Shown: positions 1 through 64,000 of the stretch, in pieces
Layout of the letters: the number at the start of each line of letters is the position of its first letter
How positions within the stretch are numbered: the stretch's first letter is position 1
Virus record (IMG/VR): IMGVR_UViG_3300036766_002288
Span: 96,001-160,000 of that record
Direction: 5' to 3' (one strand)
DNA length: 64,000 nt
Source of the DNA: a virus
Program-made: the position numbers and the translations under genes
Notes under the pieces: generated by a model
What the model was told of the DNA's origin: nothing
Database searches by the model: none
What the model saw: the letters and a program-made list of their open reading frames with translations, nothing else

Positions 1-1
1 T

Positions 2-166
2 CTTTATTGGCAGGGTGAATTCAATGTAGGAATAGGACACAAAAGCACAGCAAAAATGGGCATGTTCGTTAATTTAGACAAATCTCAAGGTATTGTATTG
101 GATGAAATCGGACATGAACTTAGTATGGTTGGCATCTATGAAAATAAAGATACTATAATTGGCTAA
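2..166 (+). CDS. Partial hypothetical protein (3' end; runs off the window start)
   Basis: Open frame from position 2 (LYWQGEFNVG...KDTIIG) to TAA at 164-166, converging on the next gene. Confidence 0.55.
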   Translation, partial: LYWQGEFNVGIGHKSTAKMGMFVNLDKSQGIVLDEIGHELSMVGIYENKDTIIG

Positions 167-702
167 ACTAAAGAAGGTGCGGCCAAAGGAATGATAGTCG
201 CTGGCCAAACTTTGTTTTGGTCATGCTGCACGCCTAATAAGATTGAAATAAGTGGCACGTTGTCATGTGCAGCGATCATCCTGCTCTTATTTTGAATCAA
301 AGTGTTGCTGTAGACTGGTCCTACCGCTTTTGAGTGAGCAATAGTGATATGTGGTGTGCCGTTTGTAATAGGCAACGCAGGGCTTGAAGAGACAGTGACA
401 GCGGCACAATTGTCGTCAGAAAAGAATGATAAAGTATATAATTCCACTTTTTGGCCAAAAAACTGATGTAGTGTCTGAATATCAGCGGCTTGAGGTTTGA
501 ATTTGACGGTCATGTGATGGGCACGAAATGTCCATCCCATAGGGATATTCCTGCCATTTTGTTCCATGAATAGCTTTCTAGCCAAACCTATCAGGTGATT
601 CTGGCTTATCTTTTCCAAAACACAACCAATGTAAGCAAACTGTCTTGCGTCAGGCAGTGCCATTTGTTGCTCCATTTCATTGAACCAAAGTGAGAACTCC
701 AT
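163..702 (-). CDS. 2H phosphoesterase (cyclic phosphodiesterase-like)
   Basis: Two HxT motifs (HHMTVKF, PHITIA). Start moved to ATG 702 (MEFSLWFNE), directly behind ACTATATA. Confidence 0.7.
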   Translation of the reverse strand: MEFSLWFNEMEQQMALPDARQFAYIGCVLEKISQNHLIGLARKLFMEQNGRNIPMGWTFRAHHMTVKFKPQAADIQTLHQFFGQKVELYTLSFFSDDNCAAVTVSSSPALPITNGTPHITIAHSKAVGPVYSNTLIQNKSRMIAAHDNVPLISILLGVQHDQNKVWPATIIPLAAPSLV

Positions 703-750
703 TGCAATATATAGTAATGTCTTTATAATGTTTGTAAAGGAGAATTTTCC

Positions 751-969
751 ATGAATCCCTCTCTCAACAATATTAGGGTACGGCATAGTATGCTATTATC
801 ATTGTATGTTTCTATGAAAAACTACCTTGAATGTCTTGAACATGGCTATATGGGGGAAATAAGCCCTTACGAAAAAACATTGGCAGATGAAATGAAAGAT
901 ACTCTATTAAAAATGGAAAGCACTTGCTTAGATTATTTTAAAGAAGAAGGGAGAATTATAGGAGAATGA
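751..969 (+). CDS. Hypothetical protein
   Basis: 72-aa ORF with ATGA coupling to the next gene. Confidence 0.5.
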   Translation: MNPSLNNIRVRHSMLLSLYVSMKNYLECLEHGYMGEISPYEKTLADEMKDTLLKMESTCLDYFKEEGRIIGE

Positions 970-1466
970 TTAATTTATTACCATTTTTTGCAGGAATATC
1001 TTCGTTATTGATGTTTCCTTTGGATTTTGAACTTAAAACAGAACTTAAAAATGACCAATGTTCAATAGAGACTGTCTGTAAAGTCACAAAAGCTGGAGAC
1101 ACTTACACTTATCTTTACAGTATTAGAAATACTGGTAATACCACAGTAAAGGTTAAATGGGATGCACTAGATAAAGCCTTGAATATGGGAAGAGATATTG
1201 ATATGATGTGGGAAGTGGAACCTGGGGAGAATTTGAATTTCATACTTGAGCATCCAGACCCACCTCAAGAAGTAGGTGGTAGAGTTCAATCCCATTCATT
1301 ACTTAGTAAGAAAGATTTAGACAAAATGGTAAAGGGAATGCAGGCACTCCCAAACGGAATCAAAGTTGATATTCCAGTCTCTAAGCTCTATCAGATAGAC
1401 ACACGTTACGCTAGTGGTATTTTACCAAAAGCGTTCTTAACCCCAGCATTTATGCCACGCAGATAA
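966..1466 (+). CDS. Putative exported protein
   Basis: Hydrophobic N-terminus (MINLLPFFAGISSLLMF) followed by a beta-rich segment (YTYLYSIRNTG); GGAG RBS. Confidence 0.5.
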   Translation: MINLLPFFAGISSLLMFPLDFELKTELKNDQCSIETVCKVTKAGDTYTYLYSIRNTGNTTVKVKWDALDKALNMGRDIDMMWEVEPGENLNFILEHPDPPQEVGGRVQSHSLLSKKDLDKMVKGMQALPNGIKVDIPVSKLYQIDTRYASGILPKAFLTPAFMPRR

Positions 1467-1481
1467 AAAAGGAAAAAAATT

Positions 1482-1784
1482 ATGCCTTACGTTAGATTAG
1501 CTGCAAGAAATCGTCTCGATAATGGCCTACACGCCATGTTACAATACATGCCCGCTGACGCAAGCGAACTAAATTATGTCTTAACCAGGATTTGTGATAC
1601 ATTCATAAATACCAAAGGTAAGAATTATCAAAATCTCAATGAGGTTATTGGCGCGATTGAATGTATGAAGCAAGAACTTTACAGGCGTGTAATTGCTCCC
1701 TACGAAAATACAAAGATCGACGAAAATGGCGATGTATACGGCATGGTAACATCTAAGCCCAAACCACCAGAAATTCCGAGGTAA
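1482..1784 (+). CDS. Conserved phage hypothetical protein
   Basis: MPYV...ELNY...ELYRRVIAPYENTKIDENGDVY pattern, recognised as a common small phage family. Confidence 0.6.
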   Translation: MPYVRLAARNRLDNGLHAMLQYMPADASELNYVLTRICDTFINTKGKNYQNLNEVIGAIECMKQELYRRVIAPYENTKIDENGDVYGMVTSKPKPPEIPR

Positions 1785-1787
1785 ATT

Positions 1788-2390
1788 ATGAACAGAAGAT
1801 TTTTCGTGAAGGCCATATTTGGCATTTTAAGTCTACTAGGTTTTGGTAAAACCTTAGAGGCTAAAGAAAGTTCTATATACAAATATAACAAGATTATTCG
1901 CAAGTGCGATGAGGCTACGTTAGATGAGTTTAGAAATTTCGCATGTATTAAAGAAGATGGCACGTCTATTCCTGTGCCTATTATATGGGCATCTGATAGA
2001 CAGGTTAATGACAATCTATTACTTGTATGTCCAATTGGACATACAAGTAACCCACAATTTGAAAAAATAGAAACAGATAAGCATATGGAGGCTTTGAGAG
2101 ACAGGACTGTTAAAGTAGAAGTGCCACCTCTTTGTCCACCATTAATGAATCTTTTCTCTAGTGATATCATACCTGCGGATAAAATTGGAATTATATATAA
2201 CTTAACTATCAGAACCTTCTACAAGGAAGACATGAATCAAATTCTCGAAAGAATTATAATTAAATTCCATCCTACTTTCACTAATTCTGTGGGAACATAC
2301 ACTTTACTTGAAATGTGTAATAACGAAAATGATGAAGGTGCGGTAAAGCCAATTATATACGCTATAAGATTTAGGGTAGATTTGAAATGA
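1788..2390 (+). CDS. T4 gp15-like tail terminator domain with Tat-like signal peptide
   Basis: IPVPIIWAS and YNLTIRTFYKEDMNQILERIIIKFHPTF match recalled gp15 motifs (RVPITYAS; YELSIFTRYEDDMFQIVEQILPYFQPHF); N-terminus MNRRFFVK plus hydrophobic stretch. Confidence 0.55.
   Translation: MNRRFFVKAIFGILSLLGFGKTLEAKESSIYKYNKIIRKCDEATLDEFRNFACIKEDGTSIPVPIIWASDRQVNDNLLLVCPIGHTSNPQFEKIETDKHMEALRDRTVKVEVPPLCPPLMNLFSSDIIPADKIGIIYNLTIRTFYKEDMNQILERIIIKFHPTFTNSVGTYTLLEMCNNENDEGAVKPIIYAIRFRVDLK
2019..2050. repeat. 32-bp perfect palindrome
   Basis: TTACTTGTATGTCCAA|TTGGACATACAAGTAA; both strands translate as LLVCPIGHTSN in the ORF track. Confidence 0.95.
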
Positions 2391-2626
2391 TAAATGATGA
2401 AGAAATTTTGCGTAAGCTATTAGCCCTTGGTGAGCGGTTTACGACAGAGCAGTTGGATGAAGTGTTTTTAGAAATCTGGGATAATACCTTCGATGCTAGG
2501 CTACATTGTTCTTCATTAAGAAAACGTGGCTACATTGATTATTTGTCTGATGATGAGTGGAGATTGGAGATTACTGAATTTGAAATTAATGAAAAGTTTG
2601 GCAGCAACGGTAAACAGGATAATTGA
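2387..2626 (+). CDS. Hypothetical protein
   Basis: 79-aa ORF coupled to the previous gene. Confidence 0.45.
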   Translation: MINDEEILRKLLALGERFTTEQLDEVFLEIWDNTFDARLHCSSLRKRGYIDYLSDDEWRLEITEFEINEKFGSNGKQDN

Positions 2627-3011
2627 AGAATTGAGTTTCTTTTTCTTGAGAGTGCATAATTACGCACTTCCAAAAATGTGTATGGGTATGCAAGTAATTA
2701 AGTGGCCACAATCCTTTATAAGTAAAACAAACAATACGTTTAAAACATTTATATCAACCCTTCAATGTACTGGTCAAGAACGCCGCGACAATCAAATTGA
2801 AATATCAAAATACGACCCATTCATAGTAAGAGATTTTGAAAAAGTTTATGCCGTTTATGGTGGTGCAGTTTTAGAAGAATGTAACTATTTAGAATTCATG
2901 AGTGAAGAGATTCTAAAAAAAAGTGGTTGGATACATCCGACTTTAGCAACCAAGATAAGAAGATTAACAGCAACCGAAAGGAAATCATATGAGAAAAGTA
3001 GTAGTATTTAG
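2526..3011 (+). CDS. Hypothetical protein (true start probably later)
   Basis: Open frame; its 5' part overlaps the previous ORF. Confidence 0.45.
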   Translation: MATLIICLMMSGDWRLLNLKLMKSLAATVNRIIEELSFFFLRVHNYALPKMCMGMQVIKWPQSFISKTNNTFKTFISTLQCTGQERRDNQIEISKYDPFIVRDFEKVYAVYGGAVLEECNYLEFMSEEILKKSGWIHPTLATKIRRLTATERKSYEKSSSI

Positions 3012-3720
3012 TGGTGCAGGGTTATCAGCGGAATCTGGGATTCCAACATTCAGGGATTCGAATGGGCTATGGGAGAACCACAAAGTAGAAGATGTAGCCC
3101 ATCCTAGCGGTTGGGCAAAAGATAAAAACTTAGTCCTAGAGTTCTACCGTCAGCGTTTTGAAAGTGTAAAAAACTGTGCCCCTAATGAAGCCCACAAAAG
3201 TATTGCTCGACTTCAAGACAAATTTGAAGTTGTAAACATAACACAGAATATTGATGATTTGCTTGAGAGAGCAGGTTGTAAAGAAGTTCGTCATTTGCAT
3301 GGCAGTATTAATAAGCGAAAGTGCGAATGGCATAAGTCCTGTTGTATGTTAGATGGTGATTCAAGATATATTTGCAACTATGCAACTGACCATACAGAAG
3401 CTGTTAAACTAGGAGATTTGTGCCCGAAATGTAGTGGTCAATTACGTCCAGATGTGGTATGGTTTGATGAGCCAGTCGCCTTTGAATTTGAGACTATGCA
3501 CGAGCTAGTTCGTGAAGTCAAATACAACAATGGAGTGTTCATATGCATAGGAACATCCGCTCAAGTCCATCCCGCTGCCGCATTGATCCCATTATTTGTC
3601 CAAGTGGCTAATAAGTATATAATTGATTTGAATGCCAGACCAATTGGTAACTACACATTACTAAAAGGCAGTGCTAGCGAGAAGATGAAAGAACTGGCTG
3701 ATAAACTTTTGGAGGTATAG
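2989..3720 (+). CDS. cobB: Sir2/CobB-family NAD-dependent deacylase
   Basis: GAGLSAESGIPTFR, TQNIDDLLERAG, LHGS, Zn-binding Cys, RPDVVWF, IGTS motifs. Confidence 0.9.
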   Translation: MRKVVVFSGAGLSAESGIPTFRDSNGLWENHKVEDVAHPSGWAKDKNLVLEFYRQRFESVKNCAPNEAHKSIARLQDKFEVVNITQNIDDLLERAGCKEVRHLHGSINKRKCEWHKSCCMLDGDSRYICNYATDHTEAVKLGDLCPKCSGQLRPDVVWFDEPVAFEFETMHELVREVKYNNGVFICIGTSAQVHPAAALIPLFVQVANKYIIDLNARPIGNYTLLKGSASEKMKELADKLLEV

Positions 3721-3926
3721 TGGGAGTTATATTTTGCGATGGTTGGTCAATACCAATTTCAGAATCAGCCGAAGAAAAAGCCGATGCGAAAAAAAGAGAA
3801 ATTGAATTCCTGGCAAAATGGTATAAGCCTGGCGGCGGTTGTTTTATTGAGACTCTTATGCAACATGGTTGTCAATGTGGCGAGTTTCAAAAAGAGATGA
3901 GATGGAAAAATGGAAATAATAATTAA
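3720..3926 (+). CDS. Hypothetical protein
   Basis: 68-aa ORF in a tightly packed run. Confidence 0.4.
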   Translation: MGVIFCDGWSIPISESAEEKADAKKREIEFLAKWYKPGGGCFIETLMQHGCQCGEFQKEMRWKNGNNN

Positions 3927-4101
3927 AAAACGAAAGCCACTTCCTAAGCATTGGTATAGGCAACATATCGCGGAATGTCCAGTTTGTGGTGCTGACCATA
4001 GTTCCAGAGAAAGGGTATTTGGAGAAAAGCCAAAAGACCCTAAAGAAATATATAGCTACTCTGTGGCCTATGACTGGTGTGATATTGATGGAAGATATTA
4101 A
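3910..4101 (+). CDS. Small hypothetical protein with CxxC
   Basis: CPVCG motif; GAGATGG upstream. Confidence 0.45.
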   Translation: MEIIIKKRKPLPKHWYRQHIAECPVCGADHSSRERVFGEKPKDPKEIYSYSVAYDWCDIDGRY

Positions 4102-4102
4102 A

Positions 4103-4546
4103 ATGAGTATCTCAGACTATTATCCAGAAGAAAAAGCGGTCGGGCCACATAAAAAATTCATGATGTTTTTCACCGACAATCTAGTACCTTGGGTCGGTGG
4201 TAATGTTGAATTTGGTGTGGATTTCTTCGGTTGTCTCATACTTTGTTCGACCTATAAACACATGAAGAGAGTGTTGTCAGGTCGGCCAGAAGTTGAAGAA
4301 TTTAGACAAAAATGGAATAAAGAAATCACTCCAGTAGAGTTAGATGCATTTATCAATTGGGTACTAAGACCAGATTCAGAAGAGGGTTTAAGTGCTTATC
4401 AAAACTTATTTGCGGCAATTGTTTTAGCCCTGGAACCTTTCTATAAGACAGATGAATATGCAAAATTATACATAGACAACTCAGCAAAAACAGGTGGTAT
4501 TGTAGGATTCCTAGCTAGGGAAATACAAGAGAGAAACTTGGCGTAA
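4103..4546 (+). CDS. Hypothetical protein
   Basis: Start moved to ATG 4103 (MSISDYY), just after the previous stop. Confidence 0.55.
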   Translation: MSISDYYPEEKAVGPHKKFMMFFTDNLVPWVGGNVEFGVDFFGCLILCSTYKHMKRVLSGRPEVEEFRQKWNKEITPVELDAFINWVLRPDSEEGLSAYQNLFAAIVLALEPFYKTDEYAKLYIDNSAKTGGIVGFLAREIQERNLA

Positions 4547-4550
4547 TTTT

Positions 4551-4571
4551 TCTATGGATTTAGAAACCACC
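4551..4571 (+). pseudogene. Remnant 5' fragment of the downstream exonuclease gene
   Basis: TCT ATG GAT TTA GAA ACC ACC = SMDLETT versus SVDIETT at 5416-5436. Confidence 0.55.
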
Positions 4572-4588
4572 TTACTCTCTAATAAGAT

Positions 4589-5407
4589 ATGAGATACAGA
4601 TTAACCGATGAACAAAATTTAGATATTGCAAAGGCTTTCAGTAATGGGGACTCGATAGATGTGTTAGCCACAAAATACAATAAACATAAAGCTTCTATTC
4701 GAAGAATACTATTTAAATTTGATATATTTTCTAAAAACACTAAAAGCAAAACTAAGGGTGGTTTTTCATATAAAGATAAGCTAAAAATTATAAATTTATA
4801 TACCATTGAAAAAAGAGGCAAATCTTACATAGGTAAACTTTTTAATGTGTCAGATTTCAATATCAATTATTGGCTCAAAAAGTGGGGTGTAAAGTCCATT
4901 TCCCGTTCTGATATTTCTACTAAAATACGTGAGATTTATGGTCCTACTAAAGGATTTGGAGGTCGTAAGCATAAAGTAGATTCGAAAATTAAAATATCAA
5001 ATAGTCTTTATGCTTCCTGGGAAGACGATAGAGAGCCAATGATAGGTAAATCACGTACTTATGATACTATAATTGGTAAAGTATTGGGGACGTGGGAAGT
5101 GGCATATTTACAAAAGTTGAAAACCAACAATGAACAATTACCTACACTTTGTCATAAAAGATATAAAACTCCTTATGGAAGTTATAAACCTGACTTTGAG
5201 TTCAACGATAGGTTTATAGAAATTAAAAGCGAGTTCACTTTAAAAGTGGCAAAAGGTAAATATAAAAGTCATGGTAAATATTCGAATAATCAGTTTAAAA
5301 AAATAAAATATGTCAATGACAATATTAAGAAGATTGAAATTATAGTGCTGGACAAGGATGAAGCTATTTCCTATTTTAAAATGGCAAAAAAAGGAATATT
5401 GAAATGA
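4589..5407 (+). mobile_element. Free-standing homing endonuclease (HTH repeats, NUMOD3-like motif, PD-(D/E)xK nuclease)
   Basis: Repeated HTH-like segments, GFGGRKHKVDSKIKIS, C-terminal YKPDFEFNDRFIEIKS; Lys-rich. Confidence 0.7.
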
Positions 5408-6009
5408 AATACGTGAGCGTAGACATAGAAACAACAGGTTTAAATCATGAGAAATGCACCATACTTGAATTCGCAGCCGTAGTTGATGACTTAAATTTGC
5501 AAGAGCCAATTGAAAAATTACCTAAGTTTCAGACTTATGTAAGACAAGAATACTACAGTGGTGAACCATATGCTCTTGCGATGCACTGTGAAAAATTTCA
5601 AAAGATATCTAATTGGCGTGCAAATGGAATTGACGTTTGTTATCCTGAGACACTCATCAAGAAATTTCATACTTTCTTGATAACATTCGGTTATCAAGAA
5701 ACTGGCAGAACTCATTCATCTTTAAAAGATGGTTATATTAAAATAAATGTTGCTGGTAAAAACTTCGCTAATTTTGACAACAGATTTATAGAGAAACTAC
5801 CAGATTATGATAAAATGATTAAAGTTGGACATAGGATTTTAGACCCTGTAATGCTCTATTTTGATCCTAAGAAAGATATTGACCATCTGCCAAGTATGGC
5901 TGAATGCATGGAACGTGCAGGAATCAGTGGTGAAGTTCCACATTCAGCATTAGAAGATGCTGTTTTGGTTGTTAGATTACTAAGACATAAATTTCCTATT
6001 AAAGAGTAA
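5404..6009 (+). CDS. DEDDh 3'-5' exonuclease (DnaQ/oligoribonuclease-like)
   Basis: DIETTG, GKNFANFD, HSALEDA motifs. Confidence 0.85.
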   Translation: MKYVSVDIETTGLNHEKCTILEFAAVVDDLNLQEPIEKLPKFQTYVRQEYYSGEPYALAMHCEKFQKISNWRANGIDVCYPETLIKKFHTFLITFGYQETGRTHSSLKDGYIKINVAGKNFANFDNRFIEKLPDYDKMIKVGHRILDPVMLYFDPKKDIDHLPSMAECMERAGISGEVPHSALEDAVLVVRLLRHKFPIKE

Positions 6010-6016
6010 ATAACAC

Positions 6017-7306
6017 ATGATTACAGACCGTTGGCATGGTATTACTCGTCCTTATAATATAGATCAGATCAGAAGACTCCAAGGTTCTTTTGTCGAAGAA
6101 CACAGCTTGGCAACATTGACTGCCGAAAAACTTTGGGAAAGACTAAATGATAAGCCTTACCTTCATGCATTAGGAGCGGTTACAGGTAATCAGGCCATGC
6201 AAATGGCTAAAGCTGGCTTACCTGCGATCTATTGTTCTGGCTGGCAAGTTGCTGCTGATAATAATGATTCAATGCAAATGTATCCTGACCAATCCTTATA
6301 CGCTGTAAATAGCGTCCCTAATTTAGTTCGCAGAATCAATAATTGTTTAAGACGAGCCGACCAAATTCAGTGGATGGAAATATGTGCAGGGGGCAAATGC
6401 ACCACTGATTATTGGGTTCCTATTGTCGCTGACTGTGAAGCAGGCTTCGGTGGTCCACTCAACGCTTTTGAATTAACAAAAGCAATGATTGAGGCAGGTG
6501 CAGCTGGAATTCATTTTGAAGACCAGTTATCTTCAGCTAAGAAGTGTGGCCATCTAGGTGGTAAGGTTCTGATTCCAGCGTCCCACTTTATCAAGACCCT
6601 GATTGCGGCACGGTTAGCTGCCGATGTTTGCAATGTCCCAACAGTTATCATTGCGCGAACAGATGCAGATAGTGCTAAATTACTAACTTCAGACATAGAT
6701 GCATTAGATGCACCTTTCATAAAGCGTAAAGATGTTTCACTTGTGGGTAATTTTGGTGATACATTAACAAAGTGGGAAGTGTGTAGGACTTCCGAAGGAT
6801 ACTATGAAATAACTGGTGGTATAAACATGGCCATAGCTAGAGGATTGGCCTACGCACCATATGCTGATCTATTGTGGTGTGAAACCTCTCATCCTGACAT
6901 AAATGAAGCAAAAACTTTCGCAGAGGCTATTCATGCCAAATATCCTGGTAAGTTACTGGCTTATAATTGCTCACCCAGCTTCAACTGGAAAAAGCATCTA
7001 AATGAGAGACAGATTGCTGATTTCCAGAAGGAATTGGGACAAATGGGCTATAAATTCCAATTTATTACTCTCGCAGGCTTCCATGCTCTAAATCAAAGTA
7101 TGTTTGATTTAGCACTAGAATATGGCAAGAGAGATATGGAAGCTTACGTAGACTTGCAAGAAAGAGAATTTGATCTACAACACTTTGGTTATACAGCAAC
7201 CAAACACCAGAGAGAGGTCGGTGTTGGTTACTTTGATTTAGTTGCAGAAACTCTTGGCTCCCAATTAACCGCTTTGGACGAATCTACTGAGAAGGAGCAA
7301 TTCTAA
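6017..7306 (+). CDS. aceA: Isocitrate lyase
   Basis: [10 protein letters not shown] catalytic motif, [40 protein letters not shown]; 429 aa. Confidence 0.95.
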
Positions 7307-7602
7307 TGATAGAAGTATTCGCAGATGGCAAAACATTGTCCAACGGAATTTATGTTCAAAGAAAAATTTATTGGGCGGACTGTGAAGTGGCAGGTTGGCC
7401 ACTCGACAAGCCTTGGTTGGCCACAATTAACGTTGGTTCATGGCATTATTCCTCTAGAGGAAACGCAACCAAAGAGGAAGCAATAAAAGATTTATTCGAA
7501 TATATGCAGGAACAAATTAAAGCTCATAAAGACCAGTTAGAATTCCAAAATAATAGGCTCAAAGAACTAACCGAATTTCTAGAGAAGTATAATACTAATT
7601 AG
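7306..7602 (+). CDS. Hypothetical protein
   Basis: 98-aa ORF coupled (TAATG) to aceA. Confidence 0.5.
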   Translation: MIEVFADGKTLSNGIYVQRKIYWADCEVAGWPLDKPWLATINVGSWHYSSRGNATKEEAIKDLFEYMQEQIKAHKDQLEFQNNRLKELTEFLEKYNTN

Positions 7603-7786
7603 GGTCTGAATCCGCCAACCTTTTCAAAGCCTTGCGAAGCATTTTTGCTATCCATTGAGCGTGTTTCTTGGAATCCCTTTCAAACGATTGAAGGGTAAAT
7701 CCTTGGTGGTCAATTGAAAATTCTACTGTCCAAGCCTTCTCAGAGTGCCAAGCAGGTTTGACTCTTACCTTCCATTTCGATTTCAT
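7595..7786 (-). CDS. Hypothetical protein
   Basis: 63-aa ORF coupled to the end of fbp. Confidence 0.45.
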   Translation of the reverse strand: MKSKWKVRVKPAWHSEKAWTVEFSIDHQGFTLQSFERDSKKHAQWIAKMLRKALKRLADSDPN

Positions 7787-8910
7787 GACGCATCCCTAAT
7801 TTTAAATTCCTTCTCCAAGGAATCAAGAGCATCTACAATACCAGTGTACGCCAATTCTGCCTTAGATGCCATGTTAATTCCAAAGAAGCCCTGTCTCCTG
7901 AACTCTTCTGCCTTCTGAGCAATCTTCAGTCTGGTTGCATCCCATACTGTGTTAGCAAAAATATCGACATGTTCAGAGAGTTTGCCCTGCCCATTTAATG
8001 AAAATGCTATACAGGACACAATAGGCAAACAATATGCCCCAGCTACTGGTGAATTGATTGGCATGGGCATTATAGGCATATTATGCGACCCGCGAGCATC
8101 ACCAGTTACATAATGTCCTAATAAATAAGGCTCAATAACCTCTTCTGGTGCTGGGAACATGCCTTGTGTCCTAATAATGGCCACAGGATCGTCCTTGCCA
8201 GTGTATTTGCCAGCAATATTGTGCAATCTAGTTGCGGAAACCGCAACTGTTTGCTCATCTGGCTTATATCTAGAATGAATTTGTTCGACACCGAATTTAT
8301 CAATATCCCTGAGAAGGACTGCAACATCCCATATGCGTTCTGGAACATCCAACTCAATTAACTTATCCCCATCCTTATTATCCATGTCCATAATGGTGAA
8401 CTTAAATCCCTTCTTCATTTTGGGATTCAATAATAGACCACCATCATGCATTGGATCACAAAAAACTTGATAAAGTGGCAGATTATAAGCCCCTGGCCCA
8501 CATTTATCAGCAGCAAATACTAAGAAAGACTCAGCAGGCCGCTCTTTGGTCAGAAGCTCAAATTCAATCTCAGCCACCGCTGGCCCTGCGCCTCTTACGT
8601 TACCTGAAGGTGCGTCCACAAGAAGGTCTTGGCCAGCCCCATACAAACCTTCAACACTTGCTATTTTGGTGGCGTCTTTGAATGTTTGCCATGCAAAATT
8701 ATGGACTTCTGTATTTAATTTACCCTTATCATGTACCATTATTAAACATATATCATCGCCCGTATGAGTGACTCTGCCATCAATCAGGAGTTTATTCAGC
8801 ATGGCGGTACCAATTGCAGAATGACATTGGTTCATCATCATGCTAGATGGCTCAGTATGCCCGCCAATAGAGCCAACGTCAGCTTTGATTACAGAGATAG
8901 TGACTTTCAT
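7783..8910 (-). CDS. fbp: Class V fructose-1,6-bisphosphate aldolase/phosphatase
   Basis: SVIKADVGSIGGH, GDDI, GQDLL..SGN..G.GP, ADK..PGA.N, GKYTGKDDP (Schiff-base Lys), RGSH. Confidence 0.92.
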   Translation of the reverse strand: MKVTISVIKADVGSIGGHTEPSSMMMNQCHSAIGTAMLNKLLIDGRVTHTGDDICLIMVHDKGKLNTEVHNFAWQTFKDATKIASVEGLYGAGQDLLVDAPSGNVRGAGPAVAEIEFELLTKERPAESFLVFAADKCGPGAYNLPLYQVFCDPMHDGGLLLNPKMKKGFKFTIMDMDNKDGDKLIELDVPERIWDVAVLLRDIDKFGVEQIHSRYKPDEQTVAVSATRLHNIAGKYTGKDDPVAIIRTQGMFPAPEEVIEPYLLGHYVTGDARGSHNMPIMPMPINSPVAGAYCLPIVSCIAFSLNGQGKLSEHVDIFANTVWDATRLKIAQKAEEFRRQGFFGINMASKAELAYTGIVDALDSLEKEFKIRDAS

Positions 8911-8964
8911 GAATTGTTCTCGCTAAAGGAAGTTATTTAATGATACTGAAATGATTGTTGGAAA

Positions 8965-9684
8965 TCAACTGGAAATTGTAATTTTCATCGCATCTTTATT
9001 GTAGTTAGCTCGTTTTTTCATACTGGCCAAGCCTGGAGTCTCAGTAGTAATGTAAGGAATGGCATATTCAAGATAAAGCTTATCCTCAATAGTGTTCTTA
9101 GCTGATTCAGGATCAGGAATTAGTCCTTCATAGGTTTTATCTCCCCAACACTCGGATTTCCCAAATATTGGAAAATACTTTCTGGCCAATTCCCTTAAAT
9201 CCTCAGCCACTTGCTTGTGTTCAGTATAATAACAGTACCAACTCTTTATCCTTGGGTCTTCGTGTAAAGTGTGTAATAGAGAAATATTCTCATGCTTAAT
9301 ACCTTCCCAGATGATTTTACAATCCCCTTTTAATTCATCATCCATAAAATGGCGATTCATATCAAAACCATCGGCACAAAATCTCTGATTTCTCTTAAAT
9401 CCATAAGGATTGGCCAAAGGGATTATAACTACTTTCTTGCTTTTTGGGATGTGAACTTTGTTTTTAATGAATTCTAGAACGCCATAAGGACCACCCTTTT
9501 CATTGCCATGTAGCCCTGCGATAAAACATATAGTCTTTTTGGCGTATGGATTCAGAACTAGCTTGAACACACTTTCTCCGTCACTTTCACCTATCTCGGT
9601 AAGCTGGCCATAGCCCTTGCACGCTTCAACAAGGTCTTTGTTAAATTTGAATGTTTCTTTTTTATTAACAAACTCATTGAACAT
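8965..9684 (-). CDS. M14-family zinc carboxypeptidase (succinylglutamate desuccinylase/MpaA-like)
   Basis: AGLHGNE, NPYG, R...G.DMNR.F, LHED, ETP. Confidence 0.8.
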   Translation of the reverse strand: MFNEFVNKKETFKFNKDLVEACKGYGQLTEIGESDGESVFKLVLNPYAKKTICFIAGLHGNEKGGPYGVLEFIKNKVHIPKSKKVVIIPLANPYGFKRNQRFCADGFDMNRHFMDDELKGDCKIIWEGIKHENISLLHTLHEDPRIKSWYCYYTEHKQVAEDLRELARKYFPIFGKSECWGDKTYEGLIPDPESAKNTIEDKLYLEYAIPYITTETPGLASMKKRANYNKDAMKITISS

Positions 9685-9688
9685 ATAA

Positions 9689-9711
9689 TGTATTTAGCCG
9701 CCCTAAATACA
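9689..9711. promoter_or_regulatory. Inverted pair of CTAAATAC motifs (putative divergent late promoters)
   Basis: TGTATTTAG-CCGCC-CTAAATACA between divergent genes; the minus-strand copy lies just upstream of ATG 9684. Confidence 0.5.
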
Positions 9712-9714
9712 ATA

Positions 9715-9743
9715 TGGACAAAAGTTCGGGAGTTTGGTAGAAT
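9715..9743 (+). promoter_or_regulatory. Sigma70-type promoter upstream of uvsW
   Basis: TGGACA-17 nt-TAGAAT. Confidence 0.5.
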
Positions 9744-9749
9744 TCTGAT

Positions 9750-11183
9750 ATGAACACGATACTAAAAATTAATAACGATTTTAGCTACTTGATAACTTCA
9801 GATACGGTTTTTCGAAACAAATTGTGGGAAAAAATGAGGTTCCGTCAAAGGAACTACTTCCACACGCGGGCCTATCAGCAAGGTATTTGGGATGGTTACA
9901 TCAATTTTCTAGACAAAAAAACAGGTAGATTCCTTACTGGTCTAGTGCCAGAAGTGGAACTTGCCCTTAATAAATACTTCAACATACCATATGATATCAT
10001 TGACGAAAGAAAGCATGTCAAGTTCGCCTACGATTCCATTGATAAGGATTTTCTAAAGCAATGGACTCCTAAAGGAAAACCTCCAGTAGAACTATATGAC
10101 TATCAGGTGGACCTAACTAATCAGGCTATAAAACATGGTAGGGGTATAGTAAAATCACCCACTGCTTCTGGGAAGACGAATATTTTAATAGCTATATTGA
10201 AAGCTCTGCCACCGAACACTCCCACTTTGTTTCTAGTAAATAGAAAGACTTTGGTTTCTCAGAATTATAAAGAAATGATAAAGTGGGGGTTGAAGAATGT
10301 AGGTCGTTTCAACAGTGATTATCATGAACCAAATCTTATAACTTGTGCCAACGTTCAATCTCTACATCACTTAGACCGTCTATTGCCAAAATTCAAGATT
10401 TTAGTAACAGACGAAGTTCATACGATGACCAATAATAGTGGCATCAGGGCTTTCAAAAAGCTTACTGGCACAACAATCAGGATTGCTGTAAGTGCTACAC
10501 CATTTAAATTCGGGGGAAAGGATTTAGTACAGAAATATACTGCGAAGGGTTATTTTGGACCAGTGTTTGAAGTGGCTAGTGGCGAGGATGGAAAATTAAC
10601 TACCTCCTTCTTACAAAAAAGAGGAACTTTATCTAAGTCTTTATGTAGGTTCTACCCTATTGATGAACCACAAATACCTTATGATATATGGATCGACGCC
10701 GTTACTAACGGAATCGCCAATAACTTCCATTTTCACAAGATAGTGGCAAAACTATCTGCTAAACTAGCAGGCAGAACACTTATTCTTGTGGACAGAATCG
10801 CACATGGAGATGCACTGAACAACTTAATCCCTGACTCTTTGTGGGTACGCGGCCAAGATGATGAAAAGACCAGGGATTATGTAATTGAAAGACTAACAAG
10901 TGAAAAAAACAAGGTCGTAGCTATTGCCACAAGACAGATTTTCGACACAGGTATAAACTTCTTCTTACACAATGTCATAAATGCTACAGACGTGTCATCA
11001 GAGCATGGTATTGTTCAGTTGATGGGTCGTGGATTAAGAACCGCTGCCGATAAAGAAATTCTAAATTATTATGACTTTGTTTATAGGATTAATCCCTATT
11101 TAGAAAAACATTCTCTCAATAGAATCAAAACTTTAAGAAAAGAAAAACATGAAGTTGTTATTATGGATAAGATAGACTTTTAA
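9750..11183 (+). CDS. uvsW: UvsW-like superfamily 2 DNA helicase
   Basis: YDYQ, SPTASGKT, DEVH, SATP, TGIN, QLMGRGLR. Confidence 0.85.
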   Translation: MNTILKINNDFSYLITSDTVFRNKLWEKMRFRQRNYFHTRAYQQGIWDGYINFLDKKTGRFLTGLVPEVELALNKYFNIPYDIIDERKHVKFAYDSIDKDFLKQWTPKGKPPVELYDYQVDLTNQAIKHGRGIVKSPTASGKTNILIAILKALPPNTPTLFLVNRKTLVSQNYKEMIKWGLKNVGRFNSDYHEPNLITCANVQSLHHLDRLLPKFKILVTDEVHTMTNNSGIRAFKKLTGTTIRIAVSATPFKFGGKDLVQKYTAKGYFGPVFEVASGEDGKLTTSFLQKRGTLSKSLCRFYPIDEPQIPYDIWIDAVTNGIANNFHFHKIVAKLSAKLAGRTLILVDRIAHGDALNNLIPDSLWVRGQDDEKTRDYVIERLTSEKNKVVAIATRQIFDTGINFFLHNVINATDVSSEHGIVQLMGRGLRTAADKEILNYYDFVYRINPYLEKHSLNRIKTLRKEKHEVVIMDKIDF

Positions 11184-11679
11184 GAACATTGTTCAAATTA
11201 TACAGATTGTATTTTAGAAGGGTTTCAACCTGTTCTTTATTTGTGGAGATGAATTCTATATTCTCTGATATTTTAGTAATTTCTTGGCCTGCATTGGTGC
11301 CGTAATTACCAATTATTTCCTCTCCAGCCATTATATCTCTTGTAAACTTGTATATGATTTGTCCCGCATGTTGACTTCGCTTATTTAAGCCTTTTTCATA
11401 TACAAGTTTACAATTACTTAATTCGTCACTATGGTTGACCATACCGCCATAGCCCATTGGCACAATCTTGGCATCAAGTTTATCACTTCCTGCAAACTTA
11501 TACCGTTTTGCGTATTGAGTGCATTGGTCAGCTAGACCATTAGTTTTTACATAAACACCAATGACCTCAAGCCAATCATTCTTTTTGAGTGGTATTTTAG
11601 CAAAACAACCATTACCAGCATTTGGTATGGTTGATGGGGCGATATAGAATCGTTCATCAGTTTCTTCTACAAATATCAT
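11161..11679 (-). CDS. SET-domain protein (lysine methyltransferase-like)
   Basis: STIPNAGNGCFA, GGMVNHS..N, RDIMAGEEIIGNYG. Confidence 0.85.
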   Translation of the reverse strand: MIFVEETDERFYIAPSTIPNAGNGCFAKIPLKKNDWLEVIGVYVKTNGLADQCTQYAKRYKFAGSDKLDAKIVPMGYGGMVNHSDELSNCKLVYEKGLNKRSQHAGQIIYKFTRDIMAGEEIIGNYGTNAGQEITKISENIEFISTNKEQVETLLKYNLYNLNNVLKSLSYP

Positions 11680-12206
11680 TTGTTATGGTCAAGGAAATCA
11701 TTAATCCACTCTACAGCTTCTTCACCTTCTTGATGATCTTTTACATTCTGCACAGTCCGAACCTTAATGAGTTGAACCACTTCCTCTAACTTATCTCGTT
11801 TCGTCCGCTCAGAAGAAATCCACTTACCTAGTTCAGGCTGTGTCCATTCTTCTTCAATACCAACAATGTTAAAGATGCCAGTGACATATTCTGGATTCGA
11901 CTGACCTTTAGCAAAATTTTCATTAACCTTAACTTCAGGCTTGTCAAGCTTGTCTAAAGGCTTATACAATTTGCCTTGTTTCCTACATTCATAATATCTT
12001 GAGCAATTTACCATCATCAACTCTTTACTTGGCAATTCGGGGTCGGCACCAATCTTCTCAGGAAGCATACCATACAAATACATCTGGTCATCTAACCAGC
12101 AGTTTTCATCACCTTTTTGGTCTCTATGTGTCCTAATTCCAGACCGAAGTTTCATTGTTTCTTGTTGCAACTCTTCCACAGTCATATTTTTTATGTCTTC
12201 GTCCAT
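11676..12206 (-). CDS. Hypothetical protein
   Basis: 176-aa ORF with ATGA coupling to the SET gene. Confidence 0.55.
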   Translation of the reverse strand: MDEDIKNMTVEELQQETMKLRSGIRTHRDQKGDENCWLDDQMYLYGMLPEKIGADPELPSKELMMVNCSRYYECRKQGKLYKPLDKLDKPEVKVNENFAKGQSNPEYVTGIFNIVGIEEEWTQPELGKWISSERTKRDKLEEVVQLIKVRTVQNVKDHQEGEEAVEWINDFLDHNK

Positions 12207-12461
12207 TAGATGTAACCCCTTTCTATAGCTTCATTTATGTCTTGAAGGCTAACTTTTCTACCTAAAAACTCGGGAAAAACAATTGGTAAAATGGGATAAT
12301 ATATTACCAATGTAAGTTTCTTTCATCATTGGATCATTATTAATTTGTAATTGGACTTTTTTAACTTGGTCGGGTTCAATGTACCAGTCAAAGGCTTCAT
12401 TGTCTACGACAATATAGTTTATGCCTTCCAAATTAAAAATTTTGATTTCTTGTTTTGACAT
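12206..12461 (-). pseudogene. Hypothetical gene with apparent frameshift (extra C)
   Basis: Removing one C from TTT TCC CGA G extends the ORF (SEFLGRKVSLQDINEAIERGYI) to a TAA overlapping the next ATG. Confidence 0.5.
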
Positions 12462-12646
12462 GCGTATCTCACGAGAGCATAATGAGACATTTTTTTACCA
12501 ATATTCGCATCATTTTCTTTAGCTAGATCGACCATATTTTTAGCATAATCTAGTTTTTCAGCATCTGTGAGATGTAGATTTAGATTTTTCAATACGGTCA
12601 TTGCCATGATAGCGTAATTTTTTCGATTTAGCCAATGATTTTTCAT
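12419..12646 (-). CDS. Hypothetical protein
   Basis: 75-aa ORF. Confidence 0.4.
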   Translation of the reverse strand: MKNHWLNRKNYAIMAMTVLKNLNLHLTDAEKLDYAKNMVDLAKENDANIGKKMSHYALVRYACQNKKSKFLIWKA

Positions 12647-12654
12647 AATATAAA

Positions 12655-12691
12655 ATAGTAAAGGCTAGTGAATAACACTAGCCTTTACTAT
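12655..12691 (-). terminator. Rho-independent terminator
   Basis: 16-bp perfect stem ATAGTAAAGGCTAGTG/CACTAGCCTTTACTAT, 5-nt loop, T-run on the minus strand. Confidence 0.8.
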
Positions 12692-12707
12692 GGGATTTAT
12701 GTCTTAA

Positions 12708-13727
12708 TTAGGAGTTAAGATCAACGCCAAACTCAGTGGTGTTAATGTCAGCAGGTAGCCACGTTGCTACAGTTGCTGGGTTTTGTTCCCAAATAATACT
12801 GAATTCCTTGAATGCAGTATCATTAATTGTAGTGGCTGAGGATAAGTAATCCACGCCGCCAATACGAAGTTGAGATTTAATAGTATGTGTAGTTGAATCG
12901 GTGTTTCTTGACCAGTAATTGCAAGAAACGCCTGCAATACTACCAGTAATAAAGTTAAGTGCTGAACATTCAAATGTGTCTTGTTGTCCAGCAGTATTAG
13001 ACTGAGTATATAGACCATCGTTCAATACTTGAACTGCTTCAAAGTTTGGAACATTTGGAACATTAACACCCCACTGAGCATAAGTTCCAGCCTTAATAAC
13101 ATTGACTGCTTCTACCTTCATATCACCGAGGAAAGTAGTATTCAAAGCTGTAGAACCATCATTAATGTACAAATCGTCAATCTGATATGAACCACCCAAG
13201 CCTATGGCGGTTGGGCCACGGAAGCCTATATTGTTTGCAAAATTATTTGCAGAAGTCTGAGTATTGCCTGTGAATGTTGAATCGGCAGTAGTATTAACAT
13301 GAATATCTACTGTACCCACTGCTGGGTCGATAAAACCCTTGATTTCAATATAATACCATGCACCAGTAGTAATTGCGAAAGTTCCAGTGCATAGAACTGT
13401 TGCACCCCTTATTGCACTGAATATTCTTGTGCTTGGATTAAATGTCAATGTAACTTGTGCAGTAGTAGCATCTCGTATATCTACTAAAGGCATCTGAACG
13501 TTAGATGCGGCTATGTTTACATTTTTAAATGCAAATCCAACTGTCCATGTAGCATGATTGGAAAAAGTTGGCGTTACGAACTGTGTTCCATTGACTTGCA
13601 GCGCATTACCAATAGCGCGTCCTGGTTGGAAGGATGCACTTGGGACGTTGAAAATCGGATACCTGAACTGTAAAAAGCTTACTAAGTTAGAATATGATTC
13701 AAATCCTTCTACCCATTTTAATGCCAT
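12708..13727 (-). CDS. Putative virion structural protein (beta-sandwich/lectin-like)
   Basis: MALKWVEGFESY start, Thr/Asn/Ala-rich beta-strand composition, WYYIEIK and QIDDLYI segments typical of tail-associated proteins. Confidence 0.55.
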   Translation of the reverse strand: MALKWVEGFESYSNLVSFLQFRYPIFNVPSASFQPGRAIGNALQVNGTQFVTPTFSNHATWTVGFAFKNVNIAASNVQMPLVDIRDATTAQVTLTFNPSTRIFSAIRGATVLCTGTFAITTGAWYYIEIKGFIDPAVGTVDIHVNTTADSTFTGNTQTSANNFANNIGFRGPTAIGLGGSYQIDDLYINDGSTALNTTFLGDMKVEAVNVIKAGTYAQWGVNVPNVPNFEAVQVLNDGLYTQSNTAGQQDTFECSALNFITGSIAGVSCNYWSRNTDSTTHTIKSQLRIGGVDYLSSATTINDTAFKEFSIIWEQNPATVATWLPADINTTEFGVDLNS

Positions 13728-13794
13728 TTTTTATTCTCCTAAATCTTGGAATCTTCATTATATATATGGTAGTCTAGAATATTTTAGGAGAAAA

Positions 13795-14025
13795 ATGGCT
13801 CAAGCTTTTATAGATCATTTCGAGGTAGAAACCCTTGGTGTTACGGCAAACTTAAAAGCGGCTAATATGGCCCATATTGTCATGGAAGTTTTAGGCTATT
13901 TTAAGTTCGGTACTATAGATATCCAACTTATAGTCACAGAAGTTCTAGGCAAAACACCTAATCAAAGCCTGACTTTTATAGACCATTTTACGGCAGAAAC
14001 GATTGGGCAGTGGGCAGGCTTTTAG
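13795..14025 (+). CDS. Small protein with four xxxExLG repeats
   Basis: AGGAG RBS before ATG 13795; repeats FIDHFEVETLG, MAHIVMEVLG, IQLIVTEVLG, FIDHFTAETIG. Confidence 0.6.
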   Translation: MAQAFIDHFEVETLGVTANLKAANMAHIVMEVLGYFKFGTIDIQLIVTEVLGKTPNQSLTFIDHFTAETIGQWAGF

Positions 14026-14048
14026 AAAGCATTTTCATTACCAATTAT

Positions 14049-14088
14049 TTCATAAAACTTACTATATAATTATAGGAGGCTTTATGAA
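14049..14088 (+). promoter_or_regulatory. Hairpin covering the RBS and ATG, with ACTATATA at the apex
   Basis: TTCATAAA...CTATA-TAAT-TATAG...TTTATGAA pairs across GGAGG and ATG 14084. Confidence 0.6.
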
Positions 14089-15154
14089 GTTTAAAGAATT
14101 AAATATAGAAGAGTTCAAGACATATTACGTTGCCAATCAAAGCAAAGAGGTTGCTATCAAGTATGGGATTGCTCCTTCTACAGTAGCGGGGTGGGCAAGA
14201 AAATTAGACTTGCCAAGAAAATCCTTTACTTATCTAAATGAAAATATTAAATTTACCGACCGCCAATTAGATGTATTGACTGGTTCGTTATTAGGCGATG
14301 GTTCGCTTAATAAAATTAAACCTAACACTAATTGTCAATCACATTATGAAGAGGGACACAGCGAAGATCAATTAGGTTGGCTGACTTGGAAACATGATAT
14401 GTTATCACCTTTATCTAATGACATATTTTATAAAAAACGTAAAGGTTTAATAAATTTACCGAATGGCAAAATATTATCTGATCCTAAGAGAAGCCATAAT
14501 AGCTATGGCTTCAACACAATTAAACACCCGACTCTAACAGAGATGGAAAGGCGGTGGTATAAGAGAAATGAAAATGGTAAGTATGTTTACAAAATATCCA
14601 AAAGTAAAAAATATAGAATAAAAATAGTGCCAGAAATTGAGCTAACACCATTTATTTTGTCTGTATGGTATATTGATGATGGCTCAAAAGATGTTAGGAC
14701 TAAAAGATGTAAACTATCAACGCAGGGATTTACTAAAACAGCAGTGGAATCACTAGTGACTAAAATAAAAAAATTAGGAATTCATGATTGCTATATTGGA
14801 AAACATACTGGATATGTGATATACATTGGAACTTACTCATATTTTGATTTCATAAACATGGTCAAGAACCAATTGCCAGACTTACCACAAGATGTTCAAT
14901 ACAAAATTGATTTATCTGGATACAATCCAGCTACCAAGTGGAGCGATAACAAAACAGGCATACCTTTTTTCAGACTTGAAAAAGGAAAATATTGTGGAAC
15001 GGTTATGATAAATTATAAATCAATTTATCTAGGGTCTTATGATTTTAAAACAGCACAAAAGGTTTCAAAAGAAGTAGAATACTTAGTTAGGCATAAATGT
15101 AAAGAACCAGATAAGTATATCGAAATTAAAAACAAATATACCAACTCACGTTGA
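14084..15154 (+). mobile_element. LAGLIDADG homing endonuclease (two motifs, N-terminal HTH, C-terminal AP2-like domain)
   Basis: LTGSLLGDGSL and LSVWYIDDGS motifs; GGAGG RBS before ATG 14084. Confidence 0.85.
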
Positions 15155-16039
15155 TAGGAAATCCATCAATACTCGTTCCACGTCTTTTTCCCAATATGGA
15201 ATGATTAACAATTTTTTGTTATTAGTTTTACACCAATCAACTTTGATTTTATCTTTACTTTGTTGTTTAACGAAATTACTTCCACCATCATGCTTACCCC
15301 ATTTTACTGGCTTATAATGTTGTTGACCTTGAAATTCAATTAGAAATTCTTCATCATTAACAATAACGCTAAAATCAAATGGTAATGGAAGTATATTGCG
15401 GCATTCTGAGAATCTCCGCTCTTTTGTAAAAATAATACCTTTTCTTTTTAAGATTGATTCTATTAGAGATTCACCATAAGAAGCTCCAACACAACCGCAG
15501 GATTTGGTCCACCCAAATTTCAATTTAGCGGCAACAACTTCAGTTGAGTTTCCGCAATCACACTGACACAGCCAAATCCATTGCGATTTATTTTTTCGTA
15601 ATGGTTTTATCGCAATCAAAAGACCAAATCTTTGTCCTGAAATTTTTAGTCTTAACCGTGTGGACATTCTATCCTTGTGGTAGCAACTACACGATTGCGT
15701 CTTGCCAGATTTTAGCTGTGGTCCTTTGACGAATACGATATTGCCACAATCGCATTGACACTCCCATAGTTGTTGATTCCAACGATCAACTCCAGCTGAT
15801 GAAATCACCATCAGCCTGCCGTATCTATTACCGACCAAATAATCCCTTTCACGTTTACTTACACATTCGCTCTTATAGCAACCACACGAAGTAGTGTCAC
15901 CCCTACGAAGCATACTTCCAAGTGCTTTATGAATGTTTCCACAATCACATTGACACTCCCATAACCTATTACCGATATACTTAATTACAACCAATCTCCC
16001 AAATCTCTTACCAGTCATTTCTGTTCGTTTTCTACCCAT
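15146..16039 (-). mobile_element. Homing endonuclease with three CxCDCG/SCGC Zn repeats and a C-terminal PD-(D/E)xK (DUF559/Vsr-like) domain
   Basis: Three G.R[FY]G.L...W.C.CDCG...SC[GS]C units; LPFDF...LIEFQGQQHY. Confidence 0.8.
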
Positions 16040-16042
16040 TTT

Positions 16043-16792
16043 TTACTCAGTGACAAAAGCCTCATCTTTTAAAACAAATATATATTCCGTATAACCCAAC
16101 AGATATTGAAGTCCAATACATGTTAGGCATAGTAAAGATTGTTTGTAAACGTTTTCAATATATTTTTTATGGCAACCATAATCTCTAAATCCTTCTATAG
16201 GACGTTCATGTCCTTCTGGGACAATTCCACCTATACCATAATCTACCAAATTAGTATATTTCTTTTTTTGTTTACTAAATTCAATCTCGTTTGTACAAAT
16301 TCTTATCAAATCCGTATGTTCAAAATCAAGTAAACCACCAATAATAATACAAGCAGATGTTGGACATCGTTCTGAAATTGTTATACCTTCATCTGGCATA
16401 ACAATTTTCCCATAAATGAAATCAGAACTTTTGATACAAAAAGCAAGGGGTCTGCGATTGTTACAAATAGTTGAATCATGTGATGGTGCAAATACAATTT
16501 TATTTTTTTCAATCAACTCAGCAATAGGTCCAGTAAATTCAATTTGAAAAATTGCATTACTGTCATTAACTCCGTTAATTGCTCGTATTGCTTCATTCAG
16601 ATCACATTGCTTAAGATTATATTCAATAAACCTATTTTGTTTGACAAATTCATCAAGCAACTTGTCACTATATCTTCTGTGATTACCCAAATGACTATCT
16701 GGCTTAAGTTTCCCACACCTATCCCAATTCCGTAAAGTGCTTTCACTGACCTTAAGCATTTCCGCGACCTCTGAAATTGTAAAATTTAACAT
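16043..16792 (-). CDS. MerR-type HTH DNA-binding protein with unknown C-terminal domain
   Basis: FTISEVAEMLKVSESTLRNWDRCGKL..HRRY; AAGGAG RBS before ATG 16792. Confidence 0.65.
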   Translation of the reverse strand: MLNFTISEVAEMLKVSESTLRNWDRCGKLKPDSHLGNHRRYSDKLLDEFVKQNRFIEYNLKQCDLNEAIRAINGVNDSNAIFQIEFTGPIAELIEKNKIVFAPSHDSTICNNRRPLAFCIKSSDFIYGKIVMPDEGITISERCPTSACIIIGGLLDFEHTDLIRICTNEIEFSKQKKKYTNLVDYGIGGIVPEGHERPIEGFRDYGCHKKYIENVYKQSLLCLTCIGLQYLLGYTEYIFVLKDEAFVTE

Positions 16793-16875
16793 AAATCTCC
16801 TTTTGGTTACACTTATATAGTGTGTTGCCAGCAGAATTGCGGGATAAATTTTGTTAATTCTACAAAATATATTCA

Positions 16876-17169
16876 TTATTCTGGTGGGTATTTCCCAATA
16901 GGTCCACTTTTTAATTCTGTTGCGTCCATAGAACGATATTTGCCACCTGCCAGTCCAGAAACAAATATAGCAGTTTCTTTCCTATCAAGAAATCGCCCCT
17001 TGTTAGTTAGAAAACCACTGATCCACTCTTTACCATATTCACTATCTGGAATTACACTAGAAAGATGAACAGGCCCAGATGGATAAATCTTCCCGTCAAT
17101 ACTAAAGGCCGCTTGAACAATTTTCTCAATATCGGCACTTTCTATCCATTGTTTAAATCTGATTATCAT
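16876..17169 (-). CDS. Hypothetical protein with CTS-like N-terminus
   Basis: MIIRFKQWIE start; GFLTNKGRFLDRKE motif. Confidence 0.55.
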   Translation of the reverse strand: MIIRFKQWIESADIEKIVQAAFSIDGKIYPSGPVHLSSVIPDSEYGKEWISGFLTNKGRFLDRKETAIFVSGLAGGKYRSMDATELKSGPIGKYPPE

Positions 17170-17171
17170 AT

Positions 17172-17561
17172 TTACACCACACTACCAGGCCCCTGTATAC
17201 CTTGTGCTTGTTGTCTTTGCATATTGTTCATAGGATGTGGAACCTGGCCTTGACCAGGCGGTAATTGAGCAGGAGTGCTATCACTCGTATCTTGTTGGTC
17301 AAAATCCCCAAAATTTATCTGATTAATAAGGTTTGTTAAACTGTCTTGCTTGTGCGACATTGCCCAACTTGTCAATTCTTGCTTCTTCTCATCGTCTATT
17401 GGAAGGCTACTAAGAGCATCTGATAACCTTTGTGGCGGGATTTCATCTATTCCTATATTTTTGTCAAGGGCCTCCTTAGTCAAACCTAGTCTTTCTAGCA
17501 ATTTAGATATAAACTCTCTTTTTTGCCTTAATTCTTCCATCCATACCATAAACGTCTTCAT
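17172..17561 (-). CDS. Hypothetical protein with CTS-like N-terminus and Q/P-rich tail
   Basis: MKTFMVWMEE start; AGTATATA directly upstream. Confidence 0.6.
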   Translation of the reverse strand: MKTFMVWMEELRQKREFISKLLERLGLTKEALDKNIGIDEIPPQRLSDALSSLPIDDEKKQELTSWAMSHKQDSLTNLINQINFGDFDQQDTSDSTPAQLPPGQGQVPHPMNNMQRQQAQGIQGPGSVV

Positions 17562-17579
17562 GTTAATATATACTTAGTA

Positions 17580-18371
17580 ATGCAATATAAATTTAAAAAT
17601 TGGCTAGAGTATGCGGACTTCGGCTTAGACGTAACTAAAACCCCAAAAGAGAAATCCCCTGTCGAGCAGTATGATACGCCTATTGATAAATTAAATGTCA
17701 ATTACATCATAAACTCTTTAAAAAACCATAAATTCGGTGAAAAGTCCGCAAAATTAAACGACTTTTTTGGAGAACAGCAATGGGGTGATACTGATGGTGC
17801 TTTGCAGGTAGCATTTAGTCCATTTGGCGGCATGAGAGCCACATTAAGAAAACTTATTCACGACCAAGAAGGGCATCCGACTTGGATTTGCAAGAAAGTA
17901 ATAGAGGTTAGACACCTTTTTGATGAGCATCCAGATAGTCTAAGTTTCCTATTACAAGATAATTTAAACGAAATGGATCATCAAGGAATCGACGCAACTT
18001 CAAACGATTACAAAGGACTTGAGAGATTGGTTTTGAACTTAGCAAGTGTCCTTCGTAGAAAAACCACACAGAAAATATTCATCTACGAAGGGATTCGTAT
18101 ATTGAAAGAAAACGAACAATACTTGATTCATTTTGGCTGCACAGGGTATGGTAGACAACGACCAGGCCAAAAAAGATTGGATCAGTTTGCAATACATTGC
18201 ACTTACCACCCAAAGACTGGAACTATTTTAATTACTGGAACTGAATTAGGTGATAAATTGGATCAGTATCGTTGGATTTATGATCCTTCTACTTTTATGG
18301 AATATTTTGTGCCGACTCAACATGAAGATGAAATTACAAAGGCAGTCCTTGCAATGTTAAATTCTTATTGA
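17580..18371 (+). CDS. Hypothetical protein with CTS-like N-terminus
   Basis: MQYKFKNWLE start; 263 aa. Confidence 0.65.
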   Translation: MQYKFKNWLEYADFGLDVTKTPKEKSPVEQYDTPIDKLNVNYIINSLKNHKFGEKSAKLNDFFGEQQWGDTDGALQVAFSPFGGMRATLRKLIHDQEGHPTWICKKVIEVRHLFDEHPDSLSFLLQDNLNEMDHQGIDATSNDYKGLERLVLNLASVLRRKTTQKIFIYEGIRILKENEQYLIHFGCTGYGRQRPGQKRLDQFAIHCTYHPKTGTILITGTELGDKLDQYRWIYDPSTFMEYFVPTQHEDEITKAVLAMLNSY

Positions 18372-18384
18372 TATACTGAGAGGT

Positions 18385-19260
18385 ATGATAATGAATTTTC
18401 TATCTATTGATGATTTGTCCAATATAAACATTACCAATATATTTGAACTTGCCACAAATGCGTCAAGGTGCCCGCCGACTAGACTTAATAATAAAATAAT
18501 TGCGACTGCTTTTTTTGAACCTTCAACAAGAACCAAACTATCCTTCCATTCTGCAATCCTGCGCATGGGTGGCACGTATATTGACCTGCCAGACAATTCT
18601 TCTTTGAAAAAAGGAGAAAGTGAAGAAGACACAGTGAGAACTTTGTCTCAATATGCCGACTGCATCATCATTCGTCATCCGAAAGACGTTAGAAATTTAG
18701 CACATTATTCTAACGTCCCTGTCATTAATGCTGGAGATGGTAGTAATGAACATCCAACACAGGCTTTATTGGACATGTTCACAATAATAGAAAATGTCCA
18801 ATGGCCAAATTTAAAAATAATGTTCACAGGAGACTTGTATCATAGTAGGACTATTAATTCTTTAGTAAGAGCTTTAGATAAGTATATTACGCACGCAAAC
18901 TGTGCCCCAGGAAATGTCGAATTTATATTCACTAACGATATAAACTCTGAATTAAAAAGATATCCACATACAATGATAGATGAAAAAGATATACCATATT
19001 GTATTGATACAGTGGACGTTCTTTATATGACTCGTCCACAAATAGAAAGACATAACCCCTTAGACAAGGCTACACATAGCGATTTTGTATTGACAAATGA
19101 GTTGGCTAACAAAATGAAAAAGGATGCAGTTATTATGCATCCCCTTCCACGTACAAAAGAGTTATTGCCAGAAGTTGACAGCAATCCCCGTGCTAAATAT
19201 TTCGACCAAGTAAAGAATGGAGTTTATATCAGGATGGCACTTCTTTACTGGTTACTTTAA
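18385..19260 (+). CDS. pyrB: Aspartate carbamoyltransferase catalytic subunit
   Basis: FFEPSTRTKLSF, INAGDG..EHPTQALLD, YMTRPQIER, MHPLPR, NGVYIRMALL. Confidence 0.95.
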   Translation: MIMNFLSIDDLSNINITNIFELATNASRCPPTRLNNKIIATAFFEPSTRTKLSFHSAILRMGGTYIDLPDNSSLKKGESEEDTVRTLSQYADCIIIRHPKDVRNLAHYSNVPVINAGDGSNEHPTQALLDMFTIIENVQWPNLKIMFTGDLYHSRTINSLVRALDKYITHANCAPGNVEFIFTNDINSELKRYPHTMIDEKDIPYCIDTVDVLYMTRPQIERHNPLDKATHSDFVLTNELANKMKKDAVIMHPLPRTKELLPEVDSNPRAKYFDQVKNGVYIRMALLYWLL

Positions 19261-20942
19261 CGCCCGTGACAAATCGGCAATCTACGACCAATTCCAAATG
19301 CAATAGGCGTGATCTTAATGCCAGGAGCGGCCTGTCTACGCTTAAACTCATTGATGTTGATTAAACGAATCATTCGCTTATATTTTTCTTCAGCATCCTT
19401 GCTATCAATCCAATCTTGTATAGGAATGTGGCGACTATTGTTGTAATACTCTCTGAAAGCTTTAAAATCCCCAATAAATTCTTCAACATAAGCTTCCACA
19501 ATCGCATCCAAAATTGGATAGGGTAACAGACTAGCTTCGTCAGTTTGCCCTGGAGCAAGTTCAGCAGATGGGGCTTTAGTTAAGATATTCTCAGGAATGT
19601 AGTATTTACGTGTTCTGCCCGATCTTCCATCTTGATTATAAAAATGTGCCATGTCATAAACCTGCATTTTATACAGGTCATTAATCGGACAGAAGCCACC
19701 ATTCATATCGCCATACAAAGTGCAGTAACCAAGTGCTAATTCAGTCTTATTACCAGTTGATAACAACAAAGCATCGAATGCATTGGAATAATACATAAGA
19801 ATCATACCGCGAAGGCGGGCTTGAATGTTTTCATCTGCAATTGGCTTAGGGTCTATTCCCATCTTTAAATTAGCCAATATATGACCAATGAAAGGATTAT
19901 GAGCAATAGGAATAATATGATCGTGACAACCTAAATTATTATGTAATAGTTCAGCATCATTCTTAGAATGTTCACTACTAATTGTAGTAGGCATACGAAT
20001 GCCGTGAACATTTTCAGGGCCAATAGCATCACAGGCTAACGATAAGACTAATGCACTATCAATACCACCACTAGACCCGACAACAACTTGTTTAAAACCA
20101 CTTTTAGTGATATAATCCTTTAGCCCTAGCTTAATCATATCATAAGGTTCATCTCGTAAAATAGAACCCCATTGATCTGCTCTATTGGCATCGTCATAAA
20201 ACTGATATGGTTCCATTCCAGCTACAGCCTTTACTAAACCTTTTTCTACAATAAAACTATTGCCATCAAACACTAATTCGTCCTGTCCACCAAGCTGATT
20301 ACAATAGATTATAGTGCCAATTTTGTCTGTGCTTTGCTTGACCATTTCGATACGCTTCTTGGGCTTGCCCCGAACGAAAGGAGAGCTATTAATACTAATA
20401 ATGTTATAAATACCCCTAGTCCGATATGCTTCTAATGGATTGAATTGGTAATTATAATCATCGCTACCTTTGTCATTCCATAAATCTTCGCAGATACAAA
20501 TACCCCATTTCTGCCCACAAATTTCAACTACAGTTAATTCTGTGCCAGGTGCAAAATATCTTCCTTCATCAAAAACGTCGTAGAATGGCAAAAGGTGTTT
20601 TTGATAAGTGGCGATTAAGCGAGGCCCTTTAAATACCGCCGCCATGTTACGGAACGGTTTACCACAACCACTATAGTTGCGGTCGATATAACCAATTACA
20701 ATATGTGGTTCATAACCAGCAGGAAGATATGAAGGAAGGGCCTGTAAACAATCTAAATTTTTTCCTATAAAATCTTTGCGAAACATCATATCTTTACAAA
20801 GATAACCAGGAATAGCTAACTCTGGGAATACAATTAAGTCAGCGTTATTTCTCCTACCTTCAGCTATGCCAACTACAATTTGTTCATAATTCCTTACGAA
20901 ATCATTAGGTATTGTATTGATTTGACAGATAAGGGTTTTCAT
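19257..20942 (-). CDS. nadE: Glutamine-dependent NAD+ synthetase
   Basis: Nitrilase triad (FPEL, QKHLLP, ICEDLW) plus SGGIDS, NIQARLRG, STGNKTE, GYCTLYGD, FKRRQA; start at ATG 20942 behind GGAG. Confidence 0.95.
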   Translation of the reverse strand: MKTLICQINTIPNDFVRNYEQIVVGIAEGRRNNADLIVFPELAIPGYLCKDMMFRKDFIGKNLDCLQALPSYLPAGYEPHIVIGYIDRNYSGCGKPFRNMAAVFKGPRLIATYQKHLLPFYDVFDEGRYFAPGTELTVVEICGQKWGICICEDLWNDKGSDDYNYQFNPLEAYRTRGIYNIISINSSPFVRGKPKKRIEMVKQSTDKIGTIIYCNQLGGQDELVFDGNSFIVEKGLVKAVAGMEPYQFYDDANRADQWGSILRDEPYDMIKLGLKDYITKSGFKQVVVGSSGGIDSALVLSLACDAIGPENVHGIRMPTTISSEHSKNDAELLHNNLGCHDHIIPIAHNPFIGHILANLKMGIDPKPIADENIQARLRGMILMYYSNAFDALLLSTGNKTELALGYCTLYGDMNGGFCPINDLYKMQVYDMAHFYNQDGRSGRTRKYYIPENILTKAPSAELAPGQTDEASLLPYPILDAIVEAYVEEFIGDFKAFREYYNNSRHIPIQDWIDSKDAEEKYKRMIRLININEFKRRQAAPGIKITPIAFGIGRRLPICHGR

Positions 20943-20953
20943 TTTAACTCCAA

Positions 20954-21166
20954 TCAATGTTCATATTCGCCTAACGCACTTAAGAATATGTCATTATCCA
21001 AAGCTTTACGAAAAATATCTTCTACGGTTTTGATACTCATGCCTAGTGTTTCTAAAAAGAACACTCTTTCCTCGTTGTTCATTTCGCGTGTAGTCTCACG
21101 AAGACGTTTATTATATTCTAGAACTTCATCAAGGATTTCATTACGTCGTTCGATTCTTAACATCAC
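20954..21166 (-). CDS. Hypothetical protein
   Basis: 70-aa helical ORF. Confidence 0.45.
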   Translation of the reverse strand: MMLRIERRNEILDEVLEYNKRLRETTREMNNEERVFFLETLGMSIKTVEDIFRKALDNDIFLSALGEYEH

Positions 21167-21350
21167 TATGTTTCCAATTTTGGTAAAATTTAAGACAGGT
21201 TGGCTCTAAAATGGGTGTTAATGGTTTGGCAGGTTCATCAAACATCGGTACTTCACATTTTTTAGCGATACCCGAAGCAACCAGCCAATCTAATAGTTCT
21301 TTCCAGTCAGCTTCAGCTTCGATAGTAAATGTATTAGGAACGTAAGCCAT
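21141..21350 (-). CDS. Hypothetical protein
   Basis: AAGGAG RBS before ATG 21350 (MAYVPNTF). Confidence 0.45.
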   Translation of the reverse strand: MAYVPNTFTIEAEADWKELLDWLVASGIAKKCEVPMFDEPAKPLTPILEPTCLKFYQNWKHSDVKNRTT

Positions 21351-21369
21351 TAAAACTCCTTTGCCATAA

Positions 21370-22002
21370 TTACCCCATATAACCTGCTGAATGTTTTGGG
21401 TCTGGCAGATTTTGTTGAAGGATTCGGCGTAATTCAAAACTTGGATATTTCCCTTGAACTACTTTTATAATTTCTCCGTCCTCAACTTCTACTACTGTCT
21501 TTTTATCGCAAACAAACGTGGCAATGCCAGCACACATTCGATCCCCGCCATCCCCTGTATGTGCGGCATCTAGCCATTTGACACCTTCCCAAATAGTTTT
21601 ATATTTCAATTGCCATTCATATAAGTTGTCTTCTTTTGCCTTCCACGTTTCAATTGTGAATTCAGTTGGCTGATTTTTATGGTTGTGTTCCTTGAGAGTC
21701 TTAGAATCAACGGTTCCAGCAACCCATTGAAGTAAATCGCAACATTGACCAAGACTGCCCTCTAATACATTATGATAGGGCACATCTTCAAGTGACCTAA
21801 ACATCATAGGGTCAACAACTTTATAACCTTCATAAATATTAGCATTAAGAATTACATTCACACCTACACTAGAATCTTCTGGACCACCTGATAGTCCACT
21901 CAATTTACCTGCCAGACCAGTTACAAAACTATAATGATTGACAAAAGCTCGCAGAAGATGAACTTCTGTTTTATGGTTTGGATTTACCCTATTTGATCTC
22001 AT
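21370..22002 (-). CDS. Hypothetical protein
   Basis: 210-aa ORF. Confidence 0.55.
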   Translation of the reverse strand: MRSNRVNPNHKTEVHLLRAFVNHYSFVTGLAGKLSGLSGGPEDSSVGVNVILNANIYEGYKVVDPMMFRSLEDVPYHNVLEGSLGQCCDLLQWVAGTVDSKTLKEHNHKNQPTEFTIETWKAKEDNLYEWQLKYKTIWEGVKWLDAAHTGDGGDRMCAGIATFVCDKKTVVEVEDGEIIKVVQGKYPSFELRRILQQNLPDPKHSAGYMG

Positions 22003-22003
22003 G

Positions 22004-22681
22004 TTATAATTCCCGTAAAAATAAATCTCTGAAACAGTTTTCCACCTCTACAGTTATATTAGCACAAAAATGTGAAATGTCAATTTCCTTCATGTCACAG
22101 TGGCGTTTTACCCACGGAGATAACGCAGCATAGAAACCAGAAACTTTACCAACAGAAATCCAGCACCCTATATCTTTTGCCATTTCTTTAAATTGCTCCT
22201 CATCTTTAATTTTAGAATCCAGGAGTTTTTTAGTTTGTTTCAACTCATTTTGGATTGTTAGAAAATCAACTTTGTCCAGACCCACTTCTTTCAGGGTCTT
22301 CACTTTTTCAATATTGTCGAATTTCTTTTTCCAAATTTTCCACCGAACCCAAGCCTTGTCTCCAATTAAGCACCAAGTAGATATCAATGGATGGGTGTTA
22401 CCAATTTCCACAGCTTTTAACATTTGAAGTTGAGCCATGACATACAATTTATAATCTTTAGGGTCGATTAATCCCCTTGTTTCCTTCTGCAATTTGTAGC
22501 AATATTTAAACAAAGTGCTATTGCGTGGATCACCCTTTTTAGGGTAACTAGTCTTAGTCTTGCAATCAGGGAAAACTTTTTGAGAAGATTCTATCCACAT
22601 GAGTCCAATTTTGTATGCAAGAGCCTGTTCGTCGGTCATACTATATTCAATGATTGGTTCAAGGTTGTAAGCTTCGTCCAT
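22004..22681 (-). CDS. Hypothetical protein
   Basis: GGAG RBS before ATG 22681 (MDEAYNLE). Confidence 0.6.
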   Translation of the reverse strand: MDEAYNLEPIIEYSMTDEQALAYKIGLMWIESSQKVFPDCKTKTSYPKKGDPRNSTLFKYCYKLQKETRGLIDPKDYKLYVMAQLQMLKAVEIGNTHPLISTWCLIGDKAWVRWKIWKKKFDNIEKVKTLKEVGLDKVDFLTIQNELKQTKKLLDSKIKDEEQFKEMAKDIGCWISVGKVSGFYAALSPWVKRHCDMKEIDISHFCANITVEVENCFRDLFLREL

Positions 22682-22692
22682 AAGAGTCTCCG

Positions 22693-23868
22693 ATGAAAAA
22701 GATTTATATTCCATCAAATCTAGATTTGCCAAAAATACTCAAAGACCAATATTCTGATACGGATTTAGACAAATTCCACTATTTTATCCATTTGATCTAT
22801 GAACAACGAATACTATACAAAAATCCAGAAGAATATATCCCACTAAAGGCAGAATATCTGAGAGCAATCATAGTAAGGGATTACAACCGTTATCGCAACA
22901 TCCTAATCGACAAAAACATTATTGACTGTGACGGCAGATATATCAAGGGACAAAAATCTTTAGGTTACAAATTATTACCACCATACTCAGAAGTTAAGCA
23001 TAAGCAAATCATCCTCAAAAATAAACTAATTCTAAAAAACATTGAAAAATGGAAGGCTAAAAGACTTCCTAAAACCAAAGTGCATCAACACTTATATAAA
23101 TTCTTGGATAAGTTAATGATTGATAGTGATGGGGCTTTAGAATCTATTAAGGATTTAAATGTAGTTGAGTATAATTTTTGTGAGTTAGCTATAAACAAGC
23201 TATTGGATAAAGATTTTTTCCTTATTTCTGATGATTACGGTAGAGTTCATACAAATATTACTAGTTTAAAATCATCTCTTAGAAAATTTATCACTTATGA
23301 AGGTAAAGAACTTTACAACGTTGATATTGTCAATTCTCAACCTCTTATTTTGCTTTTAATTCCCTTCCTCTCTAATACCATACGCTGTACATTTTCAGAC
23401 TTTCTTGAAACAGACAAATTAGACATTTTCAAATACAAGGAATTGGTGGAGAAGGGAGAATTATACGAATATTTGATGAACAATTCCAATTTTGATGATT
23501 ATTTGATAGAACAGAACAAAGAATATGACAGAGAGCCGTTTAAAGAGACCTTTTTCAGGGAAGTTTTCTTTGGAAAGAAGGTTAGTGGCTATTTCTGGGA
23601 TTTATTCCCATCTGTGGCAAATATTATAGCTCAAGTCAAAAAAGATGATTACAGAAGTTTGGCTTGGATGATGCAAAGAGCAGAATCAGATTTGATAATA
23701 AACAAGATATGCGGTAGAATCATGGAAGAATATCCAAAATGTTTCATTTCGACAATCCATGACTCCATTCTGACTACCGCAGAGCATGTGGATAAGATAA
23801 AAAGCATTATGTTGGAAGAATTTAAGAAACTAGGGCTATTGCCTTCGATTAGAATAGAACCTGCATGA
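22693..23868 (+). CDS. Divergent family-A/T7-RNAP-superfamily polymerase (TV-Pol-like)
   Basis: DDYGRVHT, motif A NVDIVNSQP, F..VFFG, MQRAES, motif C TIHDSI; no exonuclease domain. Confidence 0.6.
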   Translation: MKKIYIPSNLDLPKILKDQYSDTDLDKFHYFIHLIYEQRILYKNPEEYIPLKAEYLRAIIVRDYNRYRNILIDKNIIDCDGRYIKGQKSLGYKLLPPYSEVKHKQIILKNKLILKNIEKWKAKRLPKTKVHQHLYKFLDKLMIDSDGALESIKDLNVVEYNFCELAINKLLDKDFFLISDDYGRVHTNITSLKSSLRKFITYEGKELYNVDIVNSQPLILLLIPFLSNTIRCTFSDFLETDKLDIFKYKELVEKGELYEYLMNNSNFDDYLIEQNKEYDREPFKETFFREVFFGKKVSGYFWDLFPSVANIIAQVKKDDYRSLAWMMQRAESDLIINKICGRIMEEYPKCFISTIHDSILTTAEHVDKIKSIMLEEFKKLGLLPSIRIEPA

Positions 23869-25142
23869 ATCTTATTCCAATAGCTGTAAAACTTGAGAGT
23901 TTACTACAAGCTGGTGCTTATGTTTTTATAAGCATAGAACCTGCTATCGTAGACTTTACGCGCAATAACATTTCTTTTAAATTCAAAATACTTACTGAAC
24001 TAGGGGACATGACCCTTGAAATGAAGGATGATTTTCTTGAAATCTTAGAGTTTGCCAAAACAGCGATTTTCAATAATAAGGAAATTATGATTATTGGCTG
24101 GGACTTGAAGAATTTGTTTAGTACGGTTTTGTTTAAGACAGGTAGTCAATTTGAAATTGAGAATAAGTTTCTAGATTTGAAGGTTGCGGAACATTTCATA
24201 GGCATTAGAGAGAAGCCACCTACTGACTTTTCCGAGATGAAGGCACGGGTTAAAGTTCTCTTTGCAGATTCATCTTGGCCTAAGTTCAAGCAGATTTACC
24301 AAAAGATTTACTTACCGTTAATTACTGAAGTCATACCTTCCATAGAGTGTGAAGGTATGCTTGATTCCAAAGACCGAAAGATGCTTTATCCTTACTATGA
24401 AATCGAAGGACAGGTGAATGGCAGGCTGTCCTGTAATTTGGCTTATGAAAACTGCATTAACCCACATTCAATGTCTCAAGAACAGAAGGCAATATTATTG
24501 CCAAAAGGTAGGGATTGTTCGTTTTTAAGCTTTGACTTTAATTCAATGGAGGTTTGTACACTTGCTTGGTTGAGTGGGGATGAAGAGTTGAAGGCGATGG
24601 TCAATGGAGATTTTTATAGGTCTTTGTTTAAACTGATTTCTGGCGCGGAGTGTGATACGGATGAGAAAAGAGGATTTTGTAAAAAGATATTCCTGCCTGT
24701 ATTTTATGGAGAATCTGCTAAGGAATTGGCAAAGAACCTTAATTTTAGTGTGGAAACAGCGTATAAAGTAATTGGTAAATTAAAGGCATTATTCCCAAGG
24801 GTATTTTCTTGGGTTGATGAGTATGTTCACGAAAATGAATGTGTGGACTATTATGGGAGAAAAAGAAGATTTTCTTTTGAAGAGAGTTATAAATACAGAA
24901 ATTTCATAATTCAGTCACCTGCTGCTATAGTTTGCCTGGATAGGTTGGTAAGACTGCATCGCAACCTTGGCAGTTATGGTAAGTTGGTGGCTCATATTCA
25001 TGATGGTTACGTAGTAAAAGTCAGTGATGGTTATATAGAAATTGCTAAATCATTATGTCTTGATTCGTTACAATCAGATAGTTCGATATGTCCAGGGCTA
25101 AGTTTGAAGTCTAATTTCAAATTTGGTAAGACTTTAGCTTGA
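23865..25142 (+). CDS. polA: Compact family A DNA polymerase with degenerate 3'-5' exonuclease region
   Basis: NGRLS, motif A DFNSMEV, motif B R..CKKIFLPVFYG, YYGRKR, IQSPAA, motif C HIHDG. Confidence 0.8.
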   Translation: MNLIPIAVKLESLLQAGAYVFISIEPAIVDFTRNNISFKFKILTELGDMTLEMKDDFLEILEFAKTAIFNNKEIMIIGWDLKNLFSTVLFKTGSQFEIENKFLDLKVAEHFIGIREKPPTDFSEMKARVKVLFADSSWPKFKQIYQKIYLPLITEVIPSIECEGMLDSKDRKMLYPYYEIEGQVNGRLSCNLAYENCINPHSMSQEQKAILLPKGRDCSFLSFDFNSMEVCTLAWLSGDEELKAMVNGDFYRSLFKLISGAECDTDEKRGFCKKIFLPVFYGESAKELAKNLNFSVETAYKVIGKLKALFPRVFSWVDEYVHENECVDYYGRKRRFSFEESYKYRNFIIQSPAAIVCLDRLVRLHRNLGSYGKLVAHIHDGYVVKVSDGYIEIAKSLCLDSLQSDSSICPGLSLKSNFKFGKTLA

Positions 25143-25198
25143 TTTAACAAATTTTTATAGTATTATATTTGGTTAGGCAAAATTTCTTTGGAGGTAGA

Positions 25199-25762
25199 GT
25201 GAACAACGGTATTTCTGATAGTTTTCCGATTTCTAATGAAGAATACATGAATTTGGATAAGGATTTTGGCAAGTTAGCTAAGAAACAGGCATGGGAGTTA
25301 TTGAGGAAAAACACAAAAAACAATCATACAGACGATTTTGAAGACGTTAATCAAGAAGTAATTATGGCATTGCTGAGAGCAGGTTCATATTACAAAAGGC
25401 AAATTTACATAGAAAATTGTTTAGAAGTGGCAAAATTATATGTTAAAGATGAGTTCATTGCAAAGATTGTTGAAGAATTAGGTAAGCTTTGGGAAAATAG
25501 AAAGCGTCACGGTGCAAATAGACAAAAATTTGGTCAACCACAAGAACAATTGCTAAGTAGGGTAATGAAGAAATTTGTGCCACCTTCTGCTCGTCCTGAC
25601 AAAAATGCTCCATTAAAAATAGACGAAAAGTTTGCAACTTATTGTAAAGCCATTACTTGGAATGCTCAAAAGAGCATGGGCAGAAAAATCACTAAGGAAA
25701 AAGTTCTTAGAACTGGTATGGCTAGTTTATCGGATTTTGATTATCTTGGGAACGAGGAGTAA
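25199..25762 (+). CDS. Partial sigma factor (region 2 only; gp55-like late sigma candidate)
   Basis: EDVNQEVIMALLRA resembles region 2.2 and KFATYCKAITWN resembles region 2.3; about 187 aa; GGAGG before GTG 25199. Confidence 0.55.
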   Translation: MNNGISDSFPISNEEYMNLDKDFGKLAKKQAWELLRKNTKNNHTDDFEDVNQEVIMALLRAGSYYKRQIYIENCLEVAKLYVKDEFIAKIVEELGKLWENRKRHGANRQKFGQPQEQLLSRVMKKFVPPSARPDKNAPLKIDEKFATYCKAITWNAQKSMGRKITKEKVLRTGMASLSDFDYLGNEE

Positions 25763-25769
25763 AATTAAC

Positions 25770-26012
25770 ATGAAATGGGATGATTATTTCGTATTTGGTG
25801 CATCAACTTTATTTTCTGGATGTGTTTCTGGGATTTTATCAGCAGCGAATCGGTATTTACCACTTTCTTGGGTCGCTGTTGGATTGGGTGCAGTAGCCGT
25901 TTTAGCTGTTTGGGTTGGGGTTTACGAGAAAAAGAGGCAAGAGAAAGCCTCGGCTGAGGAAGCGGCGGCTTTCAAAATTAGGATGGAGAAAATTGATGAA
26001 GAAGCGGTATGA
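25770..26012 (+). CDS. Small membrane protein with two TM helices (holin-like topology)
   Basis: Two hydrophobic stretches and a charged C-tail; GAGGAG RBS. Confidence 0.5.
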   Translation: MKWDDYFVFGASTLFSGCVSGILSAANRYLPLSWVAVGLGAVAVLAVWVGVYEKKRQEKASAEEAAAFKIRMEKIDEEAV

Positions 26013-26235
26013 TAGAGCGGAATACAAGAATAGAAAACTTCTAACTCCATACGATCATTGGGAAGATGTTTGGTCTGTATTTCAGGAAACCATTGATAGG
26101 GCTGGACTTGATAATTCAATGGGCGATTCTAATTACCTGATTGGCAGATACATATACGAAAAAACAAAGTACGACAAAAAAGAATTTATTGCTACTATTG
26201 AACAATATCTTAAAGAGAATGAAGCACATGATTGA
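25996..26235 (+). CDS. Hypothetical protein
   Basis: GGAG upstream of ATG 25996. Confidence 0.45.
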   Translation: MKKRYDRAEYKNRKLLTPYDHWEDVWSVFQETIDRAGLDNSMGDSNYLIGRYIYEKTKYDKKEFIATIEQYLKENEAHD

Positions 26236-26785
26236 ATATGTGGTAGTGTATGCGTATACAGTGAAACCTGGGAAGACCTATGTTCCACTGATTCTGAAAA
26301 AGAAGCCACCGCATTTGGAAGGTATGCTTAATCTTCCTGGGGGCAAGATAAATCTAGGTGAAGACCCTGTTGCTGCGGCATTAAGGGAGCTTAAGGAAGA
26401 AACTGGCCTGGAAGAAGTACAAGAATATGACCCAATGGTATATTGTCCATCTGAGTATATGGGCGTAATTAATGGTGGTACTTGCAATATTCATGCGGTC
26501 AAAGTTCCAGTTGTATTTCAAGATTTGAAACCAGGCCCAGATGAGATTGAAGAAGTTGGCTGGTTCCCCATTCCTGAATTGTATGAATTGCCTAATCTTA
26601 TGCCTAATCTTAGGGTTATGATGCCTTTGATTGAAAATGGTGTCAAGGGCTGGGTAATTTCAGATTTAGATGGCGGGTGGCGAGATTCAAGCCATCATAC
26701 GGTCAGACTTTTTATGGAGCATCTTGATAATCCTTGGGATATTGAAGTCAAGTCCGTTGGATATTTTAAGGGAGAACGAAAATGA
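26228..26785 (+). CDS. NUDIX hydrolase
   Basis: Nudix box GGKINLGEDPVAAALRELKEETGL. Confidence 0.9.
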   Translation: MIEYVVVYAYTVKPGKTYVPLILKKKPPHLEGMLNLPGGKINLGEDPVAAALRELKEETGLEEVQEYDPMVYCPSEYMGVINGGTCNIHAVKVPVVFQDLKPGPDEIEEVGWFPIPELYELPNLMPNLRVMMPLIENGVKGWVISDLDGGWRDSSHHTVRLFMEHLDNPWDIEVKSVGYFKGERK

Positions 26786-27852
26786 AATTTGATAATTTAA
26801 TTGCTGACTACGTTTTCCCTTTAAGGGATGCTCTTGAGACCATTATTGTTGGACAAAAGCACGTTATCAAACGTGTTGTTATGGCATTATTTGCCGTAGG
26901 TCAAAGAGACTTTTTTGCTGATGGCACTAAGTTTCTTGGCACTGGTCACGTCCTATGTGAAGGGGGCACAGGTACGGGCAAGACTGTAATGTGTAAAGCA
27001 TTGGCAAGGTTATTGGCTGGTAATAACAAACGTGTTAGCGGTATGCCTGATGCACTTGCTAGTGATATAACTGGTTGTGAAATTATTCTTCTAAACGGCA
27101 ATACTAAGACTGTTAGAGGTCCGCTTTTCTGCAATGTTATTTTAGCTGACGAAATCAATCGTTTCCCACCAAAGGCGCAAAACGCTTTTATTGAAGCCCT
27201 GGCAGAAGGGTCAGTTACGATTAGCAACGACACTTATCGTTTGGAGCAACCATTTTTCTGTTTAGCAACGCAAAATCCAACAGAACAAAAGGGTACTAGT
27301 CGTATTCAAGAAGCTCTTGCTGACCGATTTATGTTTAAGTTGGTAATGAGAGAGACTACGGAAGCGGAAAAAGTAGAGATTGCACGGAAGACCCACAATT
27401 TTGATTTGTCTGCATTGAAGCAGATTGTTGATAGTGATACGGTTTGTAAGATTAGAAATGAATTATTTGAACACACGTATGTCAGTGACCCGACACGTAA
27501 GTATTGTGCAAGGTTATTGCACGCTATTAATCATCCTGAACTATTTGGATTATTCACGGATGAACTTAAGACTTTGGGGACTGATCCATTGTTCAAGCAG
27601 CGTCCTGCTTTGAATGACCGTGCCATGTTGCATTTAGAAGGTGCGGCGATGATGGAAGCGGTCATGAATGGTAGGGATTATGTAACACCGTATGATGTGG
27701 TATCGGTTGCACCTGATGTATTTAGAGTTAGGTTGATCGTGTTTGATTCCTCGCTCCACCTTTTGACTTCGACATATCCAGAGAGGTATTTGGCTGAGAC
27801 TAAGTTGATTGACTACTTAATCAATGAGACTTTGAATAAGGTGGGAATGTGA
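26782..27852 (+). CDS. moxR: MoxR-family AAA+ ATPase
   Basis: GHVLCEGGTGTGKT, ILADEINR, ATQNP, ALADRF. Confidence 0.9.
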   Translation: MKFDNLIADYVFPLRDALETIIVGQKHVIKRVVMALFAVGQRDFFADGTKFLGTGHVLCEGGTGTGKTVMCKALARLLAGNNKRVSGMPDALASDITGCEIILLNGNTKTVRGPLFCNVILADEINRFPPKAQNAFIEALAEGSVTISNDTYRLEQPFFCLATQNPTEQKGTSRIQEALADRFMFKLVMRETTEAEKVEIARKTHNFDLSALKQIVDSDTVCKIRNELFEHTYVSDPTRKYCARLLHAINHPELFGLFTDELKTLGTDPLFKQRPALNDRAMLHLEGAAMMEAVMNGRDYVTPYDVVSVAPDVFRVRLIVFDSSLHLLTSTYPERYLAETKLIDYLINETLNKVGM

Positions 27853-28058
27853 TTAAGTATGCTTGGAAATATGATGATGGTTCTTATTATGCTTGGTGTA
27901 GTTCTTGGGGATTCCATTGTCGTAGTATAGAGGCAGCACACCTTACCGACACTATTGAGGAGTGGGCTAGCTGTACAGCTGAGGGTAAGCCAGTTATGAT
28001 TGATGTGTTTGGTGAACTTAAATATCCGTGGAATCCGACCCGCAGAGAAATAATATGA
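27849..28058 (+). CDS. Hypothetical protein
   Basis: 69-aa ORF, coupled. Confidence 0.4.
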   Translation: MIKYAWKYDDGSYYAWCSSWGFHCRSIEAAHLTDTIEEWASCTAEGKPVMIDVFGELKYPWNPTRREII

Positions 28059-28756
28059 CACTGAATAATGGACAAGAAGTTAGAATCGCACTGAAATCAA
28101 GACCCCCTGACAACAAATGGGGTCTTTATGGAAGTGTTTATTGTGAAGAAGCAAAAACTTATCGCAAACGTCGTCTAATACTTCCTAAAGATTTTGTAAA
28201 AGGTCTATTCTACATGGAAGCTGGATGTGGAATGGACGGTTGGATGGGTGCAACAAGATTTCAAATTGATGAAGTAATAGGCGATGAAGCTAAGATTTCT
28301 GTTTATTCATTAGGAAATAAAAGCAGGGGAAAAAAAGATAAAATTATTCAAGTTGCGTGGCCGCACGAATTTATAGCCGATGAACAGTCAGATGAAGTTC
28401 TGTATGAACTTTATAAAAAAGGCGTTTTTGTAAAAGGTTATGCCCACAAAGAAGTTTCTTATTTCACAGAAAAGATGAAGGAACAAGACAAAATTACTAC
28501 TGACAAATATAGGCCACAAGTTGAGCAGGCTATTAAGGATGGTAAAGCCAAAATAGAATTTGAAATTTGTGAGGTTAGAGAAGGTATTGAATACTATCGT
28601 GCAAAATGTTATGTAGATGGTTTACATGTGCCGCCTGCATTTGGGTTTACTCGTAAAGACTCCATGTATGAGTCATATTGGGATGAATGTGTTATGTTGT
28701 TAGCCAGAGAATTAGGGTTTGTGCCAAAGAATGAGAGAGGATATTTTGTAGAATGA
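28055..28756 (+). CDS. Hypothetical protein
   Basis: Start at ATG 28055 overlapping the previous stop. Confidence 0.55.
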   Translation: MTLNNGQEVRIALKSRPPDNKWGLYGSVYCEEAKTYRKRRLILPKDFVKGLFYMEAGCGMDGWMGATRFQIDEVIGDEAKISVYSLGNKSRGKKDKIIQVAWPHEFIADEQSDEVLYELYKKGVFVKGYAHKEVSYFTEKMKEQDKITTDKYRPQVEQAIKDGKAKIEFEICEVREGIEYYRAKCYVDGLHVPPAFGFTRKDSMYESYWDECVMLLARELGFVPKNERGYFVE

Positions 28757-28947
28757 ATCATGAATGGCAGTTATTCGTCACGACTGAAAATTATGACTAT
28801 GGTGGGGTAGATTTCTATCATTGGTGCAAATGGTGTGGTTCTATGAAGAAAGTGCCTGGCAGAGTGGATAAGCAAACTATATTCTATCTTCCAGGGCGTA
28901 AATCCATACCAAATTGTGAGGAATGTGTGGGGGATATAAATGAGTGA
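28753..28947 (+). CDS. Small Cys-containing hypothetical protein
   Basis: CxxC twice; coupled. Confidence 0.4.
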   Translation: MNHEWQLFVTTENYDYGGVDFYHWCKWCGSMKKVPGRVDKQTIFYLPGRKSIPNCEECVGDINE

Positions 28948-29131
28948 TTATTTAATCATTACAATGAAGGTCGTTCCTTACGATAACGTTTCCCCTGATA
29001 GTATTGAAAAGGAAATTGGAAACCAAACCACAAATTTACCCTGCAACAATCTTTTGTCTTGGGGTGGGTTGGGACCATTAGGAAAAATTTATGACGTGAA
29101 AGTTAGCCGTTCTCCTAAAGAATCATTATGA
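28940..29131 (+). CDS. Hypothetical protein
   Basis: 63-aa ORF, coupled. Confidence 0.4.
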   Translation: MSDYLIITMKVVPYDNVSPDSIEKEIGNQTTNLPCNNLLSWGGLGPLGKIYDVKVSRSPKESL

Positions 29132-29958
29132 AGAAGAATTTTCGTTCATTAGAACTGATAGCTAAAAAGTATTTAGATACTTTTTCTTCTGGTATTCACG
29201 GCACGCTTCTGAAGGATAGTCTCATCGAAGTAGATGTTATAAGGGAATATCAGCCTGGAGATAAAAGATTAGATTCTAAATCCAGTTTGAAAACTGGCAA
29301 AACAATGTCCAGGGTGTTCAATCCTGAACGGTCTCTTAATTTATTTATAATGTTGGATGTTAGTTCCTCCCAATATACGAAATTAGAGTCAGCGGTAATT
29401 ACCGCTCTCTACATGTCTTATTTGGGAGATATTTGTAACGAGAAGATAGGGTTATGTGTTTTTTCAGACCATGTTACTTCGGTTGTTGATGTAACAGACG
29501 ATTATTCTTCGGTTGTAGGCACAATAGAAAAGTCCTTGCAATCTTTGAAGATGGACTCGGTTACAAGCGTCAATGATGCCGTAAATAAAGTATCTAATTT
29601 GTTTTTATCAAATTCTTTGATTGTGCTTATATCTGATTTTTGTTATCCTTTGAATGATAAACTTTTGAATGATGTAAAAAAGATGGCATTATTGCCCACG
29701 AATAACTTTGTTAGTGTTGTGTTGCACAATCCTAATGATTGGATGTTATCGGTATCGGAATCTTTTAACATTACTTTGAAGGATGCTGAGAGTGGACAAG
29801 TTTCAAATTTTAATTTGAAATCAGCACAGGCTCAATATGATAAATGGCAAGCTAATTTGAAAACCAAGTTAGCTCGTTGTAATAGTGATGTTGTGTTTTT
29901 GAATGTCAAGGAAGAGAGATTTTTACTGCCATTGATAAAATATTTAATGAGGACTTGA
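29128..29958 (+). CDS. DUF58 / VWA-domain protein (MoxR partner)
   Basis: REYQPGD.R.D.K.S.K, MLDVSSS, LISDF. Confidence 0.85.
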   Translation: MKKNFRSLELIAKKYLDTFSSGIHGTLLKDSLIEVDVIREYQPGDKRLDSKSSLKTGKTMSRVFNPERSLNLFIMLDVSSSQYTKLESAVITALYMSYLGDICNEKIGLCVFSDHVTSVVDVTDDYSSVVGTIEKSLQSLKMDSVTSVNDAVNKVSNLFLSNSLIVLISDFCYPLNDKLLNDVKKMALLPTNNFVSVVLHNPNDWMLSVSESFNITLKDAESGQVSNFNLKSAQAQYDKWQANLKTKLARCNSDVVFLNVKEERFLLPLIKYLMRT

Positions 29959-29959
29959 T

Positions 29960-31483
29960 ATGAATTTTCTTGTATTGTTTACGTTGCTGTCTTTTATACC
30001 GCCTGATGATCCAATTATCGAACCTGCGCCTCCGAATCTTATTGCAGTACCGCCTGTAAAGGTGGTGCCGCGAGCGATGTTTAGTTTGGAAGATTTCCAT
30101 ATTTATGATGAAAAGCACAATCTACATGGATTGCCATTGACTCAAAAGATTTATGTAAGTGCCCCAAGTGACGAAGAAAAGAGACTTTTTATCAAGTTTG
30201 GTGAGAAACTTCCAGGCTTTACGGAGTTTTCGGTTATTGCCAACGGCATGAATAAGGACTTTAAGGGTTTGGTGCTTTTGTTCGACGAGAGGGGCAATGC
30301 TCTTAAGGCTTTAAATACTTGTTTGAAAGAAGGATATAGAGCCTTTCCTGTAGTAATTTATGACGATGTTGAGATGATTGTTCCTAATCAAGTAGTGGTC
30401 AGTATTCGGCCTAGTACTAGAAAGAGTGATTATTTTAAAAGATTGAATAAGGTGGCCGAAGGCAAGTTTGAAATTACAGAAATAGACAACAAAACTTTTT
30501 CTATTACTGCTAAAGAGATTGTCAATCCATCAAATATTTTAGTGTTATCGAATTTGATTTCACAAGATACTTTCTGGGTTAGTTGGGCATTGCCTGCTTT
30601 CGTACCATTGAATGGATATATTTGGGCTACAGCAACAATTGAAACACCGTCTTATACTAACCTTGGGCAGGAACGCATTCTGAAGGTGGATATTAGTGTA
30701 TTCGATCCTAAAATTGTTGTTAAGCTCGATTTGTTGCCACAAATGGGGCCAAGTTTGTATCCGTTTCCAAATGCTGGTGAAAATTGGCTTGATGTTAAAC
30801 CACCTCAAATCACAGAGACTGTTACTGCGACCAAGCGAGTAATTAGTATTTCATATCCATTTAGATATTTGCAGTTTGGCAATTTTGTATTTCAGCCAAT
30901 TGCGATATCCTATGAGAAGAATGGCAAGTTGATGCAAATAGGAACAAATACATGTCGGTTTGTCACTAAGAGTGTGATATTTGGCACTAATATCGAAGAC
31001 TTACAACCAGAGTCTTATTCTCCCAATTTAGCTATGTTGCCCGCTGTTAAGCCAGTACAGACTCAAAAAGAATATTTAGGCGTGTTGGCTGGCGATGCCA
31101 AGTTGATTGTAACAGGCTCGTTTGGTGTGGTTGGTGGAGTGTTGGTATTATTTTGGGCAGCTAGTTTACTTCCTATGTTGACTAGTATATTTAATAATAA
31201 TCCTGGTGAACATTTATGGGAGCAATTGGATGCATGTCTGGATTTAGACCTAGAGGAAGATTGGCATCATGCTTATACTGCGATATCTTCTAGTTTGAAT
31301 GCTGTGTTGGTCCGAGACTTTGGCGTATCCCTTTATTCTTTGACTCCTGAACACTGTACAGCGAATTTTTCAGAGTTGCTCGCTGAGTTGAACAAGTTGT
31401 ATATGTGCGAGGAACATGTAGAGCCAGACTTTAGTGTATTGGAACACTCATTGATAGAGTTCTGCCGAAAACGTGAAATATGA
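29960..31483 (+). CDS. BatD-like exported/membrane protein
   Basis: N-terminal signal, beta-rich periplasmic region, C-terminal TM helix; position in the MoxR-VWA cluster. Confidence 0.5.
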   Translation: MNFLVLFTLLSFIPPDDPIIEPAPPNLIAVPPVKVVPRAMFSLEDFHIYDEKHNLHGLPLTQKIYVSAPSDEEKRLFIKFGEKLPGFTEFSVIANGMNKDFKGLVLLFDERGNALKALNTCLKEGYRAFPVVIYDDVEMIVPNQVVVSIRPSTRKSDYFKRLNKVAEGKFEITEIDNKTFSITAKEIVNPSNILVLSNLISQDTFWVSWALPAFVPLNGYIWATATIETPSYTNLGQERILKVDISVFDPKIVVKLDLLPQMGPSLYPFPNAGENWLDVKPPQITETVTATKRVISISYPFRYLQFGNFVFQPIAISYEKNGKLMQIGTNTCRFVTKSVIFGTNIEDLQPESYSPNLAMLPAVKPVQTQKEYLGVLAGDAKLIVTGSFGVVGGVLVLFWAASLLPMLTSIFNNNPGEHLWEQLDACLDLDLEEDWHHAYTAISSSLNAVLVRDFGVSLYSLTPEHCTANFSELLAELNKLYMCEEHVEPDFSVLEHSLIEFCRKREI

Positions 31484-32541
31484 TTGATAATCCTTATTTC
31501 CTGCTGCTTTTCCTAGTATTTCTGGCGTATTTATACTTCTGGAAATCTAGGAAATTCTATTTCCGTCATCCTTGTATGGAAAATCTCTCAACTTATAATC
31601 CAAGATTATGGTTGAGATGGGAATTTTTCATGCTAATGGGTGCTGCGTTTCTGGTGATGGGAGCGTGTAATTTCGTCTGGAAGACCAAAGAGAGTTTTAG
31701 GGTTAGTTTAGTCCATAAGTATGTTTTGATTAATGATGGCAGTGGCTCAATGGTGGATTATAACAAGCCAAATGGCATCGGCAAAGAACTGACTTCTGTT
31801 TTATCAGGCAATGCCAAGTTATTTGAGTTCTTAGGCAAGCGGCAAGATGGTAGTAAGGACTTGGTTGGTGCCGTCGTATTTTCTAGTGACTCGTATGTAG
31901 TTTCATTCTTATCAGATGATCCAGAGTTTGTGCATAAGAAACTAAAAAGGGTGGATTATAGGCTTCCGCCTATGAATCAGGGGACATATGTAGGAATTGG
32001 TCTGTGGACTGGTCTAGAAATGGTTTTGTCTCACGACAAGTCGATCAGTCAAAGTGACCTTGACCACTTGCAATTGAAATTCTATGGTGCAGGACACAAT
32101 ATCAAAAAAGATAGTGTTACTGAGGCTCTGGTTGCGAACAAGAATGTGTTTGCAGGAAGCTCGCTCATATTCTTCACAGATGGGATTTTCGATTATCCTG
32201 AAGGTAATCCCAGGATAATGTCCACTTACAAGATCATTAATTTTTGTAAGGATATGGGTATTAGGGTCTATTTCATATCTATATTCCAATTGGACCCACT
32301 TATCATAAGATACTGTAAGGATTCTGGGGGCAGAGGAGAACTTATTACGGATGGTTACAACAAGAAAAGATTAGAAGAGATTTACGAAGACATAGTAACT
32401 AGTCAGGCTAAGGAATATACAATAAAAGAAGAAAGTGTAGATAGGTCATTAGGTACTATTTTAGGTTTAATTGGTTTGGCTTTAGTATTATGTGGATTGG
32501 TTTTACACAACACAAAACAGTTGAATTTTACAGAGGTTTAA
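31480..32541 (+). CDS. BatA-like membrane-anchored VWA protein
   Basis: Two N-terminal TMs, MIDAS DGSGS...T...FTDG, C-terminal TM. Confidence 0.8.
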   Translation: MIDNPYFLLLFLVFLAYLYFWKSRKFYFRHPCMENLSTYNPRLWLRWEFFMLMGAAFLVMGACNFVWKTKESFRVSLVHKYVLINDGSGSMVDYNKPNGIGKELTSVLSGNAKLFEFLGKRQDGSKDLVGAVVFSSDSYVVSFLSDDPEFVHKKLKRVDYRLPPMNQGTYVGIGLWTGLEMVLSHDKSISQSDLDHLQLKFYGAGHNIKKDSVTEALVANKNVFAGSSLIFFTDGIFDYPEGNPRIMSTYKIINFCKDMGIRVYFISIFQLDPLIIRYCKDSGGRGELITDGYNKKRLEEIYEDIVTSQAKEYTIKEESVDRSLGTILGLIGLALVLCGLVLHNTKQLNFTEV

Positions 32542-32543
32542 AC

Positions 32544-33344
32544 ATGAAGAAGTTATTGTTTGGTTTGGGATTTCTTGCACTAGCTTGTGCATCCTTTGTT
32601 TATTTAGGGCACAAAGAAACTCAGTTTTCTAATGCTGATTTCAGAGTTGCAGAAGACGATTATTTTAACCAACTTAAGTTCAATAAGGTTAATGGGATGT
32701 TTAATAAGGCAAATTCAGAGAGTAGTCTTGCCATAGTTGAAGCGTTATATTTGGGGACATTGGATGAAGTTGCTGAAGCAAGAATGGGGCCTTATGTTAC
32801 TTTGAAGAAGGCTTCATTGTTGTTTAATCAAGGGGAATACTATTTGCATAGGGCGGAAGAGATTGAGTTTTCTTTATCCTCGCCGCCTAAGCCAGCAGGT
32901 CCACCAGATGTTGACCCAGAGAATCCAAATGTAGAGCCAATAGCCGCCCCGAACGAACAGAGGAAATATCATCCTTTGACAATACAGATGTTGCAGAAGG
33001 CTACGGATTCTTATGAAGCTGCTAGAAAAGAAGTTGACAAATTGTCAGAAAATACTGATATTGAGTTCAATTTTGGAATGAATTATCTTAAGGGTGAGAT
33101 TTACTATCGCTTTTTAGAATTCATGTCAGATAGTGATACTGCACAAGAGTTATTCAATCAGACATTGAACTATTACAAGATAGCTCTTAGGCACAAACCT
33201 GGGGATATCAATACGGTGGTAAACATTGAAATCCTAATTAAGAACCAGAATGATTTTTTATCTAATGCTAGTAATCCACAAGTGAAGCGTAAGCAAATGT
33301 TGAATGTTCGTAAGGCTGGACTTGGTTCGTCAAAGGGGAACTAA
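32544..33344 (+). CDS. BatC-like TPR protein with N-terminal anchor
   Basis: GAGG RBS; helical repeats ending YYKIALRHKPGDINTVVNIEIL. Confidence 0.6.
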   Translation: MKKLLFGLGFLALACASFVYLGHKETQFSNADFRVAEDDYFNQLKFNKVNGMFNKANSESSLAIVEALYLGTLDEVAEARMGPYVTLKKASLLFNQGEYYLHRAEEIEFSLSSPPKPAGPPDVDPENPNVEPIAAPNEQRKYHPLTIQMLQKATDSYEAARKEVDKLSENTDIEFNFGMNYLKGEIYYRFLEFMSDSDTAQELFNQTLNYYKIALRHKPGDINTVVNIEILIKNQNDFLSNASNPQVKRKQMLNVRKAGLGSSKGN

Positions 33345-33345
33345 C

Positions 33346-34368
33346 ATGCTGTTTGATAATCCAGTCTATCTGTGGTTGCTACTTATTTCTGCACCAATAG
33401 CGATTCTTTTATTGAACACTATTCGTTTGTTCATGAGATTTCATAACAAGATAGCGGAAGAGTTTTTCGCTTATAGTAAATTCCCTTCTTACCTTAGAAG
33501 AGGTATTAGTCATGGCGGTTATATTGCTGCGTTGATATTTCTTATTGTAGGCTTGGCGGAACCATACATTATGGTGAACGTCAGGGATAAGGAATATAAG
33601 GATATGCGTCTTTTGTTTGTATTAGACGTTTCCAGGTCTATGGTCTATGCGGAAGATGTTTTACCAAATCGCATGGAAGCGATGAAAAATCATGTGAAGG
33701 ATTTTTATCTGCATTTAGATGGCCTGTATGAGTGTGCTATTCTTCCTTTTGCTGGTGATGCTAATCCATACTTTTGTCCTTTGACCAAGAGTAGGACTTC
33801 ATTTGTGGCGATGGTGGAAGAATTGGATTGGCGTTCAGCACCAGTATTGGGCACAGATTTAACTCGGGCAATGCAGTCTGTGCAAGATGTGTATATCAAG
33901 CAGGATAAGATTGATAAATCTGGATTTAACATTATCATATTGATATCTGATGGTGGCAAAGAAGAATCCGTGGCCACCAATAGAATTGAATTATTGAAAA
34001 TTGCGCGGGAATTGGCAAAGAAGAATTTCAAAATTTACACGGTTGGTGTTGGTGGTGAGAAACCTTGTCCGTTGGTGGTAAGGGATAGCAAAGGTGGTTT
34101 TAAATCTTACGTACTTGGCGACAACAACCAGCCTGCAACTTCGCAATTAGATGAAGAAATTTTGAGGCAACTTGCGTCGATTGGTCACGGCAAGTATTAT
34201 AGCCTAAATGCTTCTACCGCTTTAGCTTCCGACTTGAAGGAAATTGTTAAGGAGAATCAAGCTCTTATTACAGAGCAGATTCGACCAGAAAAATTTCCTT
34301 TACAGGGATACTTATTTTCTGTTACAGTCTGCCTTCTATTCGGCTGCATGTTACTGAACAAGGTATAA
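33346..34368 (+). CDS. BatB-like membrane-anchored VWA protein
   Basis: MLFDNPVYLWLL start, LDVSRSM.AED..PNR, GTD, ISDGG, LDEEIL..LA..G.G.Y. Confidence 0.85.
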   Translation: MLFDNPVYLWLLLISAPIAILLLNTIRLFMRFHNKIAEEFFAYSKFPSYLRRGISHGGYIAALIFLIVGLAEPYIMVNVRDKEYKDMRLLFVLDVSRSMVYAEDVLPNRMEAMKNHVKDFYLHLDGLYECAILPFAGDANPYFCPLTKSRTSFVAMVEELDWRSAPVLGTDLTRAMQSVQDVYIKQDKIDKSGFNIIILISDGGKEESVATNRIELLKIARELAKKNFKIYTVGVGGEKPCPLVVRDSKGGFKSYVLGDNNQPATSQLDEEILRQLASIGHGKYYSLNASTALASDLKEIVKENQALITEQIRPEKFPLQGYLFSVTVCLLFGCMLLNKV

Positions 34369-34372
34369 AGAA

Positions 34373-35935
34373 ATGGATAAGCTAAATGACCAAGACCAAG
34401 TAATCATTAATTCCTTTATTGATCCTGATAAAACTGGTGTAGAGCCAAAATACCCCTTTGATGAGGAATTTCTTAGGGTTGTTCTAGGCACACTTCTTTG
34501 CAATCGTTATTTCATTTGTCAGGGCATCAACCTGATAAAGCCGATTTATTTCAGAAGTGAAATACATCAGGTCATATGCAGGACTCTATTTACATATTTC
34601 GAGCAATATAGACAGCAGCCTAGCAAGGTATTTCTTCGTGAGTTAGTAGATGAGTATCTTAAGAAGAGATACAATAACCAGGAAGATACTTACCGTGCTA
34701 TTCGTTTGATATATCAGACTGAAATTAACTTAGTCTACGACTATTACACAAAGGGTGGTAGTGGTAGCATTATGCTCATGGTGGATTCTCCAGAAGCTAT
34801 TTTGGACAAGATCACCAGTTTTGCTAAAACACAAGCCATTAAGATTGCATTTGCTAAATCTGTGGACTTGATTAGAAGAAATCCAGAATCAGATGAGACT
34901 TTTGATAAAGTGGATTTGTTGTATAAGGAAGCGAGATTAGTAAATCGTAATATAGATTTAGGTTTGAATTATTTTGAGACTTTGGAAGAACGATATGCGA
35001 GAACCCAAGAAAATGTAGAAAAGGCAGAAACTTTTTGTAGTGGCTTCAGGTCTATTGATAGTGGTTTGATGGGTGGTGGTTTGGTCCGTGGTGAGATGGG
35101 TGCTTGGATGGGTGCTTCAGGTACGGGTAAGAGTTTAGCGTTGACATGGGCATCTGTTTGCAATATTCAAAAAGGCAAAAAGGTTCTGTATATTTCAACA
35201 GAAATGGACCCAGACCGCATTGCCACTAGATTTGATGCCCAATTAACACATATTGGCCATCATCAATTAATGCTTAGGCAGGAGGAAGTGTGGGCAGCGT
35301 TAAGAAGGCAGGTGGATGAATATGAGGATAAGAGAAGGTTAGTCATTAAGCAATTCCCAAGTGGCAGTGCGGATATGACTACCGTAAGGGCGTATTATTC
35401 GCAAATCACTTCTATGGGCTTCAGGCCAGATTTGGTTATATTTGATTATCCTGGTGATATGAAGGATAATTCTAATCTATCTGGCTGGGATTCACGTTTT
35501 AGATTGTTGAGAGAGATTCGTGGTTTTGGTGTAGAAGAAAAACATTGTACATTTATTGCAGTTCACCCAAATAGAAGTGTTTCTGAATTGGGTCTTGAGG
35601 AGTTCATGGATGAGAAGAATCAGGGTGATTCTTTTAAGCAATTCCAGATATTTGATGCATTTTGGACATTGAATCAGACAGCGGTGGAGAATAAAGCGAA
35701 TGTTGGTAGAGGATTTGTTGCCAAGGCAAGAAATGGTAAGTCAAAGTTTTCGTTTAAGATTCGCTATCATTTTGACGATCAAACTTTGAGATTGGAAGAG
35801 ATAAGTCATCAAACCTATATGGGATTCATGACGAAGACCCAGGATGCAGATACGGATCACACAGAAACAGTAATTGATAAGGTCAGTGTTGAAAAAAAGA
35901 AATTTGAACCATCTGATGGCGAGAGAATTGGCTAG
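34373..35935 (+). CDS. Replicative DnaB/gp41-like DNA helicase
   Basis: GASGTGKS, STEM, LVIFDY, KARNG. Confidence 0.88.
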   Translation: MDKLNDQDQVIINSFIDPDKTGVEPKYPFDEEFLRVVLGTLLCNRYFICQGINLIKPIYFRSEIHQVICRTLFTYFEQYRQQPSKVFLRELVDEYLKKRYNNQEDTYRAIRLIYQTEINLVYDYYTKGGSGSIMLMVDSPEAILDKITSFAKTQAIKIAFAKSVDLIRRNPESDETFDKVDLLYKEARLVNRNIDLGLNYFETLEERYARTQENVEKAETFCSGFRSIDSGLMGGGLVRGEMGAWMGASGTGKSLALTWASVCNIQKGKKVLYISTEMDPDRIATRFDAQLTHIGHHQLMLRQEEVWAALRRQVDEYEDKRRLVIKQFPSGSADMTTVRAYYSQITSMGFRPDLVIFDYPGDMKDNSNLSGWDSRFRLLREIRGFGVEEKHCTFIAVHPNRSVSELGLEEFMDEKNQGDSFKQFQIFDAFWTLNQTAVENKANVGRGFVAKARNGKSKFSFKIRYHFDDQTLRLEEISHQTYMGFMTKTQDADTDHTETVIDKVSVEKKKFEPSDGERIG

Positions 35936-35968
35936 CATTATTTGGTCTATTATGGTAAAAGGTGATAT

Positions 35969-36484
35969 ATGCTTGAAGAAAAAAGAAAAGTAAATGTGAA
36001 TGGTCAAGAAGTGGTTCTTGACTCTGGTAAATTATTTTTTAGTGAAGGAACACTGGATAATTATCTAGAAGTTGAAGGCGGCTGGATTGATTATTTTGGA
36101 GCAAAACTCGCGGATGCTGAGCGACAGCTAGCAGAGTGGGAAATGAAAGTTGAGATTGAAGAAGATGAATATGAGCGGGTATATGCCAGAGTATTCAGCA
36201 CGATTAAATCTACGGAAGGCGGCTCAGATAAGTTGGTCGAAGGTCAGACTAAGATAGAAGCCACAGTCGTAGCCGCAAAAACCAAAGTTCAAGAATATAG
36301 AGAAAAGGCTATTGCTTACAAACATGCTGTGAATATGCTTAAACAGCACTTACGCGCATGGGATAAAAATCATGAAAATGCACAAAATCGCGGTAATACG
36401 TTAAGAAAAGAAATGGAAAGGTTACATAAGGATCGTTTCTTAGATGACAAGATTGACGATATTATTAAACATGTAGATGTATAG
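35969..36484 (+). CDS. UvsY-like recombination mediator
   Basis: Coiled-coil protein of UvsY-like size and pattern, next to the helicase in a T4-like module. Confidence 0.5.
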   Translation: MLEEKRKVNVNGQEVVLDSGKLFFSEGTLDNYLEVEGGWIDYFGAKLADAERQLAEWEMKVEIEEDEYERVYARVFSTIKSTEGGSDKLVEGQTKIEATVVAAKTKVQEYREKAIAYKHAVNMLKQHLRAWDKNHENAQNRGNTLRKEMERLHKDRFLDDKIDDIIKHVDV

Positions 36485-36494
36485 GAGTTTGCAA

Positions 36495-37121
36495 ATGAAT
36501 CGGCGTGAAGTTATTGCATTAGGTGCTAGTATAGTTTTTTCTTTACCTGCACAAGCGGCCAAGAAGTCTGAAAAATGTCCTTGTGTAGATCAAGACAAGA
36601 AGGCTACTAATCCATTAGAAAGAAAGCACGCTCAGATTTGTGCTTTCCACATTGGATATGATGACTCTAAGTTGCAAATTGAAACAACTCATTATTGTAC
36701 TGCTGTAGGGGACGGAGTGTTTCAATGCATACTATATGATTCACCTGAAAAAGATGCTAAGTTAATTGGTGTTGAGTATGTTGTTACAGAGCAGGTTTTC
36801 GGTCAACTACCCCAAGAAGAAACTAAATTATGGCATCCTCATAGATTTGAAATTGAGGAAGGTTTGTTTACTATTCATAAAGTGACTAAAAACTGTGAAG
36901 AAACTTTGTTGAAGGCTTTGTATAGTTCTTGGGGCAAAACATGGCAAACTTGGCCTGACGTAACTAGCAAGGTTCCAATGGGTAAACCAATTCTTATGTG
37001 GTCTGCTAGACAGGCGAATGAGGTCGATCCAAAGTTAATTCAAAAGCGGGATAAGAAATATAATATTAAAATAGAGGATGTGAAGAAATCCAGAGAGTTT
37101 TTAGGGGAGGGACAAAAGTGA
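36495..37121 (+). CDS. DUF1264 (OBAP-like) protein with Tat-like signal
   Basis: AFH, IETTHYC, QCILYDS..AKLIGVEY, LWHPH..EI..G; MNRREVIALG...AQA leader; AGGAG RBS. Confidence 0.75.
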   Translation: MNRREVIALGASIVFSLPAQAAKKSEKCPCVDQDKKATNPLERKHAQICAFHIGYDDSKLQIETTHYCTAVGDGVFQCILYDSPEKDAKLIGVEYVVTEQVFGQLPQEETKLWHPHRFEIEEGLFTIHKVTKNCEETLLKALYSSWGKTWQTWPDVTSKVPMGKPILMWSARQANEVDPKLIQKRDKKYNIKIEDVKKSREFLGEGQK

Positions 37122-37474
37122 AAGATTACTATTTCTTTTTCAAAGATGGTATGCCTTTAGCTGTGTTCTTAACAGAATTCATGGGCGATGCGATGGATTT
37201 ATTTGGACGCCTTTATAGACAGTCTTGGTCTGAGTCCATCCGCGAAGGCGTAACGGTTATCAAGGAAAAAGATGTTGACCCTGAAGTTTGGCAAAGAGTT
37301 CATGATGAATATAAGGCTCAAGCTGAATTAAAGAATCAGATAGAAGAAAGTAAGCATAAGCTTGAATAGGAAGCAGCACAAGCAAAATTGGCTAAGGCAA
37401 ACTTAATTGCACCAAAACCCAGAATTATTGAGCATGGTTCTACCATGTTAGAGACTGCGAAATATATGAAATGA
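37118..37474 (+). CDS. Hypothetical protein interrupted by an in-frame TAG at 37367-37369
   Basis: Frame stays open for 34 more codons to a TGA overlapping the next ATG. Confidence 0.55.
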
Positions 37475-37770
37475 ATATGAAAGCTCCTACCTGTAAATTA
37501 GGTAAATTTATCATCAAGTATAAGCAAGTGCTTTATGATGATAGGTATTTTTTTGTTTCTCACGAAGATTGTAGGATGTGTGGTGCATTATCTCGCAAGC
37601 ACATAATCCAAATTCCAGGTGGCTTGGTTAAGGATACCACCATATCTTTATTTGATTGGTTAGTTCAGTCTTGTGCAAAAGAATATAGAAGGAATTATTT
37701 GGACAGAATAGAAAGATTCATGGGTAGAATAGAGCGGTATGACGAATGTTTAGACTCAGATATGAGGTAA
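37471..37770 (+). CDS. Hypothetical protein
   Basis: 99-aa ORF with CxxC. Confidence 0.5.
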   Translation: MNMKAPTCKLGKFIIKYKQVLYDDRYFFVSHEDCRMCGALSRKHIIQIPGGLVKDTTISLFDWLVQSCAKEYRRNYLDRIERFMGRIERYDECLDSDMR

Positions 37771-37775
37771 CATAA

Positions 37776-38378
37776 GTGGTTGACCCGATAAATTTTACTA
37801 ATTTTAATCGTAACACTTACGAACTAGAAGAAACATTGCTTTTTGGGCTTTTGGTAGCTGGCAAGAATGCTATTACGACTTCTAGGTTATTAGACAACTT
37901 CATTAAAGACTTCAAATATGAGGATGAGACTCCATTTGAAATCTTTAGGCGATTCAATGCAGATGAAGTGCCTACGTTATCTGTAGCATTGAAAGATTAT
38001 GGTTTTGGTTGTTACAACGCTAAGGCCAAGGGTATTCATCAACTCGTTAGAGCAAATCTCGATTTGAAAACCTGCACTGTCGATGACCTTGAGAAGATTC
38101 ATGGCATCGGCATGAAAACATCACGTTTGTTTGTGCTACACACCAGGCAGAATGCTAAGTGTATTCCTTTGGATGTTCATATTTTGCATTATCTAAGGGA
38201 TTTAGGATATGAAGTTCCTAAAGCAACTCCAGACAAGACGAAGTATTTAGCTATTGAGAAAATTTGTATAGGACTCGCTAAGAAGGCGAAGAAGACTTGC
38301 TCAGAATGGGATTTGGGTATTTGGCGGATGTATAGTAGCAAATCCTATGGTATGAATAAAAGTAAATTAGCAATATAA
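37776..38378 (+). CDS. HhH-GPD DNA glycosylase (Ogg/endonuclease III-like, no FeS cluster)
   Basis: LEKIHGIGMKTSR HhH motif and IPLDVHIL catalytic Asp. Confidence 0.8.
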   Translation: MVDPINFTNFNRNTYELEETLLFGLLVAGKNAITTSRLLDNFIKDFKYEDETPFEIFRRFNADEVPTLSVALKDYGFGCYNAKAKGIHQLVRANLDLKTCTVDDLEKIHGIGMKTSRLFVLHTRQNAKCIPLDVHILHYLRDLGYEVPKATPDKTKYLAIEKICIGLAKKAKKTCSEWDLGIWRMYSSKSYGMNKSKLAI

Positions 38379-38389
38379 GGTGATTAAAA

Positions 38390-39106
38390 ATGGGTGAGAT
38401 AAGAGAAGTGGGTAAGTTAATAGAACTTTGGGGTCAAACAGTAGAAACAGACTTTCACGATGTTAGATTATCCAAAGAGTCTGTCAAAAAGTGGATGCGA
38501 CTTGCTAAGACTGTCAAGGAGGTTGAAAATCCTTGTTATTCTAGGCAAATTGGGGTGGTCATAGTAGACCCGAATACTAATTCCCTAGTATCATCAGGGC
38601 ATAATGGGCCACCAGAGGGTTGTCCTAAGAATGATGACCCTGATTATTTGCGGAACGTTGTATGGCCGCAATTGACGGAAAATGAGAAAGTCGGTGCTTT
38701 TGACATTACGACGACAGGTTGGACCTTCCACCTATCGAAAGAACCGTGTGAGCCTGCTGATTATTCAGTAGACAAGTTCGTGGATAAGTTTGCTAATTGC
38801 AAGACCTGTCCACGAAAGCCAATAGGCGCGCCAAGTGGAAAGAGACTGGAGCTATGCACTTGTATTCATGGAGAAGTTGATGCTATAACTAGGGCGAATA
38901 GGGACGTATCTGGGTGCTGGATGATGTGTTATTGTGGTGTTCCATGCATAGAATGCACCAAGGTAATAATTAATGCTGGAATAGAGACTGTTTTAGCGAT
39001 AAATCATGGACGGGAAGATTATAGTCAATATTCTTCCAGGTGGCTATTTGAGAAGTCTAAGGTGAATTTAATTCTTGTTAAAGAAGAATGGATTTGGAAG
39101 GACTAA
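38390..39106 (+). CDS. dCMP deaminase
   Basis: CYSRQIG, GHNGPP, CIHGEVDAI, PCIECTKVIINAGI. Confidence 0.9.
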   Translation: MGEIREVGKLIELWGQTVETDFHDVRLSKESVKKWMRLAKTVKEVENPCYSRQIGVVIVDPNTNSLVSSGHNGPPEGCPKNDDPDYLRNVVWPQLTENEKVGAFDITTTGWTFHLSKEPCEPADYSVDKFVDKFANCKTCPRKPIGAPSGKRLELCTCIHGEVDAITRANRDVSGCWMMCYCGVPCIECTKVIINAGIETVLAINHGREDYSQYSSRWLFEKSKVNLILVKEEWIWKD

Positions 39107-39351
39107 TGTTTTACGCTATCAAGAATAAAGAAGGTAAGTATTTGGTGTTAGATAGTCGTTTTATCCATTGGCTTGAAATGCCTAATGCTCAATTTTTTAC
39201 CACCAAAGAAGAAGCTCAAAAAGTGATTGATTATTTTTTTAAAGAACAGGAATACAATCCATTGGAATACGATATGCCTTTGGAAATTTGTGGTTTCGAG
39301 GTGAACTGGAAAGAGATTGAAAGAGAACTTTATGTTGTCACACCAAAGTAA
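39088..39351 (+). CDS. Hypothetical protein
   Basis: 87-aa ORF. Confidence 0.45.
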   Translation: MDLEGLMFYAIKNKEGKYLVLDSRFIHWLEMPNAQFFTTKEEAQKVIDYFFKEQEYNPLEYDMPLEICGFEVNWKEIERELYVVTPK

Positions 39352-39688
39352 GGGCTGTTTTCAATATAGAGTTTAGTTGACCAGGGAAGGCTTCGCCTGC
39401 TTTGAAATATTGAAGCCAGGATTGAAGATATTTATCTAGATTTTTGTTTCCGACTTCGACTTTACTAAGGTCGCCAGTGTGTGGGTCAACTAGTTGAGAA
39501 ACATACATAAAGGCATTTTGTGGCTCTTGCATTGCTTTGGCTAACTTGTCTTTTATAGTTTGCTTCAGTTGTTGTGTTGATTGTATTGATTGTGCAAATT
39601 GTGACTGACCTGTGGTAGGTTGGTATGCCCCAGGTAGGTTTTGAGGACCATTACCTTCAATACGCTCAAGGAATTCTCTGAAAGTCAT
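39338..39688 (-). CDS. Hypothetical protein with CTS-like N-terminus
   Basis: MTFREFLERIE start; CATATATA directly upstream. Confidence 0.6.
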   Translation of the reverse strand: MTFREFLERIEGNGPQNLPGAYQPTTGQSQFAQSIQSTQQLKQTIKDKLAKAMQEPQNAFMYVSQLVDPHTGDLSKVEVGNKNLDKYLQSWLQYFKAGEAFPGQLNSILKTALTLV

Positions 39689-39834
39689 GCTTTATATATG
39701 AATTAAAATATGATATGTGACGTAATAATATACTCATTATTTTTCTTTCTCTCTCATAGGGCCATTTATGGAGATGGGGCTAGGGAAGTGGATAATGGTA
39801 AGATTTTATAGCAATTTATTTATAATTTAAAGTC

Positions 39835-40029
39835 ATGGATATAGATATTTCGTATGGTCTTCTGTCGAAGGATTATGGGGACTCAATCTATGACTGCCCG
39901 TGTGGACGTTGTAAAATTGACCATAATCATAAAATGAGGCTTTCACGGACGCATGATGGTTTAAGCCAATGCGGGAGCTTCAAAGGAAGGAAACCATCTT
40001 CCATAGTGATTTACAGGGTGTTCTTGTAA
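39835..40029 (+). CDS. Possible small protein
   Basis: 64-aa ORF with CPCGRC in an otherwise empty interval. Confidence 0.3.
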   Translation: MDIDISYGLLSKDYGDSIYDCPCGRCKIDHNHKMRLSRTHDGLSQCGSFKGRKPSSIVIYRVFL

Positions 40030-40081
40030 GTCACTATTTTTTATTTGTGTCCTTCTCGGTGTGCCAACCGAGTTTATCATA

Positions 40082-40112
40082 AAGGGCCGTCACAAAAAAT
40101 GTGACGGCCCTT
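40082..40112 (+). terminator. Rho-independent terminator-like hairpin
   Basis: 13-bp stem AAGGGCCGTCACA/TGTGACGGCCCTT followed by a T-rich tract. Confidence 0.75.
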
Positions 40113-40124
40113 CTTATTTAGATT

Positions 40125-40739
40125 ATGGAAATAAAGTCTTATATTGAAGGAAAGTTGAAAAAACAACTGCCTTCTCATATCTTTTTAAATCGTATGCGTG
40201 TCATTGATGAAGACTCAAGGCAAAGCTTTGCCTATAACGATCATACATACGTGCCTTTTTATTACTGGTTAGGTACTATTTTGAAGCCCAAGACTATGAT
40301 AGAGATAGGGCTAAGACTTGGGCTTCTAAGTGGCAATTTTCTTAAATCCTGTAAAACGGTAAATAAGTTTGTTGCTCTACAAGAAGATAAGTCTGGGGAA
40401 TATTATTCTAGTCGGTTGGCAAAGGCTAATATAAAGGACAATTATAAGGGCGACTTATACGTTCACGTCGGCGTCATAGACGATGAAATTTTTTCTACCA
40501 AATTGAAATCTATGGAATTTGATTTGGCGATTATTAACGAAGAAACTAGTTATGACAGACACCGTTTATATTTTGATTTATTGTGGCCACAAATGGCGGG
40601 TGATGGTCTCATAGTGGTGGATTACGTTGAAAAGCATAAATCTTCTTCTGTGGCGGTTAAGGACTTTTGTGTAAGTATAAATTTGGAGCCTATATATATA
40701 AACACCACTTATGGTGTGGCTTTAATTAGAAAGGTTTAA
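40125..40739 (+). CDS. Class I SAM-dependent methyltransferase-like (Methyltransf_24-like)
   Basis: PKTMIEIGLRLGLLSG, FDLAII, GLIVVD. Confidence 0.6.
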   Translation: MEIKSYIEGKLKKQLPSHIFLNRMRVIDEDSRQSFAYNDHTYVPFYYWLGTILKPKTMIEIGLRLGLLSGNFLKSCKTVNKFVALQEDKSGEYYSSRLAKANIKDNYKGDLYVHVGVIDDEIFSTKLKSMEFDLAIINEETSYDRHRLYFDLLWPQMAGDGLIVVDYVEKHKSSSVAVKDFCVSINLEPIYINTTYGVALIRKV

Positions 40740-40743
40740 AAAC

Positions 40744-41457
40744 ATGGGATATGAAATTATTTATTCTTTCCATCCGAGAGATGAAGAAGGAAATTACAAG
40801 AAAGATGAAATAAAGGAACTTAAGAAAAAGTTGGGTGATCCATTTGAAGACGTTACTAAGGAGAAATTAGCCTCAATGGTTATGTCTCAATTGGCGAGAC
40901 GGGATATTTGGATATTTGATGTGAAGATTTATGAACTTGTTAAGAGAGAAATTAGTTTCCGTGAGACTAAAGGTGGTATTGTTATTGGTAACAAGAAGTT
41001 CATGTTGGACGATGAGGCGAACATTACTGTCCAGGAGATAACAGAGATACCAGCGGTTGCAGCACCTACACATGCTTTGGTGCCACAACATAATGGTAAT
41101 ATGCCTTTGGTTAATCTTGTAAATCCTGCTAGACCGAATAGGGCGATTAAGTGGGTGGTGCTTGATCCCGACTTGCCGAATTTGGATAAAGTGAAAACTT
41201 CTGGATTGGCATTTACTCCTGATAAACGGTATCCAGTTTTTTCTGAAATTGCTCATCCAAAGAAAATTGGCGTCCAAATTTACCAGATGATGGACGATAA
41301 TAAGCGAGAGGTAACGCTAGAAGATACTTACTTTTTGAATGCAGACCAGATTTTGCAACAGGGATTTGTTTCGAGTATTGACAAGGAAGTTGGTGCGCCA
41401 AAGTTGAAATTCGAAGATACTTACAAAGATACCATCCCAGATATCAGGGGAAGATGA
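40744..41457 (+). CDS. Hypothetical protein
   Basis: 237-aa ORF. Confidence 0.6.
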   Translation: MGYEIIYSFHPRDEEGNYKKDEIKELKKKLGDPFEDVTKEKLASMVMSQLARRDIWIFDVKIYELVKREISFRETKGGIVIGNKKFMLDDEANITVQEITEIPAVAAPTHALVPQHNGNMPLVNLVNPARPNRAIKWVVLDPDLPNLDKVKTSGLAFTPDKRYPVFSEIAHPKKIGVQIYQMMDDNKREVTLEDTYFLNADQILQQGFVSSIDKEVGAPKLKFEDTYKDTIPDIRGR

Positions 41458-41491
41458 TTTTTGGAAAATTCCTGAAAAAGATTTAATATCA

Positions 41492-41520
41492 TTGACACAA
41501 TTCTCGATTTATCCTATAAC
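41492..41520 (+). promoter_or_regulatory. Strong sigma70-type promoter
   Basis: TTGACA-17 nt-TATAAC upstream of the SSB gene. Confidence 0.8.
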
Positions 41521-41603
41521 GGGACTCACTGAGACTAAATGTTAGTAACAGTTAGTGCTGTTAGCACGAACAAAAAACTTTGTTTTACTAAGGAGCGAGA
41601 ACT

Positions 41604-42593
41604 ATGTCAGAAAACTATGAAGCAGTTAATCTAGCGGAAATCTTTGAGGAAGCCGAACGCTTTGATTCCCAGAGCGAAGGCAACGAAGATTATCTTGCTA
41701 ACTTTGTTAGAATGCCTGATAAGGAAGGTTACGTAACGGTAAGGCTCTTACCACCAGTTAAGGGTAAGAGATTCTATTGTGCGACCCGCACACACCGTCT
41801 CGGTAAAAAGAATCTCCATTGTCCAAGAGAATTAGTGTCGATTCAGGGCAAAAAGCGTTGGGTTGATAACAATCCAAAAGACCCATGCCCAATTTGCAAG
41901 TTCTATAATGGTCTCTGGCGAGAGTCAGAAGATGCTGAGGCTGATGAAGCCAAGGTCTTGCAGGATGACGCTCGTAAGATCAAGCCTATTGAGAGATATT
42001 ACTACAATTGTATCGTTCGTCATCAAGTCAATAAGAAGGGTGAAGTTGAGAAGAATGTTGGCCCAAAGATTCTTTCAATTGGCAAGACTCTCCACGAAAG
42101 AATTGTAAGAGCAATCACTGGTGATGCTAAGAACGATGAGAAGGGTTTGGGCGACGTAAGCGATCTCAAGATCGGTCGTGACTTCAAGATCGTCAAGAAG
42201 TTAAGAGGTCAAGGTAAGGAACAATATCCTTATTACGAGGAATCCAAGTTCCAAGACCCATCTCCTCTCGCGGATAAGGATCAGATTGACATTTGGCTTG
42301 GCCAGATGCATGACCTTAACGCATTGCGAGTTTTGAAGGACAGCGGTGAACTTGATATTCTGTTGCAGAAGTACAATGGTGTTATCCCAGATGATGATGC
42401 TGAGACTTCTTTCGACATGAGCAAATATCGTAAAAAGCCAGAGACTCTTGAGGAACAAGTTGAGCAAGCCAAGGCAGAAAGTAAGCCAAGGTTAGCACCT
42501 GTTCCAGAGGTCAAAGACACAGCAAAATCTGCTGATACTGTCTTAGAGGCAGAAGACTTTTTCGATGAGTTGAGAGCAGTAAAAGGTAAGTAA
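41604..42593 (+). CDS. gp32-like single-stranded DNA-binding protein
   Basis: VRLLPP, H...C...CPIC Zn site, RYYYNCIV, GPKILSIGK, GRDFKI, acidic tail; AAGGAG RBS. Confidence 0.8.
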   Translation: MSENYEAVNLAEIFEEAERFDSQSEGNEDYLANFVRMPDKEGYVTVRLLPPVKGKRFYCATRTHRLGKKNLHCPRELVSIQGKKRWVDNNPKDPCPICKFYNGLWRESEDAEADEAKVLQDDARKIKPIERYYYNCIVRHQVNKKGEVEKNVGPKILSIGKTLHERIVRAITGDAKNDEKGLGDVSDLKIGRDFKIVKKLRGQGKEQYPYYEESKFQDPSPLADKDQIDIWLGQMHDLNALRVLKDSGELDILLQKYNGVIPDDDAETSFDMSKYRKKPETLEEQVEQAKAESKPRLAPVPEVKDTAKSADTVLEAEDFFDELRAVKGK

Positions 42594-42604
42594 TCCAATC
42601 GTTT

Positions 42605-42630
42605 GGCCCACAGTCGCAAGACTGTGGGCC
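42605..42630 (+). terminator. Terminator hairpin with GCAA tetraloop
   Basis: GGCCCACAGTC-GCAA-GACTGTGGGCC then ATTTCTT. Confidence 0.8.
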
Positions 42631-42667
42631 ATTTCTTAAAACTATATTTTACACAAAGGAGTAACAA

Positions 42668-43876
42668 ATGGCTAAAAAGAAAGTGGCCGACGAAGATAGT
42701 ATTTTCAATTTAATTGCGAAAAAACTTGATGGTGATGTTTTGGCGGATGCGGTGCCAGTTCAATACTTTTTAGATACAGGTAATCTAGCATTTAATTGGG
42801 TGTTGAGTGGTAAGTTTATGCATGGTGGAATTCCAGGTGGCAAGATCACAGAATTTTTTGGGCCTGAAGCTTCGGGCAAATCGTATTGGGGAGCCAATAT
42901 AGCGCGTGGCACGCAAGCAATTGGTGCAATTCCAGTTTATTTAGATTGCGAAAATTCTCTCAATAATGATTTCGTTGTCAAGACAAGTCACATTGATTTA
43001 AATAGGATTATAAGATTCGATCCTTCTAAAGGTGTTGATTGTTTGGAAGGTGTTTTTAATAAAATCTATACTGTTATTAAGACAGTTAGGGATGCTAAAG
43101 ATGATAGGCCAATTGTATTTATCTATGATAGTATTGCATCTTCTCCTTGTGCAAGGGAATTAAGAGAAACTGAAATTGATATGGACAAATGCACAAAAGA
43201 AGAATATAAAGCGGTTGTTGGCGGTAAGGAGCAACCAGGGGAAAGAGCGAGAATATGCAGTCGAGAATTTAGAAAGTTAGGGTCGGTGCTGGAAAAATCT
43301 AATGCAACTTTATTAGTACTGAATCAAACCAGAATGAAAATTGGTGTTATGTATGGTAATCCAGAGACAACAGCGGGCGGTGGAGAATCTTTGAAGTTTT
43401 ATGCTTCTTGTCGTGTTAGAACTTCGATTCAGAAGAAGATCGAGAATAAGAAGTTGAAGACTTCGATTGGTATTAATTTGAAAGTAACGAATAAGAAAAA
43501 CCGTTGTTGTTCGCCTTTCCGAGAAGCCGAAGGTGTCCATTTGTATTGGAATGATGGTGTTAATCCATTAAGTGGATTGCTCACATGTCTGATTCAGGAT
43601 GAAAGAATTGATAAGGTTGGAAATGGGACATATATTGTTAAGGAACCTTGGGCAGCTGGTCAAGAAATCAAATTTAGAGCTTCAAAGGCAAAGAATGAGA
43701 TAGAGTCAGATGTTCTTTGTAAATGTCCTGCTTTAATTGATGCTGCGACCGAACAAGAGGTCAGAGACTATTTTGATGTTTTTGGTGCAGCTATTAAGGC
43801 TGGTAGTAACGAAGAAAACGAAGAAACTGCTGTATCAAGTGATGATTCAAGTGATGATGATTATGGGGCAGAGTAA
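42668..43876 (+). CDS. uvsX: UvsX/RecA-like recombinase
   Basis: GPEASGKS, YLDCEN, YDSIA, LNQTR.KIG.MYGNPE..GG..LKFYAS.R. Confidence 0.92.
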   Translation: MAKKKVADEDSIFNLIAKKLDGDVLADAVPVQYFLDTGNLAFNWVLSGKFMHGGIPGGKITEFFGPEASGKSYWGANIARGTQAIGAIPVYLDCENSLNNDFVVKTSHIDLNRIIRFDPSKGVDCLEGVFNKIYTVIKTVRDAKDDRPIVFIYDSIASSPCARELRETEIDMDKCTKEEYKAVVGGKEQPGERARICSREFRKLGSVLEKSNATLLVLNQTRMKIGVMYGNPETTAGGGESLKFYASCRVRTSIQKKIENKKLKTSIGINLKVTNKKNRCCSPFREAEGVHLYWNDGVNPLSGLLTCLIQDERIDKVGNGTYIVKEPWAAGQEIKFRASKAKNEIESDVLCKCPALIDAATEQEVRDYFDVFGAAIKAGSNEENEETAVSSDDSSDDDYGAE

Positions 43877-43931
43877 GTTTAGATGGCTAATGCCTACTGA
43901 CTTAGTGACGGGCGATTCTGAGCGGTAGGTG

Positions 43932-44432
43932 TTAGTTCATTTTGTATTTACCACCACCAATTTTTGTGAAGGTGTGTCCTTGGTTTTCTAATTCTGTCCT
44001 AATTTGTTTGAAATGATTGCAAAGACATGCTGTTGTTATTTCTCTGTATTTTTTAGCTAAATCTCTTAGAGAAACAGTTTTACCCTTAATAAGGTTATTC
44101 TTAATTGTATTTTTGATGCCTTTGGCTCTTTTTAAGATCATGGTGCGGGCTTCTTTTGGTTTTAGTTTAATTTCCACAACCTCATATTCTGCTGTATTTT
44201 GTGACTTTTTCTCACATAGAGCGGGTGCCAACTCTTCTAATTCCAGAATTTCTTTTTCATTTGAGATTTGAACGATGGATATTTCTGCACTGAACGCTTT
44301 AGAATACACAATTAATTGTGGCAGATTTTTTTCATGTGTGAAAAACTTTTTACGATCATCAGTTTGGATCATTAAGCATTGTTTCATGATATCTCTCTTG
44401 CTAGATTCTTGATTATTATATAGAATACGCAT
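43932..44432 (-). CDS. Putative winged-helix DNA-binding protein
   Basis: C-terminal VSLRDLAKKY...HFKQIR...GHTFTKIGGGKY. Confidence 0.5.
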   Translation of the reverse strand: MRILYNNQESSKRDIMKQCLMIQTDDRKKFFTHEKNLPQLIVYSKAFSAEISIVQISNEKEILELEELAPALCEKKSQNTAEYEVVEIKLKPKEARTMILKRAKGIKNTIKNNLIKGKTVSLRDLAKKYREITTACLCNHFKQIRTELENQGHTFTKIGGGKYKMN

Positions 44433-44502
44433 ATACAGGTCAATAGATTAACTGTCAATATAGCAAAATTTGTTCGACTTAACTAAATAAGTATGGGGCA
44501 AT

Positions 44503-44964
44503 ATGTTGTTTAAAAATAAGAGTTTACCGCAGAATATAAAAGAAGTTAAGGCTTTTGGGGCATATTTAATGCCTTTTAATTTCCCTAAAGTCAGCATGGA
44601 AAATGAAGATGAAATAGGTTATATTAAAAGTCGTGAGATTGTTGTGGATGGGTATGATGTTGCGGTTTATTACAATAAGGCTGATTGGACTGACCATTAT
44701 TTAGAGATTTTGCAGGTTATTGGTAAATATGTACCATTTCTGCCATTTTCTTTAGTTTGCAAAATTGGTAAAAGTTTTCTTGGGGATAAAGAGCTTTCAT
44801 ACGTGGACTTTATCAAGGACAGTCGAAAGGTTTATTGTTGGACATGCGCGTTAAATTTGAATAATGAGCCGATTGTTAATCCTTATAAAGCTGACGTTTT
44901 AGACTGTTCTTACGAAGGTTTATGCTATAGATGTTTAAATCCAGCCAATGTGAACTTCTACTAA
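44503..44964 (+). CDS. Hypothetical protein
   Basis: 153-aa ORF behind ACTAAATA. Confidence 0.55.
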   Translation: MLFKNKSLPQNIKEVKAFGAYLMPFNFPKVSMENEDEIGYIKSREIVVDGYDVAVYYNKADWTDHYLEILQVIGKYVPFLPFSLVCKIGKSFLGDKELSYVDFIKDSRKVYCWTCALNLNNEPIVNPYKADVLDCSYEGLCYRCLNPANVNFY

Positions 44965-45034
44965 AAATTTAGAATTACCATGTTTATTAAAACTATATAC
45001 CTTGCAGTTCAATTCAATTTGTGAGGAAATAGTC

Positions 45035-45334
45035 ATGTTAAACAACAAGATTCAGGCATTGTTAATAAATCATTTGCAGAGATACGGTAATCTCAAATTA
45101 CTGTTACCAGATGGAATTATATTAGAAATAGGGACAAATCAGATTGGTGTGCATGGTGAATTGGTGAACGTAAATGACTACTGTTGGATTACCGCAGCCA
45201 AAGAGGACAAGATGACTATTCTTGATTCCTACAATCTCGGACTTCGTTTCAATGACAATACAAAATTACTAGTTTTTGAAGATACCGTCATCAATGAAGA
45301 AGGTGAAAAGGTAAGAAGGCTGGACGTAGTGTAA
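45035..45334 (+). CDS. Hypothetical protein
   Basis: GAGG RBS before ATG 45035; ACTATATA at 44992. Confidence 0.55.
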   Translation: MLNNKIQALLINHLQRYGNLKLLLPDGIILEIGTNQIGVHGELVNVNDYCWITAAKEDKMTILDSYNLGLRFNDNTKLLVFEDTVINEEGEKVRRLDVV

Positions 45335-45418
45335 TATTTGTGTTATACTGTACTAGTACCTTCTGGTGCATCAGATGTTATGATGTGCTGTTATTTTCCA
45401 ATTATTAAGGAGCGAGTG

Positions 45419-45679
45419 ATGAAGAAGGTTGATACATCAGTCAAGGACTATGTTTCCAAATTGTCCTTTGATAATCTTAAGTATTTAGGAGAACGGTTCA
45501 ATAACCGAATCGGTTCTGATCTTTCAGAATGTGTGGAGTTAATATCTAAGAGTTCTGACATAGACAGACTCCTTGGTGCAGCAAAGAACGGCGAAGAGTT
45601 TTTCGCCGTAGTTGATGCTGTTGCAGCAGCGGTGGATAGAGAGTTTTCAAGGCGGGTTCCAGATGCAATCCATGCATAA
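45419..45679 (+). CDS. Hypothetical protein
   Basis: AAGGAG RBS before ATG 45419. Confidence 0.55.
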   Translation: MKKVDTSVKDYVSKLSFDNLKYLGERFNNRIGSDLSECVELISKSSDIDRLLGAAKNGEEFFAVVDAVAAAVDREFSRRVPDAIHA

Positions 45680-46082
45680 AATTAAATATTCTTTCACTTA
45701 TGAAGTGACCTTCTGCATTGGGAGTAGAGAAGGTTATAATGGCAGAGCATTTACTAGGGAAGAAGTCCTAGATCAGATTAATCTTTTTCAAAAAGGATTT
45801 ACTGGTTCAATGCCTGTAAAGGTTAGTGACACTGTTACTTTTACGATGAAGGATTATCGTGAAAATGGATGGGAAGTATCTGCTATTACATATCCTAATA
45901 GCTCGGCAAGTATTGATGAAGTTAAAAATTTCATGCGTAATTTGGCTGAGCATTTGTTATATCATTTTAAGCAAAATCGTATTACAATAAGAGAGACTTT
46001 CAATGGGCCAACGCTCGTGGGAAGTGAGCCAAATACTATAATGTTAGAAATGAACGATGCAGAGAAAACCCATCATAAGTAA
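45663..46082 (+). CDS. Hypothetical protein
   Basis: Start overlaps the previous gene end. Confidence 0.5.
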   Translation: MQSMHKIKYSFTYEVTFCIGSREGYNGRAFTREEVLDQINLFQKGFTGSMPVKVSDTVTFTMKDYRENGWEVSAITYPNSSASIDEVKNFMRNLAEHLLYHFKQNRITIRETFNGPTLVGSEPNTIMLEMNDAEKTHHK

Positions 46083-46088
46083 GAATCA

Positions 46089-46119
46089 GGTCAGGCACTG
46101 CTAAATACAGTGCCTGACC
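46089..46119 (+). terminator. 12-bp hairpin whose loop is CTAAATA
   Basis: GGTCAGGCACTG-CTAAATA-CAGTGCCTGACC. Confidence 0.65.
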
Positions 46120-46134
46120 ATATTTATTAGGAGC

Positions 46135-48174
46135 ATGGATATGCCGCCAGTAATTAAAGTAGGAGACCGTGGAGAATTAACTGAATCAAGTAAATTCCCG
46201 CTCGCCAAATTCCCTTTTGCACAATTCAATCCTGTTCAAAGCCGCATTATAGACTATTATGACCAAGATAATAATCTCTTAATCGCATCTAATACATCGT
46301 CTGGTAAGACGGTAGTGGCAGAAATGGTGTTAGCCCATGAAGTGCGTATAAGAAAAGGTAAAGGTCTATATCTAGTGCCATTAAAAGCGTTGGCACAAGA
46401 AAAACTAGATGATTGGCAAGATGAGGGTCATCATTTTGGTGATTTGAAAATTTCAGTTTGTACAGGTGATTATCGCCTTACAGCCGAAAGGAAGAAAGAG
46501 TTGGAGGCGGCTGATATCATCGTAATGAGTTACGAGATGTTTAATTCTAGGGTGCGCAACCTTGGGTCGGAACGTAGTGAATTCTTAAAAAAGGTGGGCA
46601 CCCTTGTAGCTGATGAAGTTCATTTGTTGACTGTTCCTAATCGTGGCGACCATCTCGAAGCTGGTTTAATGCGGTTTAGTGAGATTAATAAAGATTGTAG
46701 ATTGGTATTCTTATCCGCAACGATGCCTAATGTAGATGAACTTGCTGATTGGGTTAGTTTTATCCTAAACAATAAGCAAACCATATTATTGAAATCTACT
46801 TTTAGGCCATGCCCACTTAACCTTCATTATGAAAAGTATTGGGACGGAGAACGTTCTTATGAAGATAATGAGAAACAAAAAGTGAACATGGCTTTGGAAA
46901 TAGTGGAATACTATCCAGATGATAAGTTCCTTATATTCTCCCATACTAAAAAGACCTGTGCTTTAATGAAAGAAGCGTTAGTAGGTGCGGGTATTAAATG
47001 CGAAGTGCATAATGCTGATTTGGATAAAGCAAAAAGGAACAAAGTTGAGAAAGAATTTAAAACAAATAAGAACCTGCGAATTATTGTAGCCACTAGTACT
47101 TTGGCGTGGGGGTTAAATCTACCAGCTAGGAGGGTGATTATTCTTGGTGTCCATCGTGGGTTAGATGAAGTAGCCACGTATGATATATGGCAGATGGTAG
47201 GTCGTGCTGGTCGTCCAGCATTTGATCCCGTAGGCGATGCGTATGTACTTCTCCCTGAAAAGACTTATGATATGCATAAGGAAAGGATCAGGAAGCCGCA
47301 ATTGATTCAATCCCAAATGCTTACAGCAATGGGGGAGCATCATAAAGTTCTAGCTTTTCATTTAGTCAGTGAGATTCATCAAGAAACAATCAAGAATAGG
47401 GAAGATGTGCATCATTGGTATAAGAGAAGCTTGGCTTGTTTCCAATCTCATGAATTAGACGAACATATTGTTGACCATACGATGGAATTATTGAAGAAGT
47501 GTGGGGCGGTTTGGGAGGAAGATGGTCAATATACGGTGACTTCAATTGGCAAGATAGCCAGTTTGTTTTATTTTTCACCATTTGATGTTTCTGATTTGAA
47601 GAAAAACTTTACGCAATTGTTTGATAACAATAAGCAAGAGGATGATTTATCATTGGCTATAGCTTTGGCCAATATAGATACCCATAGATTTGGCATTGTC
47701 AGCAAAACGGAACGCGAAGAGATGAGTATGTTTGCTGGCCAGGTGCGACAAGCTATTGGCAAGGATGCCGTAATGGAACCTGTTGTTAAAGTTGCATATG
47801 CTTATCATCAGATGATGAATGGTATTTCTAATCCCATTTTTGTATCTCTCACAAGGGGTTTACATTTTGATTTTCCTAGACTAAATCAAGTTCTTCAAGC
47901 TATAGACGGATTTACTGGCAAGTGGCAGAAGACCAATTGGTTTAGGCAAATGCAATTAAGGGTTACTTATGGTGTCAAGGGGCCAATGGTTACACTGTGT
48001 CAACTTCCACACATTGGCAAGGTTAGAGCTACTAAACTATGGAAAGCTGGCATACGTGATATGCTTGCCGTTATAGGCAGTCCAGAAATGGTAAGGAAGA
48101 TTACTGGCCTAAAAGGTACGGAAGTTGATGAAATCTTGGCGAAGGCTAAGGACTTATTTTCTTCTTCTTCTTGA
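46135..48174 (+). CDS. Ski2-like (Hel308/Hjm-type) DNA helicase
   Basis: FNPVQ, TSSGKT, VPLKALAQEK, DEVH.L....RG..LE, LSATMPN, TSTLAWGLNLPA, QMVGRAGRP, C-terminal HhH. Confidence 0.88.
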   Translation: MDMPPVIKVGDRGELTESSKFPLAKFPFAQFNPVQSRIIDYYDQDNNLLIASNTSSGKTVVAEMVLAHEVRIRKGKGLYLVPLKALAQEKLDDWQDEGHHFGDLKISVCTGDYRLTAERKKELEAADIIVMSYEMFNSRVRNLGSERSEFLKKVGTLVADEVHLLTVPNRGDHLEAGLMRFSEINKDCRLVFLSATMPNVDELADWVSFILNNKQTILLKSTFRPCPLNLHYEKYWDGERSYEDNEKQKVNMALEIVEYYPDDKFLIFSHTKKTCALMKEALVGAGIKCEVHNADLDKAKRNKVEKEFKTNKNLRIIVATSTLAWGLNLPARRVIILGVHRGLDEVATYDIWQMVGRAGRPAFDPVGDAYVLLPEKTYDMHKERIRKPQLIQSQMLTAMGEHHKVLAFHLVSEIHQETIKNREDVHHWYKRSLACFQSHELDEHIVDHTMELLKKCGAVWEEDGQYTVTSIGKIASLFYFSPFDVSDLKKNFTQLFDNNKQEDDLSLAIALANIDTHRFGIVSKTEREEMSMFAGQVRQAIGKDAVMEPVVKVAYAYHQMMNGISNPIFVSLTRGLHFDFPRLNQVLQAIDGFTGKWQKTNWFRQMQLRVTYGVKGPMVTLCQLPHIGKVRATKLWKAGIRDMLAVIGSPEMVRKITGLKGTEVDEILAKAKDLFSSSS

Positions 48175-48915
48175 TTTTCTTAGTCGTTCTTGTATTCTTC
48201 GCAAAAGTTCTGCTTTATTCCAGACTACTAATGGTCTGCCAGTTTTAGGATTGATTTTAACTTTACCAGTCCTACTATCGGTTTTCCTTTTCCACAATGG
48301 GACTCGTTTAACTGCAAATCCCATTGATACTGGACAGGGAGCGCAAAGAACGTTATTTTGAACACATTGACAGCATTCAGTTTCTTCTGGTGTAAGTGTA
48401 ACTACGATTTCTTGTCCGTCATTAATGAATATTGGTGGTGGCATACCATTTAAAAAGACTGTGGCTGATACGCATTCGCTGTCAATCATAACACTTGTCG
48501 GAGCAGTTACATAACCATTGCCGACTGCTATTATTTTACCATTTACTACTTGTAGACAGCAGCATGGAGTATCACCACCACCGCACCTTAATTCCACACA
48601 AATGTTTGAGCAAGGTACAGAGCATGGCACGGAACCAGTTCCAAGTGTGAATTTACCATCTTTGGATTGGATTAATTCAGTGCTGAATCCTGGTATATCG
48701 GGTACTGGTGTTGAAAATTCAGCCCATAATGGATTTTCTACAGGGGCTAGGGACATAGGGAACATGCACCCTGACGGATTATCGACTGAATATGGGGCAC
48801 CACATTCAAAATAAACCGCTACAACAGGGCAGCACGTTGGCGGGCAACATTTACAGTTACACCCGCAAAAGCCGCCTGTTCCATTAACAAATGGACCTTG
48901 GCAACCAGTCTGCAT
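48154..48915 (-). CDS. Cysteine-rich hypothetical protein with basic C-terminus
   Basis: More than 20 Cys in clusters; K/R-rich tail. Confidence 0.6.
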   Translation of the reverse strand: MQTGCQGPFVNGTGGFCGCNCKCCPPTCCPVVAVYFECGAPYSVDNPSGCMFPMSLAPVENPLWAEFSTPVPDIPGFSTELIQSKDGKFTLGTGSVPCSVPCSNICVELRCGGGDTPCCCLQVVNGKIIAVGNGYVTAPTSVMIDSECVSATVFLNGMPPPIFINDGQEIVVTLTPEETECCQCVQNNVLCAPCPVSMGFAVKRVPLWKRKTDSRTGKVKINPKTGRPLVVWNKAELLRRIQERLRKSRRRRK

Positions 48916-49184
48916 TACTTTTTATTATTCTCCCCAAAGAATTTTTCTGGATATTCAATTTTAACAATACCTTTTCCATCAGTGGGTTTGCCTGTTTTAG
49001 GGTCTTCAACCCACCAACGAACTTGTTCAACTGGAATACCTAATTCATCCATGTGACAGTTATCTTCGGGAGAAACAGGGAGATGTATCTGTTCCCCGTT
49101 TATTAGAATTGCGACTTTGCACTGTTCTTTTCTACGGTCGTATAAAAGACAGTTTTTGCATTTCTTTTCTATTTCTTTTTTCAT
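48915..49184 (-). CDS. Hypothetical protein
   Basis: CKNC...C...C pattern; coupled (TAATG). Confidence 0.55.
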   Translation of the reverse strand: MKKEIEKKCKNCLLYDRRKEQCKVAILINGEQIHLPVSPEDNCHMDELGIPVEQVRWWVEDPKTGKPTDGKGIVKIEYPEKFFGENNKK

Positions 49185-49206
49185 TCATTCATCCCTACCT
49201 TTCATT

Positions 49207-49371
49207 CTATCTTTTTTCATTCGTATATTGTATCATAAAGTCTCTGATTACTTGTGAGATAGATTTGTAGTCATTGGTGCATTTATTTTGGAATTTTTTA
49301 AAAAGTGAAGGCTGCACCCTGACAATCAAATCTTTTTGCAATTTCTCTTTTTTATTCTGCATATACATCAT
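49207..49371 (-). CDS. Ribbon-helix-helix (Arc/CopG-like) regulator
   Basis: LIVRVQPSLFKKFQNKC...SISQVIRDFM. Confidence 0.65.
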   Translation of the reverse strand: MMYMQNKKEKLQKDLIVRVQPSLFKKFQNKCTNDYKSISQVIRDFMIQYTNEKR

Positions 49372-49444
49372 ATTAGTGTTGTCCAGACAAAATTTTGAAA
49401 AAAAGTGATATTGATTTTTAGGCATAATTGGATATCATAAACCC

Positions 49445-49483
49445 ATGACTAATAAAATTTGCATATTCGCACAGTCTTATTAA
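49445..49483 (+). pseudogene. Dead 5' copy of the dNMP kinase gene
   Basis: Encodes MTNKICIFAQSY-stop versus MNKICVFAQLS at 50268. Confidence 0.8.
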
Positions 49484-49506
49484 GGCATGGACACTATATT
49501 AATTGT

Positions 49507-50271
49507 ATGGAATACGATCATAAGCAAATTTTAGAATTATATGGATTAGGGTTCACATGTCGAGAGATAGCGGACGCTATAGGGTGCAATCATAGAAGTG
49601 CTGCCTACGTAGTGCAGAAGCATGGCAAGAGTAGATATAAAGGTCCGAGGCCAGGTATTGTTTTTAAGGATGTTTTAAAATGCCAAAAATTCAATCAAAA
49701 ATTTATAGAGTATCTTGATGGATTAGTAATATCTGATGGTAGTTTGACATGTAAAGCTACATCTCCAACTGCTTGTTATAGGCAATCATGCGTTAATTTG
49801 GATTGGCTTAAGTATATTGGTGTGGAGTTTAATGGGAGAGAAATTAAGACTATATTTTCCATAGATGGTAGGAAAAAGAGAATATCCCATGTGTTAAGGA
49901 CTCCAGTTTACGAGGAGTTTTTCAGTCAGTATTCTAGATGGTACATTAATGACAAGAAAATAGTTCCGAGGGACTTAAATTTTTTAAGTAAGACATTTTT
50001 AATAAATTGGGTATATGGGGACGGCACGCTCGTAAACAATAGTACTCTTAGGTTATGCACAGATGATTTTACTGAAAAAGAAGTAGATTGGCTGATATTT
50101 TATTTGAATAAAAATCTTGACTTAAGATTCAAAAAAGTTTATATGGGAATGAGTAAAAAAGGCAATCCTAAATTTAGACCCGCATTATGTTTGCGTGATG
50201 GTTTGCTGGATTTTTATAAATATATAGGAAATCCCATTAGTTGTTTTAACTATAAGTGGAGATATAAGTGA
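49507..50271 (+). mobile_element. LAGLIDADG homing endonuclease with N-terminal HTH
   Basis: YLDGLVISDGSL and LINWVYGDGT, LRLCTDDFTEKEV; ACTATATT just upstream of ATG 49507. Confidence 0.85.
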
Positions 50272-50897
50272 ATAAGATATGTGTGTTCGCGCAATTGTCT
50301 AATGGAAAGGATGTTGTTGCTAATTACCTTGTCAAACAACTGAATATTCTCGCTCTTTATCATGAAGATAAATGGAGACGCATTGGTTTTGCTGATGCGT
50401 TGAAAAAGGTTTTCATGGAGTCTTTCAACGTAAGTTGGGAGTTTATTGAGGAATGGAAACGCAAAGACGAGCCACCACCAGAATTCGATTTAAATATTCG
50501 AAAAAGTTTGCAGCAGATTGGCGACGGTTTCAGACAGATACAATCTGACGTATGGATCAGAACTGCCTTGCGAAATAATTTCAATATGGTTATATCTGAT
50601 GGGCGGTATCTCAATGAAGCCAAGATGGTGAAACAGCAAGGCGGTGTTACGGTTCTTCTTTGGCGTCCTGGTTTTGAAAATACTGACCCGAATCCATCTG
50701 AGTCTCAGATTAAACCTTATATTGAATATTGCTCAAAACATTATAGTGGAGGTCCAATATTTTTCGACCCTAATTGGATAAACGCATGTGTTCCAGAATT
50801 GAGATATTTTGATTATTTCTTAATAAACAACGGTAATTTGGACGATTTATATGGGAAGATTGACAGTCAGTTAATACCTTTTATATGGGAAGATTGA
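50268..50897 (+). CDS. Deoxynucleoside monophosphate kinase (T4 gp1-like)
   Basis: GKD, FADALK, RKSLQQIGD.FR, ISDGRYLNE, RPG...SE. Confidence 0.75.
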   Translation: MNKICVFAQLSNGKDVVANYLVKQLNILALYHEDKWRRIGFADALKKVFMESFNVSWEFIEEWKRKDEPPPEFDLNIRKSLQQIGDGFRQIQSDVWIRTALRNNFNMVISDGRYLNEAKMVKQQGGVTVLLWRPGFENTDPNPSESQIKPYIEYCSKHYSGGPIFFDPNWINACVPELRYFDYFLINNGNLDDLYGKIDSQLIPFIWED

Positions 50898-50911
50898 CAG
50901 TCAGTTAATAC
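50846..50911. repeat. 32-bp direct repeat, 34-nt period
   Basis: TTTATATGGGAAGATTGACAGTCAGTTAATAC at 50846 and 50880. Confidence 0.95.
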
Positions 50912-50939
50912 TTTGTTTTAAATGTAAAGGGGTTATTTC

Positions 50940-51242
50940 GTGGATGCAATGCTTTTTAGAAATATGTGCGCTGAGGACGGGTTTGAACTCACGCCCGCAG
51001 AGGCTAAGGAAACAATTACTTGTTATGAAAATTTCTTATCGTCTATAAAAGAAGCTTGCGAAGACTGCCCAGATTTTTATAATGATCTCTGTAACAGAAC
51101 AACTGAAGAAAAATTAGCTGATATTAAAAGATTAGAAAAGAAGGGTTGTAAGATGACCCTTAAACAATATAACGAACTTCAAAAGACAATTATTAAAGTT
51201 TGCGAATTAGAAGGCTATGATAATGGAAATCAAGGTTTCTGA
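50940..51242 (+). CDS. Hypothetical protein
   Basis: 100-aa helical ORF. Confidence 0.5.
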   Translation: MDAMLFRNMCAEDGFELTPAEAKETITCYENFLSSIKEACEDCPDFYNDLCNRTTEEKLADIKRLEKKGCKMTLKQYNELQKTIIKVCELEGYDNGNQGF

Positions 51243-51546
51243 AATTCGAGAGCTTGAATATTTTTTTCTTTTAAGAAGGAATTGCAGGTATAGTTACCAT
51301 CTCTTCCATCATTTTAAATGTGGTTGGCATAGTAACATTCCTGTTTGTTGCACGATTTTCTTTGTAACTGTATGGCAATTATGTTGGGTTTTAGGACATT
51401 TTCCTCTTGTTAGAAAGTTTCTTTCCTGTTATCCTCCTAGAAAGCACAGGAATTACAGATATGTTCCTTGCTTTTTTTGTTTTCTTATGCGACGGTGTAA
51501 TCGAGTTTTAGTGTGTGACAAATCGAAATGTCACTGTTATCATTAG
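51217..51546 (+). CDS. Cys/His-rich hypothetical protein
   Basis: 109-aa ORF filling the interval; SNIPVCC and YVPCFFC. Confidence 0.4.
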   Translation: MIMEIKVSEIRELEYFFLLRRNCRYSYHLFHHFKCGWHSNIPVCCTIFFVTVWQLCWVLGHFPLVRKFLSCYPPRKHRNYRYVPCFFCFLMRRCNRVLVCDKSKCHCYH

Positions 51547-51594
51547 CTGTAGCGTTTATGGCTAAGGTTGTTTACTTGTTTAAGGAGTAGAAGT

Positions 51595-52110
51595 ATGAGT
51601 AAGTTTGGTATCGTTTTAATGGGTTTGGCAGTGTATTGCCTTACCTTTGGCAGCACAGCGTTTGCTGGTGCGCCGTGTGTAAGTAAGTGCAGACCAGTAT
51701 GCAATAGCAAGCCTGCGTGCCATACTGGTCATGGCAGTCAGTGTAAGCCTAAACCTGTGTGTAATACTGGTCATGGCAAGGATTGCGGCAATGGTCATGG
51801 CAAGGATTGCGGCAATGGTCATGGCAAGGATTGCGGCAATGGTCATGGCAAGGATTGCGGCAATGGCAATAGCGGGCATAGTTGCAAGCCCGTCTGCAAG
51901 CCGACCACAGGTCATGGCAAGGATTGTGGGAACGGTGCTGGTTCTGGCAAGCCAAGTGGTCCTGGCGTAGCAAACGGTAACGGCAATAGTAATGCCAATA
52001 ATAACGCCAATACCAACACGAATACTAACACCAACACCAATACCAATACCAATAACAACAATATTAGCAACAACATCAGCAATACCATTAACAATGGTTT
52101 TAGCAATTAA
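51595..52110 (+). CDS. Secreted low-complexity His/Cys/Gly/Asn-rich repeat protein
   Basis: TAAGGAG RBS; signal peptide ending AFA; GHGKDCGN repeats; NT-rich tail. Confidence 0.7.
   Translation: MSKFGIVLMGLAVYCLTFGSTAFAGAPCVSKCRPVCNSKPACHTGHGSQCKPKPVCNTGHGKDCGNGHGKDCGNGHGKDCGNGHGKDCGNGNSGHSCKPVCKPTTGHGKDCGNGAGSGKPSGPGVANGNGNSNANNNANTNTNTNTNTNTNTNNNNISNNISNTINNGFSN
51769..51864 (+). repeat. Coding tandem repeat, 4 x 24 bp
   Basis: GGTCATGGCAAGGATTGCGGCAAT four times, with degenerate copies near 51727 and 51910. Confidence 0.95.
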
Positions 52111-52117
52111 GTTGTGT

Positions 52118-52150
52118 AAGGGCAGAGCAAAAATTGCTCTGCCCTTTTTT
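52118..52150 (+). terminator. Rho-independent terminator
   Basis: AAGGGCAGAGCAA-AAA-TTGCTCTGCCCTT plus T-run. Confidence 0.85.
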
Positions 52151-52174
52151 CTCATTTTTTAGAGGTGAGTTACC

Positions 52175-53179
52175 ATGAGTAAGATTTTCAAGTTATTCCT
52201 GTTTGTAGCAGTGGCGTCTATGTTCAGTGCGGCGGCGGTTGCTGATGATGGTTCTTCGTGCTAGCCTCAACAACTGCAACAGCAAATAGTTGTCCCTTAT
52301 AAGCAACCAATCTGTCCTATGCCAAATAACGGCAGTGGTAGTGCTAACGGTAATGGTAATACGAACAAGAACGGTAATGGTAATGCTAATGCTAATAAAA
52401 ACGGCAATACTAACACCAATAAGAACGTTAATAATGTGACGGTTAATGTTAATACTGGTGCTGGACACACTAAGAACAAAAACAACAACAGCAATACCAA
52501 TAACAATGTCAATGGAAGTAGTTTGTTGGGCTTGAGCGGTGGGTTTAATGGACTTGGTGGAAATGGAAGTAGCGGATTTGGCAGTGGGACTTATAGTCCA
52601 AGTAGCAGCCCAACCAACACTTATAGTCCTTCATACTCGTTTTCGTATGGCAACACTCCTGGCTATGGTGTAGCTGGTATTGCAGGGGCGGTAGGTGTGG
52701 TTCCACCACCCAATGCGGCTTTTAATGAAGAAGACCCAAACACTGCTTGGCTGACAGTTGAAGTGCCTAATGAACAAGCTGAAGTTTGGTTGAATGGCAC
52801 TAAGATGCCGCATCAAGGTGCGGTGAGAAAGTATGTAAGCCCGCCATTGGACCCTAAGTTGTTGTATAATTATGATGTTAAAGTTCAGTGGTTTGATAAG
52901 GGTATCAAGCAGAACCATAACACGAAGATTGTCTTGAAAGCTGGAGATGAAATCTATCATATCGTCCCAAAGGAAGGGGCGAACGCTGTTCCAGCACCGA
53001 ATGCATTACAGAGTGAAGAAGATGACGAAAAGGCTGCTGCTAGTAAGTTAGGTTTGGCCAAACAGTTAATGGATGAGAAGAAGATGGCATCCATTAAGGG
53101 TAGGTTAGAGGATATCATCAAGAAGTATCCAAAGACCAAGGCAGCAGAGGAAGCAAAGGCATTGCTATCGAAGATTTAG
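52175..53179 (+). CDS. Secreted TIGR03000-domain protein, interrupted by an in-frame TAG at 52262-52264
   Basis: GAGGTG RBS, signal peptide MSKIF...AVA, TAG at codon 30, then open; LTVEVP..AEVWLNG..G..RKYVSPPL..Y.YDVKVQW is the TIGR03000 pattern. Confidence 0.7.
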
Positions 53180-53196
53180 GTTAGCAGCGGGTTAGG

Positions 53197-53235
53197 ACAA
53201 CAGAGAGTGTGAAATATCACTCTCTGTTGTTTTTT
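53197..53235. terminator. Terminator at a convergent gene junction
   Basis: ACAACAGAGAGTG/CACTCTCTGTTGT 13-bp stem plus T-run. Confidence 0.75.
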
Positions 53236-53882
53236 ACACGATGTTTTAGTTTTCCTATCCCGACTTCGGTTATGACGATGAATTCCCAGCCTCTAGTTTG
53301 ACAATAAAGGGTTGCAGCGTGCCATTTAGCTTCGTTGAGTGGCAGCATAGTCTGGTTTGCTGGTTTGATTTCCCACACTTCTACATGTCCGTCGTTGAAT
53401 TTGAGTAGTATATCTGGGAAGTAATGGTGTGCTTCACCTTTGTACAAATAAGGAATTCCTTGCTTGAATGGTTGGGCTTCATAGGCTATGACTTCTGGGA
53501 TTACTTCAATACATTCCAGCACTTCACATTCATAGCTAGATTCATATTCAAATTCTTTACCACCGTTTTTCAAGCTGACAAAGTGACCTTTTCTAAAAGT
53601 TGGTTTTCTTGATTTCTTACCACCTTTTTTACCAATGTCTTTCCAAACTATTGCTCTGTTGGGGCCTTTTTGCATTGGCATTGAGTCTTGTGGGTGTTTG
53701 GCTTTGAAATGTAGCATTACATCTCTTACAGGTGCGCCGCAACGGGCCAATGGGCAGACAACATACTCTCTTCCTTCTTCGTGTTTTTCCAATATATGGG
53801 CGCGAAATGTTTCAAAATCTCCATATTCGTGGCCACAAACAAAACATTGCCATTTTCTTTTGCCGTCGTCTTTTCCGAACAT
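53217..53882 (-). CDS. C2H2 zinc-finger protein with gp4/TnsA-like PD-(D/E)xK nuclease domain
   Basis: CFVC..HILEKH and CPLARC..HFKAKH; YESSYE, IPY, HYFPD, EIKP, NEAKWHAA, FIVITE. Confidence 0.75.
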   Translation of the reverse strand: MFGKDDGKRKWQCFVCGHEYGDFETFRAHILEKHEEGREYVVCPLARCGAPVRDVMLHFKAKHPQDSMPMQKGPNRAIVWKDIGKKGGKKSRKPTFRKGHFVSLKNGGKEFEYESSYECEVLECIEVIPEVIAYEAQPFKQGIPYLYKGEAHHYFPDILLKFNDGHVEVWEIKPANQTMLPLNEAKWHAATLYCQTRGWEFIVITEVGIGKLKHRVKNNRE

Positions 53883-53884
53883 TT

Positions 53885-54232
53885 TTATCCTTTGGACATA
53901 AGTTGTTTTTCTATCTGATTTCTGTCTAAAACTTTAATTAAAGGCAAATCTTTTGCCGTGAATATATTCTCCGTAGTTTGTCCAGTAAGGGCATTCATAA
54001 GGTCATGTGCCATGAAGTTGGCTTCATCTTCCCAATTATCTGGCATGTCTTCATCGCCTTCTGGATTCTTCATTTTGGCAAAAACAATCCTACTTTCTTC
54101 AGGGGCACCAAATAGCTTATTGTTTTTGGTGAAAAACATTATTAAATTTTGGTTGTCTAGAAGATTTTTTATCTTATTTTTCTTCTGAGCATCCTTATTT
54201 TCTTGGAAGATTTTAAAGTTGTAATTCTTCAT
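53885..54232 (-). CDS. Hypothetical protein with CTS-like N-terminus
   Basis: MKNYNFKIFQE start. Confidence 0.55.
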   Translation of the reverse strand: MKNYNFKIFQENKDAQKKNKIKNLLDNQNLIMFFTKNNKLFGAPEESRIVFAKMKNPEGDEDMPDNWEDEANFMAHDLMNALTGQTTENIFTAKDLPLIKVLDRNQIEKQLMSKG

Positions 54233-54264
54233 GTTTTTCCTCTATCATTCATTATATACTGTGT

Positions 54265-54684
54265 ATGGTTTTTAGTTTTAAAAGATTTGTGGAAGAAAAA
54301 AAGCCTGACAAGCCATTAAACCACATAGATGCGATGGATCAGGAGCTAGGTATAGACCGAGCTTCTTTACCTAAAGATTTTTCGACTGGTTGGTTGGAAT
54401 TACCAGAAGAAGGCTTATATTTCAATCAGGCAATTTGGCAATTATTACCTGTTGGTGAACATGATATGTTTGCTAGGATTAAGTATTTCAGGGCTAATAA
54501 CTCTAATCCTAATTTTGTCAGGTGTTATACTAAAGGACAGGATGGTAAGCTTCAGCCTTATATGGGTGAAATAGATGGCTCAGTACACTTAATAAGTATT
54601 GGAAGATTAGCAAAGGCATTGGGAATGCCTTTCCAGGCATCAGCAGCGGCAGCCACAGGTGGCGGCGCAGGAGGAATAACATGA
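54265..54684 (+). CDS. Hypothetical protein with CTS-like N-terminus
   Basis: MVFSFKRFVEE start; TTATATAC upstream. Confidence 0.6.
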   Translation: MVFSFKRFVEEKKPDKPLNHIDAMDQELGIDRASLPKDFSTGWLELPEEGLYFNQAIWQLLPVGEHDMFARIKYFRANNSNPNFVRCYTKGQDGKLQPYMGEIDGSVHLISIGRLAKALGMPFQASAAAATGGGAGGIT

Positions 54685-54848
54685 AATTTAAGGATTGGTA
54701 TATTAAAGAAGTAGGGACTTGTACGGGCAGTATTGCTCATTTTTCTTTGCCTTTATTTGGGGGTTCAGTAGATCGTACTTGGCCACCACTTATTGGATAT
54801 GATGGCAAAGATAAAAAACACAAGAAAAAGAAGAAAAAGAAGGAGTAA
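54681..54848 (+). CDS. 55-aa protein with CTS-like N-terminus and poly-Lys tail (not in the ORF track)
   Basis: GGAGG RBS; MKFKDWYIKE...KDKKHKKKKKKKE. Confidence 0.6.
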   Translation: MKFKDWYIKEVGTCTGSIAHFSLPLFGGSVDRTWPPLIGYDGKDKKHKKKKKKKE

Positions 54849-54856
54849 ATAGACTT

Positions 54857-55129
54857 ATGAAGACATTGAAAGAATTCCTTGATGATGCAAGGCAAAGTTT
54901 TGCTTCTCCACAGGCAGAGAAGTATTCTCCTCAAACTCTAAGCCCGATCCATTTTTCCGCACAATTCCCAGGTGAAGCTGCGGCATACAAAGCCGCATTT
55001 GAAGAATTTTTAAAATATTACGGGAAGGATAGCCGAAGGGCAGACCATTTTGGCAGTATGTTGCATGATGCCCTTGTCAAAAGAAACACAGCAATGTTGC
55101 ATATGTGGTATAATATTCACAAGAATTAA
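54857..55129 (+). CDS. Hypothetical protein with CTS-like N-terminus
   Basis: MKTLKEFLDD start; TAAATA at 54846. Confidence 0.6.
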   Translation: MKTLKEFLDDARQSFASPQAEKYSPQTLSPIHFSAQFPGEAAAYKAAFEEFLKYYGKDSRRADHFGSMLHDALVKRNTAMLHMWYNIHKN

Positions 55130-55192
55130 CTTGTTTTAATCTTGTGAATTTGCTATTGTTCATGAACTTTCCATTCAATTCAAGAGGGTCAA

Positions 55193-55807
55193 ATGCGTAA
55201 ACTTTTTGCTGCACTTTTTGTGCTAGTATTGTTCTCTGCGCCTGCATATTCACAAATACAACTAAAATTAGAAGACTGTGTTTCAAATGAAACACATGAC
55301 GGCGGTGGCTATTGTGCTTGGTGTTGCATTGAAACATTAGGCAGGCATCATAAAATCAAATCACTTTATGGGCTAAAAGATAAACGTTCATATGAATCAG
55401 ATTTCAAAACTTGGGATGCGAAGAACAAGAAGTGGATTATTGAACCATATGTTTGGGTGGATCATGGCAATTATAAAGAGAAAGTGCATCGCGGTCCAGG
55501 TGATTATACAGCCATGAAACAAAAATTAGATGCGGCGAATGTAAAATACCGAATTCAAGAAACTGGCATTTTCAAAACCGACATTATCAAGTATGCTGTC
55601 AAAGACAAGTTCGGCTGCATGATTGTTGTCAACAACTGGTCTGGCAATAGTCCTACCGTCCCACATGCAGTCTGTATTCAGGATTATGATGATGATAAAT
55701 TGGTGATTTTTGACCCCAATGATCTTGAACATAATTACCATATTACATGGAATTGGTTTAGGTCACATTGGACTGGCTACGTTCTAGTTGTAGAAGGAAG
55801 TAAATGA
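55193..55807 (+). CDS. Secreted papain-fold (C39-like) cysteine peptidase
   Basis: Signal peptide ending AYS; GYCAWCC, PHAV, IFDPN. Confidence 0.65.
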   Translation: MRKLFAALFVLVLFSAPAYSQIQLKLEDCVSNETHDGGGYCAWCCIETLGRHHKIKSLYGLKDKRSYESDFKTWDAKNKKWIIEPYVWVDHGNYKEKVHRGPGDYTAMKQKLDAANVKYRIQETGIFKTDIIKYAVKDKFGCMIVVNNWSGNSPTVPHAVCIQDYDDDKLVIFDPNDLEHNYHITWNWFRSHWTGYVLVVEGSK

Positions 55808-56952
55808 TGAACGCATTGCTTATTTTGTCTTTAGCATTATCTGCAACCCCACAAGATGTTGTTTCATTGGCAGAGAAGGACGGTCAGACCATAGCAGGGA
55901 CTAGATATCTATCTCTGCATGATATTGATGAGGAAAACCGCGAAGATTACAAATCGGTAGTGTCTTTCATTCTTAATTCCTTGAGTAAAGAAGAAGTCAT
56001 AACAGTCCCAGACTTTGTAGATGATGAAAAACTATTAATTAGATTCAATATTGAAAATTATAAAATAGCCAAATCAGGCTATGATTCTTTAGGTGTTGAT
56101 AAACAACTAGTATCCAATAAATTGAATAAAATTCTTCAATGTGAGAACCCTATACTAAGGGTCGAGCATTTCATTGTTAAGGCTTTATCTGCACAATCTT
56201 ATTATAAGTTGTTAGGAGTTAAGACTTTAGAGGAATTCAGACGTAGAGCAGGATTTAATCCGAAGGTTCTTGGGGAGCATGGGGTTGTGCTTGATAGTAT
56301 GGTGTGTGTTAATAGCCAGCAGATAAGACGGTCTCCGACTTTAACGGGATATATCTGGGAGGCAAGAGTGACTAAGCAAGATTATTTAAAGAATTTGCTT
56401 AGTGAAGAATTTGATTCTATTCAAGTTTTGGCATCTGGTAATAATGGGTTATTGTTGTATTTTGCAGCGGATTCTAAAGGTGAACTACAAGAATCCCTAG
56501 ATTGCAAATTAACTATGGACAATAGTGGAATCAATAGAGACTCTATTGTTCGTATTTCCAGTAGTTGTGTTGCATGTCATGCGAGTAAAGGCATATTGCC
56601 ATTTAAAGACGTAATTAGGGATTCACGTATTGGCGTAGTGGGAGATGCCAAATTGATGGAAAAATTGGCACAATTTTACGGTGCGGACTTTCCTTTCAAA
56701 AAGGACATGGCTCGCTATCAAAAGTCTCTTGCTAAAGCAACTGACATGGAGCCAGAGAAATTCCAAAAGGCGCTTATTAAAGTTTTCCAGAATTACCACA
56801 GTGATTTGACATTTAAACAAGTGGCGAAGTATCTTGGTAAATCAGAGCAGGAACTTACGAGATTGTGCAAGGATAACACGGACATATACTGGATTAAGTT
56901 GTTGTTGGATGGTAAGATAAGTAGGTCTAGATTCAACGAAATATTAGAATAA
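55804..56952 (+). CDS. Secreted protein with a CxxCH haem-c motif
   Basis: Signal peptide; NNGLLLYFAAD..G and SSCVACHASKG..P.KD.IR. Confidence 0.6.
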   Translation: MMNALLILSLALSATPQDVVSLAEKDGQTIAGTRYLSLHDIDEENREDYKSVVSFILNSLSKEEVITVPDFVDDEKLLIRFNIENYKIAKSGYDSLGVDKQLVSNKLNKILQCENPILRVEHFIVKALSAQSYYKLLGVKTLEEFRRRAGFNPKVLGEHGVVLDSMVCVNSQQIRRSPTLTGYIWEARVTKQDYLKNLLSEEFDSIQVLASGNNGLLLYFAADSKGELQESLDCKLTMDNSGINRDSIVRISSSCVACHASKGILPFKDVIRDSRIGVVGDAKLMEKLAQFYGADFPFKKDMARYQKSLAKATDMEPEKFQKALIKVFQNYHSDLTFKQVAKYLGKSEQELTRLCKDNTDIYWIKLLLDGKISRSRFNEILE

Positions 56953-57007
56953 CTCCATTATATTAGCATTACTTCACTACTATATAGTGATGCTAATATA
57001 ATGGAGT
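56952..57007 (+). promoter_or_regulatory. 18-bp hairpin sequestering the RBS of the HNH gene, ACTATATA in the loop
   Basis: ACTCCATTATATTAGCAT / ATGCTAATATAATGGAGT; GGAG inside the 3' arm; ATG at 57009. Confidence 0.8.
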
Positions 57008-57008
57008 A

Positions 57009-57668
57009 ATGATGTTAATTAGTGATAGGTCTGTAGATGGTAAACTTATAGAGGATTTGACGCCTTCTAGTGAAAGAAGAGTATTGGCAAAGTGCGACAA
57101 ATGTGGGATTGTAAAGGAGTTAATATATGCTAATTACTCTCGGTCACAGGTTAAGAATGGATATAATGGACTGACATATTGCAGGAAGTGTGTAACTCAA
57201 TTCAATGGTATAAAACGTCGTGGTAAAGTGCCCCATAATAAAGGCAAGAAACTAAAAGCCGAACAAAAAGGTGTAAATCATCCAAGTTGGAAAGGTGGAA
57301 AGTATGTTGATGGCAACGGATATGTAATGGTTTACATTGGTGATAATAGTTCAGAAATTGGGTGGAACTCCTACAGGAAAGAGCATACAATTGTTGTTGA
57401 AGACTTTTTGAATAGGAAGTTGGCCGTAGATGAGGTGATTCACCATATTGATGGTGATAAAACAGAAAACCAAATAGAAAATTTATGGCTGACAGATGGG
57501 GTTGGGCATAGAAAAGCACATAATTCTTTGCAGAATATTGGGTATGTTCTTTACAAAAAAGGCATAATAGGTTTTGATAAAACTCAAGGTTTTTATTTTT
57601 TGAAGGATAATCATGAGAATTTTGAAAGCTCCGAAGGTTTACTTGGTTGCTCGTCCTCAGATTGTTGA
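57009..57668 (+). mobile_element. HNH homing endonuclease with Zn ribbon
   Basis: CDKC...CRKC, HPSWKGG, EH..V..L.RKL..DEVIHHIDGDKTENQIENL. Confidence 0.85.
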
Positions 57669-58488
57669 AGAAGGTCTAAACGATTTTCTGAAAGATCAAA
57701 AACTTGATTGGCCTACTCCCACCGAAGGTGTGAAGGGTGCAGAGCGTTTGGTGGAGTTATCTGGCCGCTGTTGTTATATGTCTTTTGGAAAAAAGGCAGG
57801 CAGTAAGACCAATAGGAAGTATATCCAAAATCTACTTGGCAGAGAAGAAGATGGAAGTTTTAAGCCAGGCCCTGCACATGGCTCTGTTTGTGAACATCCT
57901 TGTTGGAGTTTCTTAATTGTAGGTGCAGGACGTGGATTTACTCATGAGCAAGTAAGGCATCGGACGGGGTGGGCATATTCACAGCTTAGTACACGTTACT
58001 GTGATTTTGAAAGAGAAGAGGAAGAAGGAACTTGGGAGCCTGGTTTCTGTGTGCCACCTCTTGCTCAATTAAGCGAAGAAGCGACAATCGCATTTAATGA
58101 AAAAATCAAAAAGAGCCAACAGGCTTATTGCGAATTATTAGCTTTAATTGAGAATGATTTAAAAAATAGCAAACTCTTTATGGATACTCTTTCTGGATAT
58201 GAGGAAAGGGAGCGTAAGAGGATGTTAAGGAAAGCTGCCCGTGGTGCAGCGAGAGATATCTTACCGATTGCCACTGAAGCAATCATGGTCATGAGTGCTA
58301 ATGCTAGGGCTATATGGAACTGCATTTATCTTCGTGCTAATGAACATGCGGAAGCGGTGATAAGAGATATATATGTTCAGATAGCAAAGATAATGGAAGC
58401 CGAGATGCCAGCATTATTCAACAATATCAAGTATGAGAAGTGTTGGGACGGTAGTGAAGTTGTTATCATGCCTAGAGATAAATTATAG
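57613..58488 (+). CDS. thyX: Flavin-dependent thymidylate synthase
   Basis: HGSVCEH, RGFTHEQVRHR..YSQLSTRY, ARDILP. Confidence 0.92.
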   Translation: MRILKAPKVYLVARPQIVEEGLNDFLKDQKLDWPTPTEGVKGAERLVELSGRCCYMSFGKKAGSKTNRKYIQNLLGREEDGSFKPGPAHGSVCEHPCWSFLIVGAGRGFTHEQVRHRTGWAYSQLSTRYCDFEREEEEGTWEPGFCVPPLAQLSEEATIAFNEKIKKSQQAYCELLALIENDLKNSKLFMDTLSGYEERERKRMLRKAARGAARDILPIATEAIMVMSANARAIWNCIYLRANEHAEAVIRDIYVQIAKIMEAEMPALFNNIKYEKCWDGSEVVIMPRDKL

Positions 58489-58498
58489 GAGTCAAAAC

Positions 58499-58675
58499 AT
58501 GGAAAGAGAAACTTTTAGCAGACTTGAAGAAGAAATTGATTATTATGCCTACAATTCTAGAGAGAAGACCATAGCAAAGGCTATAAGAAGAGGCATGTAT
58601 TCTGGGATACTTATAGGTTTCATTGCTGGTATGACTGTTGCTATTTACATGATGCTTTATGCTTGGAGAATTTGA
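58499..58675 (+). CDS. Small membrane protein
   Basis: AGGAG RBS; C-terminal TM helix. Confidence 0.5.
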   Translation: MERETFSRLEEEIDYYAYNSREKTIAKAIRRGMYSGILIGFIAGMTVAIYMMLYAWRI

Positions 58676-59133
58676 TTATGAGTTGGCTTAAACAACAAAA
58701 GAAAAAATTTGATGAACGAGATGCCGAAATAGAGGAAGAAAGAAAGAAAGAAAAAACTAATAGCATTGCGAGGCAAGTGGCAGCGATTTCAGAGTTAAAA
58801 TCGTTTGTTAATAATAATTTGAAAGAATTGGTCGGTAAAAAAACCAAGGATGGCAACAAGATCAGTATCAAATGGGATGAAAACCTAGTAACATTAATGG
58901 CTGGCAAAGAGCCATTAATGGAACTGTATTTTACTTCAAGGGAGGAAGAGGATACTGATAGGGATGGTTATTCATGTGGTAATGGTAAATATTATACTAG
59001 TAAACAAGTGAAGTATCATCGTGAATGGCCGTGTAAAGGTTATGCAATGTGCAAGGGTGGATCATATTCTGGAATGGAATCATTTAATGAAGATAGAGTA
59101 GCAGAGTATTTGCTTAAATTTATCAATGTATAA
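58663..59133 (+). CDS. Hypothetical protein
   Basis: 156-aa ORF; GGAG upstream. Confidence 0.55.
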   Translation: MENLIMSWLKQQKKKFDERDAEIEEERKKEKTNSIARQVAAISELKSFVNNNLKELVGKKTKDGNKISIKWDENLVTLMAGKEPLMELYFTSREEEDTDRDGYSCGNGKYYTSKQVKYHREWPCKGYAMCKGGSYSGMESFNEDRVAEYLLKFINV

Positions 59134-59145
59134 CTATTTTAGGGG

Positions 59146-59619
59146 ATGAATACATTATTATTTTGTTTACTATTACAGAATCCTATGATTGACCTAGTGA
59201 AAGAAGGAAAAGTAGCCACCTTGTCAACAACTTATGACAAGGTGGCTTTTGGTTCGTTATCACCATACGTTTTAGACAGTAAGGGCAATCCAGTTATTTT
59301 TGTAAGTGACATGGCACTTCATACGAAGAACCTTAAAAAAGACCCAAAATGTAGTTTGATGATTGCCAAGTTAAGTAAAGACGACATTTTTAACAGTGCT
59401 AGGATTACTTTTGTTGGTAAGATGGTCAAGGTGCCAGATAAGGAATTAGACGTAATTAGAAAGATTTATCTGGAAAAATACCCTGCTGCTAAGAACTTTG
59501 TTGAACTTGAAGACTTCGCTTTTTATAGATTAGAAATAGACAAGATTTATTGGGTCGGCGGGTTTGGTGATATAGAATGGATTGATGTTAAGGAGTACTT
59601 AGAGAATTTCAATGAATAA
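59146..59619 (+). CDS. Pyridoxamine 5'-phosphate oxidase-like split barrel (HugZ/HutZ family)
   Basis: ATLST, FGS..PY, VS..ALHTKNL..DP.CSL, RITF.G, DF.FYRL, VGGFG. Confidence 0.8.
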   Translation: MNTLLFCLLLQNPMIDLVKEGKVATLSTTYDKVAFGSLSPYVLDSKGNPVIFVSDMALHTKNLKKDPKCSLMIAKLSKDDIFNSARITFVGKMVKVPDKELDVIRKIYLEKYPAAKNFVELEDFAFYRLEIDKIYWVGGFGDIEWIDVKEYLENFNE

Positions 59620-59863
59620 AGATGCCGAAGAAATATTGCGTTTATACGAAACGTGCTATGCATACAATGAGTCTTTTAATTTTTACTATAAGCAAACGAT
59701 GCCAAGATGTGAGTGTGAGGAATTTATAACAAGAAGAAATGTATGTAAAGGCGGTCATTGGGTTGTGCGACGTAAAATAGTCTATCAAGAGCATTTCGAG
59801 TTATTAAAAGATAAAATTTGTGCGGGGGATGGGAGTGAATTGTATACATATGGACCTGATTAA
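59612..59863 (+). CDS. Hypothetical protein
   Basis: 83-aa ORF. Confidence 0.4.
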   Translation: MNKDAEEILRLYETCYAYNESFNFYYKQTMPRCECEEFITRRNVCKGGHWVVRRKIVYQEHFELLKDKICAGDGSELYTYGPD

Positions 59864-61235
59864 TGAATTTTCTAACCGTTTGCAAGAAAATAAAAGGTCT
59901 ATATTTATTCATGTGATTGGCGACTCGATGTTGGATCAGGATTATAGAGTTAATACTAATCGTATCTCCCCAGAATGTCCTAATGTAAATGTCCTCCAAT
60001 CACCAGATGATAAGCCATTTAGACAATTCCCAGGTGGTGCGGCTAATGTCTGCTATCAGCTAAGCAATTTCAATGTAATTTGTCGTTTATTCTCCTTCAT
60101 AGATGAAGAAGCCTACCAAATCATCAGGGATAAGGGTGTTAAATATTGGGGGTTAGTGGGACTTCCACATGGTTATTTTGTGCCAAGGAAGAAGCGTTTC
60201 TATGCTCAAGGATTTCAAGTAGTCTCTAGGTGGGATATAGAAAGGACTAATTATGGTATCGAATTTTTGGGAAACTTACAGAGTGAATTGCTCGATACTT
60301 GGCAAGTGTTCCAGGCAGAGCCAGATGTTATCATATTTTCCGATTATGATAAAGGTGTATTCAATAATTTTAGCATTAGCAGGATTAAGACTAATGCAAT
60401 CACGATTGTAGACCCTAAAGCCGCTCCATTAGAGCGGTGGAAAGGTTGCACGGTTTTCAAACCAAACAGTAAGGAAGCACGCGACCTGAGCGGTAAACAA
60501 GATTGGAAATCTCAGTGCGAATATTTCCAGCAAGTATTAGGCTGTAAGGTTGTAATTATAACCCAAGCAGGGGACGGCATTGTTGGTAAGACCGATGATT
60601 ATTTCGAGTATAGACCTAAGCTTAATATTACTCCAGTTGATATCGTAGGGGCGGGGGACTGTTTTGCTGGCATTCTAGCATTAGCGATGGCAATGGGGTT
60701 TAACGCTGAACAATCTGCCATGATTGCTTTTCATGGTGGCATATTGTGTGTTCAGCAGAAAGAACGTGGTAGTTTTGGTCCCTGGTCATTTGGTAATAAG
60801 ATCGTTAAGAATGTTGATTTCCTGAAGGATAGAAACTACAAGCTGATATTCACCAATGGAGTTTTTGATTTACTACACACTTCTCACATTAATATGCTCA
60901 AATTTGCCAAGGCTCAAGGGGATAAGTTAATTGTTGCTTTGAACAGTGATGCTAGTGTTAAAAGGCTTAAAGGAGAGTCTAGACCTATTATCCCCTTAAA
61001 AAATAGGATGGAAGTTATTGCAGCTTTGGAATGCGTTGATTATGTAACCAGTTTTGAAGAGGATACGCCGCTTGAATTAGTCAAGCGGCTTAATCCAATT
61101 ATGGTCAAAGGCGGCGATTACAGGAAGGAAGATATTGCTGGTTACGAAGTAGTAGGCCAAGACAACATTATTCTGTACCCGTATGAGCAGGGCAATTCCA
61201 CTAGTCGTATCATTCAGCAAATGAATTCAGAGTAA
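59850..61235 (+). CDS. hldE: Bifunctional heptose-7-phosphate kinase / heptose-1-phosphate adenylyltransferase
   Basis: IGDSMLD..Y..N..RISPE.P, GGAANV, SDYDKG, VDPK, KPN..E, DIVGAGD; FTNGVFDLLH..H, VALNSDASVKRLKG..RP, KGGDY, STSRII. Confidence 0.9.
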   Translation: MDLINEFSNRLQENKRSIFIHVIGDSMLDQDYRVNTNRISPECPNVNVLQSPDDKPFRQFPGGAANVCYQLSNFNVICRLFSFIDEEAYQIIRDKGVKYWGLVGLPHGYFVPRKKRFYAQGFQVVSRWDIERTNYGIEFLGNLQSELLDTWQVFQAEPDVIIFSDYDKGVFNNFSISRIKTNAITIVDPKAAPLERWKGCTVFKPNSKEARDLSGKQDWKSQCEYFQQVLGCKVVIITQAGDGIVGKTDDYFEYRPKLNITPVDIVGAGDCFAGILALAMAMGFNAEQSAMIAFHGGILCVQQKERGSFGPWSFGNKIVKNVDFLKDRNYKLIFTNGVFDLLHTSHINMLKFAKAQGDKLIVALNSDASVKRLKGESRPIIPLKNRMEVIAALECVDYVTSFEEDTPLELVKRLNPIMVKGGDYRKEDIAGYEVVGQDNIILYPYEQGNSTSRIIQQMNSE

Positions 61236-61447
61236 TACTCACGTTTCGCGTCTGGACTCATGTTTTCTATTCTGGCATTTTCTTCCAATGTAGATTTAAT
61301 GGAATTGTTTAAGGCATCCGCAAGTTTATCAGTCATGTTTAACCAATAATTTTGATTTTTGCCTTTTGAATCCATAATGGTAAAACAAATCCTTTTACCT
61401 TTTACTTCAAATGAAACGCCAGACAGGTTTGAAGTGTAAATTTTCAT
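61214..61447 (-). CDS. Hypothetical protein
   Basis: 77-aa ORF. Confidence 0.45.
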   Translation of the reverse strand: MKIYTSNLSGVSFEVKGKRICFTIMDSKGKNQNYWLNMTDKLADALNNSIKSTLEENARIENMSPDAKREYYSEFIC

Positions 61448-61456
61448 GTTTTAATC

Positions 61457-61726
61457 TCACTTTTTGTCAGGTGGATGTTGTTGTCTTTTGCCTTGATCTG
61501 GTTGACAACAATCCTTGCAACAGTCTCCCGCACAATCCTTTGGACAATTTTCGCACTTGCATTCCTTGCAACAGCACTTTTTGTGATGTGGGGCTAATTT
61601 GCCATGATGCCAAACCATTGGTGCTTTGCCCGTAATTACATCCCAATGCAAATAGGTCTCCCAGCCCGCCCAAGCTAAAACAACTAAAGCGGCAAGGAAC
61701 GTAACTAAATTATAGATTGCTTTCAT
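61457..61726 (-). CDS. Membrane-anchored protein with a metallothionein-like Cys cluster
   Basis: N-terminal TM; HHKKCCCKECKCENCPKDCAGDCCKDCC; AGGAG RBS. Confidence 0.6.
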   Translation of the reverse strand: MKAIYNLVTFLAALVVLAWAGWETYLHWDVITGKAPMVWHHGKLAPHHKKCCCKECKCENCPKDCAGDCCKDCCQPDQGKRQQHPPDKK

Positions 61727-61771
61727 AAATTGACTCCTGTATAATAGGTTAATATTATTATACGGTGGTCG

Positions 61772-62053
61772 GTGAGAAAATCAAGGAAATACTCAAAACA
61801 ACAATGCATTAAGCTGATAGACAAAGAGTGTCTTTTCTGTGGCGAAAAAGAATATAAGTTGTTAGACTGTCATAGGATATATCCAGGTGAAAAAGGCGGA
61901 ACTTATGTTCAACGTAACACAATTACAAGCTGTGCAAACTGTCACAGAAAGATGCATGGTGGGCTAATCAGGGTTGTTGGGAAATATCTAGGCTCTGATG
62001 GCAGGTGGGTAGTTATCTATTTTGACGAGAATAATGTTGAACATTTGAAATAG
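61772..62053 (+). CDS. Small HNH endonuclease
   Basis: CLFC..DCHRI..GG.Y...N....CANCHRKMH. Confidence 0.75.
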   Translation: MRKSRKYSKQQCIKLIDKECLFCGEKEYKLLDCHRIYPGEKGGTYVQRNTITSCANCHRKMHGGLIRVVGKYLGSDGRWVVIYFDENNVEHLK

Positions 62054-62058
62054 ATAGT

Positions 62059-62271
62059 TTGATGAATTTCCGTGAATTTGCTATGAATGAGTTTTCAATT
62101 AGGGGTATCCAATACCGTCCTAATTATGTTCCTTGCGGGATTCCTAAAAAGGGGAAGAAGGGTGGCCCTGGTAGCATGAATTTAGCGGCAGTAATTAACC
62201 CTTCTAGACCTTACCAACCTACATTCAGAATGGGTAAGTCGCATGTCAAGAGTCAGATTGCGATGAAGTAG
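62059..62271 (+). CDS. Small basic protein with CTS-like N-terminus
   Basis: MMNFREFAMNE start. Confidence 0.55.
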   Translation: MMNFREFAMNEFSIRGIQYRPNYVPCGIPKKGKKGGPGSMNLAAVINPSRPYQPTFRMGKSHVKSQIAMK

Positions 62272-62461
62272 GTTCTTCTATGTAGTAGCAATATTGTATC
62301 CCTATGATTTTCGCAATATCATCATCCAAGGATGAACCGTTGCATACTGTTGGTGGGGCACCATGAGCTAAAAGGTCATTAATGATTTCTTTTGGGTCGA
62401 TTCCCATAGCTTCAGCTATTGTCTTTATCATCCAAGGTTTTTTGACTTTTAGCGTTATCAT
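62246..62461 (-). CDS. Stand-alone IF2 N-terminal-domain-like protein
   Basis: IKTIAEAMGIDPKEIINDLLAHG...NGSSLDDDIAKII matches the IF2_N pattern; AAGGAG RBS before ATG 62461. Confidence 0.6.
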   Translation of the reverse strand: MITLKVKKPWMIKTIAEAMGIDPKEIINDLLAHGAPPTVCNGSSLDDDIAKIIGIQYCYYIEEPTSSQSDS

Positions 62462-62651
62462 CTTCTCTCCTTTGAAAAAAGCTTTTGCCATCTCCACCTC
62501 TAGGTGTATGTAAGTCATTATTGGAGTCTTTTACACACCAATCAATAAATTTGATTACATCCGCATTGCTTTCATTACCATCAAATAACCAATGACAGTA
62601 TTTGGTTGTTAAGTGTTCTACAAAATCTTCGATAAAATCAGCTTGATTCAT
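62412..62651 (-). CDS. Hypothetical protein
   Basis: 79-aa ORF. Confidence 0.35.
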   Translation of the reverse strand: MNQADFIEDFVEHLTTKYCHWLFDGNESNADVIKFIDWCVKDSNNDLHTPRGGDGKSFFQRREDDNAKSQKTLDDKDNS

Positions 62652-62919
62652 TTTTGTGTAACTTTTTATAAGATTTCATTGCTTTGGCAAATGGTACGTT
62701 TCTAACTTTGCGACCTTTTCTATCATACCAACCTACGTGTTCAGGCCATTCACTATCATCTAACTCGCTCGATTGTATTTCCCACCAAGACCAAGTATCT
62801 ACCGCAGAGTCTTTAATAAGCTCAACAGCTTTTTCTACACTTGATGTTAAGTAAAAAACCATTTCGTCTATATGGTTTTCCGAAAATATTTCATGATGTA
62901 GGACAATGTAAATTTTCAT
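62638..62919 (-). CDS. Hypothetical protein
   Basis: 93-aa ORF. Confidence 0.5.
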   Translation of the reverse strand: MKIYIVLHHEIFSENHIDEMVFYLTSSVEKAVELIKDSAVDTWSWWEIQSSELDDSEWPEHVGWYDRKGRKVRNVPFAKAMKSYKKLHKNESS

Positions 62920-63167
62920 TGCATGTGTGGTTTGGAGATTTCCCAGGCTTTGCTAATATTTTCTTTTGCAACACGTAATGCATTAGATGCAGCTAATAAG
63001 GAAGAGGCAAGTAAATACCTTTCTCTAACATAATCCGCAATTGAGTCAGCGTAAAGCTCATTGGCTAATTTATCTAGAAATTCTTCTAGTGCATCGTAAC
63101 GAAGATGGGCAAGATCAGTGGCGAGTTTTTCTAAACCACCTTCATAATTAATTTCTGTATTGTGCAT
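62916..63167 (-). CDS. Hypothetical protein
   Basis: 83-aa helical ORF, coupled. Confidence 0.5.
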   Translation of the reverse strand: MHNTEINYEGGLEKLATDLAHLRYDALEEFLDKLANELYADSIADYVRERYLLASSLLAASNALRVAKENISKAWEISKPHMQ

Positions 63168-63628
63168 TATTGTTCCTTTGATTGCATATAAATGCTATTT
63201 TTGCCCGCTGTAACTGACTCCTGGTATCTTCGACACGTTAAATTAAGTCTATATTTGCCGATGAAGCGATTGTATATGTAATTCCTGTTTACAACAAGCC
63301 AATCGCTATCTTCAACCAGTAGTAGTGTACCTATTGGGGGGATTAAACCCAACTTACTATATGCAACTTTGGCATTTACTTGAATCCCTATTTCATCAGG
63401 CTCATCAATACCAAACGTATTAAGTTGCTGTTGTTTCGGATAATCATAGAACGCATAAATTAGCACGGGAGGTATTGCTACAAAGACAGTTCCTTCGAGA
63501 TAAAGTTTTTCAACAGTTTTATCTCGCTTGCAATAACCTTTGATTGTAACTGGATGCCCTGCACTTTCGATCCAATAACCATCTACTTTTCTTAATACAT
63601 TTTTTATAAAATCAAATATAATTCTCAT
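63167..63628 (-). CDS. gp14-like neck (head-tail joining) protein
   Basis: LNTFGIDEPDEI...PPIGTLL...WLV resembles the recalled gp14 pattern (FG...DE...P..GDLI). Confidence 0.45.
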   Translation of the reverse strand: MRIIFDFIKNVLRKVDGYWIESAGHPVTIKGYCKRDKTVEKLYLEGTVFVAIPPVLIYAFYDYPKQQQLNTFGIDEPDEIGIQVNAKVAYSKLGLIPPIGTLLLVEDSDWLVVNRNYIYNRFIGKYRLNLTCRRYQESVTAGKNSIYMQSKEQ

Positions 63629-63998
63629 TTAATACTCCTAAGACTAAGTTAGCTACGTATTCATTGTTTTTGAATATTGCTTTTCGTTGGGTGCCTTCTA
63701 CTTTAAACCCAGCGGCCTCGGCACATTTCACTGATACTTCATTAGTTATCAATATCTGAGCGTCAAGTCTGTGTAAATTCATTAATTTAAAGGCAAAAGC
63801 AACACCAGCAATAACTAGCTTCTTACCATAGCCTTTTCCTCGCCAGCCCTGAAAGATATCCCAGCCCACATCCGCCTTCCTGTTTTGCCAATCAATATTG
63901 AAAAATTTAAATACGCCACAATCGTAACCGCTAGTGTTTAATGAAACATTGGCAATGAGTATCAGAGTTCTGGGACATTGTGTTTCTTGACTGATGGA
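63612..63998 (-). CDS. RimJ/RimL-type GNAT acetyltransferase (5' end outside the window)
   Basis: Frame open to the window edge; NIDWQNRKADVGWDI..WRGKGYG, LHRL, GFKVEG. Confidence 0.85.
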   Translation of the reverse strand, partial: SISQETQCPRTLILIANVSLNTSGYDCGVFKFFNIDWQNRKADVGWDIFQGWRGKGYGKKLVIAGVAFAFKLMNLHRLDAQILITNEVSVKCAEAAGFKVEGTQRKAIFKNNEYVANLVLGVLNENYI

Positions 63999-64000
63999 TT

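Follow-up and report, generated by a model that had tools for sequence, protein, structure and literature searches.

A shared N-terminal peptide on unrelated proteins of an uncultured giant phage resembles the T4 capsid-targeting sequence

Results

Tagged genes in a replication and metabolism region

The window (the whole 64,000-nucleotide stretch of DNA that was analysed) covers a replication and metabolism region, not the head-gene region, of an uncultured giant phage, and lies on a 187-kb contig. A 9–10-residue N-terminal peptide, hereafter called the “tag”, is common to about twenty otherwise unrelated proteins of this phage, and its consensus, M-x-x-F-[KR]-x-[WF]-h-E, opens 19–21 ORFs of the whole contig. 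The tagged genes of the window, their promoter-like TA[TA]ATA boxes and a neighbouring head gene are given below, with scores in bits on a PSSM that was trained on two sister genomes only and used with a cut-off of 8 bits.

163–702, minus strand: tagged 2H phosphoesterase, 179 aa; MEFSLWFNE, PSSM 14.7; Pfam tRNA_lig_CPD, E 2.8e-6
708–713, minus strand: TATATA box, 5 nt before the ATG at 702
8965–9684, minus strand: AstE/AspA-M14-like peptidase, 239 aa; MFNEFVNKKE, PSSM 11.8; phrog_4722
9691–9696, minus strand: TAAATA box, 6 nt before the ATG at 9684
16876–17169, minus strand: tagged 97-aa protein; MIIRFKQWIE, PSSM 16.1
17172–17561, minus strand: tagged 129-aa protein; MKTFMVWMEE, PSSM 17.2
17567–17572, strandless: palindromic TATATA box in the 18-nt spacer of two divergent tagged genes, with ATGs 5 and 7 nt away
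17580–18371, plus strand: tagged 263-aa protein; MQYKFKNWLEYADFGLD; tag, variable linker and predicted two-lobed alpha/beta domain
39338–39688, minus strand: tagged 116-aa protein; MTFREFLE, PSSM 9.8; G002 orthologue MTFKEFIE
39693–39698, minus strand: TATATA box, 4 nt before the ATG at 39688
53217–53882, minus strand: untagged T4 gp4-type head completion (head closure) protein; phrog_218, E 6.7e-20; phmmer with T4 gp4, E 7e-9
53885–54232, minus strand: borderline-tagged 115-aa protein; MKNYNFKIFQE, PSSM 5.7, below the cut-off
54253–54258, strandless: palindromic TATATA box, common to the divergent genes at 54232 (minus) and 54265 (plus)
54265–54684, plus strand: tagged 139-aa protein; MVFSFKRFVEE, PSSM 9.9
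54681–54848, plus strand: tagged 55-aa protein with a poly-Lys C-terminus; MKFKDWYIKE, PSSM 8.2; normal SD
54846–54851, plus strand: TAAATA box, 5 nt before the ATG at 54857
54857–55129, plus strand: tagged 90-aa protein; MKTLKEFLDD, PSSM 11.1; G002 orthologue MKTLKEYLDD
62062–62271, plus strand: tagged 69-aa basic protein; MNFREFAMNE, PSSM 10.3; G002 orthologue MNFKEFMMNE

The initial annotation had listed eleven N-termini of this kind in the window, and all eleven were found in place. Ten of them exceed the PSSM cut-off, while MKNYNFKIFQE is borderline; its gene has an SD and a box 20 nt upstream, its orthologues keep F-x-x-F, and the gp4-type gene lies directly downstream on the same strand. 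Four tagged genes cluster beside this head completion gene. The start of the 2H gene is placed at 702 instead of the 786 of the longer ORF because the orthologues begin at the tag, and that of the 69-aa protein is the ATG at 62062, one codon inside a TTG ORF. With corrected starts, the 2H enzyme and a 1166-aa KOW-array protein (12.2), encoded elsewhere on the contig and outside the window, also score above the cut-off.

Pfam and PHROG searches of the tagged proteins returned families for the 2H and M14-like enzymes only. The M14-like protein matches Pfam AstE_AspA_cat (3.3e-11) and Peptidase_M14 (2.5e-4), and its tag is weak: the orthologues keep F-x-x-F-V, but not the acidic end. The 97-aa protein gave no Pfam or PHROG match and no orthologue in three sister genomes. 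The orthologues of the adjacent 129-aa protein keep the tag though their bodies are only 32–37% identical, and the TATATA box at 17567–17572 is conserved in relatives. The tag of the 139-aa protein is kept in the orthologues of G001, G002 and W01, and the poly-Lys protein has an orthologue in G002. In the 90-aa protein, Leu replaces the first Phe and Asp replaces the Glu. When a 6-kb segment of the window was compared with GenBank phages by megablast, nothing matched, and relatives were reached via proteins.

Frequency and composition of the tag

How often would such N-termini arise by chance? On the 187-kb contig, the strict pattern opens 16 of the 292 ORFs, against about one expected when residues 2–16 are shuffled, and it occurs at 0.4% of internal Met positions. 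A six-frame scan of the contig yields 15 first-ATG matches, versus none in the reversed sequence. The PSSM scan against a background that the initial annotation had proposed gave 19 N-termini of at least 8 bits, as compared with 0.3–1 expected by chance per proteome, and the scores leave a clear gap below 8.2 bits. The complete 595-kb relative LR756511.1 has at least 24 tag bearers. Among the 193 ORFs of T4, which served as a control, the strict pattern matches only IPII, IPIII and gp61.1.

In the modal register, Phe stands at residue 4, [WF] at 7, a hydrophobic residue at 8 and Glu at 9; position 5 is Lys or Arg, and position 7 is Trp as often as Phe. Between Met and the first Phe, the spacing changes in steps of whole codons, and the acid lies 0–3 residues after the hydrophobic residue. 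The commonest ending is [WF]-h-E: in 49 of 85 tags, no residue separates the Glu from the hydrophobic one. Some tags finish with Asp instead of Glu. A Sec/Tat signal peptide was rejected as an identity for the tag: there is no h-region of at least 7 after a basic n-region, and three non-adjacent hydrophobics stand among charges, followed by polar linkers. We found no published report of such tags in huge phages.

The bodies behind the tag are unrelated, as had been claimed, since, with the first 15 residues cut off, no pair matches better than E 0.08. Small, hydrophilic proteins of low complexity (P/G-rich, Q-rich or poly-Lys) are frequent among the bearers, and the GRAVY value is negative for every bearer except the 2H enzyme (0.03). 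Unrelated proteins with a common N-terminal leader are also typical of RiPP-like systems, in which a modifying enzyme would recognise the tag. However, the tagged genes lie scattered, and no neighbouring gene is constant among them. A radical-SAM version of this reading was rejected: PF04055 was absent from G000, G001, G002 and the complete LR756511.1, and the control was found in 14 of 14 genomes. We consider the probability of such a leader to be close to negligible.

Conservation and modularity of the tag

The tag is a module under selection at the level of the peptide. F, [WF], h and E all persist in orthologues whose median identity is about 59% and 76%. The codons of orthologous tags change (TTT/TTC, AAA/AGA/CGT, GAA/GAG), and F and W swap; it is because the tag survives these synonymous and F/W changes that selection can be placed on the peptide. 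In the 2H family, 26 of the 27 homologues begin with the tag, which is followed by a linker with indels of 0–16 residues and then by the domain. The sole tagless homologue, P0024, is encoded on a 327-kb contig.

The family of the 263-aa protein has 40 homologues, on contigs of up to 623 kb. Its M1, F5, W8, E10, A12 and G15 vary little or not at all, and the tag is the most conserved stretch of the protein. In the AF2 model, residues 1–26 have a pLDDT below 50, and the fold begins near residue 35. In both families, a linker of variable length ties the tag to a folded domain, and it is left unstructured by AlphaFold. A Foldseek search with the 263-aa fold gave no match at E 0.001 or better, and the best VIA Z, 8.7 for half of the model, is within the range of common alpha/beta arrangements.

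A promoter-like box shared with head and tail genes

The TA[TA]ATA box has no conserved −35 element. It usually lies 4–7 nt before the ATG, and the mRNA would therefore be leaderless or nearly so. The upstream motif reported in the initial annotation was confirmed within 40 nt for eight of its eleven genes, being 4–7 nt before the ATG in seven of these, and the co-occurrence of tag and motif, a further check that it had suggested, gave an odds ratio of 10 (p 3e-6). Over four genomes, the box lies within 35 nt upstream of 38 of 59 tagged genes, versus 312 of 2322 others. Box and SD are nearly exclusive, with both present in 3 of 31 genes.

Since the tag co-occurs with this SD-less arrangement, its codons might act as a nucleic-acid signal, namely a translation or transcription element for leaderless mRNAs whose 5' end is the ATG directly behind the box. 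The codon evidence largely refutes this reading, and we rejected it as very improbable. The residue pattern is kept through synonymous variation and TTY/TGG swaps in orthologues, and the spacing between Met and the first Phe changes by whole codons. Moreover, about half of the tagged genes are without the box, about 20 box genes are without the tag, and some tagged genes have a normal SD (the gene at 54681 and the contig genes at 8410 and 23739).

The same box is found before the head operon and the tail module, before the gene of a 1527-aa fibre-like protein, and before the capsid and protease genes of G002. A sigma70-type −35/−10 pattern precedes uvsW-type early genes and never the tagged genes. 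The Pfam Sigma70_r2 search revealed an ORF with sigma region 2 only, about 180 aa long and thus of gp55 size, in all four genomes. T4 gp55, gp45 and gp22 as pairwise phmmer queries retrieved nothing, even at E 10.

T4-type head machinery in the clade

The sister genomes encode gp23-, gp20- and gp21-like proteins, as judged by PHROG and by phmmer with the T4 proteins. The capsid and portal proteins match phrog_138 and phrog_213 (phmmer E 1e-35), and the capsid protein of the clade matches 2596 T4-superfamily records. Peptidase_S77, the gp21-type protease, is present in G001, G002 and LR756511.1 (E 1e-27 to 7e-28). The capsid and protease genes are not on the 187-kb contig of the window, which is 37% complete, so the protease is known from the sister genomes only. 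The putative scaffold, assigned by its position between protease and capsid, is an acidic, helical protein of 313 aa with no detectable gp22 homology.

The N-termini of these head proteins resemble the tag in style: M-x-A-N-A-[KR]-F-L-N-E for the capsid, M-x-x-x-V-M-L-L-N-E for the protease, and a stretch ending in L-L-P-E for the scaffold. They thereby parallel the N-termini of T4 gp24 (MAKINELLRE), Alt and gp21.

Among well-studied cultured jumbo phages, XacN1 is the nearest and has a related capsid. It too encodes an S77 protease and a T4-type capsid, but the tag is not enriched there (5 matches versus 4 in the control). Head machinery alone therefore does not predict tags. For the same reason, the virion proteome of XacN1 was dropped as a proxy for that of the clade.

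Discussion

We propose, with a probability of roughly 0.6, that M-x-x-F-[KR]-x-[WF]-h-E is the version of the T4 capsid-targeting sequence (CTS) used by this clade of huge phages. In T4, the CTS is found on IPI, IPII and IPIII, with short propeptides on Alt and gp24, and is removed by the prohead protease gp21 (Mullaney and Black 1996; PMC9026906, PMC3012670). Mutations of T4 IPIII showed that residues 4 and 7 drive targeting and that residues 8 and 10 drive processing, which Asp blocks (PMC9026906). Both in T4 (MKTFKEF in IPI, MKTYQEFIAE in IPII and IPIII) and in the clade, a peptide of about ten residues occupies the extreme N-terminus of otherwise unrelated proteins, with aromatic residues at 4 and 7, a hydrophobic residue at 8 and Glu at 9–10. 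The two also share gp20, gp21 and gp23 homologues, as well as scattered genes with promoter boxes of their own, which in the clade are of a putative late type.

The differences from T4 are equally clear. Five T4 proteins are named here (IPI–III, Alt and gp24), as compared with about 20 bearers on 187 kb of the clade, whose cargo would include enzymes and a 1166-aa protein and whose genes often look leaderless. The T4 proteins IPI, IPII and IPIII score only 1.7–4.0 bits on the clade PSSM, so the likeness is one of pattern and not of close sequence. Moreover, the canonical T4 site is L/I-x-E, whereas the Glu of the clade is mostly offset by one residue. The likeness to the CTS put forward by the initial annotation is supported by the determinant positions, the modularity and the T4-type head genes, and also by the box in common with head and tail genes and by the gp55-sized sigma ORF. 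The commonest ending, W-L-E, is not the canonical cleavage site.

These departures, together with the tagless XacN1, would also suit a tag that docks onto another hub, such as a phage or host chaperone, a protease adaptor or degron reader, or a replication or transcription compartment, its likeness to the CTS being convergence on a generic amphipathic F-x-x-W-L peptide. An unstructured, conserved and linker-tethered peptide is what any short linear motif looks like. We nevertheless consider another hub unlikely. The register of the tag coincides with the mutational determinants of T4, the capsid and protease of the clade themselves end their N-termini in the same h-h-x-E style, the box is common to tagged and head/tail genes, tagged genes cluster beside the head completion gene, and no alternative partner gene co-occurs.

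Prohead targeting could also serve disposable core or scaffold components, like T4 gp67, gp68 and gp22, which would be broken down and cleared from the head before the DNA is packaged, instead of being injected as effectors. The many small, hydrophilic, low-complexity bearers fit such a role, and the core proteins of T4 are cut at the same kind of site. However, the folded or large bearers (the 2H phosphoesterase, the 263-aa protein with its predicted two-lobed domain and the 1166-aa KOW array) resemble Alt- or IPI-type cargo more than scaffold, and the families are conserved over contigs from many samples. On this evidence, we regard disposal before packaging as rather improbable.

How does the proposed clade CTS compare with other loading systems? 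In phiKZ, 201phi2-1 and SPN3US, many proteins are likewise loaded into the head, and a gp21-related protease (gp175/gp245) cuts after Glu, at S/A/G-x-E (PMC5694885, PMC7411985, PMC10052503). The N-terminal stretches removed in phiKZ-type giant phages are propeptide regions with several cleavage sites (PMC9026906). These phages differ from the clade in their capsid and scaffold genes, neither of which is T4-type, and in the small residue at P3 of the cleavage motif. Their propeptides are long, from tens to hundreds of residues, and are not known to form a shared 10-residue tag. The cargo-loading peptides of encapsulins are, like the tag, short, linker-tethered terminal peptides on unrelated cargo of an HK97-fold shell. 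In contrast, they are mostly C-terminal, bind the shell protein and are not known to be cut off by a protease, nor is their cargo known to be delivered to another cell.

As the tag closely matches the head-loading tag of T4, we consider it probable that the tagged proteins are packed in the capsid and injected together with the DNA. By analogy with T4, we infer the following course of events.

Synthesis: The tagged proteins would be made late, together with the head and tail proteins, from genes behind the −35-less TA[TA]ATA box.

Docking and cleavage: The exposed, unstructured tag would then dock its two aromatics and one aliphatic residue onto the core scaffold of the T4-type prohead. Subsequently, the gp21-type (Peptidase_S77) prohead protease would clip the tag after the Glu.

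Delivery: The cargo would remain in the DNA-filled head and exit with the DNA at infection.

The candidate cargo encoded in the window would comprise the 2H phosphoesterase, possibly the M14-like peptidase, the poly-Lys mini-protein and seven proteins of no known family. The initial annotation had named both enzymes as cargo; the strong tag of the 2H enzyme is in line with this, while the M14-like protein is the doubtful member of the pair, as its acidic end is not conserved. The poly-Lys mini-protein does bear the tag, as it had stated. For the clade of about 0.6 Mb as a whole, the odds seem even that a T4-derived tag serves as a general loading code, by which at least two dozen unrelated proteins would be pre-packed, among them an RNA-repair-type 2H phosphoesterase, the 1166-aa KOW-array protein and DNA-coating polycations.

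Should the tag act as an address for the capsid, a list of the proteins that uncultured huge phages deliver in the first seconds of infection could be drawn up from sequence alone. It would single out candidates for host takeover and counter-defence that are few enough to test, mostly orphans without a known family. The loading mechanism of T4 would then be old, portable and scalable across the T4 superfamily, and the tag could be used as it stands to load foreign proteins into very large capsids.

The shared N-terminal tag

All eleven N-termini that the initial annotation had described as variants of one peptide were read as given, and the analysis confirmed a shared 9-10-residue tag with the consensus M-x-x-F-[KR]-[EQKD]-[WF]-[LFMV]-E, in which the Phe is most commonly residue 4. 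On the whole contig, the strict pattern opens 16 of 292 ORFs, as compared to an expectation of about 1 when residues 2-16 are shuffled and a frequency of 0.4% at internal Met positions. A six-frame scan yielded 25 ATG-anchored matches, 21 of which open an ORF of at least 30 codons; in 17 of these 21, the ORF has at least 44 codons and the match coincides with its first start codon. The same kind of scan of the reversed sequence returned no match at a first start codon. When the contig N-termini were scored with a PSSM trained on two sister genomes only, 19 reached at least 8.2 bits and all others 5.7 or less (0.3-1 expected). After start correction, the 2H phosphoesterase (163-702, minus strand; start 702) and a 1166-aa KOW-array protein, on the contig outside the window, also pass. 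Ten of the eleven proposed tags pass, while MKNYNFKIFQE (53885-54232) is borderline. The bodies are unrelated, as annotated: without the first 15 residues, the best E value between any two bearers is 0.08. The bearers number about 20 on the contig and at least 24 in LR756511.1.

Two bearers outside the window, at contig 64912-65247 and 87230-87667 (both minus strand; pieces L004 and L005), are near-entirely low-complexity after the tag, one Pro/Gly-rich (PPGPPPAPAGG...) and the other Gln-rich, which is uncommon among phage proteins.

We compared the tags with those of three relatives: G001 (341 kb, median protein identity 59%), G002 (210 kb, 76%), and the complete genome LR756511.1 (595,163 bp). 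The orthologues keep the F, [WF], hydrophobic, and E residues through synonymous codon changes, K/R interchanges, and F/W swaps, which rules out a nucleotide-level or leaderless-mRNA element as the cause of the tag. In the M14-like enzyme (8965-9684, minus strand), the acidic end is not conserved among the orthologues. The 2H phosphoesterase family has the tag in 26 of 27 full-length homologues, followed by an acidic stretch, a linker with indels of 0-16 residues, and then the conserved domain. In the family of the 263-aa protein (17580-18371, plus strand), with 40 homologues on contigs of up to 623 kb, the residues of the tag vary little or not at all; AlphaFold gives residues 1-26 a pLDDT below 50, and the fold begins near residue 35. 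Judged from these alignments, the tag is a detachable peptide signal, and a conserved, tethered peptide predicted to be unstructured has the appearance of a docking signal. A leader peptide for a radical-SAM enzyme was rejected, because no such enzyme is present even in the complete genome.

Gene content and head machinery

The 187-kb single viral contig (38% G+C; estimated completeness 37%) contains no capsid, S77 protease, portal, or scaffold gene. The window, bases 96001-160000 of this contig, is a replication and metabolism region rather than a head-gene region, encoding a gp32-like SSB, a UvsX-like recombinase, a DnaB-like helicase, and one further helicase, together with the following genes.

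Metabolic and head completion genes of the window
Auxiliary metabolic cluster (2989-8910 and 19257-20942): Sir2, E 4e-42
Same cluster: isocitrate lyase, E 4e-96
Same cluster: class V FBP aldolase/phosphatase (FBPase), E 2e-139
Same cluster: glutamine-dependent NAD synthase, E 1e-61
57613-58488: ThyX
53217-53882, minus strand: T4 gp4-type head completion gene

The gp4-type protein has 221 aa, as compared to 150 aa in T4. Its N-terminus is extended by about 100 residues, which include a Cys-x-x-Cys motif (MFGKDDGKRKWQCFVCGH...) and may form a zinc ribbon.

G001, G002, and LR756511.1 each encode a Peptidase_S77 (T4 gp21) prohead protease (E ~1e-27). Its operon also encodes a gp23-like capsid protein and a scaffold candidate that is acidic and helical, with a gp20-like portal and terminase nearby. 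T4 gp20, gp21, gp23, and gp4 as queries find the clade's proteins directly, and a search with the capsid protein hits 2596 T4-superfamily records. The N-termini of the capsid protein (M-x-A-N-A-[KR]-F-L-N-E), the protease (M-x-x-x-V-M-L-L-N-E), and the scaffold (..L-L-P-E) are in the style of T4 head propeptides. LR756511.1 has a second, divergent S77-like ORF (242240-243133, minus strand; 297 aa, E 3.5e-9), well away from its head operon.

Comparison with the T4 capsid targeting sequence

The T4 record gives MKTYQEFIAE for IPII and IPIII, MKTFKEF for IPI, MAKINELLRE for gp24, and MELITELFDE for Alt. In the IPIII capsid targeting sequence (CTS), residues 4 and 7 direct targeting and residues 8 and 10 processing (review, PMC9026906), and the positions conserved in the clade tags are these same positions. 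Among 193 T4 ORFs (64% of T4 covered), the strict pattern matches only IPII, IPIII, and gp61.1. In contrast to the T4 CTS, most clade tags end in [WF]-h-E (h, hydrophobic) rather than L/I-x-E, a few end in Asp, and T4's own tags score low on the clade PSSM. XacN1 shows no tag enrichment, despite its related capsid and S77 protease. That the tag docks onto a partner other than the prohead is a distinctly less probable reading. Our literature searches turned up no paper that connects capsid targeting sequences with huge phages.

The hypothetical 54-aa T4 gp61.1 (L047, 18966-19130, minus strand) starts with MKTFKEFIKE, which is a CTS in nearly every respect; its score on the huge-phage PSSM, 11.5 bits, exceeds those of IPI-III. 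To our knowledge, it is not listed as an internal protein.

Putative promoters of the tagged genes

The TA[TA]ATA box peaks sharply at 4-6 nt before the start codon. About 30 genes on the contig, and 97 genes in three genomes, have the box 4-7 nt before their ATG, and nothing is conserved upstream of those 97 boxes, so there is no -35 element. On the contig, the box and the Shine-Dalgarno sequence (SD) are near-exclusive, and tag and box co-occur (odds ratio 10, p 3e-6); across four genomes, the box precedes 38/59 tagged genes and 312/2322 others. It also stands upstream of the tail-sheath module, a 1527-aa fibre-like protein, the G001 head operon, and the G002 capsid and protease genes. We infer that the box is a T4-style late promoter, and that its spacing without an SD implies leaderless or near-leaderless mRNAs. 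Two palindromic boxes serve divergent gene pairs, at 17562-17579 (18-nt spacer) and 54233-54264 (32-nt spacer).

In place of the box, the uvsW-type genes have a sigma70-like -35/-10 pair. That of the uvsW-like helicase (9750-11183), within 9700-9749 (TGGACA, 17 nt, TAGAAT), is conserved in all four genomes and ends 6 nt before the ATG; early genes therefore appear to be leaderless too.

A region-2-only sigma protein, about 180 aa long and matching T4 gp55 in architecture and size, is present in 4/4 genomes (169-192 aa in the sisters) and is a candidate gp55-like late sigma factor.

L003 11402-11932 (contig 46402-46932, outside the window), minus strand: sigma ORF, 176 aa, Sigma70 region 2 only, E 4.6e-7

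This ORF adjoins the tail-sheath module. A pairwise search of these genomes found no homology to gp55.

Function of the tag

The original interpretation, in which the bearers are late-made, loaded into the head by a T4-type CTS, and injected with the DNA, is partly supported. The coincidence with the T4 determinants, the T4-type head genes in the sisters, and the box common to tagged and head/tail genes speak for the CTS; the predominant endings, the low scores of T4's own tags, and the XacN1 result do not. It is improbable that the bearers are disposable core components instead of injected cargo. We consider the tag to be, with a probability of roughly 0.6, a T4-type CTS operating at a larger scale.

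Follow-up and report, generated by a model that had tools for sequence, protein, structure and literature searches.

What is an isocitrate lyase (ICL) gene doing beside a class V FBP aldolase/phosphatase (FBPA/P) gene in a viral genome? In the window analysed here, a 64,000-nt stretch of an IMG/VR record, the two genes lie tail to tail, and the initial annotation had read them as a phage "gluconeogenesis module". Answering this question requires knowing whether the DNA is phage, whether both enzymes are intact, and whether the genes form a unit or are neighbours by virtue of a shared slot. The features referred to below are:

5404–6009, plus strand: DnaQ/RNase T-like exonuclease (Pfam RNase_T, 1.8e-09); backbone gene, left border of the slot
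6017–7306, plus strand: isocitrate lyase, AceA type, 429 aa (Pfam ICL, NCBIfam PRK15063, PDB 6lrp)
7306–7602, plus strand: 98-aa ORF preceded by AAGGAG; 1 nt shared between its start and the ICL stop
7595–7786, minus strand: hypothetical 63-aa ORF in the inserted segment; start overlaps the FBPA/P stop (ATGA)
7783–8910, minus strand: class V FBP aldolase/phosphatase, 375 aa (Pfam FBPase_3)
8965–9684, minus strand: AstE/AspA-like M14-type zinc hydrolase (Pfam AstE_AspA_cat, 3.3e-11); backbone gene, right border of the slot
9750–11183, plus strand: ResIII/DEAD-type helicase; backbone gene, divergent from the minus-strand unit (85% aa identity to L003, 61% to LR756511.1)
18385–19260, plus strand: pyrB (Pfam OTCace_N/OTCace)
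19257–20957, minus strand: nadE (PHROG NAD synthetase, 3.8e-104)
59820–61235, plus strand: HldE-like protein (PfkB kinase domain and cytidylyltransferase-like domain)

Results

The locus belongs to a huge phage

The window is an interior portion of the ~590-kb genome of an uncultured sediment huge phage. We examined the 187-kb record, ~37% of the genome by the CheckV estimate, and the gene-absence searches reported below cover those 187 kb out of a total of about 590 kb. A single 590,099-bp contig is recorded as carrying both ICL and FBPA/P. The locus is flanked by T4-like replication genes (DnaB, UvsX, gp32, DNA polymerase, RNR) and is collinear over >40 kb with GenBank LR756511.1 ("uncultured phage genome assembly", 595,163 bp), and likewise with IMG/VR huge-phage fragments. 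Homologues of the exonuclease occupy the same position in L003/L006 (83.5% aa identity) and LR756511.1 (53%), and those of the AstE-like gene, located upstream of FBPA/P on the minus strand they share, sit directly beside the slot in L003 (73%) and LR756511.1 (56%). The composition of the two enzyme genes matches that of the phage, with GC3 z-scores of 0.0 (ICL) and 1.0 (FBPA/P) relative to the genome and codon-usage correlations at the 77th and 53rd percentile, respectively.

One might still suspect host DNA, in the form of a provirus flank or an assembly chimera, since IMG/VR labels this record a provirus and since the Logan contigs of the probable source run include two that join at 7756–7782 through a 27-nt overlap. 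However, read depth in this run is equal to the left and right of the locus (12.4 and 12.6), and contigs from two other studies span the junction: a 151-nt contig from the second study covers 7702–7852 with zero differences, and a ~92% identical 7.3-kb contig from the third (run X3) covers 7361–9700 with the same layout. FBPA/P is found within the same backbone in assemblies from all three sediment studies. The contig is unbroken across the locus in independent assemblies, which answers to the continuity check called for earlier. Besides, the phage backbone directly adjoins the locus on either side, collinear with three other huge-phage records. For two related "provirus" records, L003 and L004, proteins identical to the ICL occur on contigs of 596,617 and 623,153 bp, respectively. 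The size of these contigs, close to that of the deposited 595-kb phage genome, counts against a provirus flank. With phage genes on both sides on one contig, matching composition and a layout that is reproducible in independent assemblies, the DNA is phage, neither host nor chimera; the chimeric host origin that the initial annotation had named as a risk is close to refuted and highly improbable.

Both enzymes look intact

The family matches of both proteins are strong, full-length and far beyond chance. ICL matches the Pfam ICL family (4e-96) and PDB 6lrp (5e-167), and exceeds the curated equivalog cut-off (NCBIfam PRK15063, 683 bits vs a cut-off of 562). The models for methylisocitrate lyase scored far under their cut-offs. 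We aligned 41 ICL sequences, comprising the 39 top matches and two named bacterial proteins: SGW, PDQSLY, KKCGH (residues 175–179, nt 6539–6553), ARTDA and TLAGFH were invariant in 41/41, and the phage protein keeps KKCGH, SGW, DxEAGFGG, ARTDA, NCSPSF and TLAGFH, all of them invariant or nearly so. In the M. tuberculosis and E. coli enzymes, KKCGH is the catalytic loop and the other five of these are substrate/Mg motifs. The phage protein has an 18-aa insert (residues 237–254) that only some of the aligned sequences share.

FBPA/P covers profile positions 1–361 of 361 of Pfam FBPase_3 (PF01950, 2.4e-139), with the GKYTGKDDP motif encoded at nt 8186–8211 on the minus strand. Full-length alignments were obtained with the characterised archaeal proteins from Sulfolobus tokodaii (ST0318; PDB 1umg, 3r1m; E = 9e-78) and Thermoproteus neutrophilus (PDB 3t2b–3t2g; E = 5e-71). 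As in these enzymes, the N-terminal KADxGS..GH, the GDD and the Tyr/Lys pair of the GxYxGKDDP loop are kept: in the Thermoproteus enzyme the positions aligned with Y236 and K239 are Tyr229 and Lys232, and of its structures PDB 3t2g carries Phe in place of the Tyr229 of 3t2b. Residues D11, H18, D52, D53, Y236, K239, D240, D241 and Y355 are invariant (alignment A1). The YxGKDDP loop reportedly supplies the Schiff-base lysine and the catalytic tyrosine, and the N-terminal residues the metal ligands (2011 Nature structure papers). Unlike the Sulfolobus and Thermoproteus enzymes, FBPA/P, whose activity is predicted, is virus-encoded and falls in a subfamily with almost exclusively bacterial named members.

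FBPA/P stays under the NCBIfam equivalog cut-off (NF041126; 439 bits vs 520). The same is true of seven relatives (424–441 bits), among them four named bacterial proteins, so the shortfall reflects how the model was built rather than gene decay. In the tree, the protein groups with eight unnamed metagenome proteins in a nine-member clade with starred support, 72–92% conserved, in which it forms no long branch. Its identity to named relatives is 64–70% for Acidobacteriota, Chloroflexota, Methylomirabilota and candidate-phyla bacteria and about 58–61% for Pseudomonadota, and its cellular relatives include Nitrosomonas, Bradyrhizobium and Methylomirabilia. The class V enzyme had been described as typical of archaea and deep-branching bacteria; this does not hold for the present subfamily, many named members of which come from typically mesophilic lineages. 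By its relatives, the phage protein is of a bacterial-type subfamily, not of an archaeal or thermophile type. Taken together, the initial reading of an intact AceA with KKCGH and a class V FBP aldolase/phosphatase with GKYTGKDDP was borne out, both being full-length with every checked catalytic residue or motif in place, and both enzymes look catalytically intact and active.

ICL and FBPA/P probably arrived separately

The ICL gene starts 8 nt downstream of the exonuclease gene on the same strand. It converges with FBPA/P on the opposite strand, the 98-aa and 63-aa ORFs lying in between and overlapping by 8 nt at their 3' ends, and this arrangement of two full-length genes around two small ORFs is as originally described. 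Converging genes cannot share one transcript. Scans of the locus for promoters and terminators returned counts near shuffled expectation, and none of the public runs listed as containing the locus was an RNA run.

The ICL protein falls within two clades with starred support, one of 33 and one of 42 sequences, alongside proteins from 587–623 kb contigs, and is most simply read from this tree as an old, clade-wide phage gene that was vertically inherited. The sister clade of the phage ICLs includes one protein named Cytophagales, a weak hint that the gene may have originated in a heterotroph, which assigns no host. The 98-aa ORF accompanies ICL in the relatives; its homologue in LR756511.1 is located elsewhere, in a genome lacking ICL. 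We found only six homologues of this ORF among 5.8 billion proteins, four of them on contigs equal in size to those carrying the phage-clade ICL matches. Its predicted fold (AlphaFold2, pLDDT 85) comprises four strands followed by a long C-terminal helix and had no match among PDB structures.

FBPA/P has a different distribution. L003/L006 are gene-for-gene collinear with the locus and have ICL in the slot, without the 63-aa ORF and FBPA/P; L004/L005 also carry ICL without FBPA/P, and none of seven related records contains PF01950. LR756511.1 has neither enzyme and a different gene in the slot, so that the interval between the exonuclease and AstE-like genes holds three different contents in three phages. 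As judged from these comparisons, FBPA/P and the 63-aa ORF are a lineage-specific, late insertion of ~1.36 kb into a variable cargo slot. Its ends cannot be placed to the base by DNA alignment because the relatives are too diverged, and we found no convincing flanking repeats. The 63-aa ORF has no homologue in any related locus compared, its GC3 is 0.438 (z = 2.6 vs the genome), and it is possibly not a real gene. ICL and FBPA/P probably arrived separately, and the pair is no operon.

The linkage nevertheless appears to have persisted in more than one lineage. Besides the ~92% identical relative from run X3, a contig of 14,287 bp is listed both for an FBPA/P relative (P0002, 88%) and for an ICL relative (P0132, 80%); going by the equal length, it is probably one and the same. 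This linkage leaves room for co-selection.

Viral context of the two enzymes

None of 50,697 GenBank phage records contained FBPA/P, and no other copy was found among 2.9 million IMG/VR contigs; six matches from a looser motif scan of IMG/VR were all due to chance. A metagenome scan returned only one 2.1-kb contig, and a literature search yielded, for the spellings of the name that it covered, no paper on the class V enzyme in a virus. A virus-encoded class V FBP aldolase/phosphatase thus appears to be new to the record. For ICL the situation differs: 98 ICL and 22 malate synthase genes have been reported in 98 huge phages (bioRxiv 10.1101/2025.02.27.640493), and a marine T4-like viral genome carries an aceBA operon (Nishimura et al. 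2017, PMC5332604). The early remark that neither enzyme is commonly cited in phages therefore stands for FBPA/P, not for ICL. As in the published huge phages, the present ICL is of the bacterial AceA type, its active site is intact and the phage that carries it is very large, and as in most of the 98 it has no adjoining malate synthase; what sets it apart is its neighbour, an FBP aldolase/phosphatase. The main text and the portion of the supplement of that preprint available to us mention neither fructose nor gluconeogenesis, and Al-Shayeb et al. 2020 mention neither isocitrate, gluconeogenesis, central carbon nor LR756511.

Malate synthase (PF01274), noted before as missing from the window, had no match in the entire 187-kb record, and CitE/HpcH was likewise absent from it. 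The suggested search for aceB, pckA and ppsA, run on the same 187 kb, found none, so that no step linking the ICL and FBPA/P reactions (malate synthase, PEPCK, PpsA/PPDK) is encoded there. No transaldolase was present in the DNA examined.

The FBPase step itself recurs in this phage group. The ICL-bearing relative G002 encodes a class II FBPase, GlpX (348 bits), between the primase and volactin genes, ~125 kb away from its ICL. At least nine further IMG/VR huge-phage contigs, one of them a complete-rated record of 532,729 bp, have GlpX in a syntenic position; most GlpX-bearing phages lack ICL in the genome portions examined, and the two activities are hence not obligately tied. GlpX catalyses the same step as FBPA/P (FBP to fructose-6-phosphate) and sits at a conserved position other than that of FBPA/P. 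It belongs to a non-homologous family and is a phosphatase only, whereas FBPA/P also makes FBP from triose phosphates. The presence of these unrelated enzymes in one phage group indicates that the FBPase step was acquired at least twice. Viral glpX has been listed among auxiliary genes in soil and trench-sediment viromes (PMC12615777, PMC12448302).

Discussion

We favour, with a probability of roughly 0.6, a history in which an older, clade-wide ICL was joined by a later FBPA/P insertion in a ~590-kb phage, both enzymes being active and directing carbon to hexose phosphate, with FBPase activity as the selected trait. ICL would have been inherited within the phage clade, followed by the 98-aa ORF overlapping its stop. 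FBPA/P and the 63-aa ORF, ~1.36 kb in all, would later have entered between the exonuclease and AstE-like genes, landing downstream of the latter on the strand opposite to ICL, and this orientation would make ICL and FBPA/P the ends of two convergent transcription units. They would be neighbours because both occupy the cargo slot, not as members of an operon. In an infected host that lives on non-sugar carbon, ICL may spare C2- and TCA-derived carbon from loss as CO2 and, together with a host malate synthase, may refill C4 acids that lead to oxaloacetate, aspartate and PEP. FBPA/P, as a single enzyme, would convert triose phosphates irreversibly into fructose-6-phosphate, and would thereby drive the committed gluconeogenic step without host aldolase and FBPase. 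The phage enzyme may also be independent of host regulation. The resulting hexose and pentose phosphates could be drawn into the synthesis of nucleotides, NAD and sugar nucleotides for so large a genome. The pathways of pyrB and nadE use aspartate or PRPP, and the HldE-like protein is a possible consumer of hexose- or heptose-phosphate.

Could selection instead keep the two genes side by side as the entry and exit of an acetate-to-hexose route? Such a co-adapted module would fit their spacing of less than 0.5 kb, the shared layout in the relative from another study and, probably, in the more diverged one on the 14,287-bp contig, as well as the presence of an FBPase, GlpX, in the ICL-bearing G002. 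Yet the convergent genes cannot share a transcript, L003/L006 hold ICL in the same slot without FBPA/P, GlpX in G002 is remote from ICL and elsewhere mostly occurs without it, and the connecting enzymes are not encoded in the 187 kb. We thus consider this reading unlikely, albeit the most serious competitor. Of the module proposed initially, the gluconeogenic or anaplerotic purpose remains plausible and gains from the presence of GlpX in related phages, while the notion of an operon or a conserved module finds no support.

FBPA/P might alternatively serve an autotrophic or other non-acetate host metabolism, e.g. Calvin-type FBP/SBP turnover, its adjacency to ICL being coincidental. The cellular relatives named above and the variability of the slot would agree with this, as would a report of viral glpX as a carbon-fixation auxiliary gene (PMC12615777); however, the Cytophagales-named protein points, if weakly, to a heterotroph origin of the ICL gene, and no Calvin-cycle genes were noted among the ORFs scanned, which makes this improbable to us. 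Slightly more improbable still is that one or both genes are passengers, be it decaying, inactive or in non-catalytic use. While the FBPA/P lineage is small, the gene is missing from close relatives and its score is under the equivalog cut-off, that score is common to named bacterial relatives, both ORFs are full-length with every checked catalytic residue kept, conservation across the nine-member clade comes without a long branch, and codon usage agrees with the phage.

The proposed function has a parallel in cyanophages, where talC, zwf, gnd and CP12 are pentose-phosphate-directed auxiliary genes. In both cases the virus would steer central carbon to sugar phosphates for nucleotide synthesis, but the enzymes here are others and the sediment host is presumably non-photosynthetic. 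That related huge phages cover the same step with the unrelated GlpX makes FBPase activity look like the selected trait, of which FBPA/P would be this lineage's version. More tentatively, and with less than even odds in our estimation, the FBPase step may be a recurrent target of takeover by huge phages, met by GlpX in many lineages and here by the first virus-encoded bifunctional FBPA/P, which together with the clade's ICL would force an irreversible flow from C2/TCA carbon to hexose phosphate in sediment bacteria, free of host regulation.

Central-carbon enzymes encoded by viruses reveal the host reactions by which virus production is limited. For huge phages, ICL was already on record, and a viral class V FBP aldolase/phosphatase appears not to have been. 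The occurrence of both GlpX and FBPA/P in one huge-phage group suggests that the committed gluconeogenic step is a bottleneck when phages build 0.5–0.6 Mb genomes in sediment hosts on non-sugar carbon.

A convergent locus with two intact enzymes

As described in the initial annotation, the window carries full-length, convergent genes for an isocitrate lyase (ICL) and a class V fructose-1,6-bisphosphate aldolase/phosphatase (FBPA/P), separated by two small ORFs.

6017-7306, plus strand: ICL, 429 aa (Pfam ICL, 4e-96)
7306-7602, plus strand: orf98, 98 aa, preceded by AAGGAG; its first base is the final base of the ICL stop codon
7595-7786, minus strand: orf63, 63 aa, its start codon and the stop codon of FBPA/P overlapping as ATGA
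7783-8910, minus strand: FBPA/P, 375 aa (Pfam FBPase_3, 2.4e-139, end to end)

A plus-strand unit (DnaQ/RNase T-like exonuclease gene, ICL, orf98) thus meets a minus-strand unit (AstE/AspA-like gene, FBPA/P, orf63), with an 8-nt overlap between the 3' ends of orf98 and orf63. Elsewhere, five ORFs of mobile-nuclease type break up the backbone (window 4589-5407, 14003-15154, 49459-50271, 53217-53882 and 57009-57668); two are LAGLIDADG, one TnsA-like and one HNH proteins, and one of 272 aa has no Pfam match. The collinear relative L003 lacks the window ORFs at 4589-5407 and 14003-17169. A SET-domain protein (11161-11679, minus strand; PF00856, 1.8e-07) is kept in L003 (71%) and in the GenBank phage LR756511.1 (61%), and a short way ahead of the HldE-like gene come genes for a CREG/PNPOx-like flavin-binding barrel protein (59146-59619) and ThyX (57613-58488).

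The ICL scored 683 bits against the NCBIfam isocitrate lyase equivalog (cut-off 562) and far under the cut-offs of the methylisocitrate lyase models; solved bacterial ICLs align along its full length (6lrp, 5e-167). An alignment of 41 sequences, the 39 top hits and two named bacterial proteins, shows the motifs SGW, PDQSLY, KKCGH, ARTDA and TLAGFH unchanged throughout. Residues 237-254 (window 6725-6778) form an 18-aa insert at a place where the long ICL model of Pfam jumps over ~90 positions; some of the aligned relatives share it, mostly members of the phage ICL clade, and the others lack it. In the tree, the protein falls within clades of 33 and 42 sequences with starred support, which take in IMG/VR fragments and proteins from 587-623 kb contigs; the sister clade of phage ICLs contains one protein named Cytophagales. 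Besides, an ICL from an 85,802-bp contig labelled Candidatus Parcubacteria (P0143) nests in the phage clade, and that contig may be misbinned huge-phage DNA.

In alignments of FBPA/P with the Sulfolobus (9e-78) and Thermoproteus (5e-71) enzymes, its Y236 and K239 fall on Tyr229 and Lys232 of the latter; at this tyrosine, PDB entry 3t2g carries Phe in place of the Tyr of 3t2b (Tyr229Phe). D11, H18, D52, D53, D240, D241 and Y355 were invariant in an alignment of 20 sequences. We take these residues to have the catalytic roles described in the 2011 structure papers. The protein scored below the cut-off of the NCBIfam equivalog (439 bits vs 520); as similarly low scores (424-441) were obtained for seven relatives, including four named bacterial proteins, this shortfall reflects a property of the subfamily and not decay. 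FBPA/P groups with eight unnamed metagenome proteins (72-92% identity, starred support), distinct from proteins of Acidobacteriota, Chloroflexota, Methylomirabilota, candidate-phyla bacteria and Woesearchaeota (64-70%), a placement that singles out no donor. The initial annotation called the enzyme typical of archaea and deep-branching bacteria; this subfamily is different, its named members being almost all bacterial, widespread and in many cases from typically mesophilic lineages.

Phage origin of the locus

The window covers positions 96,001 to 160,000 of its IMG/VR record, which is 187,011 bp long, labelled 'provirus' and rated 37% complete. The label might point to host DNA, and an assembly chimera was also considered. 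However, the genes on either side come from phage-only families or resemble the T4 replication set, among them DnaB, UvsX, gp32, DNA polymerase (826 bits), RNR and SbcC, and LR756511.1, a 595,163-bp 'uncultured phage genome assembly', is collinear gene for gene over a stretch of >40 kb that includes the locus. Collinearity at the locus extends to the IMG/VR fragments L003/L006. Both proteins are also on record from a single 590,099-bp contig. Since the ICLs of L003 and L004, a further IMG/VR relative, are identical to proteins recorded on 596,617- and 623,153-bp contigs, the 'provirus' records of this clade look like trimmed parts of ~0.6 Mb genomes. Composition matches the rest of the genome: ICL has a GC3 of 0.326 (z = 0.0) and FBPA/P one of 0.370 (z = 1.0), and their codon-usage correlations with the genome stand at the 77th and 53rd percentile, respectively.

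Continuity was assessed with public contigs placed on window 5400-9700, from three runs, all sediment metagenomes. The probable source run yields two contigs of equal depth (12.4 and 12.6) that meet at 7756-7782; a contig from a second study spans 7702-7852 with zero differences, and a 7.3-kb contig from a third, ~92% identical, extends from orf98 across orf63 and FBPA/P and reaches into the AstE-like gene. The locus is thus continuous, and together these lines of evidence effectively exclude host DNA or a chimera. In Logan's assembly, the break in the probable source run falls exactly on the FBPA/P stop/orf63 start, with a 27-nt overlap, and may be due to strain variation where the insertion ends; the other runs bridge it.

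Gene gain in the exonuclease/AstE slot

L003/L006 share the gene order of the window (exonuclease, ICL, small ORF, AstE-like gene, helicase) and lack orf63 and FBPA/P; PF01950 was not found in seven related records. ICL and FBPA/P are both missing from LR756511.1, where another gene occupies the slot. Three phages thus fill the slot in three different ways, and FBPA/P with orf63 forms an addition of ~1.36 kb restricted to the window's lineage. ICL travels with orf98, a backbone gene confined to this phage clade (homologues at L004 11212-11505 and L096 511-783). In LR756511.1, which has no ICL, the orf98 homologue is flanked by homologues of two genes found 22 kb upstream of the window; in L004, ICL is inserted beside it at this same site, and the window and L003 have both genes in the exonuclease slot. 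ICL and orf98 therefore changed place together.

A second FBPase in related phages

G002, an ICL-bearing relative represented by a 341-kb record, encodes an intact class II FBPase; an ICL identical to that of G002 is recorded on a 623-kb contig.

L107:9588-10508 (G002:C1:224096-224998): GlpX, 348 bits, between a DnaG-like primase gene and a volactin gene

GlpX lies ~125 kb away from ICL in G002. At least nine other IMG/VR contigs, including a 532,729-bp record rated complete, carry it in the same synteny (58-91% identity), with no ICL in the available parts of those records; the arrangement is also seen in loci L110-L117, and the corresponding slot of LR756511.1 and of G001 contains no GlpX. 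A search for class I FBPase found none. The actin-like volactin gene (PF25216, 1.2e-66; L107:13946-14956, minus strand; LR756511.1 548783-549799) is conserved among these huge phages and is 79% identical between G002 and LR756511.1. Papers from 2025 name glpX among the auxiliary genes of viruses (PMC12615777, PMC12448302). With GlpX in relatives and the unrelated FBPA/P here, the step from fructose-1,6-bisphosphate to fructose-6-phosphate was gained at least twice in this huge-phage group, which argues for selection on FBPase activity.

A gluconeogenic reading without a module

The initial annotation had read the two genes as a gluconeogenesis module, an interpretation that is supported in part. 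Repeated acquisition of an FBPase makes a gluconeogenic reading credible, but the genes are not a unit: they converge, which makes co-transcription impossible, and L003/L006 have ICL without FBPA/P. The ~92%-identical relative keeps the linkage of the two genes, as probably does a 14,287-bp contig with 88%-identical FBPA/P and 80%-identical ICL. The reactions of the two enzymes are about eight steps apart, which the host would have to supply. Malate synthase, which the initial annotation had not seen in the window, ATP-type PEPCK and PpsA/PPDK (the suggested aceB, pckA and ppsA) were found neither in the whole 187-kb record (~37% of the genome) nor in four related records, and the same holds for SIS or GmhA-type isomerases, transaldolase, PRPP synthetase and CitE-type lyases.

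In such a scheme, ICL would divert isocitrate to succinate and glyoxylate and, with host malate synthase, yield net C4 acids that would supply oxaloacetate, aspartate and PEP, which would fit the phage pyrB and nadE. FBPA/P would irreversibly convert triose phosphates to fructose-6-phosphate, a precursor for pentose phosphates and sugar nucleotides, with ThyX, RNR and the HldE-like gene as possible consumers.

The initial annotation counted neither enzyme among the commonly cited phage auxiliary genes. ICL is already known from phages: it has been published for 98 huge-phage genomes, 22 of them with malate synthase (bioRxiv 10.1101/2025.02.27.640493), for a marine T4-like viral genome (PMC5332604) and for viromes. 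FBPA/P, by contrast, was detected neither in 50,697 GenBank phage records (tblastn) nor in 2.9 million IMG/VR contigs (four motif scans; in a control, the motif matched the window and 51 of 81 cellular loci), both collections excluding the window's own record, and literature searches returned no report of a class V enzyme in a virus. FBPA/P thus adds a new member to an already known class, the auxiliary genes with which phages act on central carbon metabolism.

Follow-up and report, generated by a model that had tools for sequence, protein, structure and literature searches.

A Bat-type MoxR/DUF58/VWA gene cluster conserved in a clade of uncultured megaphages

Operons of the Bat type, which contain a MoxR ATPase of the MRP subfamily, are known from several bacteria and include BatI of B. 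fragilis, bb0170-bb0176 of Borrelia, bat of Leptospira, cmdA-D of R. leguminosarum, and bat of R. anatipestifer. Work on bacterial Bat/cmd operons connects them with stress tolerance and with the integrity of the envelope (PMC5700661, PMC11834572). A Leptospira biflexa strain without any bat genes showed no phenotype, and the role of the bacterial system is not agreed upon (PMC3557215). In viruses, Acidianus two-tailed virus has a MoxR/VWA pair and group 2.2 jumbo phages have a MoxR/vWA-peptidase pair, both with a proposed role in virion assembly (PMC7824862). Phages also carry CobS/CobT-like AAA+/VWA pairs (PHROG 249, 'porphyrin biosynthesis'). No earlier report of a virus-borne MoxR/DUF58/Bat operon was found for any virus.

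Such a cluster is present at positions 26782-34368 of a 64,000-nt stretch (the window) of the IMG/VR virus record IMGVR_UViG_3300036766_002288. Its genes lie on one strand and are tightly packed in the order moxR, four small ORFs, DUF58, a 507-aa protein, BatA, a TPR-like protein, and BatB. The junctions are overlaps of 4 or 8 nt or gaps of 1-4 nt, with the single exception of a 31-nt overlap at the 242-aa ORF. The first-pass annotation had described a six-component, one-strand Bat-type MoxR/DUF58/VWA/TPR cluster with a helicase 4 nt downstream; ORFs, junctions, and domains confirm that the cluster is real, and dnaB indeed begins 4 nt past the end of batB. The features are listed below (L002-L008 are seven other huge-phage contigs).

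26141..26785, + strand: Nudix hydrolase, conserved upstream flank, outside the system (NUDIX 2.4e-14; upstream of moxR in L002-L007)
26782..27852, + strand: MoxR (MRP-type) AAA+ ATPase, 356 aa, no TM segment (AAA_3 7.3e-39, AAA_lid_2)
27849..28058, + strand: small ORF, 69 aa, 4-nt overlap with moxR, possible accessory gene (same place in L003, L004, L005, L007)
28028..28756, + strand: orphan ORF, 242 aa, GTG start (this phage only)
28753..28947, + strand: small ORF, 64 aa, two CxxC pairs, zinc-ribbon-like (only L003 and L004, 63% identity)
28940..29131, + strand: small ORF, 63 aa (only L003 and L004, 50% identity)
29128..29958, + strand: DUF58 protein, VWA-like, DxSxS = DVSSS, 276 aa, no TM segment (PF01882 6.5e-16)
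29960..31483, + strand: BatD/DUF4381-family bitopic membrane protein ('mini-BatD'), 507 aa (hhalign, AF2, topology)
31480..32541, + strand: BatA-type protein, 353 aa, two N-terminal TMs, VWA with full MIDAS, C-terminal TM (profile, alignment)
32544..33344, + strand: BatC-like protein, 266 aa (hhalign 93.3%, AF2); listed ORF from 32490, homologue alignment favours the ATG at 32544
33346..34368, + strand: BatB-type protein, 340 aa, two N-terminal TMs, VWA with full MIDAS, C-terminal TM (VWA_2 6.6e-12, VWA 3.2e-9); listed from 33304, homologues favour 33346
34373..35935, + strand: DnaB-like replicative helicase, conserved downstream flank, outside the system (phrog_19 2.3e-54; after batB in L002-L007)

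The module very probably represents a phage-adapted version of the bacterial operon with an MRP-type MoxR. Each of the six main proteins found a bacterial counterpart in profile comparisons with 80 Bat operon loci from at least 12 phyla (L009-L088), which were matched slot by slot. As in bacteria, the order runs MoxR, DUF58, a DUF4381/mini-BatD bitopic protein, and BatA, BatB-type and BatC-type proteins are present, BatA and BatB have a three-TM layout, and the genes are tightly coupled. The ATPase motifs of MoxR are intact and common to phage and bacterial homologues (Walker A GGTGTGKT, Walker B ILADEIN, sensor 1 ATQN, and a DRF Arg finger). In two relatives an intein sits exactly within the MoxR P-loop (GTGK|C...HN|T), which fits a gene whose ATPase must remain active. 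All three MIDAS motifs are also intact; the three DxSxS motifs reported earlier (DVSSS, DGSGS, and DVSRS) were all found, and neither BatA nor BatB shows any variation at the MIDAS Thr and Asp. The phage DUF58 profile aligned end to end with the DUF58 slot of the bacterial operons (E-values down to 1.5e-28), with DxSxS retained in all phage and bacterial homologues.

BatA was recognized mainly through its profile. Direct matches were weak (VWA_2 1.2e-3; NCBIfam BatA 6.7e-3), but the phage profile matched the bacterial BatA slot 43:6, and the alignment of phage and bacterial BatA is collinear, with D86, S88, S90, T169, and D234 invariant. Its TM segments span residues 2-20, 49-67, and 320-338, and its C-terminal end is a conserved NFTEV. 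The phage BatB profile hit the BatB slot of the bacterial operons at E-values as low as 6e-36. BatB itself matched NCBIfam BatB at 1.2e-23, which is under that model's own cut-off, and two of the phage BatB homologues carry a precomputed PF07584 (BatA_N) match. DVSRS, GTD, and SDGG are invariant across six phage copies of BatB.

The earlier 'BatD-like' and 'BatC-like' labels are unsupported by Pfam, NCBIfam, and PHROG; profile-profile comparisons bear them out in modified form. The BatC-like protein aligned with bacterial BatC over 73 columns including the NLE signature (hhalign 93.3%, E 2.8e-7), which upholds its label. It has an N-terminal membrane anchor, a helical region, a Pro-rich linker, a TPR-like C-terminal region, and a basic Gly-rich tail. 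The VIA matches of its AF2 model (pLDDT 84.3) are nearly all TPR proteins, at Z 8-11.7, which does not reach the caution level that applies to helical repeats, and Pfam TPR was found in only 1 of 26 family members.

The 507-aa protein is distinct from BatD proper. It lacks a PF13584 match and reaches only 37% against true BatD in profile-profile comparison, and PF13584 is absent from the record and from an entire 595-kb relative. What does belong to the earlier assignment is the family: residues 219-505 matched the gene that separates DUF58 from batA in bacteria (hhalign 97.9%, E 3.2e-13), and the profile singled out this intermediate slot among 2301 ORFs. The bacterial slot protein in turn matched the C-terminal half of BatD (99.3%, E 9e-21). 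Judged by these comparisons, the bacterial DUF4381/'mini-BatD' gene is a paralogue of the BatD C-terminal half and the 507-aa protein the orthologue of that gene. An N-terminal hydrophobic leader is followed by two ferredoxin/RRM-like domains (~45-215), which bacterial mini-BatD lacks, an Ig-like sandwich (~220-338), the single predicted TM segment (382-400), and a helical domain (415-504). In the AF2 model (pLDDT 84.9), VIA fold matches were to ACT/RRM folds (Z 9.2) and pilin Ig domains (Z 8.6). The family has only 62 representatives among 1.84 billion proteins, and the window's protein lacks the basic stretch after the TM that the family profile has.

The phage module departs from the bacterial operons in other respects. 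BatD (PF13584) and BatE (TPR+SH3) are missing and BatC lies between BatA and BatB, so the 'near-complete' operon of the first-pass annotation holds for six counterparts, in a swapped BatC/BatB order. The phage BatA has an insertion of ~35 aa and lacks a hairpin region. The small ORFs after moxR are present as described previously but are not fixed parts, as there are 0, 1, 3, or 4 of them among relatives. The 69-aa ORF is 62-78% identical in L003, L004, L005, and L007 and absent from L002, L006, and L008. The 242-aa ORF, with a counterpart in none of seven related loci, is a recent insertion unique to this phage. None of the four matched any family.

Like the module, the viral MoxR/VWA pairs combine an AAA+ ATPase of the MoxR class, encoded by the virus, with partners that have VWA domains (PMC7824862), but those pairs are soluble and made of two genes. 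The module has six genes, which add DUF58, a bitopic BatD-family protein, and a TPR-like protein and include two VWA proteins with three TMs each; it lacks a peptidase and is placed among replication genes. MoxR has a secondary match to phrog_249 (4.9e-13) because the AAA+ clade is shared; its best match by far is AAA_3/MoxR (7e-39), and its partners are DUF58 and Bat proteins rather than CobT.

Could the operon be misassembled host DNA, or a recently captured host operon in decay? The genes are of bacterial type, and IMG/VR labels the 187-kb record 'provirus'. However, that record is part of a 590,099-bp contig, and the six genes occur in identical order in the seven other huge-phage contigs. 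The module and its phage flanks recur in independent assemblies from several samples: the flanks are shared in L002-L007, and L008 has no recognizable DnaB downstream. Family proteins were found on contigs of 586-623 kb, and one relative, the 595-kb phage record LR756511.1, has a terminase match, which bears out that the cluster is in a phage. Every ORF is intact, synonymous sites are saturated, and dN/dS is 0.02-0.38 among phage copies. Shared flanks together with saturated dS and low dN/dS argue against both an assembly chimera and decaying cargo, the two outcomes that the first-pass annotation had named as refuting it, and its 'well integrated' stands. G+C and skew are even throughout the region. 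Best identities to bacterial proteins are only 21-38%, and the phage clade sits on a single very long stem (~6.7 substitutions per site), so the tree points to no particular donor. An artefact or dead cargo is already contradicted and is scarcely credible. The module is inherited vertically in a clade of uncultured megaphages of roughly 590-620 kb and is maintained by purifying selection at one fixed spot in the replication gene block.

What might the module do? The first-pass annotation suggested an inner-membrane assembly machine that serves exported proteins, exclusion, or virion assembly at the membrane; of this, the membrane location is the supported part, by predicted topology (no TM segment in MoxR or DUF58, three each in BatA and BatB, one in mini-BatD) and by homology to Borrelia BB0173, which has three TM helices and a VWA domain on the periplasmic side (PMC5700661). 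The phage VWA domains would likewise be periplasmic, an orientation transferred from that one in vitro study; K/R counts around the TMs are not decisive. MoxR and DUF58, having no TM segment, should lie on the cytoplasmic side of the membrane. Of the membrane-bound components, only mini-BatD would have a sizeable domain in the cytoplasm, the helical one at its C terminus, and this is the likely docking site through which ATP-driven remodelling would be coupled to the outside. Envelope clients would be bound on the periplasmic side, by the Ig-like and ferredoxin-like domains of mini-BatD, by the VWA/MIDAS domains of both BatA and BatB, and by the TPR-like domain of BatC.

The same topology would suit envelope-level exclusion or counter-defence, in which periplasm-facing VWA, Ig-like, and TPR proteins, assembled with power from MoxR, alter the host surface or inner membrane and block DNA injection by later phages or put an envelope defence of the host out of action. 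Evolution is much faster in the mini-BatD ectodomain (27-61% identity among phage copies) and in BatC (31-59%) than in MoxR (70-90%), which fits parts facing a changing partner, and membrane and surface proteins of huge phages may influence susceptibility to other phages (Al-Shayeb et al., PMC7162821). However, beyond generic AAA similarity no PADLOC defence model matched, whole-gene dN/dS values are all under 0.4 and show no sign of positive selection, and the homologous bacterial operons follow phyla like housekeeping genes. Exclusion or counter-defence is unlikely.

The surroundings of the module bear on two further alternatives. It is fixed between DNA polymerase/Nudix genes and DnaB, within a region of DNA polymerase A, Nudix, DnaB, helicase, and UvsX-like recombinase genes, and could thus tether or organize a replication compartment at the inner membrane. 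The Nudix-DnaB position is invariant in 7 of 8 loci, with translational coupling to both flanks. Position by itself is weak evidence in phage genomes, though; none of the six proteins has a detected DNA-binding or replisome-interaction domain, and the bacterial homologues are unlinked to replication genes, making this role very improbable. The location also weighs against a chaperone for virion assembly, as the module does not adjoin structural genes. A genome of ~590 kb requires an unusually large capsid, and the viral MoxR-vWA pairs are a precedent (PMC7824862) for an ATPase and VWA proteins that help to build the outsized capsid or the tail, perhaps on the membrane. However, membrane anchors are present in four of the five partner proteins, a Pfam search of the module proteins found no peptidase domain, and the domain layout is that of envelope operons and not of the soluble viral pairs. 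A virion-assembly role appears distinctly unlikely.

On balance we favour, with moderate confidence, a phage-adapted, vertically inherited Bat envelope operon whose products would act on the host envelope as an inner-membrane chaperone complex. No promoter or terminator signal stands out at the locus, so co-transcription with the replication genes rests solely on gene packing; expression would probably accompany these genes early or mid-infection. Tentatively, the module may maintain the envelope, conditioning or preserving it through the long infection that so large a phage requires; folding and inserting phage-encoded envelope proteins is an alternative task. As BatD and BatE are missing, the phage complex may work unlike the bacterial one. 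The bacterial operon is a poorly understood cell-envelope machine, and here it is phage-borne, rearranged, and well conserved; in these megaphages it may add to the Bat system of the host or stand in for it.

The module at window positions 26782-34368 consists of ten ORFs, all on the (+) strand, which adjoin each other through 4- or 8-nt overlaps or gaps of 1-4 nt. The exception is a GTG-started ORF that overlaps its predecessor by 31 nt. Homologue alignment puts the true starts of the TPR-like gene and batB at 32544 and 33346, respectively, and the DnaB gene starts 4 nt past batB, the last gene of the module. The first-pass annotation had described a tightly packed MoxR-DUF58-Bat cluster on one strand, with four ORFs inserted after moxR and DnaB immediately downstream. 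This layout was confirmed, as was its claim of three intact DxSxS motifs, which are found in DUF58, BatA, and BatB. A scan of 21000-39500 for promoters and terminators gave a signal no higher than in shuffled sequence.

The genes surrounding the module serve DNA metabolism and include DNA polymerase A, NAD synthetase, a UvsX-like recombinase, Nudix, DnaB, and other helicases. Along the module region, G+C content and skew show no shift. The following features of the window were located on either side of the module:

14003-15154, a free-standing LAGLIDADG homing endonuclease
19257-20957, (-) strand, a full-length NAD synthetase (phrog_36784, 3.8e-104)
36477-37121, shortly downstream of DnaB, a protein with a strong match to DUF1264 (4.8e-54)
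42668-43876, a UvsX-like recombinase
46135-48174, a 679-aa helicase annotated as a Holliday-junction branch-migration helicase

The homing endonuclease, NAD synthetase, recombinase, and 679-aa helicase ORFs mark the window as a block of replication and recombination genes. The DUF1264 family is uncharacterised. The 187-kb IMG/VR record, whose bases 96001-160000 make up the window, is itself part of a 590,099-bp contig. The record's nearest relative in GenBank is LR756511.1, a 595-kb 'uncultured phage' that has a terminase match. IMG/VR labels the record and two of its relatives 'provirus' despite the 590,099-bp source contig and the huge-phage relatives; the label probably results from automatic trimming of stretches rich in bacterial-type genes.

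Is the module a stable part of a phage genome? The first-pass annotation had named an assembly chimera with host DNA and decay under relaxed selection as the findings that would speak against its reading, and had proposed a search of viral databases for the six-gene synteny. LR756511.1 carries the same six genes contiguously, without the four small ORFs, followed by DnaB. The identities between the two phages are 77% for MoxR, 66% for DUF58, 37% for the 507-aa protein (the mini-BatD), 55% for BatA, 38% for the TPR-like protein, 55% for BatB, and 66% for DnaB. The same gene order was also found in six IMG/VR contigs of 39-436 kb (L003-L008), and a second scan gave three further contigs. In L003-L007 the module lies downstream of the same Nudix gene and is followed by a DnaB gene; in L008 no Nudix gene was detected upstream of the module and no recognisable DnaB gene downstream. 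Members of the TPR-like and BatB families are located on contigs of 586-623 kb. All six genes show a dN/dS of 0.02-0.38, with synonymous sites saturated. The order and flanks shared by independent phage contigs, together with these dN/dS values, rule out both a chimera and decay.

Viruses outside this clade very seldom have the module. Of 50,697 GenBank phage records, LR756511.1 alone had a DUF58 homologue, and a BatB-like protein was present in LR756511.1 and two small faecal fragments only. A 67.7-kb contig binned as a Patescibacteria MAG encodes a phage-type relative of the mini-BatD and a relative of BatB three genes apart (P0041, P0147; MFH1759069.1, MFH1759072.1), a spacing that fits the phage gene order. 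Either this contig is phage DNA that was misbinned, or a cell carries the phage-type arrangement.

MoxR, encoded by the first gene of the cluster, matches AAA_3 above the Pfam cut-off (7.3e-39) and keeps Walker A, Walker B, sensor 1, and the Arg finger. In two related loci, the Walker A loop itself is split (GTGK|C...HN|T) by an intein that contains a LAGLIDADG homing endonuclease as well as a Hint domain, so that the moxR products are 698 aa (L007:8861-10957) and 702 aa (L008:8774-10882) long; the moxR of the window has no intein. The DUF58 protein matches PF01882 above the cut-off (6.5e-16), its DxSxS motif reads DVSSS and is conserved, and the phage DUF58 profile aligned over its full length with the DUF58 slot of bacterial operons. 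A cobalt/magnesium chelatase (CobS/CobT-like) reading was rejected because the partner proteins are DUF58 and Bat proteins.

The four small ORFs set moxR and DUF58 apart in the window, and their number among the relatives is 0, 1, 3, or 4, the two genes being adjacent in LR756511.1, L006, and L008. The 69-aa ORF (27849-28058), which overlaps the moxR stop by 4 nt, is kept at this place in five of the eight loci with 62-78% identity. It had no family match and may serve the module as accessory subunit or regulator. The 242-aa ORF is restricted to this phage among the eight loci compared.

Both VWA proteins could be assigned by comparison with bacterial operons. The 353-aa BatA-like protein gave weak VWA/BatA matches in single-sequence scans, with VWA_2 under the cut-off and PF07584 unmatched. 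However, the phage BatA profile fell in the BatA slot of bacterial operons (43:6) over its full length, and phage BatA is collinear with bacterial BatA, with invariant MIDAS residues and three TM segments. The 340-aa BatB-like protein matches VWA_2 and VWA above the Pfam cut-offs and NCBIfam BatB at 1.2e-23, which is under that model's equivalog-type cut-off; the phage BatB profile found the bacterial BatB slot at full length, down to 6e-36. The MIDAS Thr and Asp are invariant in both proteins. The C-terminus of every phage BatA protein reads N(F/Y)TEV (window 32509-32541), whereas that of bacterial BatA reads R(K/R)xP, and all phage BatC-like proteins end in a basic Gly-rich tail with GN as the last residues (window 33300-33344). 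These end peptides are conserved among the phage copies.

In the 266-aa BatC-like protein, an N-terminal anchor and a Pro-rich linker precede a helical C-terminal region that is conserved. Over 73 columns, this region aligned with the final repeats of bacterial BatC, NLE signature included (hhalign 93.3%, E 2.8e-7), and one of the 26 family members had a TPR match in Pfam. Structural neighbours of the 266-aa model are almost all TPR proteins, at Z 8-11.7, which is under the caution level for helical repeats; Foldseek returned nothing for this model at E <= 0.001. Neither the 507-aa and 266-aa proteins nor their family members yielded anything usable when scanned against Pfam, NCBIfam, and PHROG.

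For comparison, 80 bacterial Bat-type loci were obtained by scanning 185,579 species genomes with an alignment of phage BatB. The canonical bacterial order is MoxR-DUF58-X(DUF4381)-BatA-BatB-BatC-BatD-BatE, where X denotes the slot protein between DUF58 and BatA. In contrast, all eight phage loci have the order MoxR-(small ORFs)-DUF58-miniBatD-BatA-BatC-BatB. BatD, a protein of ~600 aa with repeats described by PF13584, had no match at E <= 10 in the 187-kb record, nor at E <= 1 in three further records and the full 595 kb of LR756511.1. Bacterial loci contain a BatE with TPR and SH3 domains, whereas the phage cluster, the stretch searched for it, has no SH3_3 or TPR+SH3 protein. The description of the operon as near-complete needs this qualification: six of the eight usual genes are there, BatD and BatE were not found in the stretches searched, and the BatC-like gene stands between batA and batB.

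What, then, is the 507-aa protein that the first-pass annotation called BatD-like? Bacterial X is a protein of ~330 aa that carries DUF4381 and in some cases also a BatD-type Ig domain; the 507-aa protein does not match Pfam DUF4381. When the profile of the 507-aa family was run against all 2301 ORFs of the bacterial loci, it matched X almost exclusively (best 1e-10). A comparison of the phage family with 25 bacterial slot proteins gave a strong alignment (hhalign 97.9%, E 3.2e-13, 260 columns) that spans phage residues 219-505 and almost the whole of X. The match to BatD itself was weak (hhalign 37%). The strong match to X, the weak match to BatD, and the lack of a PF13584 match identify the 507-aa protein as the orthologue of X. 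In turn, X is clearly paralogous to the C-terminal half of BatD (hhalign 99.3%, E 9e-21; bacterial loci L009-L088, alignments A4 and A7); the two have in common an Ig-like domain and a TM helix as well as a helical domain in the cytoplasm. The label BatD-like is thus correct at the superfamily level, but not for BatD in the strict sense. The paralogy may also aid the interpretation of Bat systems in general.

The AlphaFold model of the 507-aa protein (pLDDT 84.9) starts with a short hydrophobic leader and continues with two ferredoxin/RRM-like domains, then an Ig-like sandwich, a single TM helix, and finally a helical C-terminal domain. The two ferredoxin/RRM-like domains are missing from bacterial X. 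Foldseek searches of the model against PDB and BFVD returned generic Ig-like/TM glycoprotein and TRAP-beta-type matches with low TM-scores, which were discarded, and a search for viral loci with the single 507-aa sequence found none. The alignment of its family contains no stretch with enough conservation to serve as a query.

The origin of the module was approached by phylogeny, as the first-pass annotation had advised. The five phage rows of a tree built from concatenated MoxR, DUF58, and BatB fall in a single clade (SH-aLRT 100) on a stem of ~6.7 substitutions per site; on the other side are 54 operons of 12 phyla, which mostly follow their phyla. The phage copies thus group together, but the stem is long and the bacterial loci of the pattern-based scan set include no Bacteroidota operon. 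Bacteroidetes hosts have been reported for the largest Mahaphages (PMC7162821). Identity to the best bacterial matches is 32-42% for MoxR (32-38% for full-length matches), 21-28% for DUF58, and 25-36% for BatB. In a collection of 5.8 billion proteins, BatB identities are at least 40% within the phage clade and then drop to 37% or less.

Topology prediction, also proposed earlier, gave no TM segment in MoxR and DUF58. BatA and BatB each have two N-terminal and one C-terminal TM segments flanking the VWA domain, the mini-BatD has a single TM, and BatC has an N-terminal anchor. The BatA homologue of Borrelia, BB0173, has three TM helices and a VWA domain that faces the periplasm (PMC5700661). A K/R-rich stretch follows the TM in the mini-BatD family profile, and RRR occupies that place in bacterial X. 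This stretch would place the helical C-terminal domain in the cytoplasm, where it would be the sole sizeable cytoplasmic part among the membrane components. One model is that this domain docks DUF58 and MoxR, and that ATP-driven remodelling would be relayed through the mini-BatD to the periplasmic VWA, Ig, and TPR domains.

Bacterial genetics alone has assigned Bat-type operons roles in aerotolerance, stress tolerance, and envelope integrity (PMC11834572, PMC5700661, PMC3557215); deletion of bat genes in Leptospira gave no phenotype (PMC3557215). Most likely, the phage copy would condition or maintain the host envelope during a long infection or assist the folding of phage envelope proteins. 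Exclusion at the level of the envelope is possible but less likely. PADLOC gave no defence-system match: MoxR had weak generic AAA matches (DolB 4.2e-7) and the other nine module proteins had none. Roles in virion assembly and in replication anchoring are likewise possible at a lower likelihood. The known viral MoxR-vWA pairs, in Acidianus two-tailed virus (p618/p892) and group 2.2 jumbo phages, are soluble two-gene units (PMC7824862). The phage module differs from them, as its VWA partners have three TM segments each, in contrast to the soluble vWA of the pairs, and it has no peptidase domain, whereas the vWA of the group 2.2 pair is fused to a metallopeptidase.

No published report of DUF58 or Bat proteins in a virus was found; apparent mentions of DUF58 in phages in the DefensePredictor and Planktothrix papers turned out to be DUF5830 and DUF5895. 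What is new here is a Bat operon that has been rearranged and reduced, whose mini-BatD carries extra domains, and which is fixed in a clade of megaphages. Six of the eight usual genes have long been kept under strong constraint in this lineage, whereas BatD and BatE have been lost from the cluster. This indicates a functional core and marks the BatD/DUF4381-family protein as a probable membrane coupler. A multi-protein inner-membrane machine joins the list of host-like systems in megaphages. Few bacterial envelope clusters that still lack a mechanism are as widespread as Bat-type MoxR operons. It is conceivable, though rather doubtful, that MoxR, DUF58, mini-BatD, BatA, BatC, and BatB form a pared-down and self-sufficient six-part trans-membrane chaperone that is essential for infection, either by remodelling or stabilising the host envelope or by inserting phage envelope proteins, and that the C-terminal domain of the mini-BatD connects the cytoplasmic MoxR-DUF58 motor with the periplasmic VWA proteins, a link that has long been sought. 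In that case, the phage version would represent the minimal core of Bat systems and a tractable route to their clients.
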